NCBI GenBank assembly: GCA_964478085.1
Contig: CAYZGY010000001.1
Coordinates: 1-49,835 of the forward strand
Length of the DNA stretch: 49,835 nucleotides
Source: an uncultured Planctomycetia bacterium
GTDB lineage: Bacteria; Planctomycetota; UBA8108
Direction of reading: 5' to 3'
The notes under the pieces were generated by a model, which was not told the DNA's origin, did no database searches, and saw nothing but the letters and a program-made list of their open reading frames with translations. Made by a program: the position numbers and the translations under genes. This document shows, one piece after another, positions 1 through 49,835 of this stretch. The stretch's first letter is position 1. Each line of letters opens with the position of its first letter.

Positions 1-135
1 CTCGGGCGAATCGGCCGCTTGGACGCCGAATCGACTTCTTCAACGGGCTGTTAGCATTGGCGAGTTTCAGCGACGAAGAGTTCGGGCGAATCGGCCGCTT
101 GGACGCCGAATCGACTTCTTCAACGGGCTGCTAGC
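1..135. repeat. 55-bp direct repeat, two copies (1-55 and 81-135), 53/55 identical, separated by a 25-bp spacer
   Basis: Read directly. The sequence CTCGGGCGAATCGGCCGCTTGGACGCCGAATCGACTTCTTCAACGGGCTGTTAGC recurs 80 bp later with two substitutions. Each copy can be read as ...GRIGRLDAESTSSTGC-stop (TAG at 52-54 and 132-134), but in different frames. The left copy touches the window edge. Confidence 0.85.
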
Positions 136-204
136 CGTCGTTCCAGAAATCCTGGAACTCCCCGGCGAATTTCGAGTCTCGAGAGGTGTAGCTTCTAAGA
201 CCCT

Positions 205-2496
205 TTGAGACACGGAGTTCGGTCTATGCTCTCGCGCCTCGCGCCCCTCGCCGCCGTAGCGGCCCTAAGCGTCCTTATCGTAACGATTTCCAGCTGCGGT
301 GGCAAAGACGCCAAGAGAACCGGAGGCGTCGCGTCCACGAAGAACGAGGCGAACTTCGAGGCTGCCGACGCGATCCAGGCCGACGCGATCCAGGCCGACA
401 CGATCCAAGCCGGGCCCACGAAGAGAGCGGCCCCGAAGACGGCAGCCGTCCCCGCTCCGGGAGAGGCGGCCCGAACGGGCTCGCGCAAGGAGTATGATCT
501 GCGCGGCGGTGACCGCGAGCGCCGAATCGCCGAACGCGCGCTCCGCGAGCGACGTTCCGGACAGACCTCCGACGCGGCCGCTCCCGAAGACAGCCCCGTC
601 GCCGCCGATCCGTCCGGAGCTCCCGTGCCGCGAGGAAAATCCGACTCGAACCAGAGTCAGAAGCAGAACGAGCAGAACGAGCAGACCGAGAAGACCGCCT
701 CTGCTGAACAACCGGCGCAGAGCCCGGTCGCTGGAAAGCCGAACGATGGAAAGCCGAACGATGGAAAGCCGGGCAGCTCTGTGCCGGGACGCGAGGAGCC
801 GGGACGCGAGGAGCCGGGAATCTCGAACGCGAAGCGTGAGGAGAACGCTCTCACCCTCAAGCAGCGCATCGACAACATCCTCTCGAAGCTCGACCGCCGC
901 CCCGAGGAATTACCCAAGGCGATGTTCTTCCGCTACTGGGGTGACAACTCCTTCATCGAGACCAGCCACGACGCCCTCTCGACCTTCGGTGTCGACGTCG
1001 ACACGGCGAGCTACACGCTCGGCCGCAACTACCTCTACCAGCGCGGCGTCCTCCCGCCCGCGCGTGCGGTCCGCACCGAGGAGTTCGTCAATTACTTCAA
1101 GGGTGGCTACGAACCGCCGAAGGCGGACGCGGGCGCCTTCGCGATCCACACCGACCTCGCCCCGTCTCCGTTCGCGCACGACGAGGGCTACCAGCTTCTG
1201 CGCGTCGGACTCAAAGCCTTCACGGTGACGCGCGAAAAGCGCCAAGCCTGCTCGCTCGTCTTCGTCGTCGATACGTCGGGCTCGATGCGTTCCGGCAACC
1301 GCCTCGAGCTCGTGAAGTCGGGACTCAGACTTCTCGTCAACGAGCTCGACGAAGGCGACAAGATCGGCATCGTCGCGTTCGACCGCAAGTCGCGCGTCAT
1401 CCTCGAGCCGACCGACGCCGGCGAAAAGGAGCGCATCCTCGCGGGCATCAACAGCCTCCACCCGCGCTCGAACACGAACCTCAACGCGGGCATGACGATG
1501 GGCTACGACATGGCCGCGCGCCATTTCGACGCGACCGCGTCGAACCGCGTCCTACTGCTCTCGGACGGCGTCGCGAACACCGGCACGACCGATCGCCATC
1601 TCATCCTGCAGAACGTCAGCACGCAGCGCGCGAAGGGTATCTACCTGACGACGATCGGCGTCGGCATGGGCAACCACAACGATGTGCTCCTCGAGCAGCT
1701 CGCCGACAAGGGCAACGGCCAGTGCGTCTACGTCGACCGCATCGACGAGGCGCGCAAAGTCTTCGTCGACAACCTGACCGGCACGCTCCAGGCGGTCGCG
1801 AAGGACGTCAAGATCCAGCTCGAGTTCGACAAGGAGCGCGTGCTTCGCTACCGACAGATCGGCTACGAGAACCGCGCCGTCGCCGACAAGGACTTCCGCA
1901 ACAACAAGGTCGACGCGGGTGAAGTCGGCGCCGGGCACGAGGTCACCGCGCTCTACGAGATCAAGCTCGCGAAGGACACGAGCCAACAGAAGGTCGACGA
2001 GGACCCCTCGCTCGCGACGGTCCGTGTTCGTTACTTGACCATCGAGCACGGCGAAGCCGTCGAGCTCGAGCAGGACGTCCATCGGAGCGCGCTCGTCGAG
2101 AAGTTCGAGAACGCCGCCCCGCGCTTTCAGCTCGCCGCTTGCGTCGCCGAGTTCTCGGAGATCCTCCGCGACAGCTACTGGGCCCGAGGCAGCGATCTCG
2201 ACAAGGTCGCCGACCGCGTCGAGGGCCTCGGCACGTCGACCGAAGTCGGCGCGGACAAGGACGTCGTCGAGCTCATCGCGCTGATGCGCAAGGCTGACGC
2301 GCTCGTCCGTGTGCGCAACAGCTCGGTCGACGAGGTCGCGATGGTCGTCGACGCGATCCAGGAGAACAACTGGATGCAGGCTCGCGCGCAGACCCTCCCC
2401 GTTCGCACCCGCGAGGAGTCGCTGCAGTACATCGAGGATCTGCGCAAGCAGAGCGCGCAGCTTCGAGCGCGCCTCGAGAACCTGATGTCGAACTGA
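205..2496 (+). CDS. Secreted or lipoprotein von Willebrand factor type A protein, YfbK-like (vWA N-terminal region + VWA + DUF3520-like C-terminal region)
   Basis: The 763-aa ORF has a signal peptide with a lipobox-like LIVTISSC-GG. A low-complexity linker follows. Next comes FFRYWGDNSFIETSHDALSTFGVDVDTASY (vWA N-terminal type), then the MIDAS-type motif VFVVDTSGSM, then a long conserved tail. Position 205 is TTG; an in-frame ATG at 226 (MLSRLAPL...) is an equally plausible start. Confidence 0.88.
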   Translation: MRHGVRSMLSRLAPLAAVAALSVLIVTISSCGGKDAKRTGGVASTKNEANFEAADAIQADAIQADTIQAGPTKRAAPKTAAVPAPGEAARTGSRKEYDLRGGDRERRIAERALRERRSGQTSDAAAPEDSPVAADPSGAPVPRGKSDSNQSQKQNEQNEQTEKTASAEQPAQSPVAGKPNDGKPNDGKPGSSVPGREEPGREEPGISNAKREENALTLKQRIDNILSKLDRRPEELPKAMFFRYWGDNSFIETSHDALSTFGVDVDTASYTLGRNYLYQRGVLPPARAVRTEEFVNYFKGGYEPPKADAGAFAIHTDLAPSPFAHDEGYQLLRVGLKAFTVTREKRQACSLVFVVDTSGSMRSGNRLELVKSGLRLLVNELDEGDKIGIVAFDRKSRVILEPTDAGEKERILAGINSLHPRSNTNLNAGMTMGYDMAARHFDATASNRVLLLSDGVANTGTTDRHLILQNVSTQRAKGIYLTTIGVGMGNHNDVLLEQLADKGNGQCVYVDRIDEARKVFVDNLTGTLQAVAKDVKIQLEFDKERVLRYRQIGYENRAVADKDFRNNKVDAGEVGAGHEVTALYEIKLAKDTSQQKVDEDPSLATVRVRYLTIEHGEAVELEQDVHRSALVEKFENAAPRFQLAACVAEFSEILRDSYWARGSDLDKVADRVEGLGTSTEVGADKDVVELIALMRKADALVRVRNSSVDEVAMVVDAIQENNWMQARAQTLPVRTREESLQYIEDLRKQSAQLRARLENLMSN
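364..819 (+). repeat. Four independent in-frame short tandem repeats inside the disordered linker of the vWA protein
   Basis: The repeats are: 15-bp x3 at 364-408 (ADAIQ); 9-bp x3 at 664-690 (QNE); 15-bp x2.6 at 733-771 (GKPND); 15-bp x2.4 at 784-819 (PGREE). All were read from the nucleotide sequence. Confidence 0.9.
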
Positions 2497-2581
2497 CGTC
2501 CGACGGACCGCGAACGAACATCGACCGAGAACTCGCGCCTCGAAAGATTTCAGCGAGCAACTGAGCCAGATAGAATGACGG

Positions 2582-2619
2582 GCTGGTTTGCGGAGACGCA
2601 GACCAGTCTGTTTTCTTTC
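2582..2619 (+). terminator. Rho-independent terminator candidate after the vWA gene
   Basis: Stem GCTGGTTTGCG / CGCAGACCAG (about 10 bp, one G-U pair), loop GAGA, followed by CTGTTTTCTTTCG. It lies 86 nt after the stop codon. Confidence 0.6.
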
Positions 2620-2645
2620 GTAGCGAAACTCAGAGCTCAGTCGAC

Positions 2646-5600
2646 ATGACCCGCGCGCTTCTCCTCGCGACGATTCTCGCCGCCGCCGTTCCGTTCCACA
2701 CTCACGCCGACGACGCTGGCAAGAAGGCCGGCAAGAAGCCCGAAGGGCCGATTCGTGCGCTCTTGGTCACGGGTGGATGCTGCCACGACTACGGCAACCA
2801 GAAGGAGATCCTGCCCAAGGGAATCTCGGCGCGCGCTCCCGTCGAGTGGACGATCGCCCACCAAGGCGGTAGCTCGACGAACGCGAAGATCTCGGTCTAC
2901 GAGGATCCGAACTGGGCGGACGAGTTCGACGTCATCGTCCACAACGAGTGCTTCGCGCATCAACGCGACCTCAAGTGGCTCGACCGCATCTTGAAACCGC
3001 ACCGCGATGGCAAGCCTGCCGTCGTGATTCACTGCGCGATGCACTGCTACCGCGCGAAGACGCAAGAGTGGTTCGAGTTCGTCGGCGTCACCTCGCATCG
3101 CCACGGAAGCCACTACCCCTTCGAGGTTCTCAACCTCGCCGAGAAGGACCCCATCATGGCGAAGCTCGGGAAGAGCTGGATGACGCCGAAAGGCGAGCTC
3201 TACCTCATCTCGAAGGTATGGCCGAACGCGACGCCGCTCGCTCACGCGATGAGCAAGGATACGAAGAAGCACGAAGTCTGTGTCTGGAAGAACCTCTTCG
3301 GTAAGAAGAAGACGCGCGTCTTCGGCACGACGATCGGTCATCACAACGAGACGATGGCCCAGGACGAGTACATCGACATGGTCACCCGCGGACTGCTCTG
3401 GTCCGTCAATCGTCTCGACGAGAAGCTCATCGAGACGCACACGAAGTCCGGCGCGTCTCCGACGATTCACGAGCTGAAGAAGAAGCCGACGGCCGAACCG
3501 AAGAAGACCGAACCGAAGAAGACCGAACCGAAGAAGACCGGGCCGAAGAAGACCGGGCCGAAGAAGACCGGGCCGAAGAAGACCGACACGCCGAAAACCG
3601 CCTCCGGCAAGCTCGTCCCGAAGAATCTCGCGTTCGGAAAGAAGGCGAGCGCCTCGTCGACGCAAGGAGGTCGCCCCGCCTCGGACGCGCTCGACGGCGT
3701 CAACGGGACTCGCTGGTGTGCCTCGAACGGCTCGGCGCCACAGTGGTTCCAGGTCGATCTCGGCGAGCCCGAAAACGTCAAGAGCTGCGCGATTCGCTGG
3801 GAGTTCCCCGACGCACCTTACGGCTACACGGTCGAAGGATCGAGCGACGGCAAGGCGTGGCGCAAGCTCGCAGACGCGAGCGACATGAAGAGACGCGCGA
3901 CGGTCCATCAGCACAACGTCGACGGCAAGGGCGTGCGCTACTTGCGCATCTCGGTTTCCAAGCTCAATCCCGGCGCGTGGGCGAGCATCTGGGAGCTCTC
4001 GGTCTACGGCGACGAGCTCGTCGATGCGGTCGCGCAAATGGCGGCCGAAGAGAAGCGCCAACGCTCTGGCAAGCTCCGCTCGGTCAAGGCGCCGCCGGAA
4101 TTCGACGTGACGCTCTTCGCCGAGCCGCCCGACATCAGCTACCCGACGGCCGTCTGCACGGGCCCGCAAGGCGAGGTTTTCGTCTCGATCGACGAGAACA
4201 GCTCGCTCGGCCGAGGGACGAATCGCGGACGTATCGTCCGTTGCGTCGACACGGATCAGGACGGCGTCGCCGACGAGTTCACGAAGTTCGTCCCGCAGAT
4301 CGAAAGTCCGCGAGGGACGTTTTTCGACGGCGAGTGGCTCTACGTCATCCACCAGCCGTTCTTTTCGCGGTATCGTGACACGAATGGTGACGGTGTCGCC
4401 GACGACTCCGAAGTCCTCGTCAAGGGCATCGGATTCACGCTCAAAGAGCGCCCGGCCGATCACACCTCGAACGGTGTGCGCATGGGCATCGACGGTTGGC
4501 TTTACCTCGCGATCGGCGACTTCGGCTTTCGAAACGCCGTCGCGAAAGATGGAACGAAGCTCGAGCTCCACGGTGGCGGCGTCGTTCGGGTTCGACCCGA
4601 CGGCACGGAGCTCGAGCTCTACTGTTTCGGCAACCGCAACATCTACGACGTCGCGGTCTCGCCGCTCCTCGACGGTTTCGTCCGCGACAACACGAACGAC
4701 GGCGGCGGATGGGACATCCGCATGAGTCACATCGTGCAGCACGCGCACTACGGCTACCCGTCGCTCTACAAGCGCTTCAACGACGAAATCCTGCAGCCGC
4801 TCGCGATCTACGGCACGGGTTCGGGCACGGCCGCGCTCTGGACCTACGAATCGGCTCTGCCGAAGGGATTCGAGAACACGCTCTTCACCTGCGATTGGGG
4901 ACGCAACCACATCTACCGCCACCCGCTCGCCGCGAAGGGCTCGTCGTTCACGGCGCAGCAGGAGCGCTTCCTCCAAATCCCGCGCCCGACCGATCTCGAC
5001 GTCGACGCAGCCGGGAACATCACGGCCGCGAGTTGGCAGGGCGGGCAGTATCGCTACGGCGGGCCGAACGTCGGCTTCCTCGTGCAGCTGCGTCCGAAGG
5101 ATCGTGCGGGCCCCGGCACGCAGTTGCCGGATCTCTCGAAGCTCGCGCCGACGGATCTCGTCAAGCTCATCGCGCGGCCGAGCCACGTCGCCGCGATTCA
5201 GGCACAACGAGAGCTTCATCGTCGGAAAGACGGTTTCTCCGAGTCCGTCGTCGCCGGGCTTCGCGCGATCATAGATTCTGATGAATCGATCGAGACGCGC
5301 GTCGCCGCTCTCTTCACGCTCAAGCAAGGTCTCGGCACGAAAGCGACGAAGGACCTCGTCGCCTTCGCGAAGGACGCGAGTCTACGCGAGTTCGCCCTGC
5401 GCGCTCTCGCCGACCGCAGGAGCGAGCTCGACGGCGTCCCTTCGGATCTCTTTGTCGCGGCGCTCAACGACGCGAACGATCGCGTACGCCTCCAAGCGCT
5501 CGCCGGCCTCGCACGGATCGGAAACACCGAGCCGGCGTCGAAGATGATTCCGCTTACCTCCGACGAAGATCCCGTCCTCGTCCACTCGGCGGTCAAGGCG

Positions 5601-6905
5601 CTCGTTCTCCTCAACGCGCACGATGCTCTCGTCGACTCGGTGGTCGCGGGAAGACACCTCCGAGGCTCCTTCCAAGCGCTCCGCGAGCTGCACAGCTCCG
5701 AGACCGTCTCACGCCTCATCGACGCGCTCGCTGAAAGCGAAAACGCGGAGGCGCGCCAGGGCCTCGCGACGACGCTCGCGCGACTCTACTTCCGAGAGGC
5801 TCCGTGGGACGGTAAGAGCTGGGGAACGCGCCCCGACACGACCGGGCCGTACTACCGCCATGAGACTTGGGGCGACAGCGGCCGGATTGCGGCCGCGCTC
5901 CTCGACGCGGCCGCCAAGGACGAAGCGCTCGCGCCGCACATCTTCGCGCAACTCGATCGTCACCGCGTCTCGCTCCCCGAAGCGACGGGGAAGATTGTCG
6001 CGCTCGCCTCGAAGAACGACGAGCTCCTGCCGCTCGCCGTATCGGCGCTTTCGCGTCAGCAGAAGATCGATGGCGCGGGACAGGCGATCTTCGCCAAAGC
6101 TGTCGCGCGCGCAGCCGGAAGCGATCCGGCTTCGAAGCGCGAGAGCTTCGCGAAGCTCCTCCGCCTCGCCGGCGAACGCCGCACCTCGAAGCCGGCTCGG
6201 GAAGCGATCCGCCGCGCTCTCGATGAAGCGTGGAAGGACGCAGGCAACAAACCCGCGCTCCTCGGCGCGACGGCCGACACGAAGTTCCGCCCCTTCTCCG
6301 TCCGCGTCATCACCCACCTCGACGACGAGGATCCCGAAATCAAGAAACAGGCACTCGTCGCCGCGAAGAGGATGAAGCTGAAGCGCGAGAACGCGAAGGT
6401 TCCGACCGAAGCTCCGCCCGTGAAGAAGGGCCCGACCGTCGCTAAGCTCGGCATCGGCAAGGCCACGAAGCGCGCGCTCGCCGCCAAGGGAGACCTGAAG
6501 CTCGGCGCGAAGCTCTTCGAAGAGTCGAAGTGCGGCAACTGCCACACGGTCTCGCCGAAAGAGAAGATCAAAGGCCCGTTTCTCGGCGGCATCGGCACTC
6601 GCTACAACCCGGCGCAGGTCGCCGAGTCCATCCTCGAGCCGAGCAAGACGGTCGCGCAGGGCTTCCCGACGCAAGTGCTCGTCCTCAACACGGGACAGGT
6701 CGTCCAAGGCTTCGTCGTCCAAGAGAGCGCCGACGAGGTCGAGATCCGTGGAGGCGAAGGCGAGCCCGCCCTGATCAAGAAGAGCACGATTCTCCAGCGC
6801 AAGACCGACAAGGGCTCGGTGATGCCGAAAGGCCTCGTCGACAAGCTGAGCCCTGAGGAGCTCGCGTCGCTGATCGCGTATCTGCGGTCGTTGCCGGCGA
6901 AATGA
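2646..6905 (+). CDS. Secreted multidomain protein: ThuA-like domain, PKKTE/G linker, F5/8 type C (discoidin) domain, dehydrogenase-like beta-propeller, HEAT repeats, C-terminal c-type haem-binding domain
   Basis: 1419-aa ORF with a signal peptide.
- PIRALLVTGGCCHDYG...TTIGHHNE is ThuA-like.
- DALDGVNGTRWCAS...WFQVDLGE...IWELSVYG is discoidin.
- GRIVRCVDTDQDGVADEF and DTNGDGVADD match the planctomycete membrane-bound dehydrogenase type.
- The HEAT-like region is LNDANDRVRLQALAGLARIG.
- CGNCH lies at 6531-6545, followed by a ...MPKGL...EELASLIAYL tail. Confidence 0.9.
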   Translation: MTRALLLATILAAAVPFHTHADDAGKKAGKKPEGPIRALLVTGGCCHDYGNQKEILPKGISARAPVEWTIAHQGGSSTNAKISVYEDPNWADEFDVIVHNECFAHQRDLKWLDRILKPHRDGKPAVVIHCAMHCYRAKTQEWFEFVGVTSHRHGSHYPFEVLNLAEKDPIMAKLGKSWMTPKGELYLISKVWPNATPLAHAMSKDTKKHEVCVWKNLFGKKKTRVFGTTIGHHNETMAQDEYIDMVTRGLLWSVNRLDEKLIETHTKSGASPTIHELKKKPTAEPKKTEPKKTEPKKTGPKKTGPKKTGPKKTDTPKTASGKLVPKNLAFGKKASASSTQGGRPASDALDGVNGTRWCASNGSAPQWFQVDLGEPENVKSCAIRWEFPDAPYGYTVEGSSDGKAWRKLADASDMKRRATVHQHNVDGKGVRYLRISVSKLNPGAWASIWELSVYGDELVDAVAQMAAEEKRQRSGKLRSVKAPPEFDVTLFAEPPDISYPTAVCTGPQGEVFVSIDENSSLGRGTNRGRIVRCVDTDQDGVADEFTKFVPQIESPRGTFFDGEWLYVIHQPFFSRYRDTNGDGVADDSEVLVKGIGFTLKERPADHTSNGVRMGIDGWLYLAIGDFGFRNAVAKDGTKLELHGGGVVRVRPDGTELELYCFGNRNIYDVAVSPLLDGFVRDNTNDGGGWDIRMSHIVQHAHYGYPSLYKRFNDEILQPLAIYGTGSGTAALWTYESALPKGFENTLFTCDWGRNHIYRHPLAAKGSSFTAQQERFLQIPRPTDLDVDAAGNITAASWQGGQYRYGGPNVGFLVQLRPKDRAGPGTQLPDLSKLAPTDLVKLIARPSHVAAIQAQRELHRRKDGFSESVVAGLRAIIDSDESIETRVAALFTLKQGLGTKATKDLVAFAKDASLREFALRALADRRSELDGVPSDLFVAALNDANDRVRLQALAGLARIGNTEPASKMIPLTSDEDPVLVHSAVKALVLLNAHDALVDSVVAGRHLRGSFQALRELHSSETVSRLIDALAESENAEARQGLATTLARLYFREAPWDGKSWGTRPDTTGPYYRHETWGDSGRIAAALLDAAAKDEALAPHIFAQLDRHRVSLPEATGKIVALASKNDELLPLAVSALSRQQKIDGAGQAIFAKAVARAAGSDPASKRESFAKLLRLAGERRTSKPAREAIRRALDEAWKDAGNKPALLGATADTKFRPFSVRVITHLDDEDPEIKKQALVAAKRMKLKRENAKVPTEAPPVKKGPTVAKLGIGKATKRALAAKGDLKLGAKLFEESKCGNCHTVSPKEKIKGPFLGGIGTRYNPAQVAESILEPSKTVAQGFPTQVLVLNTGQVVQGFVVQESADEVEIRGGEGEPALIKKSTILQRKTDKGSVMPKGLVDKLSPEELASLIAYLRSLPAK
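3498..3587 (+). repeat. Six tandem 15-bp units encoding (PKKTE)x2-(PKKTG)x3-PKKTD, forming the linker between the ThuA and discoidin domains
   Basis: CCGAAGAAGACCGAA x2, then CCGAAGAAGACCGGG x3, then CCGAAGAAGACCGAC, read directly. Confidence 0.92.
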
Positions 6906-6939
6906 AGAAGGAAGAACACGGCCGATAAGTCGCCCTGGG

Positions 6940-7918
6940 GTGGACGATCACGCAGGTCGCTGGCTCCTTTGGACGGGATCGCCCGATGATTCGTTCTGGG
7001 AGCAACCGGAAGTCGCCGCGACTCAGAATTTCGCGCTCCTCGCGAATGTCGGGATCATCCTTCTCACCATATCGCTTCTGTCCATCGATGTCGTCGTGCG
7101 CCGTCATCAACGCCTGCTCGAGAACCAAAACCGCGCGCTCGAAAGTGCCGTCGAGGAGCGCACTCGAGATCTGCGAGAGGCGAGAGACGCCGCGCTCGCA
7201 GCCGATGACGCGAAGAGCCAGTCTCTGGCGAACATGAGCCACGAGATTCGAATCCCGCTGAACGGCGTCATCGGAATGGCGGATCTTCTCGAAAAGACGG
7301 AGCTCGATGGCGAGCAACGAGAGTTCATACGAACGATTCGCACCAGCGGAGAAACTCTGCTCACTGTCATCAGCGATGTGCTCGATCTGTCGAAGATCGA
7401 GTCCGGAAATATCGATCTCGAAGAGATCCCGTTCGATCTCGCCGAGAGCATCGAGGACTCGGTGAGCCTCTTGGCCGCGCGTGCGGCCGCGCGAGACATA
7501 GAGCTGATCTGCGACGTCGCGAGATCGTCGTCTCCGCCGACATCGTCGACACGACAGACGACACCGAGCGGTCCGACGTAACGTTGGAGATCTCGGTCCG
7601 CGACACGCGAATCGGCATCGAGCCAGAACGACTCGAGACGATCTTCTCCCCCTTCGTTCAAGCCGACTCGTCAACGACCCGACGATTCGGCGGAACTGGT
7701 CTGGGCCTGACGATCTGCCAGAGGGCCGCCACGTTCCGATTATCGCCCAAACAGCGAACTCGCGACCCGATGACGCCAGCCATTGTGAAGAGGCCGGAAT
7801 GGACGGATTCCTCTGCAAACCGATTCGCTACGAGAAGCTCATTCGGACGTTGCTCGAGTCGACTTCGGCTGGAAGCCCCGTGCGTGCGTCGGTCTCGAAC
7901 GAAACTCCACCCGCGTGA
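6940..7918 (+). pseudogene. Eroded hybrid sensor histidine kinase (TM + HisKA, partial HATPase_c, C-terminal third of a receiver domain) spread over three reading frames
   Basis: - Frame 1 (6940 to about 7521): TM segment and H-box [18 protein letters not shown]...ELICDV.
- Frame 3 (about 7515-7728): EIVVSADIV...[45 protein letters not shown]. The N-box region is missing and the G1 box reads DTRIGI instead of DTGIGI.
- Frame 2 (7730-7918): [43 protein letters not shown], which is the end of a REC domain only. Confidence 0.75.
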
Positions 7919-7919
7919 C

Positions 7920-10900
7920 TCAGATGCTGCACGTGTCCGCCGGACACTCCGCGAAAGCGTCGCCCGTCGGATCCTGACCGCAGCTGAGCGGCCCGGGGTC
8001 CGCCGGTCGCGTACCCCCTTGGAAGAGATAGACGAGTAGAACCACCGCGTCGGACGTGTTGAGCTCGCCGTCGTCGTTGACGTCGGCGGCGTCGTCGCAG
8101 ATCAGCGCGCCGAGGTCTCCGAAGACGCTGAGGAGGAGCGTCACGGCGTCGGAGACGTCGACCGTACCGTCCGAGCTCGCATCTCCGCGCACGAATCCTC
8201 CACGACAACCGAGGCCACCGGGATAGAGAATCGGATCGAAGCTGAGATCGGAGCTGTCGAGCGTCGCGTTGTGGACGCTGATCGCGAGGACGTTACGACC
8301 CTCGACGAGGAAGTCCTTCGGAATCAGAACGGTATCGGTGACACTCTCCCCCCCTGTAGTCGCGGCGAGGTTCGGAAGGTCGTCGCCGTCGGGAACGTTG
8401 AGTCTTGCGACCTCGAAGTCGTTGACGAAGATGATGACTCCGTCGTCGTATCGAACCTCGAGCGCGAGGACGTCGATCGTGTCGAGATCAGCGATCTCGA
8501 ACTCCTTGCGACAGAAGACTGCGAGGTAGTTGTTCCGCATGCCGTCGAGCACGGTCGCGTCGTCGTCGTCTCCGTAGCCGATTCCCGTCTCGCCCGAGGC
8601 CCACGAAGAATCGTCGAAGCCCGGGTCGGCCCAGTCGATCGGCAATGCCTGGTCGCCCGTCAGGTAGCGCCACTCCTCTCCTGCGCGAATGAGCGTGTGG
8701 TCGGCGACGAGCTCCGGGAGAAGCGAAAGATCGCTCGAGCCGAGCGTCCTGTTGTGTACCTGAATCGCGAGCACGTTCCTTCCGCTGACGAGAAGTGACG
8801 GATCGATGTCGTAGACCTCGAATTCACCCGCCTCGCGCTGCGCGTCGGCGAGAGCGTTCCACGCGAGCGGCGTGCCCGGCGGCGCGAGCGAAGCCGAACG
8901 CGCGACCTCCTCGCCGTTGAGGTACGCCGCGAAACCGTCGTCGTAGTCGATACGAAGACGAAGCGCCGTCGCGACCGTGCCGATCTCGAACTCCTTGCGC
9001 ACGAAGACGCTCGCGTACGAGTCGGGCATGTCGTCGAGAATCGTCAGGTCGTCGTCGTCGCCGTAACCGAAGCCGGACGGCCCGACCTCCCAGCCGTTCT
9101 CGGCCGAAGGCTCGAAGCCTGGCCGATTCCACGCGGCGGGAGGTGCCGTCGTGCCTCGGAAGAAGTCCCAGTCCTCTCCTACGACGATGACCGGATCGTC
9201 GAGAAGAGGCGCGAGCTCGATGACGAGCTTCGGTGGCGTCTCCCCCTCTGACGAGTAGAAGTCCCAACCGTTGCCCCCGCTCGGCAAGAGCGCCCAACCG
9301 TGATGCGTGCACGGCGCCGCGGACCATGCCGCGACGCTCGCGGTGACATCGATCGAGATCGTTCCCCCTCCGAGCGCGTCGACGGTCGCGTCGGGATCAC
9401 CGAGTGTGTCGACACCGATCTCGACTCCACCAGCTCCGAAGCTCGACCAGTTCCCGAGCGGATCCCACTGACGTCGCATGCGGTAGACCTCCGCACCCGT
9501 GCCCGCGTCGGTCGAGCTGAACTCGAGCCGCGCCGAGCGAATCGGCGAGCCCGGAAAGACCTGGTCCTCGCCCTCTCCGAAGACATCGTTGAATTTGATC
9601 AGCACCTGCGTCGCGTTGCCGCTTCCCGACGGATCGTCGCCGTCGACGAAGAGCTCCGGCGACTCGTTCTGATTCGATCCGGGCGACGCCTCGACGAGCA
9701 TCGTGTCGACGGTTCCCGTGTAGCCATTGAGGCCCTGCTGGAAGATCCTCGTCGGCCGACCGCCGGAGACCTCGACGTCGAGGAAGACCTGGTCCATGCG
9801 CAAGAGGTCGCCGTCGTCGGCGATCAGTCCGAAGAGATAGCGTCCCGATGCGGTGAAAGACACGATCGTCGAGAGCGACGTCGGCTCGGCGAGCTCGGCT
9901 TCGGCCGGTCCGTGAAGGAACACCCACTCGGTCGACACCGAACCCCCTGCGGGCAGACCGTCGTCGCTGACCGTCCCCGTCAACACGCCGCGATTCCCAG
10001 CGAGCGGAAGCTGCCGGTCGGAGCCCGCGTTCGGCTGCGGGCGCTCATTCGCGTCGTCGGGCGGAGGATACGTGTATCGCACACAGGTGCGATCCGTGCT
10101 GTTGATGCTCCGACAGCAGTTGCCCCACATGAGCGCGCCGCTGTCCTGCGCGTGCCCGAAGCCCATCCCGTGACCGAGCTCGTGGCCGAGGAGGATGCGG
10201 TAGCCACCACTGCCGAGGCAACCGACACCGTTGTTCATCACGACGAACCAATTGTGCATCGTGATCCAGCTCGTACCGTCGAATGAATGCGTTCCGCCAC
10301 CTGCCCCACCACCGAAAGCGAGCGTGCCGCCGCAGCCTTGAAGGTCGGCGATGTCGGAGCAAGGATCGTCGAAGAGGATGAAGTTCGCCTGCCCGCCGCA
10401 ACCCGGCGCCACGGCACGCGAACCGCCGAAGACCATGTTGCAACCCGTCGGAGTCACGTTCATCCAAAGATCGAGCGCTTCCTGAACGAAGTGATAACCC
10501 TCGAAGGTGATCGACTGATCACCAGGGGAGATGCCGTAGATCGTCAGTCGACGTCCTCCCCGCAGATTCGGCTGACGCCAATTCTGACCGCCCGAGTTGA
10601 AGTAGAAGCAGCCGCCGGGAACGGCCGCGCCTCCGCCTTCGGCATCTTCTTCAGAGTGATCGTCATGGTCGTGACCGAGATCGATCTCGAACTCTTCATC
10701 GACGACGCTCGCCGAGTCCCACTCGACGCGCCCGCGCAAAACCAGAGCGAGGTGATCGAGAAGCGCATCGGTTCGGTAGGCGCCGATCGGCTCGGGCACG
10801 ATTCCGTCAGGTCGCTCGACGGCGTGCGAATCACCCGCCTCGGGAACCGGAACGAGCCGCCGCTCGAGCGCGCCACCGGGCGTTGTCGTCGTGACTTCAC

Positions 10901-11348
10901 GAAGCAGCCCGTACGAAAACATCGAAGTGATCCACGATGCCTCGTTCGAACGCCTCTTCGAAAGACAGACGAAGTAGCTTTCGCCCTCGACGAAGCGCGG
11001 CATTCCGGGAATCTTCCACTCGAGTCCGTCCACGGTTCCGCCCGGCACCTGGATCTCGATGAGATCACCGACCTGCTGACCGCCGTCGAGTGAACGCAGA
11101 ACGGTGAACTCCGTGTGCGTGTACGGCATGCCGGAGACGGCATCGGCGCCCCCTGGAGCGACGACTCGGCTGCGACCCGCACGCGCGAACACCACACCCT
11201 CGCTCGCCTCGGCGAGCTCGCCGAGACTGCGCGGAGGGATCTGCGACATCGCCCGCAGATCGAGCCCGTAATAGAGCGAAAGAACGACGACGAGGGCCGT
11301 CGTGACTCGACGAAACACGCTTCGATCAGCCATTTTGAAGACTCGCAT
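7920..11348 (-). CDS. Secreted metzincin-type zinc metalloprotease with an Ig-like domain, a DNRLRE-like domain, two GYGD beta-sandwich modules and a C-terminal dockerin-like module
   Basis: - The ORF track gives 7920-11873, but the first 175 codons look like non-coding read-through.
- ATG at 11348 (or 11333) gives [29 protein letters not shown], a signal or anchor sequence.
- The zinc motif [11 protein letters not shown] lies at 10152-10184, followed by ALMW (Met-turn).
- Two modules of about 160 aa carrying GFGYGDDDD / GIGYGDDDD lie at 8691-9191 and 8226-8690.
- The tail [10 protein letters not shown]...[18 protein letters not shown] lies at 7923-8195. Confidence 0.85.
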
Positions 11349-11556
11349 TGGGCGCGCCCCGCGAGAACCCGGTTGGCGGTGGAGGACGCAGTGTCCAAAT
11401 TCCCGCATCCGAGCCGGAAACGCAAATCCTCGTTGGGCCCGCAACCCTAAACAAATCCCGCACATCTGACGCATCACCTGCTCTGGCAAAGGTCTCCGAG
11501 CTCGGATACGATCGAGACCTTCGTAACGAGCAGGCGTTCTTGCCGAAGAAGTAAGA

Positions 11557-11577
11557 GGGCTCCGGCCGCCGGAGCCC
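11557..11577 (+). promoter_or_regulatory. Perfect 9-bp-stem hairpin in the 5' leader of the PQQ-like giant gene, within the divergent intergenic region
   Basis: GGGCTCCGG-CCG-CCGGAGCCC lies 43 nt upstream of the GTG start at 11620. No upstream gene needs a terminator here, so its function is unknown. Confidence 0.3.
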
Positions 11578-11619
11578 CGATAACATCGAAGCAGCCTCGA
11601 AACAGGGTCCCGAAGGAAC

Positions 11620-14600
11620 GTGACGAAACGCGGACGCAACCTCCTGTGGACTATCGCTTTAGCTAGCTTTCTCTGTGTCGGATTCGCGTCGCTGTGGCAG
11701 CGTCCGAACGCCGCCGCGCAGGAAGGCGCGATCCAGACCGGCGACTGGCCGATGTGGCGCGGCAACGCGCAGCGCGGAGGTACGACTCCGGGCGAGCTCC
11801 CGAACGAGCTCCACCTGAGCTGGATTCTCGACCTGCCGGAGCCGATCCCCGCCTGGCCATCGACGCAGGACAAGCTCCAATTCGATCGCCTCTACGAGCC
11901 CGTCGTCCTCGGCAAGCGCCTGTTCGTTCCGTCGATGATCAGCGACAAGGTCACGGCGTACGACACGGAGACCTCGAAGGAGCTCTGGAGCTTCTACACC
12001 GACGGCCCCGTGCGCTTCGCGTGCGTCGCTTGGAAGGACAAGGTCTACTTCACGTCCGACGACGGATACCTCTACGCCGTCAACGCCGCCGACGGCTCCC
12101 TCCACTGGAAGTTCCGTGGTGGCCCGAACGACCGAAAGGTCATCGGCAACTACCGCCTCGTCAACATGTGGCCCGCGCGCGGCGGTCCCGTCATCTACGA
12201 CGACAAGATCTACTTCGGCGCGAGCATCTGGCCCTTCATGGGCATCTTCGTTCACGCGCTCGACGCCGAGACCGGCAAAGTCATCTGGACGAACTCGGGC
12301 ACGGGCTCGAACTGGATCACGCAACAGCACAACAGCCCCGCGTTCGCGGGAATCGCTCCGCAGGGATACCTCGCGGCGACCGAAGACTACCTCGTCTTAG
12401 CGGGCGGACGAACGATGCCGGCGGTCTACGAAAGAAAGACCGGCGCGTTCAAGCACTACAACGTCGCGAGCCGCAAGATGGGCTCGAAGGGCGGCGGTGG
12501 CTTCGACGTCGTCGTCGGCGAGAACTTCTACATCAACCGCGGCGCGATGTACCGCATGGACAACGGCCACTTCCTTCAAAAGATGGACGCGCTGCTCATC
12601 AACGAGCACGCGATCATCTGCCACGGCGACGATGGCGTCCGCGGCTTCCGCCCGCGTTGGGAGGAAGAGATCACGAAGGATCGCAAAGGCAAGGTCACGA
12701 AGAAGGTCGTCGTCAAGAAGGCTTGGTCGACACCTCTCGACAAGAAGGTCACGAAGGTCTTCCTTCAGGCCGGTGGCAAGCTCTTCGGACTCGGCGAGAA
12801 CAAGCGTCTCGTCGGCGTCGACATCTCGAATCTCTTGACGGGTGCGAGGGTCATCTGGAGCCAGGAGATTCCGGACGAGCCCCTCAACATGATCGCTGCC
12901 GACGGCAAGCTCTTCGTCAGCACCGACCACGGCCGCATCTACTGCTTCTCGGGAAAAAAGCCGGCGACACCGGTGAAGCTTCCCGAGCCACCGCCGGCGC
13001 CGAAGGTCGTCGAGCCCGTCAAGACGGACCCTGCCGTCCTCATCACCGAGGACTCCGTCTGGAAGTTCTGGGACAAGCGCGACGCGCCCGCCGGCAACTG
13101 GTCCACCGTCGATTTCGACGACAAGGCCTGGGGCGCCGGCAAGGGCAAGATCGGTTACGGCGACGACGACGTCGTCACGAAGATCAGCTTCGGTGACAAC
13201 AAGGACAAGAAGCCGCTCGCGGCGTACTTCCGTCACGCCTTCGAGCTCGCGAAGAACGAGATCCCCGCGGACGCGAAAGACAAGAAGATCAAGATCGAGC
13301 TCTCGGTCGACGACGGCGCGATCGCCTACCTCAACGGCGCCGAGGTCGGGCGCATCCGCATGCCGAACGGCAAGGTCGACTCGAAGACGAAAGCCGCCGC
13401 CAACGCCGCGAAGGAGAGCGATTTCGACACGCTCGAAATCGACGCCGCGCTCTTCCGCGCCGGCATCAACGTGCTCGCCGTCGCCGTGCACCAGTTCAAG
13501 CCGACGTCGAGCGACCTCGCGCTCCGCGCCAAGATGCCCCGCGGCATCTTCGTCGCGCAGAAGCAGGATGCCGCCGAGAAGAAGATGCCGCCGGAACGAA
13601 AGCGCGACGAGCGCTTCGAGGACCCGCAAGACGAGTACACGAAGCTCGCCGCAAGCCTCCTGGCCGATTCGAGCGCCAAGGTCGGCTACGTGTTCGTCTT
13701 CGGTCTCGGATCGGGTCGTCTCGTCGAAGAGCTCGCCGCGCAGACGACGCTCCACGTCATCGGTTTCGACAAGGACGCGAAGAAGGTCGCCGAGCTTCGC
13801 CGACGCTTCGACTCACTCGGAGTTTACGGCCACCGCATCTCTATCTCGCATTTCGATCCGCTGACGGTCGGCTTGCCACAGTTCGCTGCCGAGCTCATCG
13901 CCTTCGGTGACGACAAGATTCTCGAGGGGCGTGAGAGGGAAGCGGTCGACGTCGTCTTCCGTTCACTCCGTCCTTACACGGGCGCGGCTTTCCTCTCGGC
14001 ATCGTCGAAGTCTGCACGCGCCTTCCTCGACGCAGCGGGCACCGCCAAGCTCGACGGTGGCGTCGCCGAGAAGGTCGGAGACTTCGTCGCGCTTCGACGT
14101 CCCGAGCCGCCGAAGGGATCGGGCGAGTGGACGCACCAGTACGGCACGGTCGGCAACTCGGTGTCCTCGACCGACACTCAAGTCAAAGCACCGCTCGGGC
14201 TGCTCTGGTTCGGCGGACCGTCCAACGCGAACGTCTTGCCCCGACACGGTCACGGGCCGACGCCGCAGGTCGCTCACGGGCGTCTCTTCATCGAGGGGCG
14301 CCACATGCTCCGCGCGCTCGACATCTACACGGGCAACATGCTCTGGGAGCGCACTCTCAAGGATCTCGGCAAGGACTACGACTACACGAGTCACGAGCCC
14401 GGCGCGAACGCGCTCGGAAGCAACTACGTCTCGCTCGCCGACGCGGTCTACGTCGTCCACGAGAATAAGTGCCTCAAGCTCGACCCGCAGACAGGCGTCA
14501 CGACCGCCACCTTCGAGCTGCCGAAGCACGAAGACCCTGCGAAGAGCCCCAAGTGGGGATACGTCGGCGTGTACAAAGACCTGCTCCTCGCCGGCGTGAT

Positions 14601-17046
14601 GCCGAACCGCTTCGGCTACCCGGACTACGAGCCCGCCAACTTCAAGGACGTCAAGGACAAGAAGCTCAAAGAGGCGCGCGAGAAGATCGACAAGCTCGAG
14701 GACTTCGAGAAGCCGAAGAAGCGCGACAACGAGAACGACCAGGCGCACCTGACGCGCACGTGGAACAAGCTCCTCCTCTCGGAGAAGTTCCTCGATCACG
14801 TCCCCTCGAGCGTCCGCGACAAGGCGAAGGCCAAGGATCTCGAGAAGAAGCTGACGGACTACCCCACGAAGGTGAAGGGCCGCACGGCCGAAGACGCCGA
14901 GGCGCTCGAGATCAAGCGAGAGCTACTCAACAAGTACTACGGTCTGCCGAAGTACTCGCTGCCCCCTCCGGGCAACTTCAACGCTCTTCAGGGGACGGGA
15001 AGCCAGAAGCTCATCGCGATGAACCGTCACACGGGCGAGATCGTCTGGGAGGTCGGCTCGAAGCACTATATTCGTCACAACACGATCGTGGCGGGTGGCG
15101 GACGCATCTACTTCATCGATCGTCTCTCCGATGCGATGGCCGGATTCCTCCGTCGTCGTGGTCACAAGATCCCCGACGATACCGCCGTCGTCGCGATCGA
15201 CGCGAAGACCGGCAAGCGCGCCTGGACCGCGACCAAGCGCGTCTTCGGCACCTGGCTCGGCTACTCGGACGAGCACGACGTGCTCCTCCAAGCCGGAAGC
15301 AAGTCTCGTGACCGTGCGAACGACGAGGTCGGCCAAGGCATGGTCGCCTACCAGGGCAAGGACGGAAAGGTCATCTGGGAGAACAACGACAAGTACGAAG
15401 GGCCGTGCATCCTCATCGGGTCGGAGCTCTTCACCCAGGGCCACAAGAGTCCCGGCTTCGCGATGGACCTCCTGACCGGCAAGCGGAAGAAGCGAAAGCA
15501 CCCGATCTCGCAGCAGGAGGTCGACTGGCAGTACACGCGCCACTACGGCTGCAACACGGCGATCGGGTCGCCCAATCTGCTGACCTTCCGCTCCGCGGCC
15601 GCGGGCTACTTCGACTTGGCGTCGAACAGCGGAACGGGCAACTTCGGCGGCTTCCGTACCGGATGTACGTCGAACCTGATTCCCGCGGGCGGCATCCTCA
15701 ATGCTCCCGACTACACGCGCACCTGCACGTGCTCGTATCAGAACCAGGCTTCGCTCGCCCTCGTCCACATGCCCGAAGCGGACATCTGGACGTTCAGCGC
15801 GCACTCTCACGACGGCGGCGTCGTCAAGAACCTCGGCCTCAACCTGGGCGCGCCCGGTGATCGTCGCGGACCGAACGGCACGTTCTGGATCGACTACCCG
15901 AGTGTCGGAGGCAAGTCGGCCGACGTCGGCGTCAGCGCGAAAATCGACGGTGCTCGCTACATTCGCCATCACTCGACGCACATCCAGTCGGGCGATCTCC
16001 GCTGGGTCGGGGCCTCGGCCGTCGAAGGCGCGGGCGCGGTCACCGTCACCGTCGCGCAGCAAAAGAACTTTTCGATTCCGAACGCCGTACGAGGCGGATC
16101 CGTGCTCCAGGTCGAGCGAGGGCTCCAGCACGGAGAGGTCCCTGTCGAGAACGTCCCCGCGTACAAGGCGAAGAACACGAAAAGCCTCGGCAAAGCTGGC
16201 GGCAAGGAGAAGCTCGCTGCCAAGATCACAGGCGACGATCACCTCTCTCCCGAGAGCATCACGGTCGAGCTCTGGGTCAAGACCGACGCCGACTTCGACT
16301 TCGTCGATGCGCGCACGGGCGGCAAGAGCTCGAAGCACGGCTTCGTCTTCGACAACCGCAAGCTGCGCGCTCGTTACTTCGTCGCCAACAAGAAGGGCGA
16401 CGACAACGAAAACTACATCACGATCGAGTCGAAGAAGGCGATCCCGAACGACAAGTGGGTCCACATCGCGTTCACCTACGACGCCGAGACGGGCGTCGGC
16501 AAGATCTACCAGAACGGCAAGGTCGTCGCCGAGCACGACGGCGAGGACAACCGCCCGCTCTGGTGGGACAAGGACGAGCCCGACTACCTCGTCGCGAAGG
16601 AGCTCGGAAGCGACAAGACGCTCGTCGACGAGCTGCGGATCTCGCGCAAGACTCTGAAGCCTGGACAGCTCCTGAGAGCGAAACGGCAGGGAAAGCAAGG
16701 CCGACTCGCCAAGCGCACTGTCGCTGGCTACTGGCGAATGAGCGCCTCGCCCTCGGAGACTCTCGCGCAGAGCAACCTCTACCGCGTCAGGCTCGTCTTC
16801 GCCGAGGTCGCCGATCTCGGCCCGGGCGAACGCGTGTTCGATGTCGAGATCCAAGGCCGGCGAGTCCTCGAGGACTTCGACATCGCCAAGGAGGCCGGCG
16901 CGCCGCGCAAGACCGTCGTGCGTGAGTTCGAGCACATCCCCGTACGCGGGCCGCTCGAGGTGAAGCTCATCCCGAAGAAGGGCGCGAAGCCCTTGCTGAG
17001 CGGGGTCGAGCTCGTGCACGAGCTTTCGCAAGCCCAGGATTTCTGA
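11620..17046 (+). CDS. Giant secreted PQQ/BamB-like beta-propeller protein with a GYGD beta-sandwich, an embedded class I methyltransferase-like fold, a second propeller, a LamG-like domain and a malectin-like C-terminus
   Basis: 1808-aa ORF, GTG start preceded by GAAGGA, with a signal peptide.
- Propeller blades: VTAYDTETSKELWSF...GYLYAVNAADGSLHWKF.
- GYGD module: GKIGYGDDDVV at about 13048-13536.
- Rossmann-like segment: VFVFGLGSGRLVEELA...HVIGFDKD.
- Second propeller blade: LRALDIYTGNMLWE.
- LamG-like: ITVELWVKTD...WVHIAFTYDAETGVGKIYQNGKVV.
- Malectin-like: YRVRLVFAEV...ERVFDVEIQG. Confidence 0.9.
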   Translation: MTKRGRNLLWTIALASFLCVGFASLWQRPNAAAQEGAIQTGDWPMWRGNAQRGGTTPGELPNELHLSWILDLPEPIPAWPSTQDKLQFDRLYEPVVLGKRLFVPSMISDKVTAYDTETSKELWSFYTDGPVRFACVAWKDKVYFTSDDGYLYAVNAADGSLHWKFRGGPNDRKVIGNYRLVNMWPARGGPVIYDDKIYFGASIWPFMGIFVHALDAETGKVIWTNSGTGSNWITQQHNSPAFAGIAPQGYLAATEDYLVLAGGRTMPAVYERKTGAFKHYNVASRKMGSKGGGGFDVVVGENFYINRGAMYRMDNGHFLQKMDALLINEHAIICHGDDGVRGFRPRWEEEITKDRKGKVTKKVVVKKAWSTPLDKKVTKVFLQAGGKLFGLGENKRLVGVDISNLLTGARVIWSQEIPDEPLNMIAADGKLFVSTDHGRIYCFSGKKPATPVKLPEPPPAPKVVEPVKTDPAVLITEDSVWKFWDKRDAPAGNWSTVDFDDKAWGAGKGKIGYGDDDVVTKISFGDNKDKKPLAAYFRHAFELAKNEIPADAKDKKIKIELSVDDGAIAYLNGAEVGRIRMPNGKVDSKTKAAANAAKESDFDTLEIDAALFRAGINVLAVAVHQFKPTSSDLALRAKMPRGIFVAQKQDAAEKKMPPERKRDERFEDPQDEYTKLAASLLADSSAKVGYVFVFGLGSGRLVEELAAQTTLHVIGFDKDAKKVAELRRRFDSLGVYGHRISISHFDPLTVGLPQFAAELIAFGDDKILEGREREAVDVVFRSLRPYTGAAFLSASSKSARAFLDAAGTAKLDGGVAEKVGDFVALRRPEPPKGSGEWTHQYGTVGNSVSSTDTQVKAPLGLLWFGGPSNANVLPRHGHGPTPQVAHGRLFIEGRHMLRALDIYTGNMLWERTLKDLGKDYDYTSHEPGANALGSNYVSLADAVYVVHENKCLKLDPQTGVTTATFELPKHEDPAKSPKWGYVGVYKDLLLAGVMPNRFGYPDYEPANFKDVKDKKLKEAREKIDKLEDFEKPKKRDNENDQAHLTRTWNKLLLSEKFLDHVPSSVRDKAKAKDLEKKLTDYPTKVKGRTAEDAEALEIKRELLNKYYGLPKYSLPPPGNFNALQGTGSQKLIAMNRHTGEIVWEVGSKHYIRHNTIVAGGGRIYFIDRLSDAMAGFLRRRGHKIPDDTAVVAIDAKTGKRAWTATKRVFGTWLGYSDEHDVLLQAGSKSRDRANDEVGQGMVAYQGKDGKVIWENNDKYEGPCILIGSELFTQGHKSPGFAMDLLTGKRKKRKHPISQQEVDWQYTRHYGCNTAIGSPNLLTFRSAAAGYFDLASNSGTGNFGGFRTGCTSNLIPAGGILNAPDYTRTCTCSYQNQASLALVHMPEADIWTFSAHSHDGGVVKNLGLNLGAPGDRRGPNGTFWIDYPSVGGKSADVGVSAKIDGARYIRHHSTHIQSGDLRWVGASAVEGAGAVTVTVAQQKNFSIPNAVRGGSVLQVERGLQHGEVPVENVPAYKAKNTKSLGKAGGKEKLAAKITGDDHLSPESITVELWVKTDADFDFVDARTGGKSSKHGFVFDNRKLRARYFVANKKGDDNENYITIESKKAIPNDKWVHIAFTYDAETGVGKIYQNGKVVAEHDGEDNRPLWWDKDEPDYLVAKELGSDKTLVDELRISRKTLKPGQLLRAKRQGKQGRLAKRTVAGYWRMSASPSETLAQSNLYRVRLVFAEVADLGPGERVFDVEIQGRRVLEDFDIAKEAGAPRKTVVREFEHIPVRGPLEVKLIPKKGAKPLLSGVELVHELSQAQDF

Positions 17047-17102
17047 GCAGATTTCGGAGAATTCTTCGAAACTCTCCGTTCCCGGCGACGTCCGTTAGGA
17101 TG

Positions 17103-17138
17103 GCGTGGGTACACGGTCGAAATGCGCCCACGCTTTTT
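17103..17138 (+). terminator. Rho-independent terminator candidate after the PQQ-like giant gene
   Basis: Stem GCGTGGG / CCCACGC with a 17-nt loop, followed by TTTTTCTT. Confidence 0.45.
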
Positions 17139-17232
17139 CTTGCTCGGACCCGAACGAGAACCTAGACTGCCGGCAGTCGAGTCGTTCGCGCTTGGATCCA
17201 CACCAACCTCAACCACGCGGAGTCAGGGCAGC

Positions 17233-17994
17233 ATGACGTCATCACGATTACGTCCGCGGACTCTCCTCGCCTTCACGGCGCTGGCGGTTTTCGCCGCCGG
17301 CAACGTGATCCAAGCAGGACCGGGACCTCTAAACCCAAGTCCCAAGGGAAAATCGAAGAAGGTTCCTTCGCCGGCGAAAGCACTGGCGCAGGCTTACAAG
17401 AACCTCTCCAAGCAGAAGAGCTACTCGACGAGCCTCTCGGTCGAAGGCGGTATCTCCGATACCCCCGACCACGAGCTCTCGCAGGTCGCTGTTCGCGAGA
17501 CCTACAACGGCGACATCTACCGCTCGCTGATGAGCATCCCGGGCAAGAAGACCTTCAAGACGCCGAAGAAGGGCGTGCGTTACATCAGCGGCTACTGGCG
17601 CAACGTCGTCTCGGACCGCGAAGGCAAGATGCTCGACAGCTTCTTCAGGTTCCCGCAGGACGTCCTCAAGCAAGCCATGCGCCACGCGAAGCGCGGCAAG
17701 TGGCAGGACCTGGCGAGCTCCGACGAAACGGGCGCGGACAAGAAGGACTCGAAGAAGAGCAAGAAGAGCAGCAAGTCGAAGAAGAAGTCGGACGACGACG
17801 ACTACGAGCTCGAAGGCGATTCGAAGAAGAAGCGTCGCGGCAAGACCTCCGTCGCCAAGAAAGGCAAGAAGTCGAAGAAGACCGAAGAGGTCGACATCGA
17901 CATGCCCACCACGATCCTGATCGAGGCGCCCACGAAAGAGGCTCTCAACCACTACCTGACGGTTGAGAAGTCCGGCTGCCTCGGCGGTGGCTGA
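17233..17994 (+). CDS. Secreted hypothetical protein with a Lys/Ser/Asp-rich insert; ends at a TGA that is in frame with the next ORF
   Basis: ATG at 17233 gives MTSSRLRPRTLLAFTALAVFAAGNVIQA, a signal peptide. The track ORF starts earlier, at 17122. The low-complexity segment is KKDSKKSKKSSKSKKKSDDDD. The stop TGA lies at 17992-17994. Confidence 0.6.
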   Translation: MTSSRLRPRTLLAFTALAVFAAGNVIQAGPGPLNPSPKGKSKKVPSPAKALAQAYKNLSKQKSYSTSLSVEGGISDTPDHELSQVAVRETYNGDIYRSLMSIPGKKTFKTPKKGVRYISGYWRNVVSDREGKMLDSFFRFPQDVLKQAMRHAKRGKWQDLASSDETGADKKDSKKSKKSSKSKKKSDDDDYELEGDSKKKRRGKTSVAKKGKKSKKTEEVDIDMPTTILIEAPTKEALNHYLTVEKSGCLGGG

Positions 17995-18009
17995 GGCGTC
18001 TCCAAATTC

Positions 18010-18261
18010 GTGTCCGGTGCGGACAAGACGCTGACCAACGCCTTCTACGAAATCGAGATCGATCCTGAGACCCAACTCCCCGTGCGCATCAAGGTGACTG
18101 CCCTGACCGGTCGCAAGGGACAGACCCGAGCGAAGGGAAAGAAGATCATCGGCGGACAGCACGCCGCGTTCCACTTCGAGTGGAAGCTTTCCGACTTCGG
18201 TGAGGTCGAGAAACCCGAGATGCCGCGAGAGGCCTCGAAGGTCCTCGCGAAGCTCAAGTAA
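18010..18261 (+). CDS. Probable C-terminal continuation of the preceding gene (same frame, separated only by TGA plus 5 sense codons)
   Basis: Frame 1 reads ...YLTVEKSGCLGGG-TGA-GVSKFVSGADKTLTNAFYEIEIDPETQLPVRIKVTAL.... There is no independent ribosome-binding site or signal peptide, and a terminator follows at 18286. Confidence 0.45.
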   Translation: MSGADKTLTNAFYEIEIDPETQLPVRIKVTALTGRKGQTRAKGKKIIGGQHAAFHFEWKLSDFGEVEKPEMPREASKVLAKLK

Positions 18262-18285
18262 GCTCTCGACAGCTGAAACAGAAAA

Positions 18286-18324
18286 GGCCCGCCGTTTCGA
18301 CTCACCGAGCCGGCGGGCTTTTTT
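18286..18324. terminator. Bidirectional Rho-independent terminator between convergent genes
   Basis: Stem GGCCCGCCG ... CGGCGGGC(C) followed by TTTTTT on the plus strand. The minus-strand reading ends in CCTTTTCTGTTT. Confidence 0.8.
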
Positions 18325-18337
18325 ACATCATTGACGG

Positions 18338-18790
18338 CTACTTCGCGCGCAGGTCGTAGCACGCAATTCCGTCGTTCAACCGCACGATGAGTCGCCCGTC
18401 GAAAATCGCCGGAGTGGCGCACTGGAGCGGTCCGTGCTTCTCGACGCGGTCCTTCCAGATCTTCTGGGCCTTCTTCGCCCCACCTTCCTCCTTCTCGACC
18501 TTGTCGAGATCGAGACGTGCGCGCCAGGCGTCCTCGCGATCGGCCAGCCCGCCCTCGCCGATCTTGACGTCGACGAGTGAGGTGAACTTCTTCGAGTCCG
18601 CCACAAAGGCGAGAAGCCCCTCGCAGCCGTAGAAGACCTTGTCGTCCGCGGCGAGAAGCGACGAGAACTGCGGGTTCTTGAGACGCAGTGTCGTACGCCA
18701 GGTCTCCTTGCCCGTCTCGAGGCTGACACAGGCGAGTCGGCGCTCCCCTTGCACGAAGACGTGGCCGTCGACGACGAGCGATCTCGACGG
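18338..18790 (-). pseudogene. 3' fragment of a PQQ/BamB-like beta-propeller gene, with the N-terminal part missing
   Basis: SLVVDGHVFVQGERRLACVSLETGKETWRTTL...DDKVFYGCEGLLAFV...ATPAIFDGRLIVRLNDGIACYDL are propeller-blade motifs. The upstream part of the track ORF (to 18937) is merely antisense to the dockerin fragment. There is no signal peptide. Confidence 0.6.
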
Positions 18791-19079
18791 CGACGGCCGA
18801 GCCGAGCCACCTGACGCGATTCGAATCCTCCGCCATCTCTTCCAAGGTGGCCCGATCATCACCTGCGAGGACGCGGCCGACGCGGCCGACGCAGACGACG
18901 CAGACGACGCAGACGACGACGGCGTCGTCGCGATCAACGACGCGATCTACATCCTCACGTACCTCTTTCTCGGGGGCTCTGAAATCCCCGGACCAACCGG
19001 CGAGTGCGGCGTCGACTGGACGCGCGATGCGATCGAGTGCGAGTTTCCGATCGACTGCGGCGGATTCGATCCGCGATAG
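18780..19079 (+). pseudogene. Orphan 3' fragment encoding only a dockerin-like double EF-hand module with a Cys tail
   Basis: The fragment reads DLDGDGRAEPPDAIRILRHLFQGGPIITCEDAADA(DADDADDADDD)GVVAINDAIYILTYLFLGGSEIPGPTGECGVDWTRDAIECEFPIDCGG-stop. Upstream of 18780 the same frame is antisense to the propeller fragment. Confidence 0.65.
18888..18920 (+). repeat. 9-bp tandem repeat (GACGCAGAC x3 plus GACGAC) expanding the second Ca-binding loop of the orphan dockerin fragment
   Basis: Read directly. It encodes DADDADDADDD where the intact copies have D-x-N/D-D/G-D/N-G. Confidence 0.85.
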
Positions 19080-19089
19080 CTCGCGAAGG

Positions 19090-22000
19090 TCAGGTACAAG
19101 GGGCGTAAGACTCGCAACTGAGCGCGTCCGCCGTTTCGTCGAAGTCGCAGCTAGCGAACGGATCGCGCGGCGGCTCTCCGCCCAGAAAGAGGAAGTTCAG
19201 AAGGGTCACCGAGTCGCTCAAGTTGACTCGTCCGTTGTCATCCGTATCGGCCGTGCGAAGACAGCCAGGAGCTTCCGCACCGAGAAAGAGGTGCTGGAGT
19301 GTCGCGATGGCGTCGGTGAGATCTCTGCGCCCGTCCGCGTTGACATCGCCACGAAGGAACTCGCGTTTCCCCGCATCGAAGTACGCCTCGACCGTCGCCG
19401 TGCCGACGACCTCACCTCGAGCGTCGAGGCCCTCGATCAAGTAGTCGCGGTCACCCGGATCGAGCTCGATGCTCGCTCGCCACTGCCCGACGCTGCGCCA
19501 TTCGAGCAGGATCGGCTCACCGTCCACGTGGAGTCGTTCCATGGCGAGCGGTCCGTTGCCAGAGAGAAGGAGCTCGCTCCGAGTCGTCACCACGGGAGAT
19601 CGGGGTGAGATCACTCGAAACTCAGGATTTCCGATCGCCGTACGAAGGTAGCTGGCACGCGTCGCGATGTACCCTTTGACCCTCTGCGAGGGGCTGGCGA
19701 GGCGAACCGCGCCGGCAGGTGTACGGCGCAAAAAATTGAAATTGCCGTCGAGAATCGGGTGCAGCACCTCCGTGCTGTAGAAGCCATCGAGGAGCGTCTC
19801 AATCTCTCGATAGAACCGACGCGTGTAGCTCGGATACGTGAGAAAGCGCCGAATCAGCGGGCGGTTCGTCAGGATAATCGGCGCGCGGGGATTGAGAGTG
19901 TCCGGCCACAGGTCGCAACAAGTCCCCATCGCGACGTCGTGATCCCACGGAATGAACATCCACTTGCCACCGGGTGGCCGGTAGAGGTAGACGTTCTTTC
20001 CCGTCTGTCCACCCACGGCGTCCCAATCAGCCGCCGTTCGAAGCGCCGCCGACATATGAATCCACTGGTCGACGTCGGCCAGCTCCTCGAACCTCGATTC
20101 GAACTCGCTGATCGGGGTCTGGTTCGGATCGAGCACGCGGAGCAGCTCGCGGAGCCCCGAGAAATCATCTTGGCGCTCTCGCGATCTCGGCTTGAACTGA
20201 AACCGCAACGTCTCCTTGTCCTCGAAGAACCTCCACGGGCCCGCCTGCGTGACAGCTCCACCGCTCGAGTTCGTCTCGTAGTGGGAGTCGACCTTGTAGA
20301 GCTCTCCCTCCGCTGTTCCGAAAGAGCTCTCGAGATACCGGTCGTCGACGACGAGAACGTCCTCGTAGAGACCGAAGCGGTTTCCACGAACGATGACCTC
20401 GATGTGCTGTCGCTGTCCGAAGGGGATTCTCCCCGTCTTCTGCATGAGCAGATGCATCGTGCGATCGACTTGAATGGTCGGATCCGGCAACGCATCGTCG
20501 AGAACGATGCGAACGGCACCGTGGAACGAGCTCTCGTCACGCAGACGAATTCTGAACGCCTGGCGCTCACCGGGAATGACTCGAACGAACGTGCTACCCT
20601 TATAGCGGAGGTCGGCGAGATGAAAGATCCTCTCGTCCCGATAGACGAGGGATGCAGGGAGCGGGTGGTTCGAGTGAGGGGAGCGACGCCGGAGCGTCGC
20701 GTAGTCGCCCGATCGCATGACGATGCGATAGCCGGGCAGCGGGCCCGAGTCGATTCCGTCGTCGTAGGTGAAGACGTACGAGTCGTGCCCCTTCTGTGCA
20801 GGTGACATTCGAGAGCGACCTCCGCCGTCGGTCGCGACGATACGGAACTCCCCCACCTGCGCCGCTCGTGCGCGTCCGGGGATCTCCACCGTATAGATCG
20901 AGTCGCCCGCGACCGAGTCCGGAGCGACGCCGTCGTCGGCCATGTTCCGACTCTCGAAATCCGCCTCTCCGTCGAGGCGGAAGAGCGTGCTGACCGACGA
21001 GAGCCCGTCGGAGTCACGAACTCGCGCCGTGAGAATCACCGATTCATCCGGAGCCGGAAGAGCGGGGAACTGCTCAACATTCGAGATGACGGGGCCTGTG
21101 TTTTCCGACGCACGACTGTTGGCTCTCCCCGGCGTGCCGCCGGCCCCAGGCACGGAGAGACGCGTCGTTCGTGCGAGGAAGTGACCCCAGTTGCGCACCA
21201 TGAGAAGATCCGATCCTCGGAGCCAGCGCACCTTGAATCGCACGCTGTAGACTTGTCCGCCGAGCATCGGACGAAGGGTACGCTGCTCGACGTGATTGAG
21301 CTGGGAGTCTCCGCGACGCGACGCGACGAGATGAAGGGCGTTGCTCCCATCGGCGCCAGTACCCTCTTCGACGAAGCTCTCGACGTGCGTTCCTTCCGCA
21401 CGCCAAACGCCAAGATCATCACCAGCTTCGAAATTCCCGTTCGCGATGAGACTGTTCCCACGTGAATCCTCGACCTCGAGATCGTCGATCAGGGCCTCCC
21501 CGGCTCCGAAGAGCCAAAGGTGAAACTCGTTCGCGGTCCCGCTGTTCTGACGAATCTCGTACTCGACCGTCCTCCACTCCGACTCCGCCGAGTGATCACT
21601 CTCGCGCCAAGCCGCTCCGGCGGAGTTGTCTTGCGCCGAGTCGATGAGCTCGAGCGACGGTCCGTCACCGTCGGCCCAAGGGCTCCAGCTGCCTTCGTCG
21701 AAGTATCGAACTTCGTCGACGGGAAGATCGCCGGCATCGATCAGGCGAAGCATCTCCCCCTGATTCGAGAGGATACCCTCCCAGGGTCCGAGGACGCCTT
21801 CGAGCCCGTAAACCTCCGCGACGTGTAGCGGATCGCGCGCGACGACGAGGAATTCCCCCGCGGCAAGCACGGTCGGTCGCGGGAATTCGAAGCGGATTCC
21901 GTTCGAGAATCGGTAGCCTCCGAGATCGACGTCCGTATCTCCGGTGTTCACGAGCTCGACGAACTCTTCGGCGTCGTCCTCCGAGTACGGATTGTAGTGA

Positions 22001-22962
22001 ATCTCGCTGATGACGATCGACGGGCGCTCAGGCATCGAGTTCGTCGCACCGGGGCTCGCGGGCAGCGCGAGCCAGCGATTCGCTCCGTCGGGGTAGCGCC
22101 CCGTGACGATAGGTGCTGCCGCCGCGTCTTCCGGATCGATCGCGCCGACGCGGTGGGCATCGACGACTCGAGCGCCGCCTGGCGCAAACAGAGCGATTCG
22201 ATCGCCGTTGGGATCAAGCGCGAGGCCGCTGTCTGCCTCGCGAACGACGTAAAATCCACCGGCCTCGACGGACGCACCCGCCGGCATCGTGTAGGCAACT
22301 TCCGAGACGAAGTCCGAGCCCAGTGCGTAACCTTCGAGCTCGACGGCTTCCGCGCCCGGATTGTAAATCTCGACCCAACCGTTCCCGTCTTCACGACTGA
22401 CTTCGTTGACGATCAGCTCGGGAGTCGCGATAGAGAAATCGAGAACTCCGGGCGTCCCGCCCATCTCGACACTCGCGCCCCAGCTCTCCCCTTCGTTCGC
22501 ATCGAGCAAGACATCGCGGAGGACGATCGACGGCCCGTAGCCGTCGGCGGTCGACGGCCAGCGTCCGCCATCGTTGAACGAGACGATCTGCCGAACCGAA
22601 CCGTACGAGTCGGCGATGCCGATCTTCTCACCCCCGTTGTCGAGACGACCGACGAACGGACCGAACGGCGCACGCGTACCTTCGGGCATCGGCAACTCGT
22701 CGGGAACGGCGGCGACCACGACGACACCGTGCGGCTCGATGATCGTCCCTTCCGGGAAGAAGTACTCGATCCCGCCCTGAATCTGGAAACCCGAGATATC
22801 GACGGGGAGCGGATCGTCGCTGTAGACCTCGATGAACTCGAGCGCCATCTCCTCTTCACTCGTCCCGAGTGGATTGTAGTGAATCTCGATGATGTACAGA
22901 CGAGCAAAGCTTGGCGCGGTGGCGAAAATCCAAATCGAGAATGCGAGGGCGAGACGTGTCAT
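19090..22962 (-). CDS. Secreted CotH-family (atypical kinase fold) protein with three lamin-tail domains and a C-terminal dockerin-like module
   Basis: 1290-aa ORF with AGGAG 6 nt upstream of the ATG and a signal peptide.
- LTD motifs: LYIIEIHYNPLG...EFIEVYS; LIVNEVSRED..WVEIYNPG; IVISEIHYNPYSEDDAEEFVELVNTG.
- CotH motifs: FGLYEDVLVVDDRYLESSF...GELYKVDSHYE and NVYLYRPPGGKWMFIPWDHDVAMG.
- Tail: FLRGDVNADG...SCDFDETADALSCESYAPC at 19090-19359. Confidence 0.9.
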   Translation of the reverse strand: MTRLALAFSIWIFATAPSFARLYIIEIHYNPLGTSEEEMALEFIEVYSDDPLPVDISGFQIQGGIEYFFPEGTIIEPHGVVVVAAVPDELPMPEGTRAPFGPFVGRLDNGGEKIGIADSYGSVRQIVSFNDGGRWPSTADGYGPSIVLRDVLLDANEGESWGASVEMGGTPGVLDFSIATPELIVNEVSREDGNGWVEIYNPGAEAVELEGYALGSDFVSEVAYTMPAGASVEAGGFYVVREADSGLALDPNGDRIALFAPGGARVVDAHRVGAIDPEDAAAAPIVTGRYPDGANRWLALPASPGATNSMPERPSIVISEIHYNPYSEDDAEEFVELVNTGDTDVDLGGYRFSNGIRFEFPRPTVLAAGEFLVVARDPLHVAEVYGLEGVLGPWEGILSNQGEMLRLIDAGDLPVDEVRYFDEGSWSPWADGDGPSLELIDSAQDNSAGAAWRESDHSAESEWRTVEYEIRQNSGTANEFHLWLFGAGEALIDDLEVEDSRGNSLIANGNFEAGDDLGVWRAEGTHVESFVEEGTGADGSNALHLVASRRGDSQLNHVEQRTLRPMLGGQVYSVRFKVRWLRGSDLLMVRNWGHFLARTTRLSVPGAGGTPGRANSRASENTGPVISNVEQFPALPAPDESVILTARVRDSDGLSSVSTLFRLDGEADFESRNMADDGVAPDSVAGDSIYTVEIPGRARAAQVGEFRIVATDGGGRSRMSPAQKGHDSYVFTYDDGIDSGPLPGYRIVMRSGDYATLRRRSPHSNHPLPASLVYRDERIFHLADLRYKGSTFVRVIPGERQAFRIRLRDESSFHGAVRIVLDDALPDPTIQVDRTMHLLMQKTGRIPFGQRQHIEVIVRGNRFGLYEDVLVVDDRYLESSFGTAEGELYKVDSHYETNSSGGAVTQAGPWRFFEDKETLRFQFKPRSRERQDDFSGLRELLRVLDPNQTPISEFESRFEELADVDQWIHMSAALRTAADWDAVGGQTGKNVYLYRPPGGKWMFIPWDHDVAMGTCCDLWPDTLNPRAPIILTNRPLIRRFLTYPSYTRRFYREIETLLDGFYSTEVLHPILDGNFNFLRRTPAGAVRLASPSQRVKGYIATRASYLRTAIGNPEFRVISPRSPVVTTRSELLLSGNGPLAMERLHVDGEPILLEWRSVGQWRASIELDPGDRDYLIEGLDARGEVVGTATVEAYFDAGKREFLRGDVNADGRRDLTDAIATLQHLFLGAEAPGCLRTADTDDNGRVNLSDSVTLLNFLFLGGEPPRDPFASCDFDETADALSCESYAPCT

Positions 22963-22971
22963 GTTCGGCTC

Positions 22972-23724
22972 CTACCGCCACGTGAGAAGTTCGGCGGTAG
23001 TGCTGATTATCCGGTACTGCCGCGAAGATGCGAACGGTCTGATCCGAACCCGCGAATGCGAGGCGTCGACTTTCAGGCACAGCTCGAGCCCGAAGATTTC
23101 ACTTCCCACGTCGAAGAAGAGCGTCGGCTTCCCTCGCATTGGCGCCCAGTTGCTCACCCTTCCGCCCTTGGACCCTGCGGCCAGGCGCTCACCGTCGGGG
23201 CTCCAGTCGATCGAGTGGAGGTGGCTCGCGGGACCCGTCAGCTCATGGATGATCTCATCGGTGGTCGTGTCGCAGACGAAATCCGAGCGGTGCTGGCTGA
23301 ACGCGAGGTATCGTCCCTCGGGGCCCCAGTCGAAATCGAAGCCGTGGTTGCCGTACTCCGTCGGAAAGAGCGTCATCTTTTCCCGCGGCGGAGGAGACTT
23401 CAGCGCCCGGGCGACGATGTCCGAGCAGTACATCGCCACGCGCTTCCGCGTCTTTGCGTCGAAAATCCGAAGCGTCCCATCGAAGCTGATCGCGGTGATC
23501 TGCTCACCATCGGGTCAAAATCGAGCCGAGCCGACACGTGCTTCGGATTCCGGGATCTTGAACAAGACCTCGGGCGGAGACGCCGCGAGATCCCAGACGG
23601 CCATCCGGGGGCGGATGTGCAAGAGTTCGACGCGGCGCGGTGCCGCGTTCACGATCCCGAGTCTCGAAAACGCCAAGATCTCCGTCCGGGAAGCGGCCGC
23701 GATCGGATCGGCCAGAGCCGTCAT
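22972..23724 (-). pseudogene. WD40-repeat gene interrupted by an in-frame TGA (23515-23517)
   Basis: One minus-strand frame reads ...MAVWDLAASPPEVLFKIPESEARVGSARF-TGA-PDGEQITAISFDGTLRIFDAKTRKRVAMY...HLHSIDWSPDGERLAAGSKGG.... The stop sits where the WD40 consensus F-S-PDG has Ser. The 5' limit is uncertain. Confidence 0.65.
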
Positions 23725-23996
23725 CGCCGCTTCGGAAGACCCACCTGGCCCGATTCGGTTCTCTGCCTGGGTTCGCAGAACTGCAAGCGCAGGGCCATCT
23801 ACCGACGCACGAGCCGGGACCTCTACCAGGAACTCGACCCTGCCAGCCCGCAAAAGCGAGCTCGAGCGTAGCGCCGACCCGGTTCCTCCGGGTCGACGCG
23901 GAGATCGAGCCACGCGGCGCATCGCCGCGTCGTGACGTCATCTCGACATCCGCCGACCTTGCAGACGCTCACGCCCCGACGCCCGCCTCTCCGACG

Positions 23997-24891
23997 GAGA
24001 TCGGCCCATACCGTGTCGTCGAGCTCCTCGGTGAGGAAGGAATGGGACGCGTCTTCCTCGCCGAACAGGAGAGACCGCTGCGCCGCACTGTCGCGCTCAA
24101 GGTGATCAAGCCCGGCATGCAGAGCGAGGAGGTCGTCAAGCGCTTCCGCGGAGAGTGCCAAGCGCTCGCGCTGATGGACCGTCCGAACATCGCGCACGTC
24201 TTCGACGCCGGCACGTCGGATGACGGACATCCGTACTTCGTGCTCGAGCACGTTCGTGGCACGAAGATCACCGAATTCTGCGACTCGGCAAGAATGACCG
24301 TCGACGACCGCTCGAAGCTCTTTCTCCAAGTTTGCGCCGCCGTCGAGCACGCGCACGGACACGGCCTCCTCCATCGGGATCTCAAACCATCAAACGTCCT
24401 CGTCGCCGACACCGAAGGGGATCCGTGTGCCAAGATCATCGACTTCGGCGTCGCACGAAGCCTCAAGGGTAATCTGACCGAGCATTCGTTTCACACGCAG
24501 GCCGGGCACATCCTCGGGACGCCTGCCTAGATAAGTCCCGAGCAAGCTCGCCTTGACGGTTCGGAGGTCGACGCCCGCAGCGACATCTACTCGCTCGGCG
24601 TGCTCCTCTACGAGCTTCTCGTCGGTGAGCTTCCGCACGATTGGGAGTCGCTGTCGAAGCTCGCGTTCGACGAGGTGCTGCGACACGTACGAGAGAGCGA
24701 CTCGCCCTCGAACGAGAGCTCGTAGAGCGTGGTGACGAGTTTTCGCCGACGGCCATCGACCTCAGCATCGAATCGCTGTCGCAATTCGGCCGCTGTCAGC
24801 TCTGTGAAAGTACCAAATCGTCTCGATGCGTGCTCTCGGCGAGCGGAGCGCAGCGAAGCGGTTTCTCGCCGCCGATGACTTGCAACGACTG
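23997..24891 (+). pseudogene. Ser/Thr protein kinase paralogue, inactivated by an in-frame TAG, a frame change, and loss of the start and of everything after the kinase domain
   Basis: - Kinase motifs: IGPYRVVELLGEEGMGRVFLA...VALKVIK...HRDLKPSNVLV...KIIDFGVAR.
- GTPA-TAG(24528-24530)-ISPEQ sits where the intact paralogue (30441) has GTPEYMSPEQ.
- The frame ends at about 24724.
- Subdomain XI (IVSMRALGERSAAKRFLAADDLQRL) reappears in another frame at 24817-24891.
- Stretches of clear nucleotide similarity to 31131-31311 were seen by eye. Confidence 0.75.
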
Positions 24892-24962
24892 GGTTCATTC
24901 AGCCCAACGGGACCTTCGAAGGGAGGCGGACGGATCCGAAGGAGCTGGCGCTCTGAACGCGA

Positions 24963-25000
24963 CATCAAAAAGAACCCCCCGGGGTCGCCGGGGGGTTCTT
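24963..25000 (-). terminator. Rho-independent terminator of the Cys-rich giant gene
   Basis: Perfect 12-13 bp stem AGAACCCCCCGG / CCGGGGGGTTCT with a 5-nt loop. The minus-strand reading is followed by TTTTGATG. Confidence 0.75.
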
Positions 25001-25113
25001 GACGGAGGCTCGCGCTATCGGGCGCGACCTGTGATCAGAGTTGGTCTGGGGTCATGTGGTCGTGTCGGTCCTCCTTAGGGGCAAGCGGTGTAGCGGTCAC
25101 AACCGAGACGCTC

Positions 25114-28100
25114 TTAGCCCTCGAGGTCCTTTCCACAGTCGGGGAACGGGGCCGGAGGCGCCGCGCCGCCGCGGAAGAGGTAGCCGAGGCCGGCGATTGC
25201 GTCGCCGAGGTCGAGCGTGTTGTCACCGTTCGTGTCGGCCGAGACGCGGCAAGGCGGCGCCTGGTGGCCGAGGAAGAGGTGGTTGAGAGTGAAGATCGAA
25301 TCGCCGAGGTCGAAGCCTCCGTCTCCGTTCGCGTCACCGCGAATGAAGTCGGTTCCTTCGTCGCCTTCGGGGGAGCGGAGCTCGACCGCGGTCGAGGCGA
25401 CCGGCTCGGGGTCTCCGTCACCGTTGTTGTCGATTCGCAGGATAATGTCGTAGAAGACGAACGGCTCGTGATCGAGGACGAGGGCTTCGACCTCGACGTT
25501 GTTGTCGTTCGACCCCGGCGGGAGCTTCACCGTGCGCACGACCGGCTCTCCCGGGGGCAGACCGTCGAGCGAGATGTTGTTTTTTCCGAAGGGCGGCATG
25601 GCCTCGATCACGACGTCGACGACGAGCGCCTTGTCCGTGTGGTTCTCGAGCATGAAGCCCGGACGGATCGGCGTGCCGATCTCCTGCTGGAGGACGAGGT
25701 CGACCGGGATCGCCTTGATCTCGTTCGAGTGGATCACCGAACCGATCGAGCCGTACCCGTCGCCCGTCGACATTTCCGAGACGACGTGGCAGCCGGTCTC
25801 GAGGTTGTAGGCGTTGACCTCGAAGCAGCTCGCACCCTCTTCGTGGATGTTGCTGCAGTCGACGCTGACGTACGCGATACCGGTGTCACCGGGGTTGACC
25901 GTCATCGTGCCGTTCGAGGGCGAGAAGCCGACCGGGCCGGGGAGATCACAGTAGCCGGCGGGCAGCGAGTTGATATCCCACGCGTAGTTCTGCGGGGTGC
26001 CCGTCGGGTTGTGGATCTGAACCGCGATCGTCGCCTTGCCGTTGCAGCAGGGAGCTTCCCAAGTCGTCGAGACGATACCCGTGTCGTCGACACAGGGGCA
26101 GCAGAGCTCGAGCTCGAGAGTCATCCAATCGATGCCGGTGTCGTCCTGGATCATGACGCCGAGGTCGCCGTCCTGGAGCGAAGCGAGCACGCTCGTCGTG
26201 CCCCACTTGTCCGCGGGCAGGTTACCGAGATCGAGGCAGATCTCCGCGTCGCTGTGGGCGCCCCAGGCACCGACGATCGACGCGATACGTGCACCCCAAA
26301 CCGGCGTGGCGCCGTCGAAGAGCTGGATCGTGTCGTTGTGAGCGAGCGAGCTCTGGCTGGCGCGGATTCGCATGCAGAGTTGCGCCTTGACGACGCAGCA
26401 GTCGTCCTCCCAGCACTCGCGGAAGGTGTGACCGACCGCGCGGTCGCCGGGGAGCACGTCGAGCTGCGTGAGAGCGCCACCGCTGATCGTCTGCATGTGC
26501 GCGAGGAGGGCCGGGTCCGGATCGAGGAACTCGGGCGTCGAGGTGTCGAAGTCGTCGGGCTCTCCGACCTCGCAACGCTCCTGCCGCATCTCGCCTTCGC
26601 AACCCTTCTTGTTACCGAAGTCGACACCGCCGACCGAGACGTTGCCGTACGTCGAGACCGGCTGCGTCACCGAGCCGGGAGCCGTCTGCGTCCAACCAGG
26701 CGACTGAACCTCGTTGACGACGTAGTTGGCCGGAGCGAGACCGCTGAAGCTGTAGTTGCCGCTCGCGTCGGTCGAGGTCGTCGCGACGACCGTACCGCTC
26801 GAGTCGCGCAGCTCGATCGCCCAACCGGGGATCCCGTTCTCGCTGCCGTCCTTGATACCATTGCCGTTGACGTCCTCGAACTTCTGTCCCGTGATCGAGG
26901 TAAAGCAGCAGACTTCCGTCTCGAGGATCATGAAGTCGACACCCGTGTCGTCCTGAATGAAGACGTCGAGGTCGCCGTCCTGGAGAAGCGCGAGCACGTT
27001 GGTGATACCAGCCGTACCGCTCGGCGGCAGGTTGGCGAGATCGAGTGTCAGCACGGCCGAGTCACCCGGGTTCCAGGAACCGCCCGCGAGCGCCGCAATC
27101 TTGCCACTCCACGAGAAGGAACCGTCGTCACCGAACGAGATCGTGTCGTTGTAGCAGAGAGGATCCTGACCGGCGCGCAGCGAAATGATCAGGCGAGCCG
27201 CGACGACGACACAGCCCTTCTCCCAGCAGCGCTTGAACGTGTGACCGAAGCAACGGTTCGAGGTCAGGTCGTCGAAGGCGAGTCGCGGACCGTTGCTGCA
27301 GTTCTGCATGACCGCGAGGAGCGCGGGTGAAGGCTGAGCGTTCGGCTCTTCGTTCGTCGTGTCGAACTCGTCCTCGAGACCGACGAGGCAAGCCGAGTGG
27401 ATCGGCTCTTCGCAGCGCTCGACGTTGCCGAAGTCAGCGATGTAGACGTTCTCGCTCTCGAGGCTGCCGCAGACGTCGATCGTGTGCGTCACCGTCGTCG
27501 GGTAGGTCTGCACCCAACCGGCCTGCTGAATCTCCGCGACCGTGTAGACGCCGGGCTCGACCTCGATGCAGTAGCGACCTTCGGCGTCCGTGACGACGCG
27601 GTAAGCCTGCGTCGGGCCGACGAGGTCGATCTCCCAACCGGGGAGACCCGGCTCGTCAGAATCCTGGACGCCGTCACCGTCGAGGTCGTTGAACTTGACG
27701 CCGCAGATCGTGCCGGGGAGGCAGGGGCAGCAGACGTCGAGCTCGAGCCGCGCGAAGTCGACGCTCGAGTCGTCCTGAATGTAAACGCTGAGCGAACCGT
27801 CCTGGACGTGCGAGAGGACGTTGGTGACACCGGCGCCACTCGCGGGCAGGTTGGCGAGGTCGAGGACGAAGGTCTCGTCGGACCCCACTCCCCAGGTGCT
27901 CGAGGTCGAGAGATTGGCGAGCGACTGGTACCAGACGGCGCCCGAGCCTTCGATGAATCCGATTCCGTCGTTTCCGCTGAGACAACCGTGACCGCGAACG
28001 CGGATCGTCAGGCGACCACCGACGACGCGGCAGGAAGGATCGAGCGGAACGGAAAGCGTGTGACCGAAGCACCGGTTGCAGACGTCCGGCGTGTCGAACG

Positions 28101-29505
28101 AGGTCTGCGCGCCGGCACTGCAGTCGCTGAGGAGGTCGACGAGGTCGTCGTTCGGCGAGGTCGGCTCGTCGTTCGTCGGGTCGAAGCCATCCTCTTCGCC
28201 ACCTTGTGCGACGAACGTCTTGGGATCGTCACAGACCTTCATGTTTCCGAACGTGACCTTCGAGTGAATCTGACCAGGGACCCAGTTGAGGTTGTACGAG
28301 CCGGTCGAAGGAGCGGTCTGCACCCAACCGGCCTGCGAGCCTTCCCAGATGTTGTAGGTGCCCGCGAGAGTCGCCTGGTAGCTCCAGTAGCCGTTGGCGT
28401 CCGTGAGGACCGAGACGCCGAGGTTGTTCGGCGGAACGATGTTGATGACCCAGCCAGCGACCGGCTGCTCGCCACTGTCCCAGACGCCATTGCCGTTCGC
28501 GTCCTCGAACTTGTGACCGCTGAACTCCGGACGGCAACAGTAGGTGACCGTCAGCTCCATGTAATCGACCGCGGTGTCGTCCTGCACGAAGACGTCGAGC
28601 GAGCCCGACTGGAGCGCCGAGATCATGTTGACCGTCGTCGATCCGGGACCGGGGAGCGCTGCGAGATTGAGAGTGATCGTCTGGTCGCTTCCGGCGGTCC
28701 AGGGGCTACCGACGAGCGAGCCGATGTTCTTGCCCCACGAGGTGTTTCCGTTGCTACCGAGCGAAAGCGTGTCGTTGTGCGAGAGACCGAAGCAGCCGTG
28801 GTTCGCACGCATACGGATCGTCAGACGAGCACCGAGGACGTAGCAGTCGCGCGGCTTGATGTTCGTAAACGTGTGGCCGAAGCAGGTGTCGCACTTCGGG
28901 TTGTCGAAGTCGCTCCAACGACCTTCGCAGCCGGGGCGCGCTTGCTGCATCGCGCTTCCCGGGCTCGCCGGCTCGTTGTTGCCAAGGGCGAAGTTGTCGT
29001 TGGCGCCGGCCTTGTGCGTCTTCTGCTCGCGATGCTGTCGCGGACACTTCACCGCAATCGCGAAGTCGAGGGCCGTGAACTTGCGGCCTTCGACGAGGTG
29101 AACCGAGTGGCCACCCGTGGGGGGCGAGATCGGCACGCCCTCGGTGTCCTGACCGACCTGCACGTAGTAGGTCTCGTCGAGCTCGAGGCCGTCGAACTGG
29201 AAATGGCCACGCTCGTCGGTGACTGTCGTGCGTGTGTCGAGCGGCGAGTGGGCCTCGACGAGAACGCTGCAGAGCATCGCTTCGCCGACGTCGACCTGTC
29301 CGTTGCCGTTCACGTCGTCGAAGATTTTACCGGAGATCGATCCGCCCCTCGGTTCGGCGGGATCAGGATCAGCAGGGTCTACCGGGTCGACGCCGTCCTG
29401 TGCGAAGGTCAGGACGCTCGCCGTGAAGAGGAAGAGAAGAGTCCAGATACAGCAGCGCGTCGTGCGCAAGCTGACGAGGTCAGAGGGGCTCTTGGGGCGG
29501 GACAT
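25114..29505 (-). CDS. Giant secreted protein: SdrD-B/Cna-B-like units alternating with an unassigned Cys-rich module (x4), Ig-like domains, and a C-terminal dockerin-like module
   Basis: - The track ORF extends to 29586.
- ATG at 29505 is preceded by AAGGAG and gives MSRPKSPSDLVSLRTTRCCIWTLLFLFTASVLTFAQ, a signal peptide.
- SdrD-B-like motifs: GKIFDDVNGNGQVDVGE, GHKFEDANGNGVWDSGE, GVKFNDLDGDGVQDSDE, GQKFEDVNGNGIKDGSE.
- Tail: FIRGDANGDG...PDCGKDLEG at 25114-25347. Confidence 0.9.
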   Translation of the reverse strand: MSRPKSPSDLVSLRTTRCCIWTLLFLFTASVLTFAQDGVDPVDPADPDPAEPRGGSISGKIFDDVNGNGQVDVGEAMLCSVLVEAHSPLDTRTTVTDERGHFQFDGLELDETYYVQVGQDTEGVPISPPTGGHSVHLVEGRKFTALDFAIAVKCPRQHREQKTHKAGANDNFALGNNEPASPGSAMQQARPGCEGRWSDFDNPKCDTCFGHTFTNIKPRDCYVLGARLTIRMRANHGCFGLSHNDTLSLGSNGNTSWGKNIGSLVGSPWTAGSDQTITLNLAALPGPGSTTVNMISALQSGSLDVFVQDDTAVDYMELTVTYCCRPEFSGHKFEDANGNGVWDSGEQPVAGWVINIVPPNNLGVSVLTDANGYWSYQATLAGTYNIWEGSQAGWVQTAPSTGSYNLNWVPGQIHSKVTFGNMKVCDDPKTFVAQGGEEDGFDPTNDEPTSPNDDLVDLLSDCSAGAQTSFDTPDVCNRCFGHTLSVPLDPSCRVVGGRLTIRVRGHGCLSGNDGIGFIEGSGAVWYQSLANLSTSSTWGVGSDETFVLDLANLPASGAGVTNVLSHVQDGSLSVYIQDDSSVDFARLELDVCCPCLPGTICGVKFNDLDGDGVQDSDEPGLPGWEIDLVGPTQAYRVVTDAEGRYCIEVEPGVYTVAEIQQAGWVQTYPTTVTHTIDVCGSLESENVYIADFGNVERCEEPIHSACLVGLEDEFDTTNEEPNAQPSPALLAVMQNCSNGPRLAFDDLTSNRCFGHTFKRCWEKGCVVVAARLIISLRAGQDPLCYNDTISFGDDGSFSWSGKIAALAGGSWNPGDSAVLTLDLANLPPSGTAGITNVLALLQDGDLDVFIQDDTGVDFMILETEVCCFTSITGQKFEDVNGNGIKDGSENGIPGWAIELRDSSGTVVATTSTDASGNYSFSGLAPANYVVNEVQSPGWTQTAPGSVTQPVSTYGNVSVGGVDFGNKKGCEGEMRQERCEVGEPDDFDTSTPEFLDPDPALLAHMQTISGGALTQLDVLPGDRAVGHTFRECWEDDCCVVKAQLCMRIRASQSSLAHNDTIQLFDGATPVWGARIASIVGAWGAHSDAEICLDLGNLPADKWGTTSVLASLQDGDLGVMIQDDTGIDWMTLELELCCPCVDDTGIVSTTWEAPCCNGKATIAVQIHNPTGTPQNYAWDINSLPAGYCDLPGPVGFSPSNGTMTVNPGDTGIAYVSVDCSNIHEEGASCFEVNAYNLETGCHVVSEMSTGDGYGSIGSVIHSNEIKAIPVDLVLQQEIGTPIRPGFMLENHTDKALVVDVVIEAMPPFGKNNISLDGLPPGEPVVRTVKLPPGSNDNNVEVEALVLDHEPFVFYDIILRIDNNGDGDPEPVASTAVELRSPEGDEGTDFIRGDANGDGGFDLGDSIFTLNHLFLGHQAPPCRVSADTNGDNTLDLGDAIAGLGYLFRGGAAPPAPFPDCGKDLEG
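26092..29001 (-). repeat. Four protein-level super-repeats with a period of about 272 aa; the Cys-rich units lie at about 28531-29001, 27721-28197, 26905-27378 and 26092-26562
   Basis: The four copies align by eye. Shared motifs are C-x2-CFGHTF (copy 4 has VGHTF), C-x-V-x2-A-x-L-x-I-R, NDT, (L/N)L(A/G)(N/A)LP, LQ(D/S)G-x-L-x-V-x-IQDD(T/S)-x-(V/I)D, and a terminal CC. Confidence 0.85.
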
Positions 29506-29701
29506 GGGTGACTCCTTGAGGCTTTGCGGTTGGGGGGGACGTCGTGTTGGTCGCCTGCGGTCCGGCCGGGCCCGTCTCGCGACCAAGGAGCCAGTGTGTC
29601 GGGAGTCCGGGAGATAACGGTGGAGTGGGAAAAAAGGCGGGAATTCCTCGGCGGCGCCCGAAAGCGTGAAAATAGCGGGGTTTCGGAGGGTTCAACGAAC
29701 G

Positions 29702-30355
29702 CTAATCGCGCTCGAGCTCCTCGAAAATCGACCCCGGAAGCTTGTCCCGCAGCTTCTGAAGCGCCCGCTGATACTGGACCGCGAGCACCTTCGGGTCTCG
29801 CTGGAGAACCACCCCGATCTCCTTGTAAGACTGCCCCTCGATCCCGCGGAGAATGACGATCTCGCGGTCCTTCTCCTCGAGCTTCTCGAGGAGTCCGTGC
29901 GCCGTGTCGCCGGCTTCCTGGCGGACGAGCCGGCTGACGACGCCCGTGCGCTCGTCGGCGAGGCGGTCGACGGGGTCCGACGATGTGGTATCGCCGGGAC
30001 GACCTCCCCCGCCCTCGCGCTTCGGCTTGCCCCGAATGTGCTTCTCGACGAGGTTGTTGACGCGGTAGACGAGCGTCGTCGAGAGGAACTTGAGAAGCAC
30101 GGGAGTGTAGCGCTCGTCCCGAGCCGGTAGCTCGGGCAGCTTGGGAAGCGCGACGAGCCAGACGTCGTTGACGAGATCTTCGGGGTCGTAGAGCCCCCCG
30201 AGCACCTTTCCGAGACGGTAGCGAGCGTTGGCGAGCAGCATGGGAGAGAGCCGCTCGACCACCCAAGACAGACTGCTCGTATCGCCCTTTCGCGCCCGTC
30301 GGACGTGAAAAGACGTCAGAGCCTCGCGATCTTCGGGCGAACTGTCGGCTGTCAT
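29702..30355 (-). CDS. ECF-type RNA polymerase sigma-70 factor
   Basis: 217-aa ORF. Region 2 reads DLVNDVWLVALPKL and region 4 reads EIVILRGIEGQSYKEIGVVLQRDPKVLAVQYQRALQKLR. No anti-sigma-like ORF lies adjacent. Confidence 0.9.
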   Translation of the reverse strand: MTADSSPEDREALTSFHVRRARKGDTSSLSWVVERLSPMLLANARYRLGKVLGGLYDPEDLVNDVWLVALPKLPELPARDERYTPVLLKFLSTTLVYRVNNLVEKHIRGKPKREGGGGRPGDTTSSDPVDRLADERTGVVSRLVRQEAGDTAHGLLEKLEEKDREIVILRGIEGQSYKEIGVVLQRDPKVLAVQYQRALQKLRDKLPGSIFEELERD

Positions 30356-30440
30356 CTCAATCTCCCGAAAAGTTCGTTATAGAATACCGTCCGGACCTAC
30401 TGCAGAGAAGAGACCGACCGAAACCGAGCGTCGACGATCG

Positions 30441-33400
30441 ATGACCGACCCGCGCGACCAAGAATCACCAGGCGTAGCGAACGCGTTCCTCCAGCTCTTC
30501 CTGGAAGATCGCGCCGCGGGTCGCGATCGGCCGCTCAAGGAGTACCAGCAGCGCTTTCCGGGCTTCGAGACCCTCATCGCCCGAGAGTTCGAGCGGCTGA
30601 GCTCCGCGGTGGGCCCACGGTCCGCATCCGACACCTCGCACGACGCGATGAGCTACGCGTCCCCCGGTGTCGCCGTCCCCGAGATTCCCCACGAGTCGAT
30701 CGGCCCGTACAAGCTGCTCTCCGTTCTCGGCGAGGGCGGCATGGGCGTCGTCTACCTCGCGTCCCAGAAAGAGCCGATCGAGCGGCGCGTTGCGCTCAAG
30801 CTCGTCAAGCTCGGCATGGACACGCGCGAGGTGCTCGCGCGGTTCGAGAGTGAGCGCCAGGCCCTGGCGCTGATGAACCACACGAACATCGCGAAGGTGC
30901 TCGACGCGGGGACGGCGCCGGACGGCCGTCCTTTCTTCGTCATGGAGCTCGTCCAGGGCGTCCCGGTGACGAAGTTCTGCGATCAGCAGCAGCTTCGGAC
31001 GCGCGATCGTCTCGAGCTGTTCACCCAGATCTGCGAAGGCGTTCAGCACGCGCATCAAAAAGGCATCGTCCACCGCGACCTCAAGCCCTCGAACGTCCTC
31101 GTGACCTTCGACGGCGATCGTCGCGTCGTCAAGATCATCGACTTCGGCGTCGCGCGGTCGCTCAATCAGCGACTCACCGAACGAACCGTCTTCACGCAGT
31201 ACGGTCAGATCGTCGGCACGCCCGAGTACATGAGTCCCGAGCAAGCGACGATGGACGCGACCGACGTCGACACGCGCACGGACATCTACTCGCTCGGCGT
31301 CCTTCTCTACGAGCTCATCGCCGGCGCGCTCCCCTTCGACTCGAAGACGCTGCGCAGCGCGGGCTACGAGGAGATCCAACGCAAGATCCGTGAGGTCGAG
31401 CCGCCGAAGCCGAGCACGAAGCTCAGCAGCATGGGCGAAGATTCGTCCGTGGTCGCCCAGCGACATGGAACGGCGATTCGATCGCTCGTTCGCGAAGTTT
31501 CCGGTGATCTCGACTGGATCACGATGAAGGCGCTCGACAAGGATCGCACGCGACGATACTCGAGCGCGTCGGAGCTCGCTGCAGACGTTTGGCGTCACCT
31601 CAGGGAGGAGCCGGTACTCGCGGGGCCGCCATCGGTCTCGTATCGATGTCGCAAGTTCGTCAGGCGGCATCGGCGAAATCTTGTCACCGCGGCATTCGCG
31701 CTCGTGGCGATCGCGGCGACCACGTCTATCGTCTGGCGCAACTCGAAGATCGAGGCCGAGAGAGTTCAACGCGAAGAGACGGAATCGCTCATCGCACAAG
31801 GAACGGAAGTCCTCGCGGCCTACCGAGTGCTCGTCCGCGACACGATCCCCGAGCATGCCGACGCGACCGAGGTTCTCGTCCATGAACGCCGCTCGAACAA
31901 GCTCACTTGGTACCCACCCTGGCATCCCGAAGAGCAACGGCGACTCGGACGACATCGTGCACGCGAGAAGCTCGAGGCGGACGCGGACGCGAAGTTCTCG
32001 TCAGCGACAGGCCTTCTCAACGCGGCAATCACGCGGGCTCCGGACGACACGCTCCGTGCCGACGCGAACGCGGCGCTCGCCGAGCTCATCCAGCTGCGAT
32101 TCGAGCAGGCGACCACGCGCTCGTTCGACGGAGTCGGCACGGCGAAGCAAGCACGGGCTTTCTTTGTCGAGGAAGGCGAGGTCACCTCCCCAGACGCGAT
32201 TCCGATCCGAACGACGCCGATCGGCGCGGAAGTCCTTCTCTTTCGCTTCGTCGAGAGCGAGAACCGTCTCGTCCCGATCCCGTTCCACCCGAGCGCGGAC
32301 GCGTCCAAGACGGAGAGCGAGCTTCTCGAACGGATGATTCTCCGTGTCGAGCATGTCACGTCCTTGGTGTTGCTCTTGTACCTGTTGGCGGGCTACGCTA
32401 AGCGGAACGGCGGCGACCGCGTCACGAAGGTGAGTCGACGCTCGGTCAACTCTCGGACGCAGGTCGCCGAGGCCTTGCGAACCGTTCGCGTCGATCAGTC
32501 TGTGCCGATCGAGATCGAGCGCGACGGCACGACACTCGCTCTTTCGTGGACCCCCTTTCCGACGCGCGAGGACGAAGACGATTCCAACCCGCTCCGCTGG
32601 GCCGAAACGTGGAACGAGGGCGAGGTCGTCAACTTCCGCGTCCAGTTCGGCTTCATCTTCGAGGGCTCCCCGATCGAGCTGAGCGACGGGAATCGACTCG
32701 GCGAGACGCCGTTGCCCCCGCAGCATCTATCGGTCGGCAGCTACCTGCTCGTCTTTCGGCTCGACGGGCACGTCACGGCGCGTGTCCCGCTCTCGCTTCC
32801 GGGGCCTTCGTCCGAGATCGAAGTGAATCTCGTCACCGAGCTTCCCGAGAACTTCGTCCACGTCCCCGCGGGTCCGGCGGAGCTCGGCGGCTTCGACTCG
32901 GGTTTTCGCCAACAGATTCCGCACGAAGTTCGCGAGGTGCCCGCCTTCGCGATGGATCGGTGCGAGGTGACGCTCGGTGAGTACCTCGAGTTCCTCAACG
33001 ATCCCGAGGTGCGCGCGCGAATCGACGAGAAGGGAAGAGCGGGGCCCGCGGCCAACTGGGATCACCCGCAGTGGCGCCACGCCAAGCCGGAGGAGGACGA
33101 GCGCATCCTGCTCGTCCCATCTTCGCGAAGCCAGCTCAGGCTCGTCCGAAGTGACGACGGATCCTGGGGTGTCGGTGAGAATGACTTCCCTCTCGACTGG
33201 CCCGTCTTCGGCGTCTCGATGCGAGCAGCGGTCGAGTACGCGCACTGGCGCACGCAACAGAGCCAAGCCGATGCGGCCGCGAACGGAACACGCAGCTGGA
33301 CCTTCCGCATCCCGACCGACGACGAGTGGGAAAAAGCAGCACGCGGTGCCGACGGTCGACGCTACGTCTGGGGAAACCGCCTCGTCTGGAGCTACGCGCG

Positions 33401-33665
33401 CTGGGCGCTCAGCGCGACAAAAACGAACAATCGCCCCGACGCGATCGGCGTCTGTCCCATGGACGAGAGCGTCTACGGCATCCGCGACCTCGCCGGATCG
33501 ATGGACGAGCCGAGCAGCGGCCGCACCATCCCCACCCACGCCGCCTACCGCGGCGCCAATTGGTGGACCTCCGACCTCTACCGCGCCGAAGCCGCCACTC
33601 GATTCGGTGCGCGACCGGACCACGCGGACTTCGACCAGGGCATCCGGCTGGTGGTCGGGCTTTGA
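30441..33665 (+). CDS. Membrane Ser/Thr protein kinase with an extracytoplasmic FGE-sulfatase (SUMF1-like) domain
   Basis: 1074-aa ORF.
- Kinase motifs: LGEGGMGVVYLA, VALKLVK, HRDLKPSNVLV, DFGVAR, GTPEYMSPEQ.
- A single TM segment: LVTAAFALVAIAATTSIVW.
- C-terminal FVHVPAGPAELGG...FAMDRCEVTLGEYLEFL...FRIPTDDEWEKAARG...GIRDLAGSMDE...YRGANWW...QGIRLVV is FGE-sulfatase type. Confidence 0.92.
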   Translation: MTDPRDQESPGVANAFLQLFLEDRAAGRDRPLKEYQQRFPGFETLIAREFERLSSAVGPRSASDTSHDAMSYASPGVAVPEIPHESIGPYKLLSVLGEGGMGVVYLASQKEPIERRVALKLVKLGMDTREVLARFESERQALALMNHTNIAKVLDAGTAPDGRPFFVMELVQGVPVTKFCDQQQLRTRDRLELFTQICEGVQHAHQKGIVHRDLKPSNVLVTFDGDRRVVKIIDFGVARSLNQRLTERTVFTQYGQIVGTPEYMSPEQATMDATDVDTRTDIYSLGVLLYELIAGALPFDSKTLRSAGYEEIQRKIREVEPPKPSTKLSSMGEDSSVVAQRHGTAIRSLVREVSGDLDWITMKALDKDRTRRYSSASELAADVWRHLREEPVLAGPPSVSYRCRKFVRRHRRNLVTAAFALVAIAATTSIVWRNSKIEAERVQREETESLIAQGTEVLAAYRVLVRDTIPEHADATEVLVHERRSNKLTWYPPWHPEEQRRLGRHRAREKLEADADAKFSSATGLLNAAITRAPDDTLRADANAALAELIQLRFEQATTRSFDGVGTAKQARAFFVEEGEVTSPDAIPIRTTPIGAEVLLFRFVESENRLVPIPFHPSADASKTESELLERMILRVEHVTSLVLLLYLLAGYAKRNGGDRVTKVSRRSVNSRTQVAEALRTVRVDQSVPIEIERDGTTLALSWTPFPTREDEDDSNPLRWAETWNEGEVVNFRVQFGFIFEGSPIELSDGNRLGETPLPPQHLSVGSYLLVFRLDGHVTARVPLSLPGPSSEIEVNLVTELPENFVHVPAGPAELGGFDSGFRQQIPHEVREVPAFAMDRCEVTLGEYLEFLNDPEVRARIDEKGRAGPAANWDHPQWRHAKPEEDERILLVPSSRSQLRLVRSDDGSWGVGENDFPLDWPVFGVSMRAAVEYAHWRTQQSQADAAANGTRSWTFRIPTDDEWEKAARGADGRRYVWGNRLVWSYARWALSATKTNNRPDAIGVCPMDESVYGIRDLAGSMDEPSSGRTIPTHAAYRGANWWTSDLYRAEAATRFGARPDHADFDQGIRLVVGL

Positions 33666-33772
33666 GCGATAGGCCACTCGAGTGGCGGGCATGAGAGACG
33701 CGCGCCAAGATGCAATCTGCCGGTTGCATCCACCCCGACCGAGTCCGTCCAAAGTTCACGAACGGGCAGCGG

Positions 33773-34312
33773 ATGAAAGCCACCTCTCTAGCTGCCGAAC
33801 AGCGCGTGATCCTGCATGGGATCAGCTGGTCGACGTTCGAGCGTTTGCTCGCCGAACGTGGTGATCAAGGAGGGTCTCGAGTCGCCTATGACGGAGACGT
33901 CCTCGAAATCATGTCACCGGCACAAGAGCACGAGCGAGGCACGGAGCCTGACGCCGGCTTCTACGTCACACACGCCCCTGAAATTCGGGAAAACCGCACC
34001 TACGATCCGGTCTTTCATCCGCCACAGGATCTTGTCATCGAGGTCGACATCACCCGAAGCTCGATCAATAAGAAGCGCCTCTACGCGGAACTCGGTGTCC
34101 CCGAGTTTTGGCGAACGGACGGCGAGCGCGTCGAGATCTACGAACTCGGAGACGACGACGCTTACGAGCTCGGAGCGCGAAGTCCACTTCTCCCGATTCT
34201 CACGGTCGAGCGGCTCGAGCAGTCTCTTTCACGCGTGTTCGAGCGTGACGAGAACGCGCTCATCCTCAATCTTCGAGAATCGCTCTCGTCGTGGCGAAAC
34301 GAAGAGCGCTAA
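33773..34312 (+). CDS. Uma2-family (DUF820) putative endonuclease, apparently lacking about 40 internal residues
   Basis: MKATSLAAEQRVILHGISWSTFERLLAERGD..RVAYDGDVLEIMSPAQEHER joins directly to GTEPDAGFYV...PPQDLVIEVDITRSS..KKRLYAELGVPEFWRTDGERVEIYEL. In family members I recall, about 35-45 residues separate the HE and EPD motifs. Confidence 0.65.
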   Translation: MKATSLAAEQRVILHGISWSTFERLLAERGDQGGSRVAYDGDVLEIMSPAQEHERGTEPDAGFYVTHAPEIRENRTYDPVFHPPQDLVIEVDITRSSINKKRLYAELGVPEFWRTDGERVEIYELGDDDAYELGARSPLLPILTVERLEQSLSRVFERDENALILNLRESLSSWRNEER

Positions 34313-34343
34313 CACGAGCTCTTCATGCGTGTGGACGCGCCGA

Positions 34344-34940
34344 TCATTTCTCCGCGCCGAAGCAAGTCGTGATGTCGAAGTAGATCTTCGTCTTCGTGCC
34401 GTCGGGAGCCCGGAGGTGGATCTCATCGTACTTGCGCTCCTTCGAGAGCAACGCCTGGCCCGTCTTTTGATGGCTCGCCCAGTGCTTGTCGAGATACACG
34501 CGCTGGGCCGCGACCGCTCCGGCTGATCCGTTGGCGCCGTTGATGACGATCGCCTTGTCGATCGACGCGCCGCTGCCGCCTGTGAAGGTGACTCCGTCGG
34601 GCCCCTTCTCCGCTTTCGAGAGGCTCCGGAACGCTGCGAGCGGGTTCTTCATGTCGATGCGCGACTGTTCCATGACCGCGAGAATGCGCTCGACCTCGTC
34701 GTCGTTCTTCGCCTTGCGCGCACTGCGCAGGGCCGACGCGAGCTGCTTGACGTGCTTGTCGAGGACGACTCGCATCTTCTTTTCGACGTCGGCCTCGATC
34801 TTGGCAACGGAGGTCCGGTAGATCTTCTCGACGGCCTTCGCTCGCCGCGTCTCGAAGGAGGCGCCGTCGCCGGAGAGACTCGAGACGGAAAGAAGCGCTA
34901 CGCCGAGGAGAGTGACGATCTTGCGTCGATCGAGCTTCAT
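34344..34940 (-). CDS. Secreted hypothetical protein, third gene of the PSD/DUF1501 transcription unit
   Basis: 198-aa ORF with a strong GAAGGAG about 8 nt upstream of the ATG. The signal peptide is MKLDRRKIVTLLGVALLSVSSLSG. I recognised no family. Confidence 0.7.
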   Translation of the reverse strand: MKLDRRKIVTLLGVALLSVSSLSGDGASFETRRAKAVEKIYRTSVAKIEADVEKKMRVVLDKHVKQLASALRSARKAKNDDEVERILAVMEQSRIDMKNPLAAFRSLSKAEKGPDGVTFTGGSGASIDKAIVINGANGSAGAVAAQRVYLDKHWASHQKTGQALLSKERKYDEIHLRAPDGTKTKIYFDITTCFGAEK

Positions 34941-34971
34941 CGGGGGAGCTCCTTCGTTCGGTGAAAGTGAG

Positions 34972-36396
34972 CTATGCCAGGATGTCGTGCACCACGTTTC
35001 CGTGCACGTCCGTCAGTCGGAACTCTCGTCCGCGGAACCTGTACGTCAGCTTCTTGTGGTCGATGCCGAGGAGGTGGAGCAGCGTCGCGTGCAGGTCGTG
35101 GACGTGGACGACGTTCTCGACGGACGCGTAACCGAGTTCGTCGGTCGCTCCGTACGTGATCCCGCTCTTCACGCCACCACCCGCGAGCCACATCGTGAAC
35201 CCCTGGATGTGGTGATCGCGACCCGAGCCCTGCGCCATCGGCGTGCGGCCGAACTCTCCGCCCCAGATCACGAGCGTATCGTCGAGCATGCCGCGCTGCT
35301 TGAGATCCTTGATGAGCGCCGTCGTGCCGCGGTCGACGTGCTCGGCGGTCTTCACGATGCCGGGCTTGATTCCGCTGTGGTGATCCCAGCCGCGGTGATA
35401 GAGCTGGATAAACCTCACGCCACGCTCGGCGAGTCGTCTCGCGAGGAGACAGTTGCCGGCGAACGTGCCGTCAGCGCCCTTCGTGCCGTACATATCGAGA
35501 GTCGCCTGGCTCTCGTCGGAGAGATCCATCAAGTCCGGCACACTCGCCTGCATCTTGAAGGCCAGCTCGTACTGGCTGATGCGCGCGGCGATCTCGGGAT
35601 CGTTGACGACCGCGTTTCGTTCTCGGTTGAGCTTCTGAACGGCGTCGATGACATCTCGCTGGTCCTTCTTCGCGACACCGGCTGGATTCTTCAGGTAGAG
35701 AACGGCATCTCCCGACGAGTGGAAGTGAACGCCTTGGTGCTCCCCCGGAAGGAACCCGCTGTGCCACTGACGCGACGAGATCGGCTGGCTTTGGCCACCG
35801 CCGAGCGACGTCATGACGATGAAGCCGGGCAAATTCGCCCCCTCGCTGCCGAGACCGTAGAGCAACCACGATCCCATCGCCGGACGACCGCTGATCGTCG
35901 TCCCCGTGTTCATGAACGTGTGCGCGGGGTCGTGGTTGATCGCCTCGGTCTTCATCGAGCGAACGATACAGATGTCGTCCGCGATCTCCTGCATGTGCGG
36001 GAGGACGCTGCTGATCTGCTGACCCGACTGCCCGTAGCGCGCGAACGGGTACTGCGGCGGCATGCACGTGAGCTTCTTGCCCTGCAGCTGCGCGATCGGC
36101 TTGCCCTTCGTGTACGACGCCGGCATCGGCTTGCCGGCGAGCTCGGCGAGCTTCGGCTTGGCGTCGAAGGTCTCGAGGTGAGACGGACCACCGCCCATGC
36201 ATAAAAAGATGACGCGCTGCGCACGCGGCTGAAAATGGAGCGGCGTGACGACTCCAGCCGCCGAGGCGACCGACCTCGAAGTCACAGACTCGGAGAGCAT
36301 CGTTGCCAACGCAGCGATTCCGACTCCACCTGCGGCCCCGCGCAAGAAAGCTCGGCGCGAAGAGTGAAGCTGTGCGTTTTCGTGAGTCAGGTTCAT
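34972..36396 (-). CDS. DUF1501 (sulfatase-like) protein with a Tat-type signal
   Basis: ATG at 36396 lies 5 nt after the stop of the upstream gene and gives MNLTHENAQLHSSRRAFLRGAAGGVG (twin-arginine). A conserved ...VIWGGEFGRTP... motif is present. The 127 codons upstream in the track ORF overlap the preceding gene and are rejected. Confidence 0.92.
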   Translation of the reverse strand: MNLTHENAQLHSSRRAFLRGAAGGVGIAALATMLSESVTSRSVASAAGVVTPLHFQPRAQRVIFLCMGGGPSHLETFDAKPKLAELAGKPMPASYTKGKPIAQLQGKKLTCMPPQYPFARYGQSGQQISSVLPHMQEIADDICIVRSMKTEAINHDPAHTFMNTGTTISGRPAMGSWLLYGLGSEGANLPGFIVMTSLGGGQSQPISSRQWHSGFLPGEHQGVHFHSSGDAVLYLKNPAGVAKKDQRDVIDAVQKLNRERNAVVNDPEIAARISQYELAFKMQASVPDLMDLSDESQATLDMYGTKGADGTFAGNCLLARRLAERGVRFIQLYHRGWDHHSGIKPGIVKTAEHVDRGTTALIKDLKQRGMLDDTLVIWGGEFGRTPMAQGSGRDHHIQGFTMWLAGGGVKSGITYGATDELGYASVENVVHVHDLHATLLHLLGIDHKKLTYRFRGREFRLTDVHGNVVHDILA

Positions 36397-36401
36397 CGAT
36401 C

Positions 36402-38792
36402 TCAGTTTCTCGTGATCGTCTCGTGAAGATTGAGCAGCACGCGCGCGACCGAAGTCCACGACGCGAGCTCCGCCGCGGACACGCGCTCGGGGTTCGGCGA
36501 TTCGCCGACGCTGAGAAGCTCCTTCGCGGCCTTTTCGTCCTTCGCGTAACGCGCAGCCTGGCTCTTCTGAACCTCGAGCAAGACGCCGAGATCCGACTCC
36601 GACGGCAGACGTGCGAGCGCACGACGGAAGGCCCAACGAATCCGCTCCTTCGCCGCTTCGCCACCGTTCGCGATGATCATCGCCGCGAAGACACGCGCCG
36701 CCTCGACGTAGGTCGGGTCGTTGAGAAGAACGAGCGACTGCTGCGGCGTGTTCGATCGCGGCCGCTCGGCGACACACTCCTCGCGCGACGGCGCGTCGAA
36801 CGCCTGCAGGCTCGGGTGCCAGTAGCTCCGACGCCAGTACGTGTAAACGCCACGGCGGTAGAGATCCTCGCCGCGATCCTGGACGTACTTTCCCTGGTGG
36901 TAGAGTCGGTACCAGTAGTTCGCTGGCTGGTACGGCTTGACGCTGCGACCGCCCATCTTCGGCGAGAGCAATCCGCTGATCGCGAGCGCATTGTCACGCA
37001 CGAGCTCGGCCGTGAGGCGGAAGCTCGCCTGCCGCGCGAAGAGCTGATTGAGCGGATCCTTCGCGCGAAGCGCGTCACTAGCCTGCGAGCTGCGCTGATA
37101 GGCGTCGCTCAGCACGATCAGTCGGATCATGTGCTTCACGTTCCAGTCGCTCTCGACGAACTCGACAGCCAGCCAGTCGAGCAGCTCGGGGTGCGTCGGC
37201 CATTCTCCCTGCGAGCCGACATCGTCGAGCACGCGGCTGATGCCCTTGCCGAAGTAGAGCTTCCAGAGTCGATTGACGAAGACACGCGCCGTGAGAGGGT
37301 TGTCACGACGGATGATCCAATACGCGAGCGAGAGTCGATCGGGACGCCCCTCCCCCTCGAGCTTGCCGAGGAAAGCCGGAATGGCGGGCTCGACGACCGC
37401 GCCCGACTTGTCCATCCAATTGCCGCGAGGAAGGATGCGTGTCTCGCGAGGCTTCTTACGCTTCGAGATGAGCGTCTTGGCCCACTTCTTCGCGTCGGTG
37501 ACCTCTTTGCGCTGCTTTTCGAGCTCGGCGATCTGCGCTTCCGGCTCGGGGGACATCTGACGAAGACGATCGAGCTCCGTGTCAATCTCCTTCCACTTGA
37601 CGAGTTGTGAACGCGAAGGCATCGCCGTCTCGGCGGGTCGACCGACACCACGCTCGTCGATGTCGGCGAAGAACGCCGCGAAGCTGTAGAAGTCACGCAT
37701 CGTGAACGGGTCGAACTTGTGGTCGTGACACTCGGCGCAGCCCATCGTCGAGCCGAGGAAGATCGCCGCGGTGTTGCGGACCCGGTCGGACGCGTACTTG
37801 ACGATGTACTCCCCCGCCTGCGCACCTCCTTCGCTCGTCGTCTGGTTCAAGCGGTTGAATCCCGACGCGATGCGCCAAGAGTAGGCCTCGTGCTCGAGCC
37901 CCGCACGCGCGGCGTCGGCGATGATATCGCCCGCGAGCTGCTCGACGACGAACTGATCGAAGGGCTTGTTGTCGTTGAAGGCCTGGATCACCCAATCGCG
38001 GTAGAGCCAGACGTTTTGGTGCGAGTCCTTGTGATACCCGACCGAATCCGCGTAGCGCGCGAGGTCGAGCCAGTAGAGGCCGATACGCTCGCCGTAATGC
38101 TTCGACGCGAGAAGTCGATCGACGACAGCCTCGAACGCCTTCGGGGAGCGATCATTGGCGAACGCCGTGACCTCTTCGGGGGTCGGCGGGACTCCGATGA
38201 GGTCGAGCGAGACTCGACGGATCAGCGTCGCTCGATCCGCCGCGGGCATCGGCTCGACACCCGCCTCGCTCTGGCCCTTCGCGAGGAACCGGTCGATCGG
38301 GTGTTTCGACGCGTCGTTCGAATCGGCCATGGGGACCTTCGGTCGCGACGGCGAAACGTACGACCAATGCTTCTGCCACTCGGCGCCCTGCTCGATCCAA
38401 CGCTTGAGGATCTCGACCTCACGCTTCGTCAGAGTCTTGCCGCTGTCGGCCGGCGGCATGCGGTCGTCCTCATCTTCGGTGATGATCCGAAGGTAGAGCT
38501 CGCTCGCGTCGGGCTTGCCCTTCGTCACAGTCGGGCGACGACGCTTCTTGTGAATCCCCTCCTCGGTGTCGAGACGAAGTCGCGCCTTGCGCTCGGCCTC
38601 GTCCGGGCCGTGGCAAGCGAAGCACTTGTCCGAGAGGATCCGGCGGACGTCTCTCTGGAACTCGATCTTCTTCGGGACGTACTCGGGCTCGGCGGCGCTC
38701 AAACTCGAAGTGATGGCGCTCGAGGTGACCGCGACGGCCGGAAGTAGCGCCGGAAGTAGCGCCGGAAGTAGCGCCGGAAGGAATCGCGACAT
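36402..38792 (-). CDS. PSCyt1 + PSCyt2 (DUF1549) + PSD (DUF1553) domain protein
   Basis: ATG at 38792 gives the signal peptide MSRFLPALLPALLPALLPAVAV.
- CFACHGPDEAERKARLRLD is planctomycete cytochrome c type.
- HPIDRFL...LIRRVSLDLIGVPPTPEEV...HYGERIGLYWLDLARYADS is DUF1549.
- CAECHDHKFDPFTMRDFY is DUF1553. Confidence 0.92.
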   Translation of the reverse strand: MSRFLPALLPALLPALLPAVAVTSSAITSSLSAAEPEYVPKKIEFQRDVRRILSDKCFACHGPDEAERKARLRLDTEEGIHKKRRRPTVTKGKPDASELYLRIITEDEDDRMPPADSGKTLTKREVEILKRWIEQGAEWQKHWSYVSPSRPKVPMADSNDASKHPIDRFLAKGQSEAGVEPMPAADRATLIRRVSLDLIGVPPTPEEVTAFANDRSPKAFEAVVDRLLASKHYGERIGLYWLDLARYADSVGYHKDSHQNVWLYRDWVIQAFNDNKPFDQFVVEQLAGDIIADAARAGLEHEAYSWRIASGFNRLNQTTSEGGAQAGEYIVKYASDRVRNTAAIFLGSTMGCAECHDHKFDPFTMRDFYSFAAFFADIDERGVGRPAETAMPSRSQLVKWKEIDTELDRLRQMSPEPEAQIAELEKQRKEVTDAKKWAKTLISKRKKPRETRILPRGNWMDKSGAVVEPAIPAFLGKLEGEGRPDRLSLAYWIIRRDNPLTARVFVNRLWKLYFGKGISRVLDDVGSQGEWPTHPELLDWLAVEFVESDWNVKHMIRLIVLSDAYQRSSQASDALRAKDPLNQLFARQASFRLTAELVRDNALAISGLLSPKMGGRSVKPYQPANYWYRLYHQGKYVQDRGEDLYRRGVYTYWRRSYWHPSLQAFDAPSREECVAERPRSNTPQQSLVLLNDPTYVEAARVFAAMIIANGGEAAKERIRWAFRRALARLPSESDLGVLLEVQKSQAARYAKDEKAAKELLSVGESPNPERVSAAELASWTSVARVLLNLHETITRN
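38737..38781 (-). repeat. 12-bp tandem repeat (x3.7) encoding (LPAL)n in the signal-peptide hydrophobic core of the PSD protein
   Basis: GCCGGAAGTAGC x3 plus a partial unit, read on the plus strand. Confidence 0.85.
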
Positions 38793-38871
38793 GGCTGCAG
38801 GAAGATCTCGATAGGGATCTCGACGGATTCTGGACACGACCGATCGTCGCGTCATTATACACGTCCTACCG

Positions 38872-39600
38872 ATGGGCCCGCGAGCCCGAGAGAGAGGAGT
38901 ACGCCCGATCTTCGCCGAGACCGACATCTACGCCATTCCGGGCTTTGCCGAGCCCTTCAGCTGCTTCACGCACCTCCTCGGAGCCGGAATCTTTCTCGTT
39001 CTCGGCTTCTTTCTCGTGCGTCGAGGACGCGGGAGTCGAGCGCGACGTTTCTCGCTCTTCGTCTTCGCCTTCGCGTGCGTCCATCAGCTCGCGTTGAGTG
39101 GCGTCTATCACCTGCTTTCGACCGGCGGCGCAGGTCGGGCAGTCCTGCAGAGACTCGACCACGCGGCGATCTTCGTCCTCATCGCGGGAACTTTCACCGC
39201 AGCTCACACGATTCTGTTCACGGGAATCGCACGTTGGGGAATGCTCCTCTTGATCTGGGCGGCAGCGATCACGGGACTGACGCTGAAGACGATCTTCTTC
39301 GACAGCGTCCCCGAGGCGCTCGGCCTTTCGCTCTACGTCGGGCTCGGCTGGGTCGGGCTCGGCTCCGCGGTGATGCTGTGGCGCCGCTACGGCTTCACGT
39401 TCATCAAGCCGATGCTCTGGGGAGCGGTCTTCTACACGGCGGGCGGCGTGCTCGAGTTTCTACGCGAGCCGACCCTGATTCCTGGAGTCATCGGGCCGCA
39501 CGAGCTTTTCCACATCGCCGTGCTCGCCGGCCTCTCCTTTCACTGGCGCTTCACACACTCGTTCGCGGACGGCAGCTTGCCTCCGACGGCCTCTCACTGA
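38872..39600 (+). CDS. Hemolysin III / PAQR-family membrane protein
   Basis: 242-aa ORF with seven predicted hydrophobic segments. Family motifs are FTHLLGAG, LQRLDHAAIFVLIAGTFT and GPHELFHIAVLAGLSFHW. Its 3' end overlaps the convergent gene by 7 bp. Confidence 0.88.
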   Translation: MGPRARERGVRPIFAETDIYAIPGFAEPFSCFTHLLGAGIFLVLGFFLVRRGRGSRARRFSLFVFAFACVHQLALSGVYHLLSTGGAGRAVLQRLDHAAIFVLIAGTFTAAHTILFTGIARWGMLLLIWAAAITGLTLKTIFFDSVPEALGLSLYVGLGWVGLGSAVMLWRRYGFTFIKPMLWGAVFYTAGGVLEFLREPTLIPGVIGPHELFHIAVLAGLSFHWRFTHSFADGSLPPTASH

Positions 39601-42600
39601 GGAGCCGCACCGTGACAAGGACGGAAGAAGCCGCACTCGAGACCGTTGTCGAGCGTCGTCGGATCGACACCACAATCGGCGAGACCGAGTCGCGCGCTCC
39701 AATTCGTCGCGGACGGTGACGGATCAGGCGGCGGAGCCCCTTGCTGGAAGAGGTAGACGAGGAGTGACACGCCGTCGGCGATATCGAGCTTCTCGTCATC
39801 GTTCGCGTCCGCCGAATCCCGGCAGAGCGGCGCCGGGCCACCGAGGAACTGGTAGTTAAGGAGCGAGATGGGATCGGAGATGTCGACACCTCCATCGCCG
39901 TTCGAGTCGCCACGCACGAAGAGTCCGCTGCCACCGTCGGTCAGAAAGAAGCCCTCATCGGAGATCACGGAAAGGGGGCCGAGCCTGGCGACCACTCTCC
40001 AGCGAAAGACCGTCGCCGGCTCGAGACCGAGCGGCGGAGTGAAGCTTCGACCCGTGATGTTCTTCGCGGTCGGATTCTCGGGCATCTCCTCGCCGTCCTT
40101 GAAAAGGAAGACATCGAACACGGCGTCGCCGAACTCGTACTCCCAGTGGAGAGAGACGTCGAGATCGACCACTCGGTCGAGTCGCGGCTCCGGTCGTCGA
40201 GGAATCGGCTTCGGTAGCTCGAAGCCCGAACGGATGATCTGGTTGTTCGCCGGGCTCGTCTGCAAGCTCTGCTCGTCGTCGAACTGAATCGTCGCGCGGT
40301 TGACGATACCCGTTCCCTCGGCGAGGCCGGCGAACGGCTGCACCGAGAATTTGACCCACGCCTCGCCCTCGGGCGGAAGCGCGTTCGGCGGAAGAAAGCC
40401 CGCGTCATCGAACTGCGCGGCGTCGACGACCTTGCCCGTCGCGTCGAGCGTCGAGAACACCCACTCGATCGTTCGCGTCGAGAAGTCGACGGTCGACTCG
40501 ACGGCGAGCGTCAGGCCAAGATCCTCGTCGAGCGGGTACGTCGCGAATCCGCCGTAGCCGTCTGGACAGAGGGGCGCAGGACCGCTCCCGGAGAACGGAA
40601 TCTCCGACTTCGGGGTCAGATTCATCTGAATGTGGTTGCCGACGCCGACCGCTCCGAACTTGACCGTCGTCGGGTCGAGCTGAGGCGGCAGAACGTCGGT
40701 GATCGTCGCGACCTGAACAGCCGTGCCGATATCCTGATCACCGGGGTTTCCGATGACCTGACCTGCGGGCGGGCAGTTCGGCTTGTCGGGGTCGCAGTTC
40801 TCAAACTGAATCTCGTACGCGATGGGCTCGACGGGCGGCACCCAGAAACCGAGATCTCCCTCGCCTTGGCCCTTCGGTCCGTTCTTCTCGTTCGGATCGA
40901 TGGGGCGAATCAGCGTCACCTGACGCCCCGCCGCGATCGAGTAGAGCTCGTCAGGCGCAGCGATCGTGCCGTCGAGATCGATCGGCCTCGGATTCGGCGT
41001 GCAGTCGAGCGACTGAGGCTCGTTTCTCGGCGCCGCGAGCACGTCGAGAAACGAGCGAGCGTCGCCGGCTTCGACGAAGAGGGGATCGACCTCCACTGAG
41101 AAGTGCTCGAGATCGATCGTGTACTCCGCCTCTCCCGCTAGACCATCGACGAAGAAGAAGCCGCGCTCGTTCGTCGTCGCGCAGCCCGCGACACCATCCG
41201 AATCGATCGCGAAGACCGTCTCGCCGACGATCGGGCTGCCGTCTTCCTGTCGAAGCGTTCCGAAGACTCCGGCCGTAGACTGACCGTCGGCGAGCAGGAG
41301 AAGAAGCTCGAGCGCGTCGACCACCGAGGCCGGATCCCCGCCGCGGAGAGCGACCGAATCGGCGAACTCGGCCAGCTTGCTCGGGTAGTTTCTCCAAAGG
41401 CTTCCGAAGAAGAAGCTCGAGAGCGGAGTCTCTTCGTCGCGCTCGGCGCGAAGAACCTGTCGCACTCGCTCCCAGTCGAAGTTCGCGAGGCCGGACGGAG
41501 GAGCGAGAGCGCCGTCACAGTCGTCATCGACGTTGTCCCAGCAGATCTCGTCGCGTCGATTCGGGCTCAGCACGTCGACGTGAAAGTCCACCGTCGAATT
41601 CTCTTCGTGATCCGTCTGAACCTCGAAGTACACCCGGACCTCGCCAGACTCGTGCGGGCCGACGAAACCAGGAACCCCGTGCGGATCCGCGGCAAGAAAC
41701 TCGAGAACGTTGTCTCCGAACTCGGCCTGGCTTTCCAGACGAAGCTTCACTCCGGGATCTGTTCGCAAGCGAAGGAGCGAGGAGCGGATCTCCTGGTCGC
41801 CCGGATTCTCCCACCGAACGACGAGGCTGCGCACGCGATTCATGCGCACGCGGTCGTTCACGTCGAGTCGAACGTCGAGGCGTGCGCGCTCGGAATCTGT
41901 GTCGGCGAAGACCTGGAACGCGTTCTTGATGAACACGCCGGCCGCGCCGGGCTTCTTCGCGGTCAGCGAGTACAAGGCCTTGCCCGCACCGGCCATGTGA
42001 AACTCGAGAAGCGCCTCTCCCGAGGAGATCACCCGCGACTCGACAGCGTCGGCGACGAAGCGAGCAGGACCACCCTCCTCCTGAAGCGCGAAGATCGTAT
42101 CGTCCGAGAAGCCGCCGCCGAAGACTCGCGTGTGGATGCAGCCCGTCTCCGACTGCCCGACGGAGTCGACACTCATGCCGGACAGCGTGATCGAGGGGAA
42201 CGTCAACTCGACGAGAATCTCGCTCTTGGCGGCCTTAATGAAGTTCGTCACCGGACGGACGTAGTAAGTCCCCGCACGCGTGAACGGAATGACGAGACGC
42301 TGTGCCGACGTTCCGCGCAGGTCAGCCGCGTAGTCGTAGATGCCCGGCTCAGGGTAAGCTCCGAATCGAACGTAAACCGCGTTCTCGTCATCGGGCAGAG
42401 TGCCCTGGATGTCGAGCACGGCTACCTGTCCCGTCGTCGCAGTGAAGCCGAGCAGATCTTTCGTTTGACGATCCGGCGGTCCCGGGCAGATGCGGACGCT
42501 CCTCGGATCGTCAGGATGAAGCGACTGGATCACGATGGGGCAAACGTCGATGCTCGTAGCCGAGACGGACGGTTTCGCGGGAGTGCTGTCGTCGGTGACG

Positions 42601-43448
42601 AGATTGTCGACCGGCACGACTCCTCCGGGACCGAGCAGGCCGTCGACGAACTCGAGCTCGCAGATCACGCACGGCTCTCCTTCCGAGGGGACGGGCGACT
42701 CGAGCTCGAGGACGATCAGCTCATGCGGATCGGGCAGCCCTGAGCCCAGGCCCGTCAGCAAGGTGAAATCGAAAACGACGGCGGCGACGTGACCCGCGGC
42801 CACTCCTGATTCGTCCGTTCCGACATCGGCAAACTTGAACGCAGCCGTTTCCGAGACGGTGCCGGTGAAATCCGATCCCGTGATCGAGCAGGCGCTCTGC
42901 GGAGTCGGAAGGACGCTCAGTGAGAACCCCTGCACCTCACTGGGATCAGGGACCTCGAGTGTCACGGTCTGCAAGAATCGAGCGGTCCCTCCGGGCGTTC
43001 CGGAGAATCGATCGACCCCGTCGAACGCGAGCCGATAGCGCGCGTCCTCGTCGCAGCATGGCGGCGGCGTGTCGGGGCACAGCATCGGGTCGACCGAGTC
43101 GCAACTCAGAGGCTGCACACCCGGGTCGTGGCAGACGCACGTGGTCGTGAAACCGCCGACCCCGACCGTGATCGCGTGAAGAAGAGTCGTCGCGTCAGCC
43201 AGACCGATGTCGCCATCCTCGTTGACGTCCGCCGCAGCTTCACATCCTGGAGGATCACCGCCGAGGAACAGAAACCGCAGCAGGAAGATGGCGTCAGCGA
43301 CTTGCACGTGACCGTCGTCGTTGACGTCTCCGAGACGGAACCAAGTGGCCGTCGGATCGGCGGGATCGGCCGCCACCGAGGCGGACGGTGTGAACGCCAC
43401 CACCAGAACACTGAGCGCGGTGAACAGAATGGAGTGAGGCTTACTCAT
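39594..43448 (-). CDS. Giant secreted surface protein with dockerin-like modules at both termini, beta-sandwich/Ig-like repeats, a carboxypeptidase-regulatory-like segment and an fn3-like domain
   Basis: - ATG at 43448 is preceded by GAGGAA and gives MSKPHSILFTALSVLVVAFTPSASVAA.
- The N-terminal module FRLGDVNDDGHVQVADAIFLLRFLFLGGDPPGCEAAADVNEDGDIGLADATTLL lies at about 43166-43340.
- The C-terminal module FVRGDSNGDGGVDISD...DCGVDPTTLDNGLECGFFRPC lies at 39594-39920. Confidence 0.88.
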   Translation of the reverse strand: MSKPHSILFTALSVLVVAFTPSASVAADPADPTATWFRLGDVNDDGHVQVADAIFLLRFLFLGGDPPGCEAAADVNEDGDIGLADATTLLHAITVGVGGFTTTCVCHDPGVQPLSCDSVDPMLCPDTPPPCCDEDARYRLAFDGVDRFSGTPGGTARFLQTVTLEVPDPSEVQGFSLSVLPTPQSACSITGSDFTGTVSETAAFKFADVGTDESGVAAGHVAAVVFDFTLLTGLGSGLPDPHELIVLELESPVPSEGEPCVICELEFVDGLLGPGGVVPVDNLVTDDSTPAKPSVSATSIDVCPIVIQSLHPDDPRSVRICPGPPDRQTKDLLGFTATTGQVAVLDIQGTLPDDENAVYVRFGAYPEPGIYDYAADLRGTSAQRLVIPFTRAGTYYVRPVTNFIKAAKSEILVELTFPSITLSGMSVDSVGQSETGCIHTRVFGGGFSDDTIFALQEEGGPARFVADAVESRVISSGEALLEFHMAGAGKALYSLTAKKPGAAGVFIKNAFQVFADTDSERARLDVRLDVNDRVRMNRVRSLVVRWENPGDQEIRSSLLRLRTDPGVKLRLESQAEFGDNVLEFLAADPHGVPGFVGPHESGEVRVYFEVQTDHEENSTVDFHVDVLSPNRRDEICWDNVDDDCDGALAPPSGLANFDWERVRQVLRAERDEETPLSSFFFGSLWRNYPSKLAEFADSVALRGGDPASVVDALELLLLLADGQSTAGVFGTLRQEDGSPIVGETVFAIDSDGVAGCATTNERGFFFVDGLAGEAEYTIDLEHFSVEVDPLFVEAGDARSFLDVLAAPRNEPQSLDCTPNPRPIDLDGTIAAPDELYSIAAGRQVTLIRPIDPNEKNGPKGQGEGDLGFWVPPVEPIAYEIQFENCDPDKPNCPPAGQVIGNPGDQDIGTAVQVATITDVLPPQLDPTTVKFGAVGVGNHIQMNLTPKSEIPFSGSGPAPLCPDGYGGFATYPLDEDLGLTLAVESTVDFSTRTIEWVFSTLDATGKVVDAAQFDDAGFLPPNALPPEGEAWVKFSVQPFAGLAEGTGIVNRATIQFDDEQSLQTSPANNQIIRSGFELPKPIPRRPEPRLDRVVDLDVSLHWEYEFGDAVFDVFLFKDGEEMPENPTAKNITGRSFTPPLGLEPATVFRWRVVARLGPLSVISDEGFFLTDGGSGLFVRGDSNGDGGVDISDPISLLNYQFLGGPAPLCRDSADANDDEKLDIADGVSLLVYLFQQGAPPPDPSPSATNWSARLGLADCGVDPTTLDNGLECGFFRPCHGAAPQ

Positions 43449-43853
43449 GGCTTCCTCAGCCGAAATTCCAGCGTCGAGCAATAGGACAAGCGACGTCTTG
43501 CCGCGTCCGACAAGCGTTCACAGGTCGCGCTGGGGGAAGCCGTACGACTCCCCGTGATAACCCAGGCGTTTCGTCAGACTTCGTCGCGAGGCGCCGTAGC
43601 TTTCGTCGTGGCAAGGAAGGGATCGCGGCTCGGCCGGAAGCGTGTTCCTGACACGCTGAGAATCGAGGCGTGATCACTGACGCGGTCCACGGAGGAAGAT
43701 ACGGTGCCGCAGCAGAAAGCTGGCGAAAGGTCTCAAATCCTCCGTCACCTGTCGATCATAAGGCGAACTCGGGGATCCCGCAACGGCGCTCGGTTTCGCT
43801 ACCGTTCCGATACTCCATTCGGCTCTGGTTTCGCCGCCGGGGCCGTGCTTTAC

Positions 43854-43889
43854 TGGCGGACCCTCGGCGGGAATCGAACCTTTCCCGCC
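43854..43889 (-). other. tRNA-like T-arm / 3'-end remnant (not an intact tRNA)
   Basis: The minus strand reads GGCGGG-AAAGGTTCGATT-CCCGCC-GAGGGTCCGCCA. The GGTTCGATTCC T-loop signature is flanked by a 6-bp stem, but 5 extra nt are in the loop. No complementary 5' acceptor strand, D-arm or anticodon arm could be placed. Confidence 0.3.
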
Positions 43890-43938
43890 CCGAACCCTTC
43901 CCGAATGTTCGACTTCCAAAGCAGAGCAGGAGAGACGC

Positions 43939-44637
43939 GTGAAAGTCGTCCGCGGCCCTCGCCGGACCATGATCGTCGATGGAGAGATCGTCCTGAGCGA
44001 AGTTCTGCACGAGCCGGGGCCGACCAACGGTCTCTTCGACGTGCTCTCCGCAGCGATTCACGCTCTCTCTCCGGGACCTCGCGTCGCGGTGCTCGGGTTC
44101 AGTGCCGGTGGCGTCGTCCCTCCCCTGCGTGCGATGGGAGGCGAGCACGCGATCGACGGCGTCGACCTTTCGCCCGACGGTGAGCCCCTCTTCCGCGAGC
44201 TCTGTGCGAGTTGGGCCGGCAAGGTCACCACGACGCAAGCCGAAGCGTACGAGTGGCTCGGCAAGAGGAAGAAGCCTTACGACTGCATCCTCGAAGATCT
44301 CTCGGAGAGCGAACCCGAGCAAGGCGCCATCAAACCGTGGATCTGCATCGATATGCTCCCCCACCGCATGTTCGAGAAGGTCACCCCGCGCGGTGTCGTC
44401 GTCATCAACCTCCTTCCGTGGCCCGGCACTTCGTGGAACGCGCTGATCGACCGCATCGCGACGCCGTTTCGTGACGCCGTCGTCATCACGTTCGACGAGT
44501 ACGAGAATCGCGTCCTCATCGTCGGCCAGGAGCTTACGCCGACTCGCGAGCTCGGTCGCCTATTGCGTGGAAGCTTGCGCGCGATTCGCTCGAATCAAGA
44601 CGAAGAGATTCGTATTCGGACCTGGAAGCGCGGTTGA
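43939..44637 (+). CDS. Spermidine-synthase-like / class I methyltransferase-fold protein
   Basis: 232-aa ORF with a GTG start (alternative ATG at 43969). RVAVLGFSAGGV is a GxGxG-type motif. AIDGVDLSPD has the acidic end of beta-2. YDCILEDLSE resembles the family. The family call is tentative. Confidence 0.5.
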   Translation: MKVVRGPRRTMIVDGEIVLSEVLHEPGPTNGLFDVLSAAIHALSPGPRVAVLGFSAGGVVPPLRAMGGEHAIDGVDLSPDGEPLFRELCASWAGKVTTTQAEAYEWLGKRKKPYDCILEDLSESEPEQGAIKPWICIDMLPHRMFEKVTPRGVVVINLLPWPGTSWNALIDRIATPFRDAVVITFDEYENRVLIVGQELTPTRELGRLLRGSLRAIRSNQDEEIRIRTWKRG

Positions 44638-44727
44638 GCTGCTTGCGACGCCCCACGGGCGCGACTACAGTATGGGGACCCTACCGCCATTCGAGATTCA
44701 CGTCCGGAACGACAGGCAGCAAGCAAC

Positions 44728-45690
44728 TTGCAAGAAAAGCTCCAGCGCCTCTACGACAATGTTCGTAGCGTAATTTTCGGCAAAGACGAAGTGGTTCGAA
44801 TGGCACTGACGGCCCTCTTGGCTCGCGGTCACGTGCTGATCGAAGATGCGCCCGGTCTCGGAAAGACGATGCTCGCGCGCGCGTTCGCCGAATCGCTTCA
44901 CGCGAGCTTCCGGCGCATTCAGTTCACGCCCGATCTGCTTCCGAGCGACGTGACGGGCGTGTCGGTCTATCACCCCGAGCGCCATCAGTTCGAGTTCCAC
45001 CCCGGTCCGGTCTTCACGCAGGTCCTCCTCGCCGACGAGATCAACCGAACGTCGCCGCGCACGCAGTCGGCCCTGCTCGAAGCGATGGAGGAGGGCCAGG
45101 TCACCGTCGACGGCACGACACACGCGCTCGAAGATCCGTTCTTCGTGATCGCGACACAGAACCCGATCGAACTCGACGGCACGTACCCTCTGCCCGAAGC
45201 GCAAGTCGACCGCTTCTTGATGCGACTCGAGATCGGCTACCCAGAAGCGGACGAGGAAGTGCGCATCCTGCAGTCGCAGACGACCGGCCATCCGATCGAT
45301 TCGCTCGAAGCGGTGATGGACGTCGAGGATCTCTACGCGATTCAGAAGGAAGTCCGCCAAGTACAAGTCGCGGCCGAGGTGCAACGATACATCGTCGACC
45401 TCGTCGCGTTGACTCGTGCACACCCGGACGTTCGAATCGGAATCAGCCCGCGCGGCAGCCTCGCACTGATGCGCGCCGCGCAAGCGCACGCGTTCGTCGC
45501 AGGTCTGCAGTTCGTCCCTCCGGACTCGGTCAAAGCGGTCGCGCCTTCCGTCCTGTCGCACCGACTGATGCTCGATCCGCACCGCGAGTACACCGGCATC
45601 TCGAAAGCAGATATCGTCACGCGCCTTCTCAGAGAGATCCCTGTGCCGACACTGCCTCATGACCGACGGCCAGCTGAAATTCAGGGTTAA
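44728..45690 (+). CDS. MoxR-family AAA+ ATPase
   Basis: 320-aa ORF. GHVLIEDAPGLGKTMLARAFA is Walker A and VLLADEINRTSPRTQSALLEAMEE is Walker B / sensor. The AAA_3-type C-terminal region is ISPRGSLALMRAAQAHA. Confidence 0.93.
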   Translation: MQEKLQRLYDNVRSVIFGKDEVVRMALTALLARGHVLIEDAPGLGKTMLARAFAESLHASFRRIQFTPDLLPSDVTGVSVYHPERHQFEFHPGPVFTQVLLADEINRTSPRTQSALLEAMEEGQVTVDGTTHALEDPFFVIATQNPIELDGTYPLPEAQVDRFLMRLEIGYPEADEEVRILQSQTTGHPIDSLEAVMDVEDLYAIQKEVRQVQVAAEVQRYIVDLVALTRAHPDVRIGISPRGSLALMRAAQAHAFVAGLQFVPPDSVKAVAPSVLSHRLMLDPHREYTGISKADIVTRLLREIPVPTLPHDRRPAEIQG

Positions 45691-46975
45691 CACGTCCTCC
45701 GCGATCCCGATCGTCGTGATCGGGGCCATCGCGATCGCGGCGGGACTCTTTCACCAGAGTGCCGGCGGCATCGCATTCGGAGCGATGCTGACCTCCGTAC
45801 CGCTCGTCGTCCTCGGCGCCCTCCGCCGAAGCGTCCGCAAGCTGACGATTCGGCGCAACGCGCCGCAGACGGTCTACGAAGGGGACGAGGTCGAGATTCT
45901 CATCCAGATCGAGAACGGCTCGAACCTGCCGCTCTTTTTCCCTGAGGTGAGCGAGATCTTCGCGCCGGAGATTCACGCGCAGAAAGACGTGCTCTTTCCG
46001 GACCGCCTCGCGCCCAAGGAGGTCGCGGAGCGCAGCTACATCGGCGACTGCCTCTTGCCGCGCGGCCTGTACTCGATCGGGCCGACCGCCGTCGCCGTCT
46101 CGGATCCCTTCGGCTGGTTCCAGGTGCGCAAGGAGCTCAAGGGGACGCGGCAGATCAAGGTCTACCCGCGCGTTCACGACATCCGTCTGCGCGAGCAGCT
46201 CGGTGATTGCGTCTCGCACGTCGTCGACGAGATGACGCGTCCGTCACTCGGCGAATCGAACGAGTTCCTCAGCGTTCGGGAGTATCGCGTCGGCGATCCT
46301 CTTCGTCGCGTGCACTGGGGCCTGACCGCACGACGTGGCTTTCCAGTCGTGCGTGAGTTCGCTCGAACGTCGACCGGGGACATGACGATCTTCCTCGACA
46401 CCTACAAGCTCGCGCTCACGGGCGTCGGTCGAAGCTCGAGTATCGAGCACAGCGTCAAGATCGCCGGCTCGTTTGCAGCGAAGGCCATCGGACGAGGACA
46501 TCGCGTTCAACTGATCGCTGGCGAAGAGGAGGAACAGCGCACGCCGCTTTCCTCGGGATCGGTTCAGTTCCAACGTGTGCTCGACGTGCTGGTCGGGGTC
46601 AAGCCGACCGGAAAGAAGCCACTGCCGGAAGTTCTCGAAGCCAACGCCCGGGAGGTCGCGCCAGGCACGACCGTCGTCGTGACCGTCAGCCGTTATCTTC
46701 TCAACGACCGGCGCTTCGAGTCGGTCCTCCGCGTTTGGCGGGCGCGCGGAGTGCGCGTCGTCACGGTCATCTTCGACGTCGGATCGTTCTTGAGCGTCTG
46801 GGGACGACCTGAGGAGGAGCTGAAGCCGAGCGACTCGGACGAGTGCCACCGCCGGTTCCAGGCGCTCGGATTCGACAGCTTCATCCTTTCGTCAGGTGCC
46901 GATCTGCGCGCGGTGTTTGCCGGTCTGGGCACGGTGCGCTCGAGAGAGTCGCGCGGAGAGGCCGCGAGCCGATGA
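45659..46975 (+). CDS. DUF58 domain protein (MoxR-associated, vWA-like fold)
   Basis: 438-aa ORF with two N-terminal TM segments. The hallmark motif EFLSVREYRVGDPLRRVHWGLTARRGFPVVREF is present. It overlaps the MoxR gene by 32 nt. Confidence 0.9.
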   Translation: MTDGQLKFRVNTSSAIPIVVIGAIAIAAGLFHQSAGGIAFGAMLTSVPLVVLGALRRSVRKLTIRRNAPQTVYEGDEVEILIQIENGSNLPLFFPEVSEIFAPEIHAQKDVLFPDRLAPKEVAERSYIGDCLLPRGLYSIGPTAVAVSDPFGWFQVRKELKGTRQIKVYPRVHDIRLREQLGDCVSHVVDEMTRPSLGESNEFLSVREYRVGDPLRRVHWGLTARRGFPVVREFARTSTGDMTIFLDTYKLALTGVGRSSSIEHSVKIAGSFAAKAIGRGHRVQLIAGEEEEQRTPLSSGSVQFQRVLDVLVGVKPTGKKPLPEVLEANAREVAPGTTVVVTVSRYLLNDRRFESVLRVWRARGVRVVTVIFDVGSFLSVWGRPEEELKPSDSDECHRRFQALGFDSFILSSGADLRAVFAGLGTVRSRESRGEAASR

Positions 46976-49692
46976 GATTATTCTACGACGAGTACACCTC
47001 GACCAAGCGCGCCGACATCGTCCTCCTCTTCGCGGACTGCCTCGCGATCATGAGCGCGTTCCTCTTCGTGACGGGGAGTCCGTTCTACGCGCACGAGAGC
47101 ACCTGGGACGTCGCCCTGCTCGCCGTTTGGGCGATCATCCCCCGCAACATCGCGAAATTCCTGGCGTGGCTCGGGCGCCCGCGTGAGTTCATCCTGAGCT
47201 TCGGAATGTCGCTGCTCTTCGTCCTCAGCGTGACGCTTCTCCTCGTCGCGGGCTGGGAGATTCTCGATCTGACGATGGCGAACGAGCAGCCGATTCGAAC
47301 CGGGAGCGCCGTTCTCGTTCTCGTCACTTGGGGATGTGGCTTCCTCCTCTGCCATCCGCGGAGCTACCGCTTACACGACTTCCTGCTCGCGTCCGTGATG
47401 CTCCTCGGACTCTTGCAACGCATGCCTGCGACGTTTCTCTGGCTCCCACTCTTCCTGATCGGCATGGGACTCTCAGCGACGTGCCGCCACCTTCTCTACG
47501 ACATCTTTCCCGGGGTCCGGCGCGCGCGTCTCAATCTCCAAAACGTCCGCTCGCTCTCACTCATGTTCGCGCTCGCGGGACTGCTCGTCTTCGGCGCGGT
47601 CTACGTCGCGCTCTACCCGCTCCTCGACAAGCGCGTCGAGGACAAGGCCGTCGCGTCGGGTCGCGGCCGAAACTGGTTCCCGTGGGGTCGCGGACAGAAC
47701 CGGGCCCCGTCCCCCGCGGGCTGGTCGGGCCTCTTCGGTTCCCAAGAAGGCGGTAGTGGCGGTCCGAACGACCAGTTCGGCATGCGCGGCGGCGTCGGGC
47801 AGAACGGTGAGGGCATGAGCTTCGACGGACCGTCGGGCGGAGACGGTAACGGCGGTGAGCGTCAAATCGCGTTTTCGCATCGTATCCAATTGCGCGACCT
47901 CGCGACGCCTCGGTTCGACTCCCGCAAGGTCTTTCGCGTGCGCGTCAAGTCGCCTCCCGGTGAGCTTCCAAGTGGACAGATCGTCGAACCGAACTCGACG
48001 ACGCTTTGGAAGGTGCTCTCGTTCTCCGACTTCGACGCAGCCTCGGCGAGTTGGGCCGTCGACACGGACTACGCACGCCGCGAATGGGACGAGAATCTGA
48101 CCTACACGGTCTCCGCTGATAACCGAGGCTCTTGGAACGACAGCGCGCCCGAGGTCTGGCTCCGCTTCGACGTTCTTCGACCGGTCTTTCGCAATCTCGT
48201 CTCGCCGTACGCGCCCGTTCGTTTCGGACCCGTGCTCACGCCGCGAGATTCGACGGACTCGGTACCGCTCAGCGAAGCCGACGTCAACTCGGGGCCGAAG
48301 GAACGGTTCTTCATGCAGAACACCTTCGGCGACGTCGTCCCTTACCCGCCCCTTCAAACAGGCTCGTCGTACTACGCGCTCGTACGGATGAGCGGCGGCG
48401 GTCTGATACTTCCGAGAGGGAAGGCGGATTATGGCACTCATCCCGACCCGAGATACCTCGCGCTGCCGGCGGCGGAGATCACCCACGTCGACCTCGTGCG
48501 TGAAGCGCGACAGATCACGTCGGGCATGCGCTCCATTCAGGACAAGGTGCAGGCGTTACTCAGGCACTACTCGAGGAAGTTCCGCCGGTCGAACGCGACG
48601 ACGTGGCAGGGGCAGGGCGATCACCTCAAGAAGTTCATCATCGATGAGCGTATCGGAGACTGCACGTACTTCTCGACCGCGACGGCGCTCCTTCTGCGAG
48701 CGGCTAATGTATCGACGCGCCTCGCGGTGGGCTTTGTCGGTTGCGACCGGGAAGACGGCGAGACGTGGGCCGTCCGCAACATGAATGCGCACGGCTGGGT
48801 CGAGGTGTACCTTCCCACGCAGGGTTGGTTTCCGCTCGACCCGACGGCCTTCGCGCCGGCGGCACAAATCCGTCCCGGTGACTTCCGCCGTGGGTTCTCG
48901 ACCGATCCGTTCGATCCTCGCCCCGGTGGCTTCGACCGTGGCGAGGGAGATCTCGGCGACGATCCTGAAGAGCCGATTCAACCTTTCGCGCAGACCGAGC
49001 CGCGGGAAGTCCGCCCGGCGGCCCCGCTCCCCACGACGGGGCGACGGGAGGACGATCGCACGGAGGAGCCCGAAGGTCTCGCCATCCAGCACCTCCCGGA
49101 GCGAGACGGCGACGGCTACGCCGGACTATTCCCCGACGGATTCTTCGATCGCCGAGGAAACGTTCCGAGAGGACCGGAGAGGGCTCGCGGCGACATGCCC
49201 CCGCCACCCGACGTCTCTCCGGAGGACAAGCAGCGGACCGCCACGTTTCTCAAAGCAGCCATCGTTCGCGTCGTCCTCGTCATCCTGGGCGGAGGTGCCG
49301 CTCTCCTCGCTGCGTTCGCATTCTTGCGGCCGCGCAAGAAGGACGACGAGAACGCGGAAGCGGAGGAAGTCGAGGAAGACGTCCCCGACCCTCTCGGCCT
49401 GGACGCGACACCGAGCCGATCGTGGGTCCCGAAGGACGATCGTGAAGCGGTCCTGGCGGAGTACCATCGCATGCAGGTCGACCTCGCACGCACGCGCAGC
49501 CACCGTCAACCGCACCAAACCCCGGTCGAGCACGGTCGGCGCTACCGAGGACAGAGCGAAGAGCTCGACGGTGCCTTCGGACTCCTCCACCGCATCCTCT
49601 ACCTCGTGCTCTACGGACGCCGCAAGCCGTCGGGCGGTGATGTCGTCGACGTGCAGAAGCAGTGTCGGACGATTCGCCGCCATTTGACCTGA
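46972..49692 (+). CDS. Transglutaminase-like membrane protein (TgpA-like: N-terminal TM bundle, transglutaminase core, DUF4129-like C-terminus)
   Basis: - ATG at 46972 overlaps the DUF58 stop (ATGA) and gives MRLFYDEYTS...
- Several TM helices are present.
- The core reads ERIGDCTYFSTATALLLRA...MNAHGWVEVY...FPLDPT, a Cys-His-Asp arrangement.
- A late TM segment follows, then a C-terminal LAEYHRM...LYLVLYGRR region.
- The track ORF start at 46843 is rejected. Confidence 0.88.
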   Translation: MRLFYDEYTSTKRADIVLLFADCLAIMSAFLFVTGSPFYAHESTWDVALLAVWAIIPRNIAKFLAWLGRPREFILSFGMSLLFVLSVTLLLVAGWEILDLTMANEQPIRTGSAVLVLVTWGCGFLLCHPRSYRLHDFLLASVMLLGLLQRMPATFLWLPLFLIGMGLSATCRHLLYDIFPGVRRARLNLQNVRSLSLMFALAGLLVFGAVYVALYPLLDKRVEDKAVASGRGRNWFPWGRGQNRAPSPAGWSGLFGSQEGGSGGPNDQFGMRGGVGQNGEGMSFDGPSGGDGNGGERQIAFSHRIQLRDLATPRFDSRKVFRVRVKSPPGELPSGQIVEPNSTTLWKVLSFSDFDAASASWAVDTDYARREWDENLTYTVSADNRGSWNDSAPEVWLRFDVLRPVFRNLVSPYAPVRFGPVLTPRDSTDSVPLSEADVNSGPKERFFMQNTFGDVVPYPPLQTGSSYYALVRMSGGGLILPRGKADYGTHPDPRYLALPAAEITHVDLVREARQITSGMRSIQDKVQALLRHYSRKFRRSNATTWQGQGDHLKKFIIDERIGDCTYFSTATALLLRAANVSTRLAVGFVGCDREDGETWAVRNMNAHGWVEVYLPTQGWFPLDPTAFAPAAQIRPGDFRRGFSTDPFDPRPGGFDRGEGDLGDDPEEPIQPFAQTEPREVRPAAPLPTTGRREDDRTEEPEGLAIQHLPERDGDGYAGLFPDGFFDRRGNVPRGPERARGDMPPPPDVSPEDKQRTATFLKAAIVRVVLVILGGGAALLAAFAFLRPRKKDDENAEAEEVEEDVPDPLGLDATPSRSWVPKDDREAVLAEYHRMQVDLARTRSHRQPHQTPVEHGRRYRGQSEELDGAFGLLHRILYLVLYGRRKPSGGDVVDVQKQCRTIRRHLT

Positions 49693-49706
49693 GAGAAGAC
49701 CGTGGC

Positions 49707-49835
49707 ATGAGGGACGCGGATTCGTTTCGGCACGGAGAGTTCGAGATCCGTCGCGCGCCCGACGAAGACTCGGCCGCGGTCAACGCGCACATCGCCGCCG
49801 GCTATCGCGAGGAAACAGGCTGGATCCTCGACGGC
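49707..49835 (+). CDS. Partial ORF running off the window (5' end only), function unknown
   Basis: ATG at 49707 lies 15 nt after the previous stop. It reads MRDADSFRHGEFEIRRAPDEDSAAVNAHIAAGYREETGWILDG and stays open to the window edge. This is too short to assign. Confidence 0.3.
   Translation, partial: MRDADSFRHGEFEIRRAPDEDSAAVNAHIAAGYREETGWILDG

What the first reader, a model, noticed from the sequence alone, without database searches (positions are those of the whole stretch)
7923..43340. A shared F-x-R-G-D dockerin-like tail with conserved cysteines marks four giant secreted proteins and one orphan fragment
Six modules in total fit one pattern: F-(V/L/I)-RGD-x-(N/S)-x-DG-x2-D-x2-D-x5-L-x2-(L/Q/V)F-x-G...C...AD-x-(N/D)-x-(D/N)-x7-D-x3-L-x3-(LF/IT)...P-x2-P...C(G/D)-x-D-x(5-8)-(E/S)C-x(5-6)-C.

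The modules lie at:
- 7923-8195 (-)
- 18780-19079 (+)
- 19090-19359 (-)
- 25114-25347 (-; short tail with only the first tail Cys)
- 39594-39920 (-)
- an N-terminal copy at 43166-43340 (-)

Five of the six sit at the extreme C-terminus. The catalytic or adhesive parts they are attached to are otherwise unrelated: a metzincin, a CotH protein, a Cys-repeat protein and an Ig-repeat protein.

Dockerin-like modules without obvious cohesin partners are known from planctomycetes. However, the invariant terminal position and the paired cysteines suggest a common anchoring, sorting or assembly tag. No cohesin-like partner is evident in this window.
Basis: partly seen in the sequence, partly recalled or inferred. 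Interest (0 to 1): 0.65.

Follow-up and report, generated by a model that had tools for sequence, protein, structure and literature searches.

The report
Disulfide-stapled dockerins of a planctomycete
The six repeated tails are real type I dockerin modules, the calcium-dependent "plugs" known from cellulosomes. They belong to a very common Planctomycetota subtype with a cysteine-stapled extension, and one of the carrier proteins also holds the matching cohesin "socket".

Summary
All six modules exist at the stated coordinates. A profile built only from non-window sequences finds exactly these six (domain E 1e-16 to 3e-37).

- **Identity.** The core is a type I dockerin, by profile matches to solved dockerins and by a predicted fold matching dockerin structures. 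The last ~28 residues (PPxPFPxCGxDPTxDxLxCx5C) match no solved structure, Pfam or NCBIfam model.
- **Size of the family.** It is very large: 27,301 clusters at E<=1e-10. In a genome sample, 101 of 108 tail-bearing modules lie in Planctomycetota MAGs.
- **Cysteines.** Their co-occurrence implies two intradomain disulfides, C1-C3 and C2-C4.
- **Position.** Tail-bearing modules are usually C-terminal. They also occur directly after signal peptides and internally, alternating with cohesin domains. This argues against a sorting signal and for an assembly plug.
  - The window does encode a cohesin, at 42540-43049 (-), inside the two-dockerin protein.
  - The "short tail" at 25114 comes from a private G->T nonsense change; the rest of the tail follows in frame.
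  - The N-terminal copy also has a divergent Cys tail.

Verdict: a cohesin-dockerin ("planctosome"-like) surface assembly system. The kind is known and the stapled tail appears to be an undescribed variant. Binding itself is untested.

The parts
7923..8195 (-). C-terminal dockerin with a 4-Cys tail on the metzincin/PKD/DNRLRE protein. The ORF is 7920-11873; the likely start is 11333 (MADRSVF..., signal-peptide-like).
18780..19079 (+). Orphan dockerin with a 4-Cys tail in ORF 18639-19079. It lacks the F-x-R-G start and a signal peptide, and has a 9-aa D/A-rich insertion in the inter-repeat linker. It abuts head-to-head a PQQ beta-propeller fragment on the minus strand, so it is a probable gene remnant.
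19090..19359 (-). C-terminal dockerin with the canonical tail on the three-LTD + CotH protein (19090-22962). Cys spacing is C1-38-C2-11-C3-6-C4, with one residue after the last Cys.
25075..25347 (-). C-terminal dockerin of the SdrD_B-repeat protein (start 29505). An in-frame TAA at 25114-25116 cuts the tail after C2. The remaining tail (ERLGCDRYTACP) and the ancestral stop lie at 25075-25113.
39594..39920 (-). C-terminal dockerin with a 4-Cys tail on the adaptor-like protein 39594-43448. The tail has a ~13-aa insertion before C2.
43077..43340 (-). N-terminal dockerin of the same protein, directly after the signal peptide. It is the only copy above the Pfam Dockerin_1 gathering score (40.5 bits). 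It carries a divergent Cys tail, CVCHDPGVQPLSCDSVDPMLC.
42540..43049 (-). Cohesin domain (aa 134-303) of the same protein. It is the candidate dockerin receptor encoded in the window.

Best explanation
The six modules are type I dockerins of a Planctomycetota-specific subtype.

**Anatomy**
- Each has two duplicated calcium-binding F-hand segments (DxNxDGxxDxxDA...L..LF.GG).
- A ~28-residue proline-rich extension follows the second segment.
- The extension folds back and is stapled by disulfides. C1, in the inter-repeat linker, pairs with C3 (L-x-C). In most C-terminal copies C2 (C-G-x-D-P-T) pairs with C4, usually the penultimate residue.

**Proposed mechanism**
- The carriers are Sec-exported enzymes and adhesins: a metzincin, an LTD-CotH protein and an SdrD-like repeat protein.
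- Outside the cytoplasm, the oxidised and calcium-loaded dockerins plug into cohesin domains of scaffold or adaptor proteins.
- This gathers the cargoes into a cell-surface or extracellular complex, a non-cellulosomal 'planctosome'.
- The window's protein at 39594-43448 is such an adaptor: signal peptide, dockerin, cohesin, other domains, dockerin.

**Shown versus inferred**
- Shown: dockerin homology and fold, family size and taxonomy, position statistics, Cys co-occurrence, cohesins fused to these dockerins elsewhere, and a cohesin in the window.
- Inferred: the disulfide connectivity, calcium dependence, actual cohesin binding and which pairs bind, and surface location.
For: **Core is a dockerin**
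- The family profile matches solved dockerins at E 7.5e-7 to 1e-5 over profile positions 6-67.
- The AF2 model has pLDDT 87-97 in the core. Its best Foldseek hits are dockerins such as 4uyp_B, 4fl4_G and 2ccl_B, with TMt 0.7-0.84.
- The two repeats within each module are 37-56% identical.

**Family**
- 45,956 / 27,301 / 1,145 representative clusters at E<=1e-3 / 1e-10 / 1e-30.
- In a GTDB genome sample, 101 of 108 tail-bearing modules are in Planctomycetota MAGs. All 17 dockerins from Bacteroidales, Clostridia, Zixibacteriota and Ignavibacteria found by the same DNA pattern lack the tail.

**Position**
- 83 of 106 tail-bearing modules end within 6 aa of the stop codon.
- Many others lie right after signal peptides or internally.

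**Cysteines (566 modules)**
- C1 and C3 are both present in 381 modules; C3 occurs without C1 in only 2.
- C2 and C4 are both present in 162 modules; C4 occurs without C2 in only 4.
- The dominant patterns are CCCC and CxC-.
- The AF2 model has a beta-bridge between C33 and C82, which are C1 and C3.
- The spacing 38/11/6 occurs in 89 modules, and the last Cys is penultimate in 73 of 118.

**Cohesins**
- 141 of 189 inter-module segments form one homologous cluster.
- Its profile hits solved cohesins (3l8q E 3.5e-10).
- 17 of 22 members hit Pfam Cohesin.
- Window cohesin.

**Cargo elsewhere**
- Other Planctomycetota genomes carry Peptidase_C25, LTD+CotH, P_proprotein, HYR/LamG and lectins on this module.
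- This matches the published planctosome hypothesis (PMC6461901).
Against: - No binding was tested and no multimer modelling was possible.
- The tail is modelled at only pLDDT 60-76.
- The window cohesin model is moderate (pLDDT 66) and gets no Pfam Cohesin hit at E<=0.01.
- Only one cohesin was found for six dockerins in the window. None lies in the 7 kb beyond its right end. The rest of the genome could not be scanned.
- Four of the five C-terminal copies scored 16.8-18.4 bits or not at all against Pfam Dockerin_1, below its gathering score of 22.9. The orphan fragment was not scanned against Pfam.
- Many non-cellulosomal dockerins have never been shown to bind cohesins.
Confidence: 0.7

Rival explanations
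1. The dockerin-like fold is used without cohesins. The module would be a calcium- and disulfide-stabilised terminal domain that binds something else, such as polysaccharide or an envelope component, or that simply stabilises large secreted proteins. The co-occurring cohesins would serve a separate purpose.
For: - Only one cohesin was found against six dockerins in the window.
- In the genome sample, cohesins appear in only 8 ORFs against more than 100 dockerin-bearing ORFs.
- Word-index searches with cohesin queries returned nothing.
- From general knowledge, many non-cellulosomal dockerins have no demonstrated partner.
Against: - These exact dockerins are repeatedly fused with cohesins in regular Doc-Coh-Doc(-Coh-Doc) proteins.
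- The window's two-dockerin protein carries a cohesin.
- Few scaffold cohesins against many dockerin-bearing enzymes is the normal ratio in cellulosomes (established knowledge).
Confidence: 0.2
2. The Cys-bearing C-terminal tail is a sorting or anchoring signal. A dedicated export or attachment machinery would recognise it, as with PEP-CTERM/exosortase, LPXTG/sortase or the T9SS C-terminal domain.
For: - There is a strong C-terminal bias: 83 of 106 modules end within 6 aa of the stop.
- The last Cys is the penultimate residue in 73 of 118 modules.
- The 4-Cys form is enriched in terminal copies: 102 of 235, against 14 of 190 internal copies.
Against: - Tail-bearing modules, including 4-Cys ones, also occur N-terminally (29 of 141) and internally.
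- The tail has no hydrophobic helix or basic end (read directly).
- No NCBIfam sorting-domain model matched.
- Cys counts are even and co-vary in pairs, as expected for intradomain disulfides.
- Classical dockerins are also mostly C-terminal without being sorting signals (established knowledge).
Confidence: 0.07
3. The similarity is chance or low-complexity (D/G/A-rich) sequence in a GC-rich genome and is not a real domain.
For: - The genome is 62-65% GC.
- Pfam scores for most copies are below threshold.
Against: - An independent profile hits only these six places, with E 1e-16 to 3e-37.
- There are thousands of homologues with conserved register.
- The AF2 model confidently predicts a dockerin fold.
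Confidence: 0.01

Closest known systems
Type I dockerin modules of clostridial and ruminococcal cellulosomes (Pfam PF00404; e.g. PDB 1OHZ/2CCL Xyn10B, 2MTE Cel48S, 4UYP ScaB dockerin)
   Same: - Two duplicated ~22-27-aa F-hand segments with 12-residue DxNxDGxxxxxD calcium loops, each followed by a helix.
- A three-helix fold.
- Mostly C-terminal on otherwise unrelated secreted enzymes.
- Cohesins exist in the same lineage and even in the same proteins.
   Different: - A conserved F-x-R-G-D start.
- A Cys in the inter-repeat linker.
- A ~28-aa proline-rich extension (PPxPFPxCGxDPTxDxLxCx5C) with 1-2 inferred disulfides, absent from every solved dockerin matched and from the Bacteroidales, Clostridia and Zixibacteriota dockerins sampled.
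- The cargo is peptidases, CotH kinases, adhesin-like repeats and lectins rather than glycoside hydrolases.
- The host is an aerobic marine planctomycete rather than an anaerobic Firmicute.
'Planctosome' hypothesis for freshwater Planctomycetes (Andrei et al. 2019, ISME J, PMC6461901)
   Same: - Non-cellulosomal cohesin/dockerin modules in Planctomycetes.
- They are combined with lamin-tail-domain proteins, metallopeptidases, HYR and proprotein-convertase P-domains.
- An adaptor protein with signal peptide, dockerin, other domains and cohesin.
- The window and related genomes show the same component list.
   Different: - That model is itself purely bioinformatic and concerns one freshwater family (Nemodlikiaceae).
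- In the passages read, it does not describe the Cys-stapled tail, the size of the family or the alternating Doc-Coh-Doc proteins.
- Here the LTD protein carries a dockerin and CotH rather than a cohesin.
Non-cellulosomal cohesin- and dockerin-like modules across the three domains of life (Peer et al. 2009; cited as ref. 52 in PMC6461901, paper not held)
   Same: Dockerin-like modules on diverse non-cellulolytic proteins, frequently without obvious local cohesins. This is from my own knowledge of that survey.
   Different: I could not read the paper, so I cannot say whether the Planctomycetota Cys-tail subtype was noted there.
C-terminal protein-sorting domains (PEP-CTERM/exosortase, LPXTG/sortase, T9SS CTD)
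   Same: Found at the extreme C-terminus of many unrelated large secreted proteins within one genome.
   Different: - No transmembrane helix, basic tail or beta-sandwich CTD.
- No model hit.
- The same module occurs N-terminally and internally.

Membership tests
Type I dockerin (PF00404) | Two tandem duplicated segments, each a 12-residue EF-hand-like calcium loop (D-x-N/D-x-D-G-x5-D) followed by an alpha-helix | tested here: met
   - Alignments and column frequencies show D13, N15, D17, G18, D24 and D46, N48, D50, G51, D57 at 76-99% (G18 lowest) except N48 at 65% (D 31%).
- The two repeats are 37-56% identical within each window module.
- The model has helices at 14-26 and 47-59.
Type I dockerin (PF00404) | Significant sequence similarity to known dockerins | tested here: met
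   - The family profile matches PDB dockerins at E 7.5e-7 to 1e-5.
- With Pfam Dockerin_1, only the N-terminal copy exceeds the gathering score (40.5 against 22.9 bits). Three C-terminal copies score 16.8-18.4 bits and one does not hit.
- Relatives in the database are precomputed as PF00404 or named 'dockerin type I'.
Type I dockerin (PF00404) | Dockerin three-helix fold | tested here: met
   The AF2 model has pLDDT 84 overall and 87-97 in the core. Foldseek finds 4uyp_B, 4fl4_G, 4dh2_D and 2ccl_B with TMt 0.70-0.84 and rmsd 1.3-1.8.
Type I dockerin (PF00404) | Calcium-dependent binding to a cohesin module | not testable with these tools
   No complex modelling or experiment was available. Indirect support comes from cohesins fused to these dockerins and a cohesin in the window.
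Cohesin (PF00963), for window 42540-43049 (-) | Homology to cohesin domains | tested here: met
   - hhalign of the window sequence plus two orthologues against a cohesin profile gives probability 96.2%, E 2.7e-9 over 139 columns.
- That cohesin profile is itself validated against PDB cohesins.
- Run unfiltered, that profile hits only this ORF in the window (E 5e-4).
- jackhmmer started from the window segment recruits 68 database sequences.
Cohesin (PF00963), for window 42540-43049 (-) | Match to the Pfam Cohesin HMM at its gathering score | tested here: inconclusive
   There was no PF00963 hit at E<=0.01 for the whole protein. Close relatives of the fused-cohesin family score both around and above the threshold of 24.1 bits.
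Cohesin (PF00963), for window 42540-43049 (-) | Nine-stranded beta-sandwich (jelly-roll) fold | tested here: met
   - The AF2 model is all-beta with ten predicted strands, pLDDT 66 and pTM 0.62.
- Nearly all of the top ~30 Foldseek PDB hits are cohesins, for example 5lxv_A at E 6e-7 and 4dh2_C at TMq 0.64.
- Confidence is only moderate.
C-terminal sorting signals (PEP-CTERM, LPXTG, GlyGly-CTERM, T9SS CTD) | Signature motif, then a hydrophobic helix and basic tail (or an ~80-aa beta-sandwich CTD), recognised by curated models | tested here: not met
   The tails end ...C-x(1-3) with no hydrophobic stretch. NCBIfam returned no sorting-domain model.
C-terminal sorting signals (PEP-CTERM, LPXTG, GlyGly-CTERM, T9SS CTD) | Strictly C-terminal location | tested here: not met
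   Of the 566 modules classified (tail-bearing or not), 141 are N-terminal and 190 internal in the protein sample; those with Cys patterns reaching the tail include 36 four- or three-Cys N-terminal copies. In the genome sample, 15 of 106 lie more than 16 aa from the stop.
'Planctosome' (hypothetical complex, PMC6461901) | Planctomycete genome encoding cohesin and dockerin modules on an LTD protein, metallopeptidases and an adaptor with dockerin plus cohesin | tested here: met
   - The window is planctomycetal: PSCyt1/PSCyt2/PSD1 and DUF1501.
- It encodes LTD-CotH-Doc, metzincin-Doc and a Doc-Coh-...-Doc adaptor.
- The complex itself has never been demonstrated.

The most novel reading that the evidence does not exclude
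The Cys-stapled tail is more than a stabilising decoration. It would define a Planctomycetota-specific dockerin class whose extension forms part of, or gates, the cohesin interface, for example by enforcing a single binding mode or a redox-switchable one. Together with the abundant alternating Doc-Coh-Doc-Coh-Doc proteins, it would build a self-polymerising extracellular protein lattice on which peptidases, CotH kinases and adhesins are displayed. That would be a major, uncharacterised surface organelle of marine planctomycetes.
Probability: 0.15. Interest if true: 0.75.

Novelty: new variant of a known kind. Interest (0 to 1): 0.42.

Why it matters
Planctomycetota are abundant degraders of marine and freshwater organic matter, and how they organise their very large secreted proteins is unknown.

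If these tens of thousands of stapled dockerins do bind the co-occurring cohesins, then cohesin-dockerin assembly is not a speciality of anaerobic cellulose degraders. It would be a general, aerobic, disulfide-adapted strategy for building surface enzyme and adhesin arrays.

The system is directly testable. One window supplies six dockerins and one cohesin for binding assays. A small oxidation-stabilised dockerin could also be useful as a protein-assembly part.

For annotation, the work shows three things:
- Most C-terminal copies fall below the Pfam threshold.
- A dedicated model covering the tail would recover them.
- The divergent cohesins are currently missed.

Tried and rejected
- **The search for related loci.** I replaced it with a degenerate DNA pattern scan of genome contigs.
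- **Word-index protein searches.** The window cohesin segment and the cohesin alignment A4 returned no hit at E<=1e-3. I therefore could not census cohesins or obtain sanctioned homologues that way.
- **Peer et al. 2009.** PMC3035643 is not held.
- **Literature searches.** Searches for a described Cys-tail dockerin in Planctomycetota found nothing relevant.
- **NCBIfam scan.** It gave no sorting-domain or dedicated family hit.
- **The look-up of encoding contigs.** The 949-aa transglutaminase ORF and the truncated 1463-aa allele are not on record.
- **Extending beyond the window's right end.** The next ~7 kb holds no further dockerin or cohesin.
- **Profile of the window-type cohesin (A5) against PDB sequences.** It gave only noise. 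The link to cohesins needed profile-profile and fold comparison.
- **RGD as an integrin-type motif.** Rejected. The D is the first calcium ligand of the F-hand loop and G-D is the usual dockerin start, so R-G-D is a lineage-specific version of x-G-D.
- **Alternative connectivity C1-C2 / C3-C4.** Rejected. No natural modules have only C3+C4, and the common two-Cys form is C1+C3.

Full report
**1. Observation**

A profile built from 43 non-window homologues was run without filters on all 424 stop-to-stop ORFs of the window. It hits exactly those six places (domain E 1.3e-16 to 3.2e-37) and nothing else.

The window is planctomycetal, with PSCyt1/PSCyt2/PSD1 and DUF1501 genes. It is 99.8-99.97% identical to marine metagenome contigs from JGI 3300007513 and 3300009370 and from ENA SUTE22-1.

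The carriers are:
- a metzincin ([11 protein letters not shown]) with PKD and DNRLRE domains;
- a protein with three LTD domains and CotH;
- a protein with four SdrD_B repeats;
- a protein with PPC, CarboxypepD_reg and DUF7619 domains.

By eye, all four have signal-peptide-like N-termini. No predictor was run.

**2. Three corrections to the description**

(a) The 'short' module at 25114 ends at an in-frame TAA. The rest of the tail (ERLGCDRYTACP, then a stop) follows in the same frame at 25075-25113. Three near-identical contigs have GAA at that codon and encode the complete four-Cys tail. The gene differs from them at 2 of 4446 nt, and the truncated product is not on record. It is therefore a private nonsense variant or an error.

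(b) The N-terminal copy continues past 43166 into a divergent Cys tail that ends at 43077.

(c) The orphan (18639-19079 +) has no signal peptide. It starts exactly where an antisense PQQ-propeller fragment begins. It is identical in another assembly. I read both fragments as remnants of a rearrangement.

**3. What the module is**

The family profile matches solved type I dockerins over profile positions 6-67 (E 7.5e-7 to 1e-5). The AF2 model has pLDDT 84 overall and 87-97 in the core. It superposes on dockerins from cohesin-dockerin complexes with TMt 0.70-0.84. Each module holds two duplicated F-hand segments with DxNxDGxxxxxD loops. R-G-D is simply the lineage's version of the usual x-G-D start.

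The last ~28 residues match no PDB chain, no Pfam model beyond Dockerin_1 and no NCBIfam model. They are modelled at pLDDT 60-76 without regular secondary structure.

**4. The family at large**

The word-index search gave 1305 hits. The best 120 are mostly fragments that end with the module, and those with a source name are labelled Planctomycetota.

The exhaustive search gave 45,956 / 27,301 / 1,145 clusters at E<=1e-3 / 1e-10 / 1e-30. Tail-less dockerins score only ~30-45 bits against this profile, so the 1e-10 class is essentially this subtype or multi-dockerin proteins.

- 108 modules bear the tail, and 101 of them are in Planctomycetota MAGs.
- The 17 dockerins from Bacteroidales, Clostridia, Zixibacteriota and Ignavibacteria all lack the tail.
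- Of 106 tail-bearing modules in ORFs that end in a stop, 83 end within 6 aa of it and 91 within 16 aa.

Cargo in other genomes includes Peptidase_C25, three LTD domains plus CotH (the same architecture as in the window), P_proprotein, HYR/LamG/Ig, lectins and DUF7619. Module-bearing genes often cluster, as they do here.

**5. The cysteines**

Occupancy in 566 modules is C1 84%, C2 38%, C3 68% and C4 29%. Two patterns dominate, CCCC and CxC-.
- C1 and C3 co-occur in 381 modules. C3 appears without C1 in 2.
- C2 and C4 co-occur in 162 modules. C4 appears without C2 in 4.
- The AF2 model places a beta-bridge between C1 and C3.

I infer disulfides C1-C3 and C2-C4. The first ties the extension back to the inter-repeat linker. 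The second is mainly a feature of terminal copies: 102 of 235 C-terminal modules, against 29 of 141 N-terminal and 14 of 190 internal. There it pins the free end, and the last Cys is the penultimate residue in 73 of 118 cases. Even, co-varying Cys counts fit intradomain staples in exported proteins. The connectivity is inferred, not shown.

**6. Partners**

The top 150 representatives are multi-module proteins. Many have a signal peptide followed at once by a module, another module at the C-terminus, and further modules at a ~270-aa period.

Of 189 inter-module segments of 100 aa or more, 141 form one homologous cluster with a median length of 183 aa. Its profile hits solved cohesins (3l8q E 3.5e-10, 5lxv, 3ul4, 1ohz and others). 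Seventeen of 22 members hit Pfam Cohesin. So these dockerins are physically fused to cohesins in Doc-Coh-Doc(-Coh-Doc) proteins.

The window protein 39594-43448 has the same plan. Residues 134-303 (nt 42540-43049) follow its N-terminal dockerin. Evidence that this segment is a cohesin:
- Together with two full-length orthologues, it matches the cohesin profile by hhalign at probability 96.2%, E 2.7e-9. With seven sequences the result is 98.7%, E 4.7e-16.
- Run unfiltered, the cohesin HMM hits only this ORF in the window.
- Its AF2 model is all-beta (pLDDT 66).
- Nearly all of the top ~30 Foldseek hits of that model are cohesins.

**7. Mechanism and rivals**

The best-supported reading is a cohesin-dockerin assembly system. 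Exported cargo proteins plug, through oxidised and calcium-loaded dockerins, into cohesins on adaptor or scaffold proteins. The window's two-dockerin, one-cohesin protein acts as an adaptor.

This fits the published but untested 'planctosome' idea, which combines LTD proteins, metallopeptidases and a dockerin-cohesin adaptor (PMC6461901).

A sorting-signal reading is disfavoured for three reasons:
- The tail-bearing module also occurs N-terminally and internally.
- It has no hydrophobic or basic end.
- It matches no sorting model.

A cohesin-independent role cannot be excluded, because no binding was tested and the rest of the genome could not be scanned.

**8. Novelty**

Dockerins and cohesins in Planctomycetes are known, and some relatives are already auto-annotated as dockerins. 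What I could not find described is:
- the conserved disulfide-stapled extension;
- its restriction to Planctomycetota;
- the size of the family;
- the regular alternating Doc-Coh proteins.

I rate it a new variant of a known kind, of moderate interest.

Noticed in passing
window 25114-25116 (-): A private G->T change turns a Glu codon (GAA in three 99.8% identical assemblies) into TAA. It removes the last 13 residues, including two of the four module cysteines. The gene otherwise differs at one other base in 4446.
   Followed up: yes
window 18338-19079: Two truncated gene pieces lie head-to-head. One is a PQQ_2 beta-propeller fragment on the minus strand (18338 to about 18790). The other is the orphan dockerin on the plus strand (18780-19079). 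Neither has a signal peptide, and the arrangement is identical in another assembly. It looks like the scar of an inversion or deletion.
   Followed up: partly
proteins P0123, P0131, P0134, P0144, P0150 etc.: A common protein class of ~650 or ~910 aa: a signal peptide, then dockerin-cohesin units repeating every ~270 aa and ending in a dockerin. Two distinct cohesin subtypes alternate. In principle such proteins could polymerise head-to-tail.
   Followed up: partly
L054, L090, L058, L053 (8-kb stretches of Planctomycetota MAGs): Three module-bearing genes lie side by side in each locus, so clustering of dockerin-bearing genes, as in this window, is recurrent.
   Followed up: no
L014:490-5547 (+), 7.9-Mb Planctomycetota MAG contig: It has the same architecture as window gene 19090-22962 (three LTD domains, CotH, stapled dockerin). 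The LTD-CotH-dockerin combination is therefore conserved across distant planctomycetes.
   Followed up: partly
window 18780-19079 (+) and 39594-39920 (-): There are lineage-specific insertions inside modules. One is a 9-aa D/A-rich run (encoded by GAC/GCx codon repeats) in the orphan's inter-repeat linker. The other is a ~13-aa insertion (SATNWSARLGLAD) before the second Cys of the 39594 module.
   Followed up: no
window 30441-33665 (+) and 23640-24530 (+): There is a Ser/Thr protein kinase fused to a PDZ-like region and an FGE-sulfatase domain. A second, apparently truncated kinase ORF is called as only 162 aa in other assemblies.
   Followed up: no
window 44728-49692 (+) and 205-2496 (+): A MoxR-type AAA ATPase, DUF58 and transglutaminase/DUF4129 gene cluster, and separately a VWA/YfbK protein. 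These are BatA-like aerotolerance-type modules unrelated to the finding.
   Followed up: no
window 11620-17046 (+): An 1808-aa secreted PQQ-propeller, LamG and malectin protein sits among the dockerin-bearing genes but has no dockerin itself. Downstream, at 17122-17994, is a lysine-rich 290-aa protein with no family match.
   Followed up: no

Follow-up and report, generated by a model that had tools for sequence, protein, structure and literature searches.

A secreted eight-strand jelly-roll domain family, repeated four times in a giant surface protein of a Planctomycetia-like bacterium, and its candidate role as a Ca2+-dependent lectin-like head

The display of beta-sandwich heads by repetitive adhesins is well known, and the module described here overturns no concept. 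In PA14 adhesin lectins, two consecutive Asp residues and a second loop hold the Ca2+ ion that binds the diol of a sugar (PMC8092209, PMC6650083). The PA14/GLEYA lectins (MpIBP, MhLap, Flo5, Epa1) and our module are alike in being ~170-aa beta-sandwiches borne on very long repetitive surface adhesins, and PA14 also shares with it a pair of adjacent, near-invariant Asp in one loop and an Asn/Asp in another. However, the module matches neither PF07691 nor PF10528, no PA14 structure appears among its top 50 Foldseek matches, and it is a plain eight-strand jelly roll in which the Asp pair lies in a tight b7-b8 hairpin (Q-D-D-T-x-V-D).

Jelly-roll carbohydrate-binding modules resemble it in fold class, size and extracellular location, and the Ca2+-dependent CBM35/36 do so by analogy. 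BcsB CBD1/2, CBM8, CBM15 and CBM70 are among its best Foldseek matches (E 2e-4 to 1e-2, TM 0.31-0.47), but they have no sequence relationship to it and stay below a TM of 0.5. Moreover, CBMs in CAZy usually adjoin a glycoside hydrolase or lyase, whereas no GH, PL or CE occurs among the 25 most frequent of the 35 Pfam families found in 54 full-length relatives, indicating that the module does not act like a classical CBM. The choice-of-anchor families of NCBIfam likewise combine one conserved extracellular domain with alternative sorting signals, yet no existing model of that group matches the module. SdrD B-like (prealbumin-like) repeats, whose D-x-N-x-N-G-x-x-D loops bind Ca2+, are its partner and are also extracellular, but they are distinct domains of ~95-100 aa with a Pfam match and act as in-line stalk units. 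Finally, scaffoldin cohesins are repeated jelly rolls in a protein ending in a dockerin-like sequence, as is the case here; the module nevertheless gave no HMM match to them and no likeness in the Foldseek top 50. To our knowledge, cohesins have no counterpart to its conserved acidic apex.

The gene analysed here lies in a 49,835-nucleotide stretch of DNA (the window) and encodes a giant secreted surface protein of adhesin type from a Planctomycetia-like bacterium. The annotated start is M28 (nt 29505), while the mechanical ORF (25114..29586, minus strand, 1490 aa) reaches a TTG at nt 29586 that we kept as residue 1, as in the first-pass annotation of this DNA; protein P0015 of a public collection is identical to the window protein from M28 on. 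A putative signal peptide, recognised by eye in the translation from its basic n-region, hydrophobic core and cleavage-like TFA-Q site, is followed by four pairs of an SdrD_B unit and an unnamed module, a beta-rich region and a dockerin-like tail (Table 1).

Table 1. Features of the gene and of the protein it encodes, from the N- to the C-terminus.
Feature	Position (nt)	Strand	Residues (aa)	Basis and remarks
Gene, secreted surface protein of 1463 aa	25114..29505	(-)		ORF list; ATG at 29505
Signal peptide (putative)	29401..29505	(-)	28-62	MSRPKSPSDLVSLRTTRCCIWTLLFLFTASVLTFA followed by QDG; read from translation
SdrD_B-like stalk domain 1	29050..29349	(-)	~80-179	Interval assignment
Jelly-roll module copy 1 (M1)	28525..29049	(-)	180-354	Alignment; family HMM positions 2-172, E 8e-61
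SdrD_B-like stalk domain 2	28237..28524	(-)	355-450	Pfam and inter-unit alignment
Module copy 2 (M2)	27718..28236	(-)	451-623	Alignment; family HMM, E 2e-57
SdrD_B-like stalk domain 3	27418..27717	(-)	624-723	Pfam and inter-unit alignment
Module copy 3 (M3), copy used for AF2	26896..27417	(-)	724-897	Alignment, family HMM, AF2
SdrD_B-like stalk domain 4	26605..26895	(-)	898-994	Best Pfam SdrD_B stretch, aa 902-971
Module copy 4 (M4)	26089..26604	(-)	995-1166	Alignment; family HMM, E 8e-58
Cys-containing, beta-rich region without family	25372..26088	(-)	1167-1405	
Dockerin-like tail	25117..25371	(-)	1406-1490	Motif read from sequence

Pfam SdrD_B (PF17210) matched the protein in four stretches (143.5 bits, gathering cut-off 29.7; E 3.8e-42), bearing out the earlier proposal that the modules alternate with SdrD-B-like units. 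The best stretch falls in unit 4, units 1-3 were placed as the intervals between modules, and these intervals align to each other (z 6.7-27.6). Pfam gave no match for the beta-rich region or for the dockerin-like tail of the window protein. A single-sequence AF2 model of aa 1164-1405 was poor (pLDDT 47.7) but showed no elements other than strands, and the region is missing from a 54%-identical ortholog at locus L003. In the tail of the window protein, LF-x-G comes after each of two D-x-N-x-D-G-x-x-D loops, and the tail of the same ortholog matches Dockerin_1 (E 2e-5). An ECF sigma factor/Ser-Thr kinase gene pair adjoins the gene in the window and is not found beside the ortholog. A second dockerin-bearing giant protein is encoded in the window at 39594-43481.

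The first-pass annotation had described a cysteine-rich module of ~155 aa, repeated four times with a regular period between nt 26092 and 29001 (aa 196-1165). The four copies and their period were confirmed by GHT(F/L) at aa 237, 508, 781 and 1052 (spacing 271/273/271 aa) and by (I/V)QDD at aa 334, 603, 877 and 1146. In pairwise local alignments, 61-82 of ~165-174 residues were identical (35-48%) with z-scores of 40-58 against shuffles, a likeness far beyond chance, while the copies are too diverged to result from an assembly artefact. The alignment of the four modules spans ~172 columns, 35 of which are invariant. The module itself turned out to be larger than claimed, at ~170 aa, starting ~16 residues further upstream with a conserved Cys and the first beta strand. 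Its motifs were corrected in detail: the acidic lead-in has G-x2-D-x-F as its conserved core; within C-x2-CFGHTF, the first Cys of C-x2-C is limited to copies 1 and 2 and GHTF reads GHTL in copy 2; NDT is replaced by NDG in copy 2 and IQDD by VQDD in copy 1. The residues of the putative apex described below are retained in all four copies.

The module had also been said to belong to no named family, and the database searches, carried out with single copies, a 4-row profile and a 32-row profile, agree, as neither Pfam, NCBIfam nor PDB sequence profiles gave a significant match to it. Pfam-A returned no family at E<=10 with the four copies and just two chance matches (E 0.016 and 0.22) with 32 diverse module instances; NCBIfam, including the choice-of-anchor models, returned one chance match (E 0.042) with the four copies and 32 diverse relatives; among PDB sequence profiles nothing fell below E 0.5, the best matches being short chance stretches (E 0.56-0.73). 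NCBIfam matches to PorU (T9SS_sortase) and TafC in some full-length relatives vanished when the module was scanned alone, indicating that they stem from other domains. No Pfam family is common to all 54 full-length relatives, and a literature search with the module's motif strings found unrelated papers only. The family comprises 1,806 protein clusters (50% identity) at E<=1e-3, or 357 at E<=1e-30, and the module was located at 52 genome loci spread over many phyla of bacteria as well as four groups of archaea. It also occurs at seven IMG/VR loci and on low-GC giant-virus MAG contigs.

The beta-sandwich that had been surmised for the module was recovered both by AF2 and by covariation. The AF2 model of M3 has eight strands (pLDDT 94.1, pTM 0.90), and mean-field DCA of 330 sequences revealed the antiparallel ladders b1-b8, b8-b3, b3-b6 and b2-b7, b7-b4, b4-b5, which are those of a canonical eight-strand jelly roll (BIDG/CHEF) with adjacent termini. 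The best Foldseek matches are all jelly rolls, namely a PorU domain, the BcsB carbohydrate-binding domains, Cry11 domain III, CBM8/15/70 and the capsid proteins D13 and PBCV. Since searches of PDB and BFVD gave generic jelly rolls only, at TM <=0.47 with none reaching 0.5, membership in the BcsB-CBD, PorU, Cry domain III or capsid families was rejected. The top 50 PDB matches include no PA14, LecB, legume-lectin or cohesin structure. With no HMM match and a best structural match of this generic kind, the earlier suggestion that the module is undescribed stands, and we are highly confident that it represents a new, real, extracellular jelly-roll domain family.

Conservation was counted over 279-345 module instances and is given in M3 numbering. 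Six Asp residues are near-invariant (D739, 96%; D772, 98-99%; D814, 99%; D879, 94-95%; D880, 90-92%; D884, 96%), followed by W838 (89%), N813 (81-83%), H782 (76-78%) and Q878 (70-75%), while N or D occupies column 777 in 93%. Where position 782 is not His (24%), it is E, D, Y, T or Q, and in the AF2 model the H-T pair lies midway along a beta strand. Overall, two conserved Trp and ~13 conserved polar positions were found, most of them in loops at the same end. Of the 105 possible pairs among the conserved polar positions, 11 are in the top 100 of 14,028 DCA pairs compared to 0.75 expected, although near-invariant columns may also couple because degenerate copies have lost them together, and not through contact. 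They fall into two covariation groups, A (D739, D772, D884) and B (N777, N813-D814, Q878-D879-D880-T881, W838), and H782 couples to F771, the neighbour of D772. From the jelly-roll topology and the covariation, we deduce that the near-invariant Asp/Asn/Gln/His/Trp cluster lies in loops at one end and the termini at the other. The His, N-D and Q-D-D-T clusters picked out from the four window copies are conserved family-wide and co-vary as a cluster, and a metal or sugar site there is plausible. The bracketing Cys are also a family trait (N-terminal 83%, C-terminal 94%, both 79% of 345 instances) and probably form a disulfide staple. Internal Cys are lineage-specific and found in less than 25% of instances, which is why "cysteine-rich" is no defining trait of the family.

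The extracellular location that had been proposed is supported by the signal peptide of the window protein and by surface anchors in its relatives, whose partner domains are of stalk or anchor types (SdrD_B, SpaA, DUF11, LamG_3, T9SS CTD, SLH, dockerin). The same module is combined with varied C-terminal tails, including PEP-CTERM-like, T9SS CTD, dockerin and SLH as well as two further types; Dockerin_1 or dockerin_GC occurs in 6-7 of the 54 relatives and Peptidase_S8 in one. Many relatives carry two modules directly in tandem. Several lineages also encode secreted proteins composed solely of a signal peptide, a single module and an anchor tail (PEP-CTERM-like, dockerin-like or others), and in this the module resembles a head more than a spacer. 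Clustering of gene neighbourhoods at the 52 loci revealed no family in more than four loci, and the gene contexts of two single-module homologues gave no clue. Per-domain identities between orthologs showed that the modules evolve no slower than the stalk domains.

The module may well be a Ca2+-dependent lectin-like head, which is the reading that we favour, though tentatively. The analysis establishes the repeat, the family, its fold class, conservation, residue clustering and extracellular setting, whereas the disulfides and the binding of Ca2+ and of a glycan are all inferred. Each ~170-aa module is an autonomous secreted eight-strand jelly roll with both termini at one end, bracketed by Cys, which would give it a lollipop-like attachment to the SdrD_B stalk. 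The other end would be formed by the BC, DE, FG and HI loops, bearing the near-invariant polar residues in two adjacent groups. This acidic apex would hold one or two Ca2+ ions, and these and the Trp would together bind a glycan by its vicinal hydroxyls; Ca2+-mediated binding of sugar diols has a precedent in the PA14 adhesin lectins. With four intact heads, a stalk stiffened by Ca2+ and the dockerin-like tail as tether, the protein could then provide multivalent adhesion (avidity) to a polysaccharide or a glycosylated surface. Several observations count against a lectin: His is an unusual Ca2+ ligand, no Foldseek match reaches a TM of 0.5, the top 50 lack PA14, LecB and legume-lectin structures, and there is neither a GH or lyase fusion in the 54 relatives, nor a conserved neighbourhood indicating a substrate, nor a slower divergence of the modules than of the stalk.

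The acidic clusters could instead bind Ca2+ simply to rigidify a structural module that adds reach or bulk to the surface fibre and has no ligand. Ca2+ plays such a part in SdrD B repeats and cadherin-like spacers, and the regular alternation with the SdrD_B stalk, collinear in four orthologs, the equal divergence rate of modules and stalk domains, the tandem module pairs of many relatives and the want of both enzyme fusion and conserved neighbourhood would all agree with it. However, the termini of the jelly roll are at the same end (ladder b1-b8), and a side-on head makes a poor in-line spacer; a spacer also sits badly with the proteins of several lineages made of signal peptide, module and anchor, while two Trp and ~13 polar positions, mostly in the loops of one end, exceed the usual needs of a structural site. 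We regard a structural role alone as unlikely.

It is improbable that the module serves protein-protein contacts, either as a cohesin-like receptor for the family's own dockerin-like tails, forming a surface lattice, or as a homophilic unit of cell-cell adhesion. The module is a jelly roll of cohesin-like size, and dockerin-like tails are present in the window protein and its ortholog as well as in 6-7 of the 54 relatives, while the other giant protein of the window (39594-43481) also bears a dockerin. Yet Pfam Cohesin did not match, no cohesin appeared in the Foldseek top 50 despite the many in the PDB, the anchors of most relatives are of other types (T9SS, PEP-CTERM, SLH) with a dockerin absent, and the Ca2+ sites of known cohesin-dockerin pairs belong to the dockerin, not to the cohesin. 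Catalysis is more improbable still, be it by a small hydrolase or lyase, by self-cleavage at G-H-T or by an intramolecular Thr-Gln ester or isopeptide cross-link. While H782-T783, Q878 and several Asp are conserved, autocatalytic cross-links are known from adhesin stalk domains and one relative is annotated "SpaA isopeptide-forming pilin-related" (a name that derives from its stalk domain), H-T lies mid-strand instead of in a strained turn, the His is replaced in 24% of instances, the Gln is just 70-75% conserved, and the small domain has no predicted cleft and no conserved Lys for an isopeptide.

Whichever role applies, the module is the sole conserved part of many proteins called "hypothetical" or named after their stalk ("SdrD B-like domain-containing protein"), and defining its family would bring annotation to ~1,800 protein clusters from bacteria and archaea of the environment. 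Should the module turn out to be a lectin, it would offer a handle on the adhesion targets of planctomycetes, Chloroflexota, Acidobacteriota, CPR bacteria and some archaea, and a compact, disulfide-stapled, high-confidence scaffold would join the known Ca2+-dependent sugar binders. Possible, but more doubtful than the lectin-like head as such, is that it is the founding member of a new Ca2+-dependent lectin family, in which a minimal jelly roll bears an acidic apex of two subsites. Bacteria of many phyla and archaea would employ it as an adhesion head that can be interchanged, and a cystine-knot-flanked form would be present in giant viruses or their low-GC hosts. Such lectins, if real, would deserve a lectin/CBM family of their own as well as a "choice-of-anchor" entry. 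One relative matches choice_anch_D (E 2.4e-4) when scanned at full length.

The ORF carrying the repeated module begins at a TTG, from which residues are numbered here. From M28 (ATG, nt 29505) onward, its translation matches a publicly available 1463-aa protein, P0015, residue for residue, making M28 the likely true start of this adhesin gene. The first-pass annotation had flagged aa 196-1165 of the ORF as containing four copies of one module (M1-M4), and the translation confirmed this: the motif GHT(F/L) recurs at aa 237, 508, 781 and 1052 and (I/V)QDD at aa 334, 603, 877 and 1146, a motif spacing that gives a period of 271/273/271 aa. An alignment of the copies covers ~172 columns, 35 of them invariant, and their pairwise local alignments contained 61-82 identities, with z-scores of 40-58 compared to shuffled sequence. 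The four-copy repeat is real and ancient, and is no assembly artefact. The motifs initially listed were essentially right, with small deviations in individual copies (VQDD in M1, NDG and GHTL in M2, and a first Cys of C-x2-C restricted to M1 and M2). The proposed length of ~155 aa was too short, as the module spans ~170 aa, its start lying ~16 residues further upstream, where a conserved Cys and strand 1 are found.

Features of the module-bearing protein and of the surrounding contig (nt unless marked aa)
Feature	Position	Strand	Remarks
Module-bearing ORF	25114..29586	minus	1490 aa from TTG
Signal peptide	aa 28-62		read from sequence
Four [SdrD_B + module] units			Pfam SdrD_B, 4 stretches, E 3.8e-42
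Module copy M1	aa 180-354
Module copy M2	aa 451-623
Module copy M3	aa 724-897
Module copy M4	aa 995-1166
Beta-rich region after M4	aa 1167-1405 (25372-26088)	minus	~240 aa, Cys-containing
C-terminal tail	after aa 1405		two D-x-N-x-D-G-x-x-D loops; dockerin-like in appearance
ECF-type sigma factor gene	29702-30355	minus	196 bp upstream of adhesin gene, same direction
Ser/Thr kinase fused to FGE-sulfatase domain	30441-33665	plus	divergent from ECF sigma gene
Second kinase ORF	23640-24530	plus	downstream of adhesin gene; partial kinase-domain match, profile positions 1-153 of 263
Three lamin-tail domains + CotH kinase	19090-22962	minus
1295-aa protein with N-terminal dockerin	39594-43481	minus
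PQQ-like propeller + LamG_3 + malectin	11620-17046	plus
ThuA + F5/8-C + DUF7133 + HEAT + cytochrome c	2646-6905	plus

The closest genome locus (L003), labelled uncultured Planctomycetia, codes for a 54%-identical ortholog that keeps all four units in collinear order and whose tail matches Dockerin_1; four units also occur in three further cluster representatives. The ortholog has no counterpart of aa 1167-1405. This region matched neither Pfam nor any other family, and its single-sequence AF2 model was poor, with strands as the only predicted secondary structure.

None of the four copies had a match at E≤10 in Pfam-A or NCBIfam, in which 32 mutually diverse instances (<42% identical) also returned chance matches only. 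Sequence-profile searches of the PDB yielded nothing below E 0.5, and no relevant literature was found for the motif strings. Relatives are publicly named 'hypothetical protein', 'SdrD B-like domain-containing protein' or 'SpaA isopeptide-forming pilin-related protein', names that, where given, derive from the stalk domain. The suggestion of an undescribed family survived all tests run, and within the libraries searched the module belongs to no known family.

A word-indexed search recovered only 14 short relatives, each of them a secreted protein with one module. When 1.84 billion cluster representatives were scanned in full with a profile, 1,806 matched at E≤1e-3; tightening the threshold to E≤1e-10 left 1,235, and E≤1e-30 left 357. 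Of the 160 best-matching proteins and the window protein, 55 carry one module, 88 two, 10 three and 8 four. Scanning one genome per species with a single peptide pattern revealed 52 loci, distributed among Planctomycetota, Chloroflexota, Acidobacteriota, Ignavibacteriales/Kapaibacterium, Zixibacteria, Binatia, Patescibacteria, Verrucomicrobiota, Cyanobacteriota, Campylobacterota, Bipolaricaulota and other bacteria, as well as four archaeal groups (Halobacteriales, Woesearchaeota, Thermoplasmatota and one unclassified archaeon); one locus has a cultured source, Rohdeia mirabilis Pla163. What is new is the sequence family, large and widespread, which merits a domain-database entry; the overall design, in which a repetitive adhesin bears a beta-sandwich head, is very familiar.

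The module was also found in seven IMG/VR contigs (GC 23-29%), five of which bear giant-virus-MAG names. Loci L055-L060 code for secreted proteins of ~430-450 aa with a single copy, located at about aa 165-345 in ORFs such as L057:2452-3813 and flanked on both sides by CxGxC...CxC segments, cystine-knot-like in appearance. These copies have TD instead of ND and retain FGHTF and VVQDD(T/S)AVD; the whole proteins had no Pfam match.

AlphaFold2 modelled M3 from an 18-row alignment as eight strands (b1-b8) with a few short helices (pLDDT 94.1, pTM 0.90). Foldseek matched this model only to jelly rolls in the PDB, and weakly (best E 1.8e-4, TM ≤0.47): a PorU domain, BcsB carbohydrate-binding domains, Cry11 domain III, poxvirus D13, PBCV capsid protein and CBM8/15/70. 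BFVD gave the same picture, jelly rolls only. In a mean-field direct-coupling analysis of 330 non-identical instances (Meff 312), the top couplings traced well-defined ladders of antiparallel strands, namely b1-b8 (i+j about 177), b8-b3 (about 241) and b3-b6 (about 201) in one sheet, and b2-b7 (about 208), b7-b4 (about 245) and a b4-b5 hairpin in the other. This arrangement corresponds to the BIDG and CHEF sheets of a canonical jelly roll, which places the two chain termini side by side at one end and the BC, DE, FG and HI loops at the other, the apex.

Bracketing cysteines, noted earlier in the window protein, extend across the family: one precedes strand 1 in 83% of instances, one ends strand 8 in 94%, and both are present in 79%. 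The description 'cysteine-rich' holds for the window-protein lineage but not family-wide, since each internal Cys occurs in <25% of instances and is thus lineage-specific. Internal cysteines at indices 40 and 56 (phi 0.77), 10 and 64 (0.74) and 51 and 83 (0.88) co-occur, and Cys171 accompanies Cys69 in 61 of 63 instances; such paired gain and loss is as expected for disulfides.

Conservation over 279-345 instances (M3 numbering) singled out, as the best-conserved polar positions, D739 (96%), D772 (98-99%), N/D777 (93%), H782 (76-78%, otherwise E/D/Y/T/Q), T/S783 (97%), N813 (81-83%), D814 (99%), W826 (84%), W838 (89%), D/N849 (93%), D874 (87-88%), Q878 (70-75%), D879 (94-95%), D880 (90-92%), T/S881 (95%) and D884 (96%). 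Eleven of 105 pairs of conserved polar positions ranked in the top 100 of 14,028 couplings (0.75 expected), the strongest coupling overall being F771-H782. One coupled group comprises D739-D772-D884, the other N777/N813/D814 with Q878/D879/D880, plus W838-T881; the jelly-roll topology places both groups among the loops, at the end away from the termini. Since coupling between near-invariant columns may reflect joint loss, the data support one functional site, whereas direct contact between coupled residues is something we only infer.

The apex combines nine conserved Asp/Asn positions with one Gln, one His and one Trp, and resembles the sites at which adhesin lectins bind sugar in a Ca2+-dependent manner. 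The closest parallel known to us is the PA14 'DcisD' site, where Ca2+ is held by two consecutive Asp together with a second loop and in turn binds vicinal hydroxyls of the sugar (PMC8092209; PMC6650083). We cite it as a literature lead and claim no membership, as the module had no PA14 HMM match and PA14 structures were absent from the top Foldseek matches. The module would form a lollipop-like head, with a staple joining its termini where it meets the stalk and with its acidic apex facing outward, and four intact heads would provide avidity. We tentatively favour such a Ca2+-dependent lectin-like head on a stalk, with somewhat less than even confidence. The apex residues are intact in all four window copies; M2 and M4 lack D874, and M1 has Asn in place of D849. 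That the module is purely structural, stiffened by Ca2+, seems unlikely to us. Protein binding, either cohesin-like or homophilic, is an improbable role for the module, and a catalytic or autocatalytic one is more improbable still.

Partner domains in 54 full-length relatives include SdrD_B, CarboxypepD_reg/SpaA, LamG_3, DUF11, FlgD_ig, FG-GAP, HYR and cadherin-like domains, with dockerin, T9SS CTD and SLH as anchors. A subtilase domain occurs in one of these relatives, and no glycoside hydrolase or lyase is among the families listed for them.

The single-module homologues (P0001-P0014) consist of a signal peptide, the module and a short C-terminal tail of at least four different kinds: PEP-CTERM-like (P0014), dockerin-like (P0001/2), 'ICHIPPGNPSNAQTITV...AHLNHGDTLG.C' (P0004/5/7/8/9) and a terminal 'GVEESSWGAIKAQYRK' (P0006/12/13), the latter two types having no Pfam match. 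The N-terminus of P0001, 'LLQDDTGGDFIELTVGCPC', precedes a complete module and is the end of another copy; its gene is probably 5'-truncated or mis-started.

No gene family lies beside the module in more than four of the 52 loci. In the window, the adhesin gene is flanked by the ECF sigma and kinase-FGE genes, a pair not seen beside the L003 ortholog. The window is Planctomycetota-like and contains PSCyt1, PSCyt2 and PSD1 genes. Very large multidomain proteins that appear to be secreted are densely encoded on the contig; a 1317-aa ORF (7920-11873, minus strand), with no Pfam match at E≤1e-5, may code for another unannotated giant protein.
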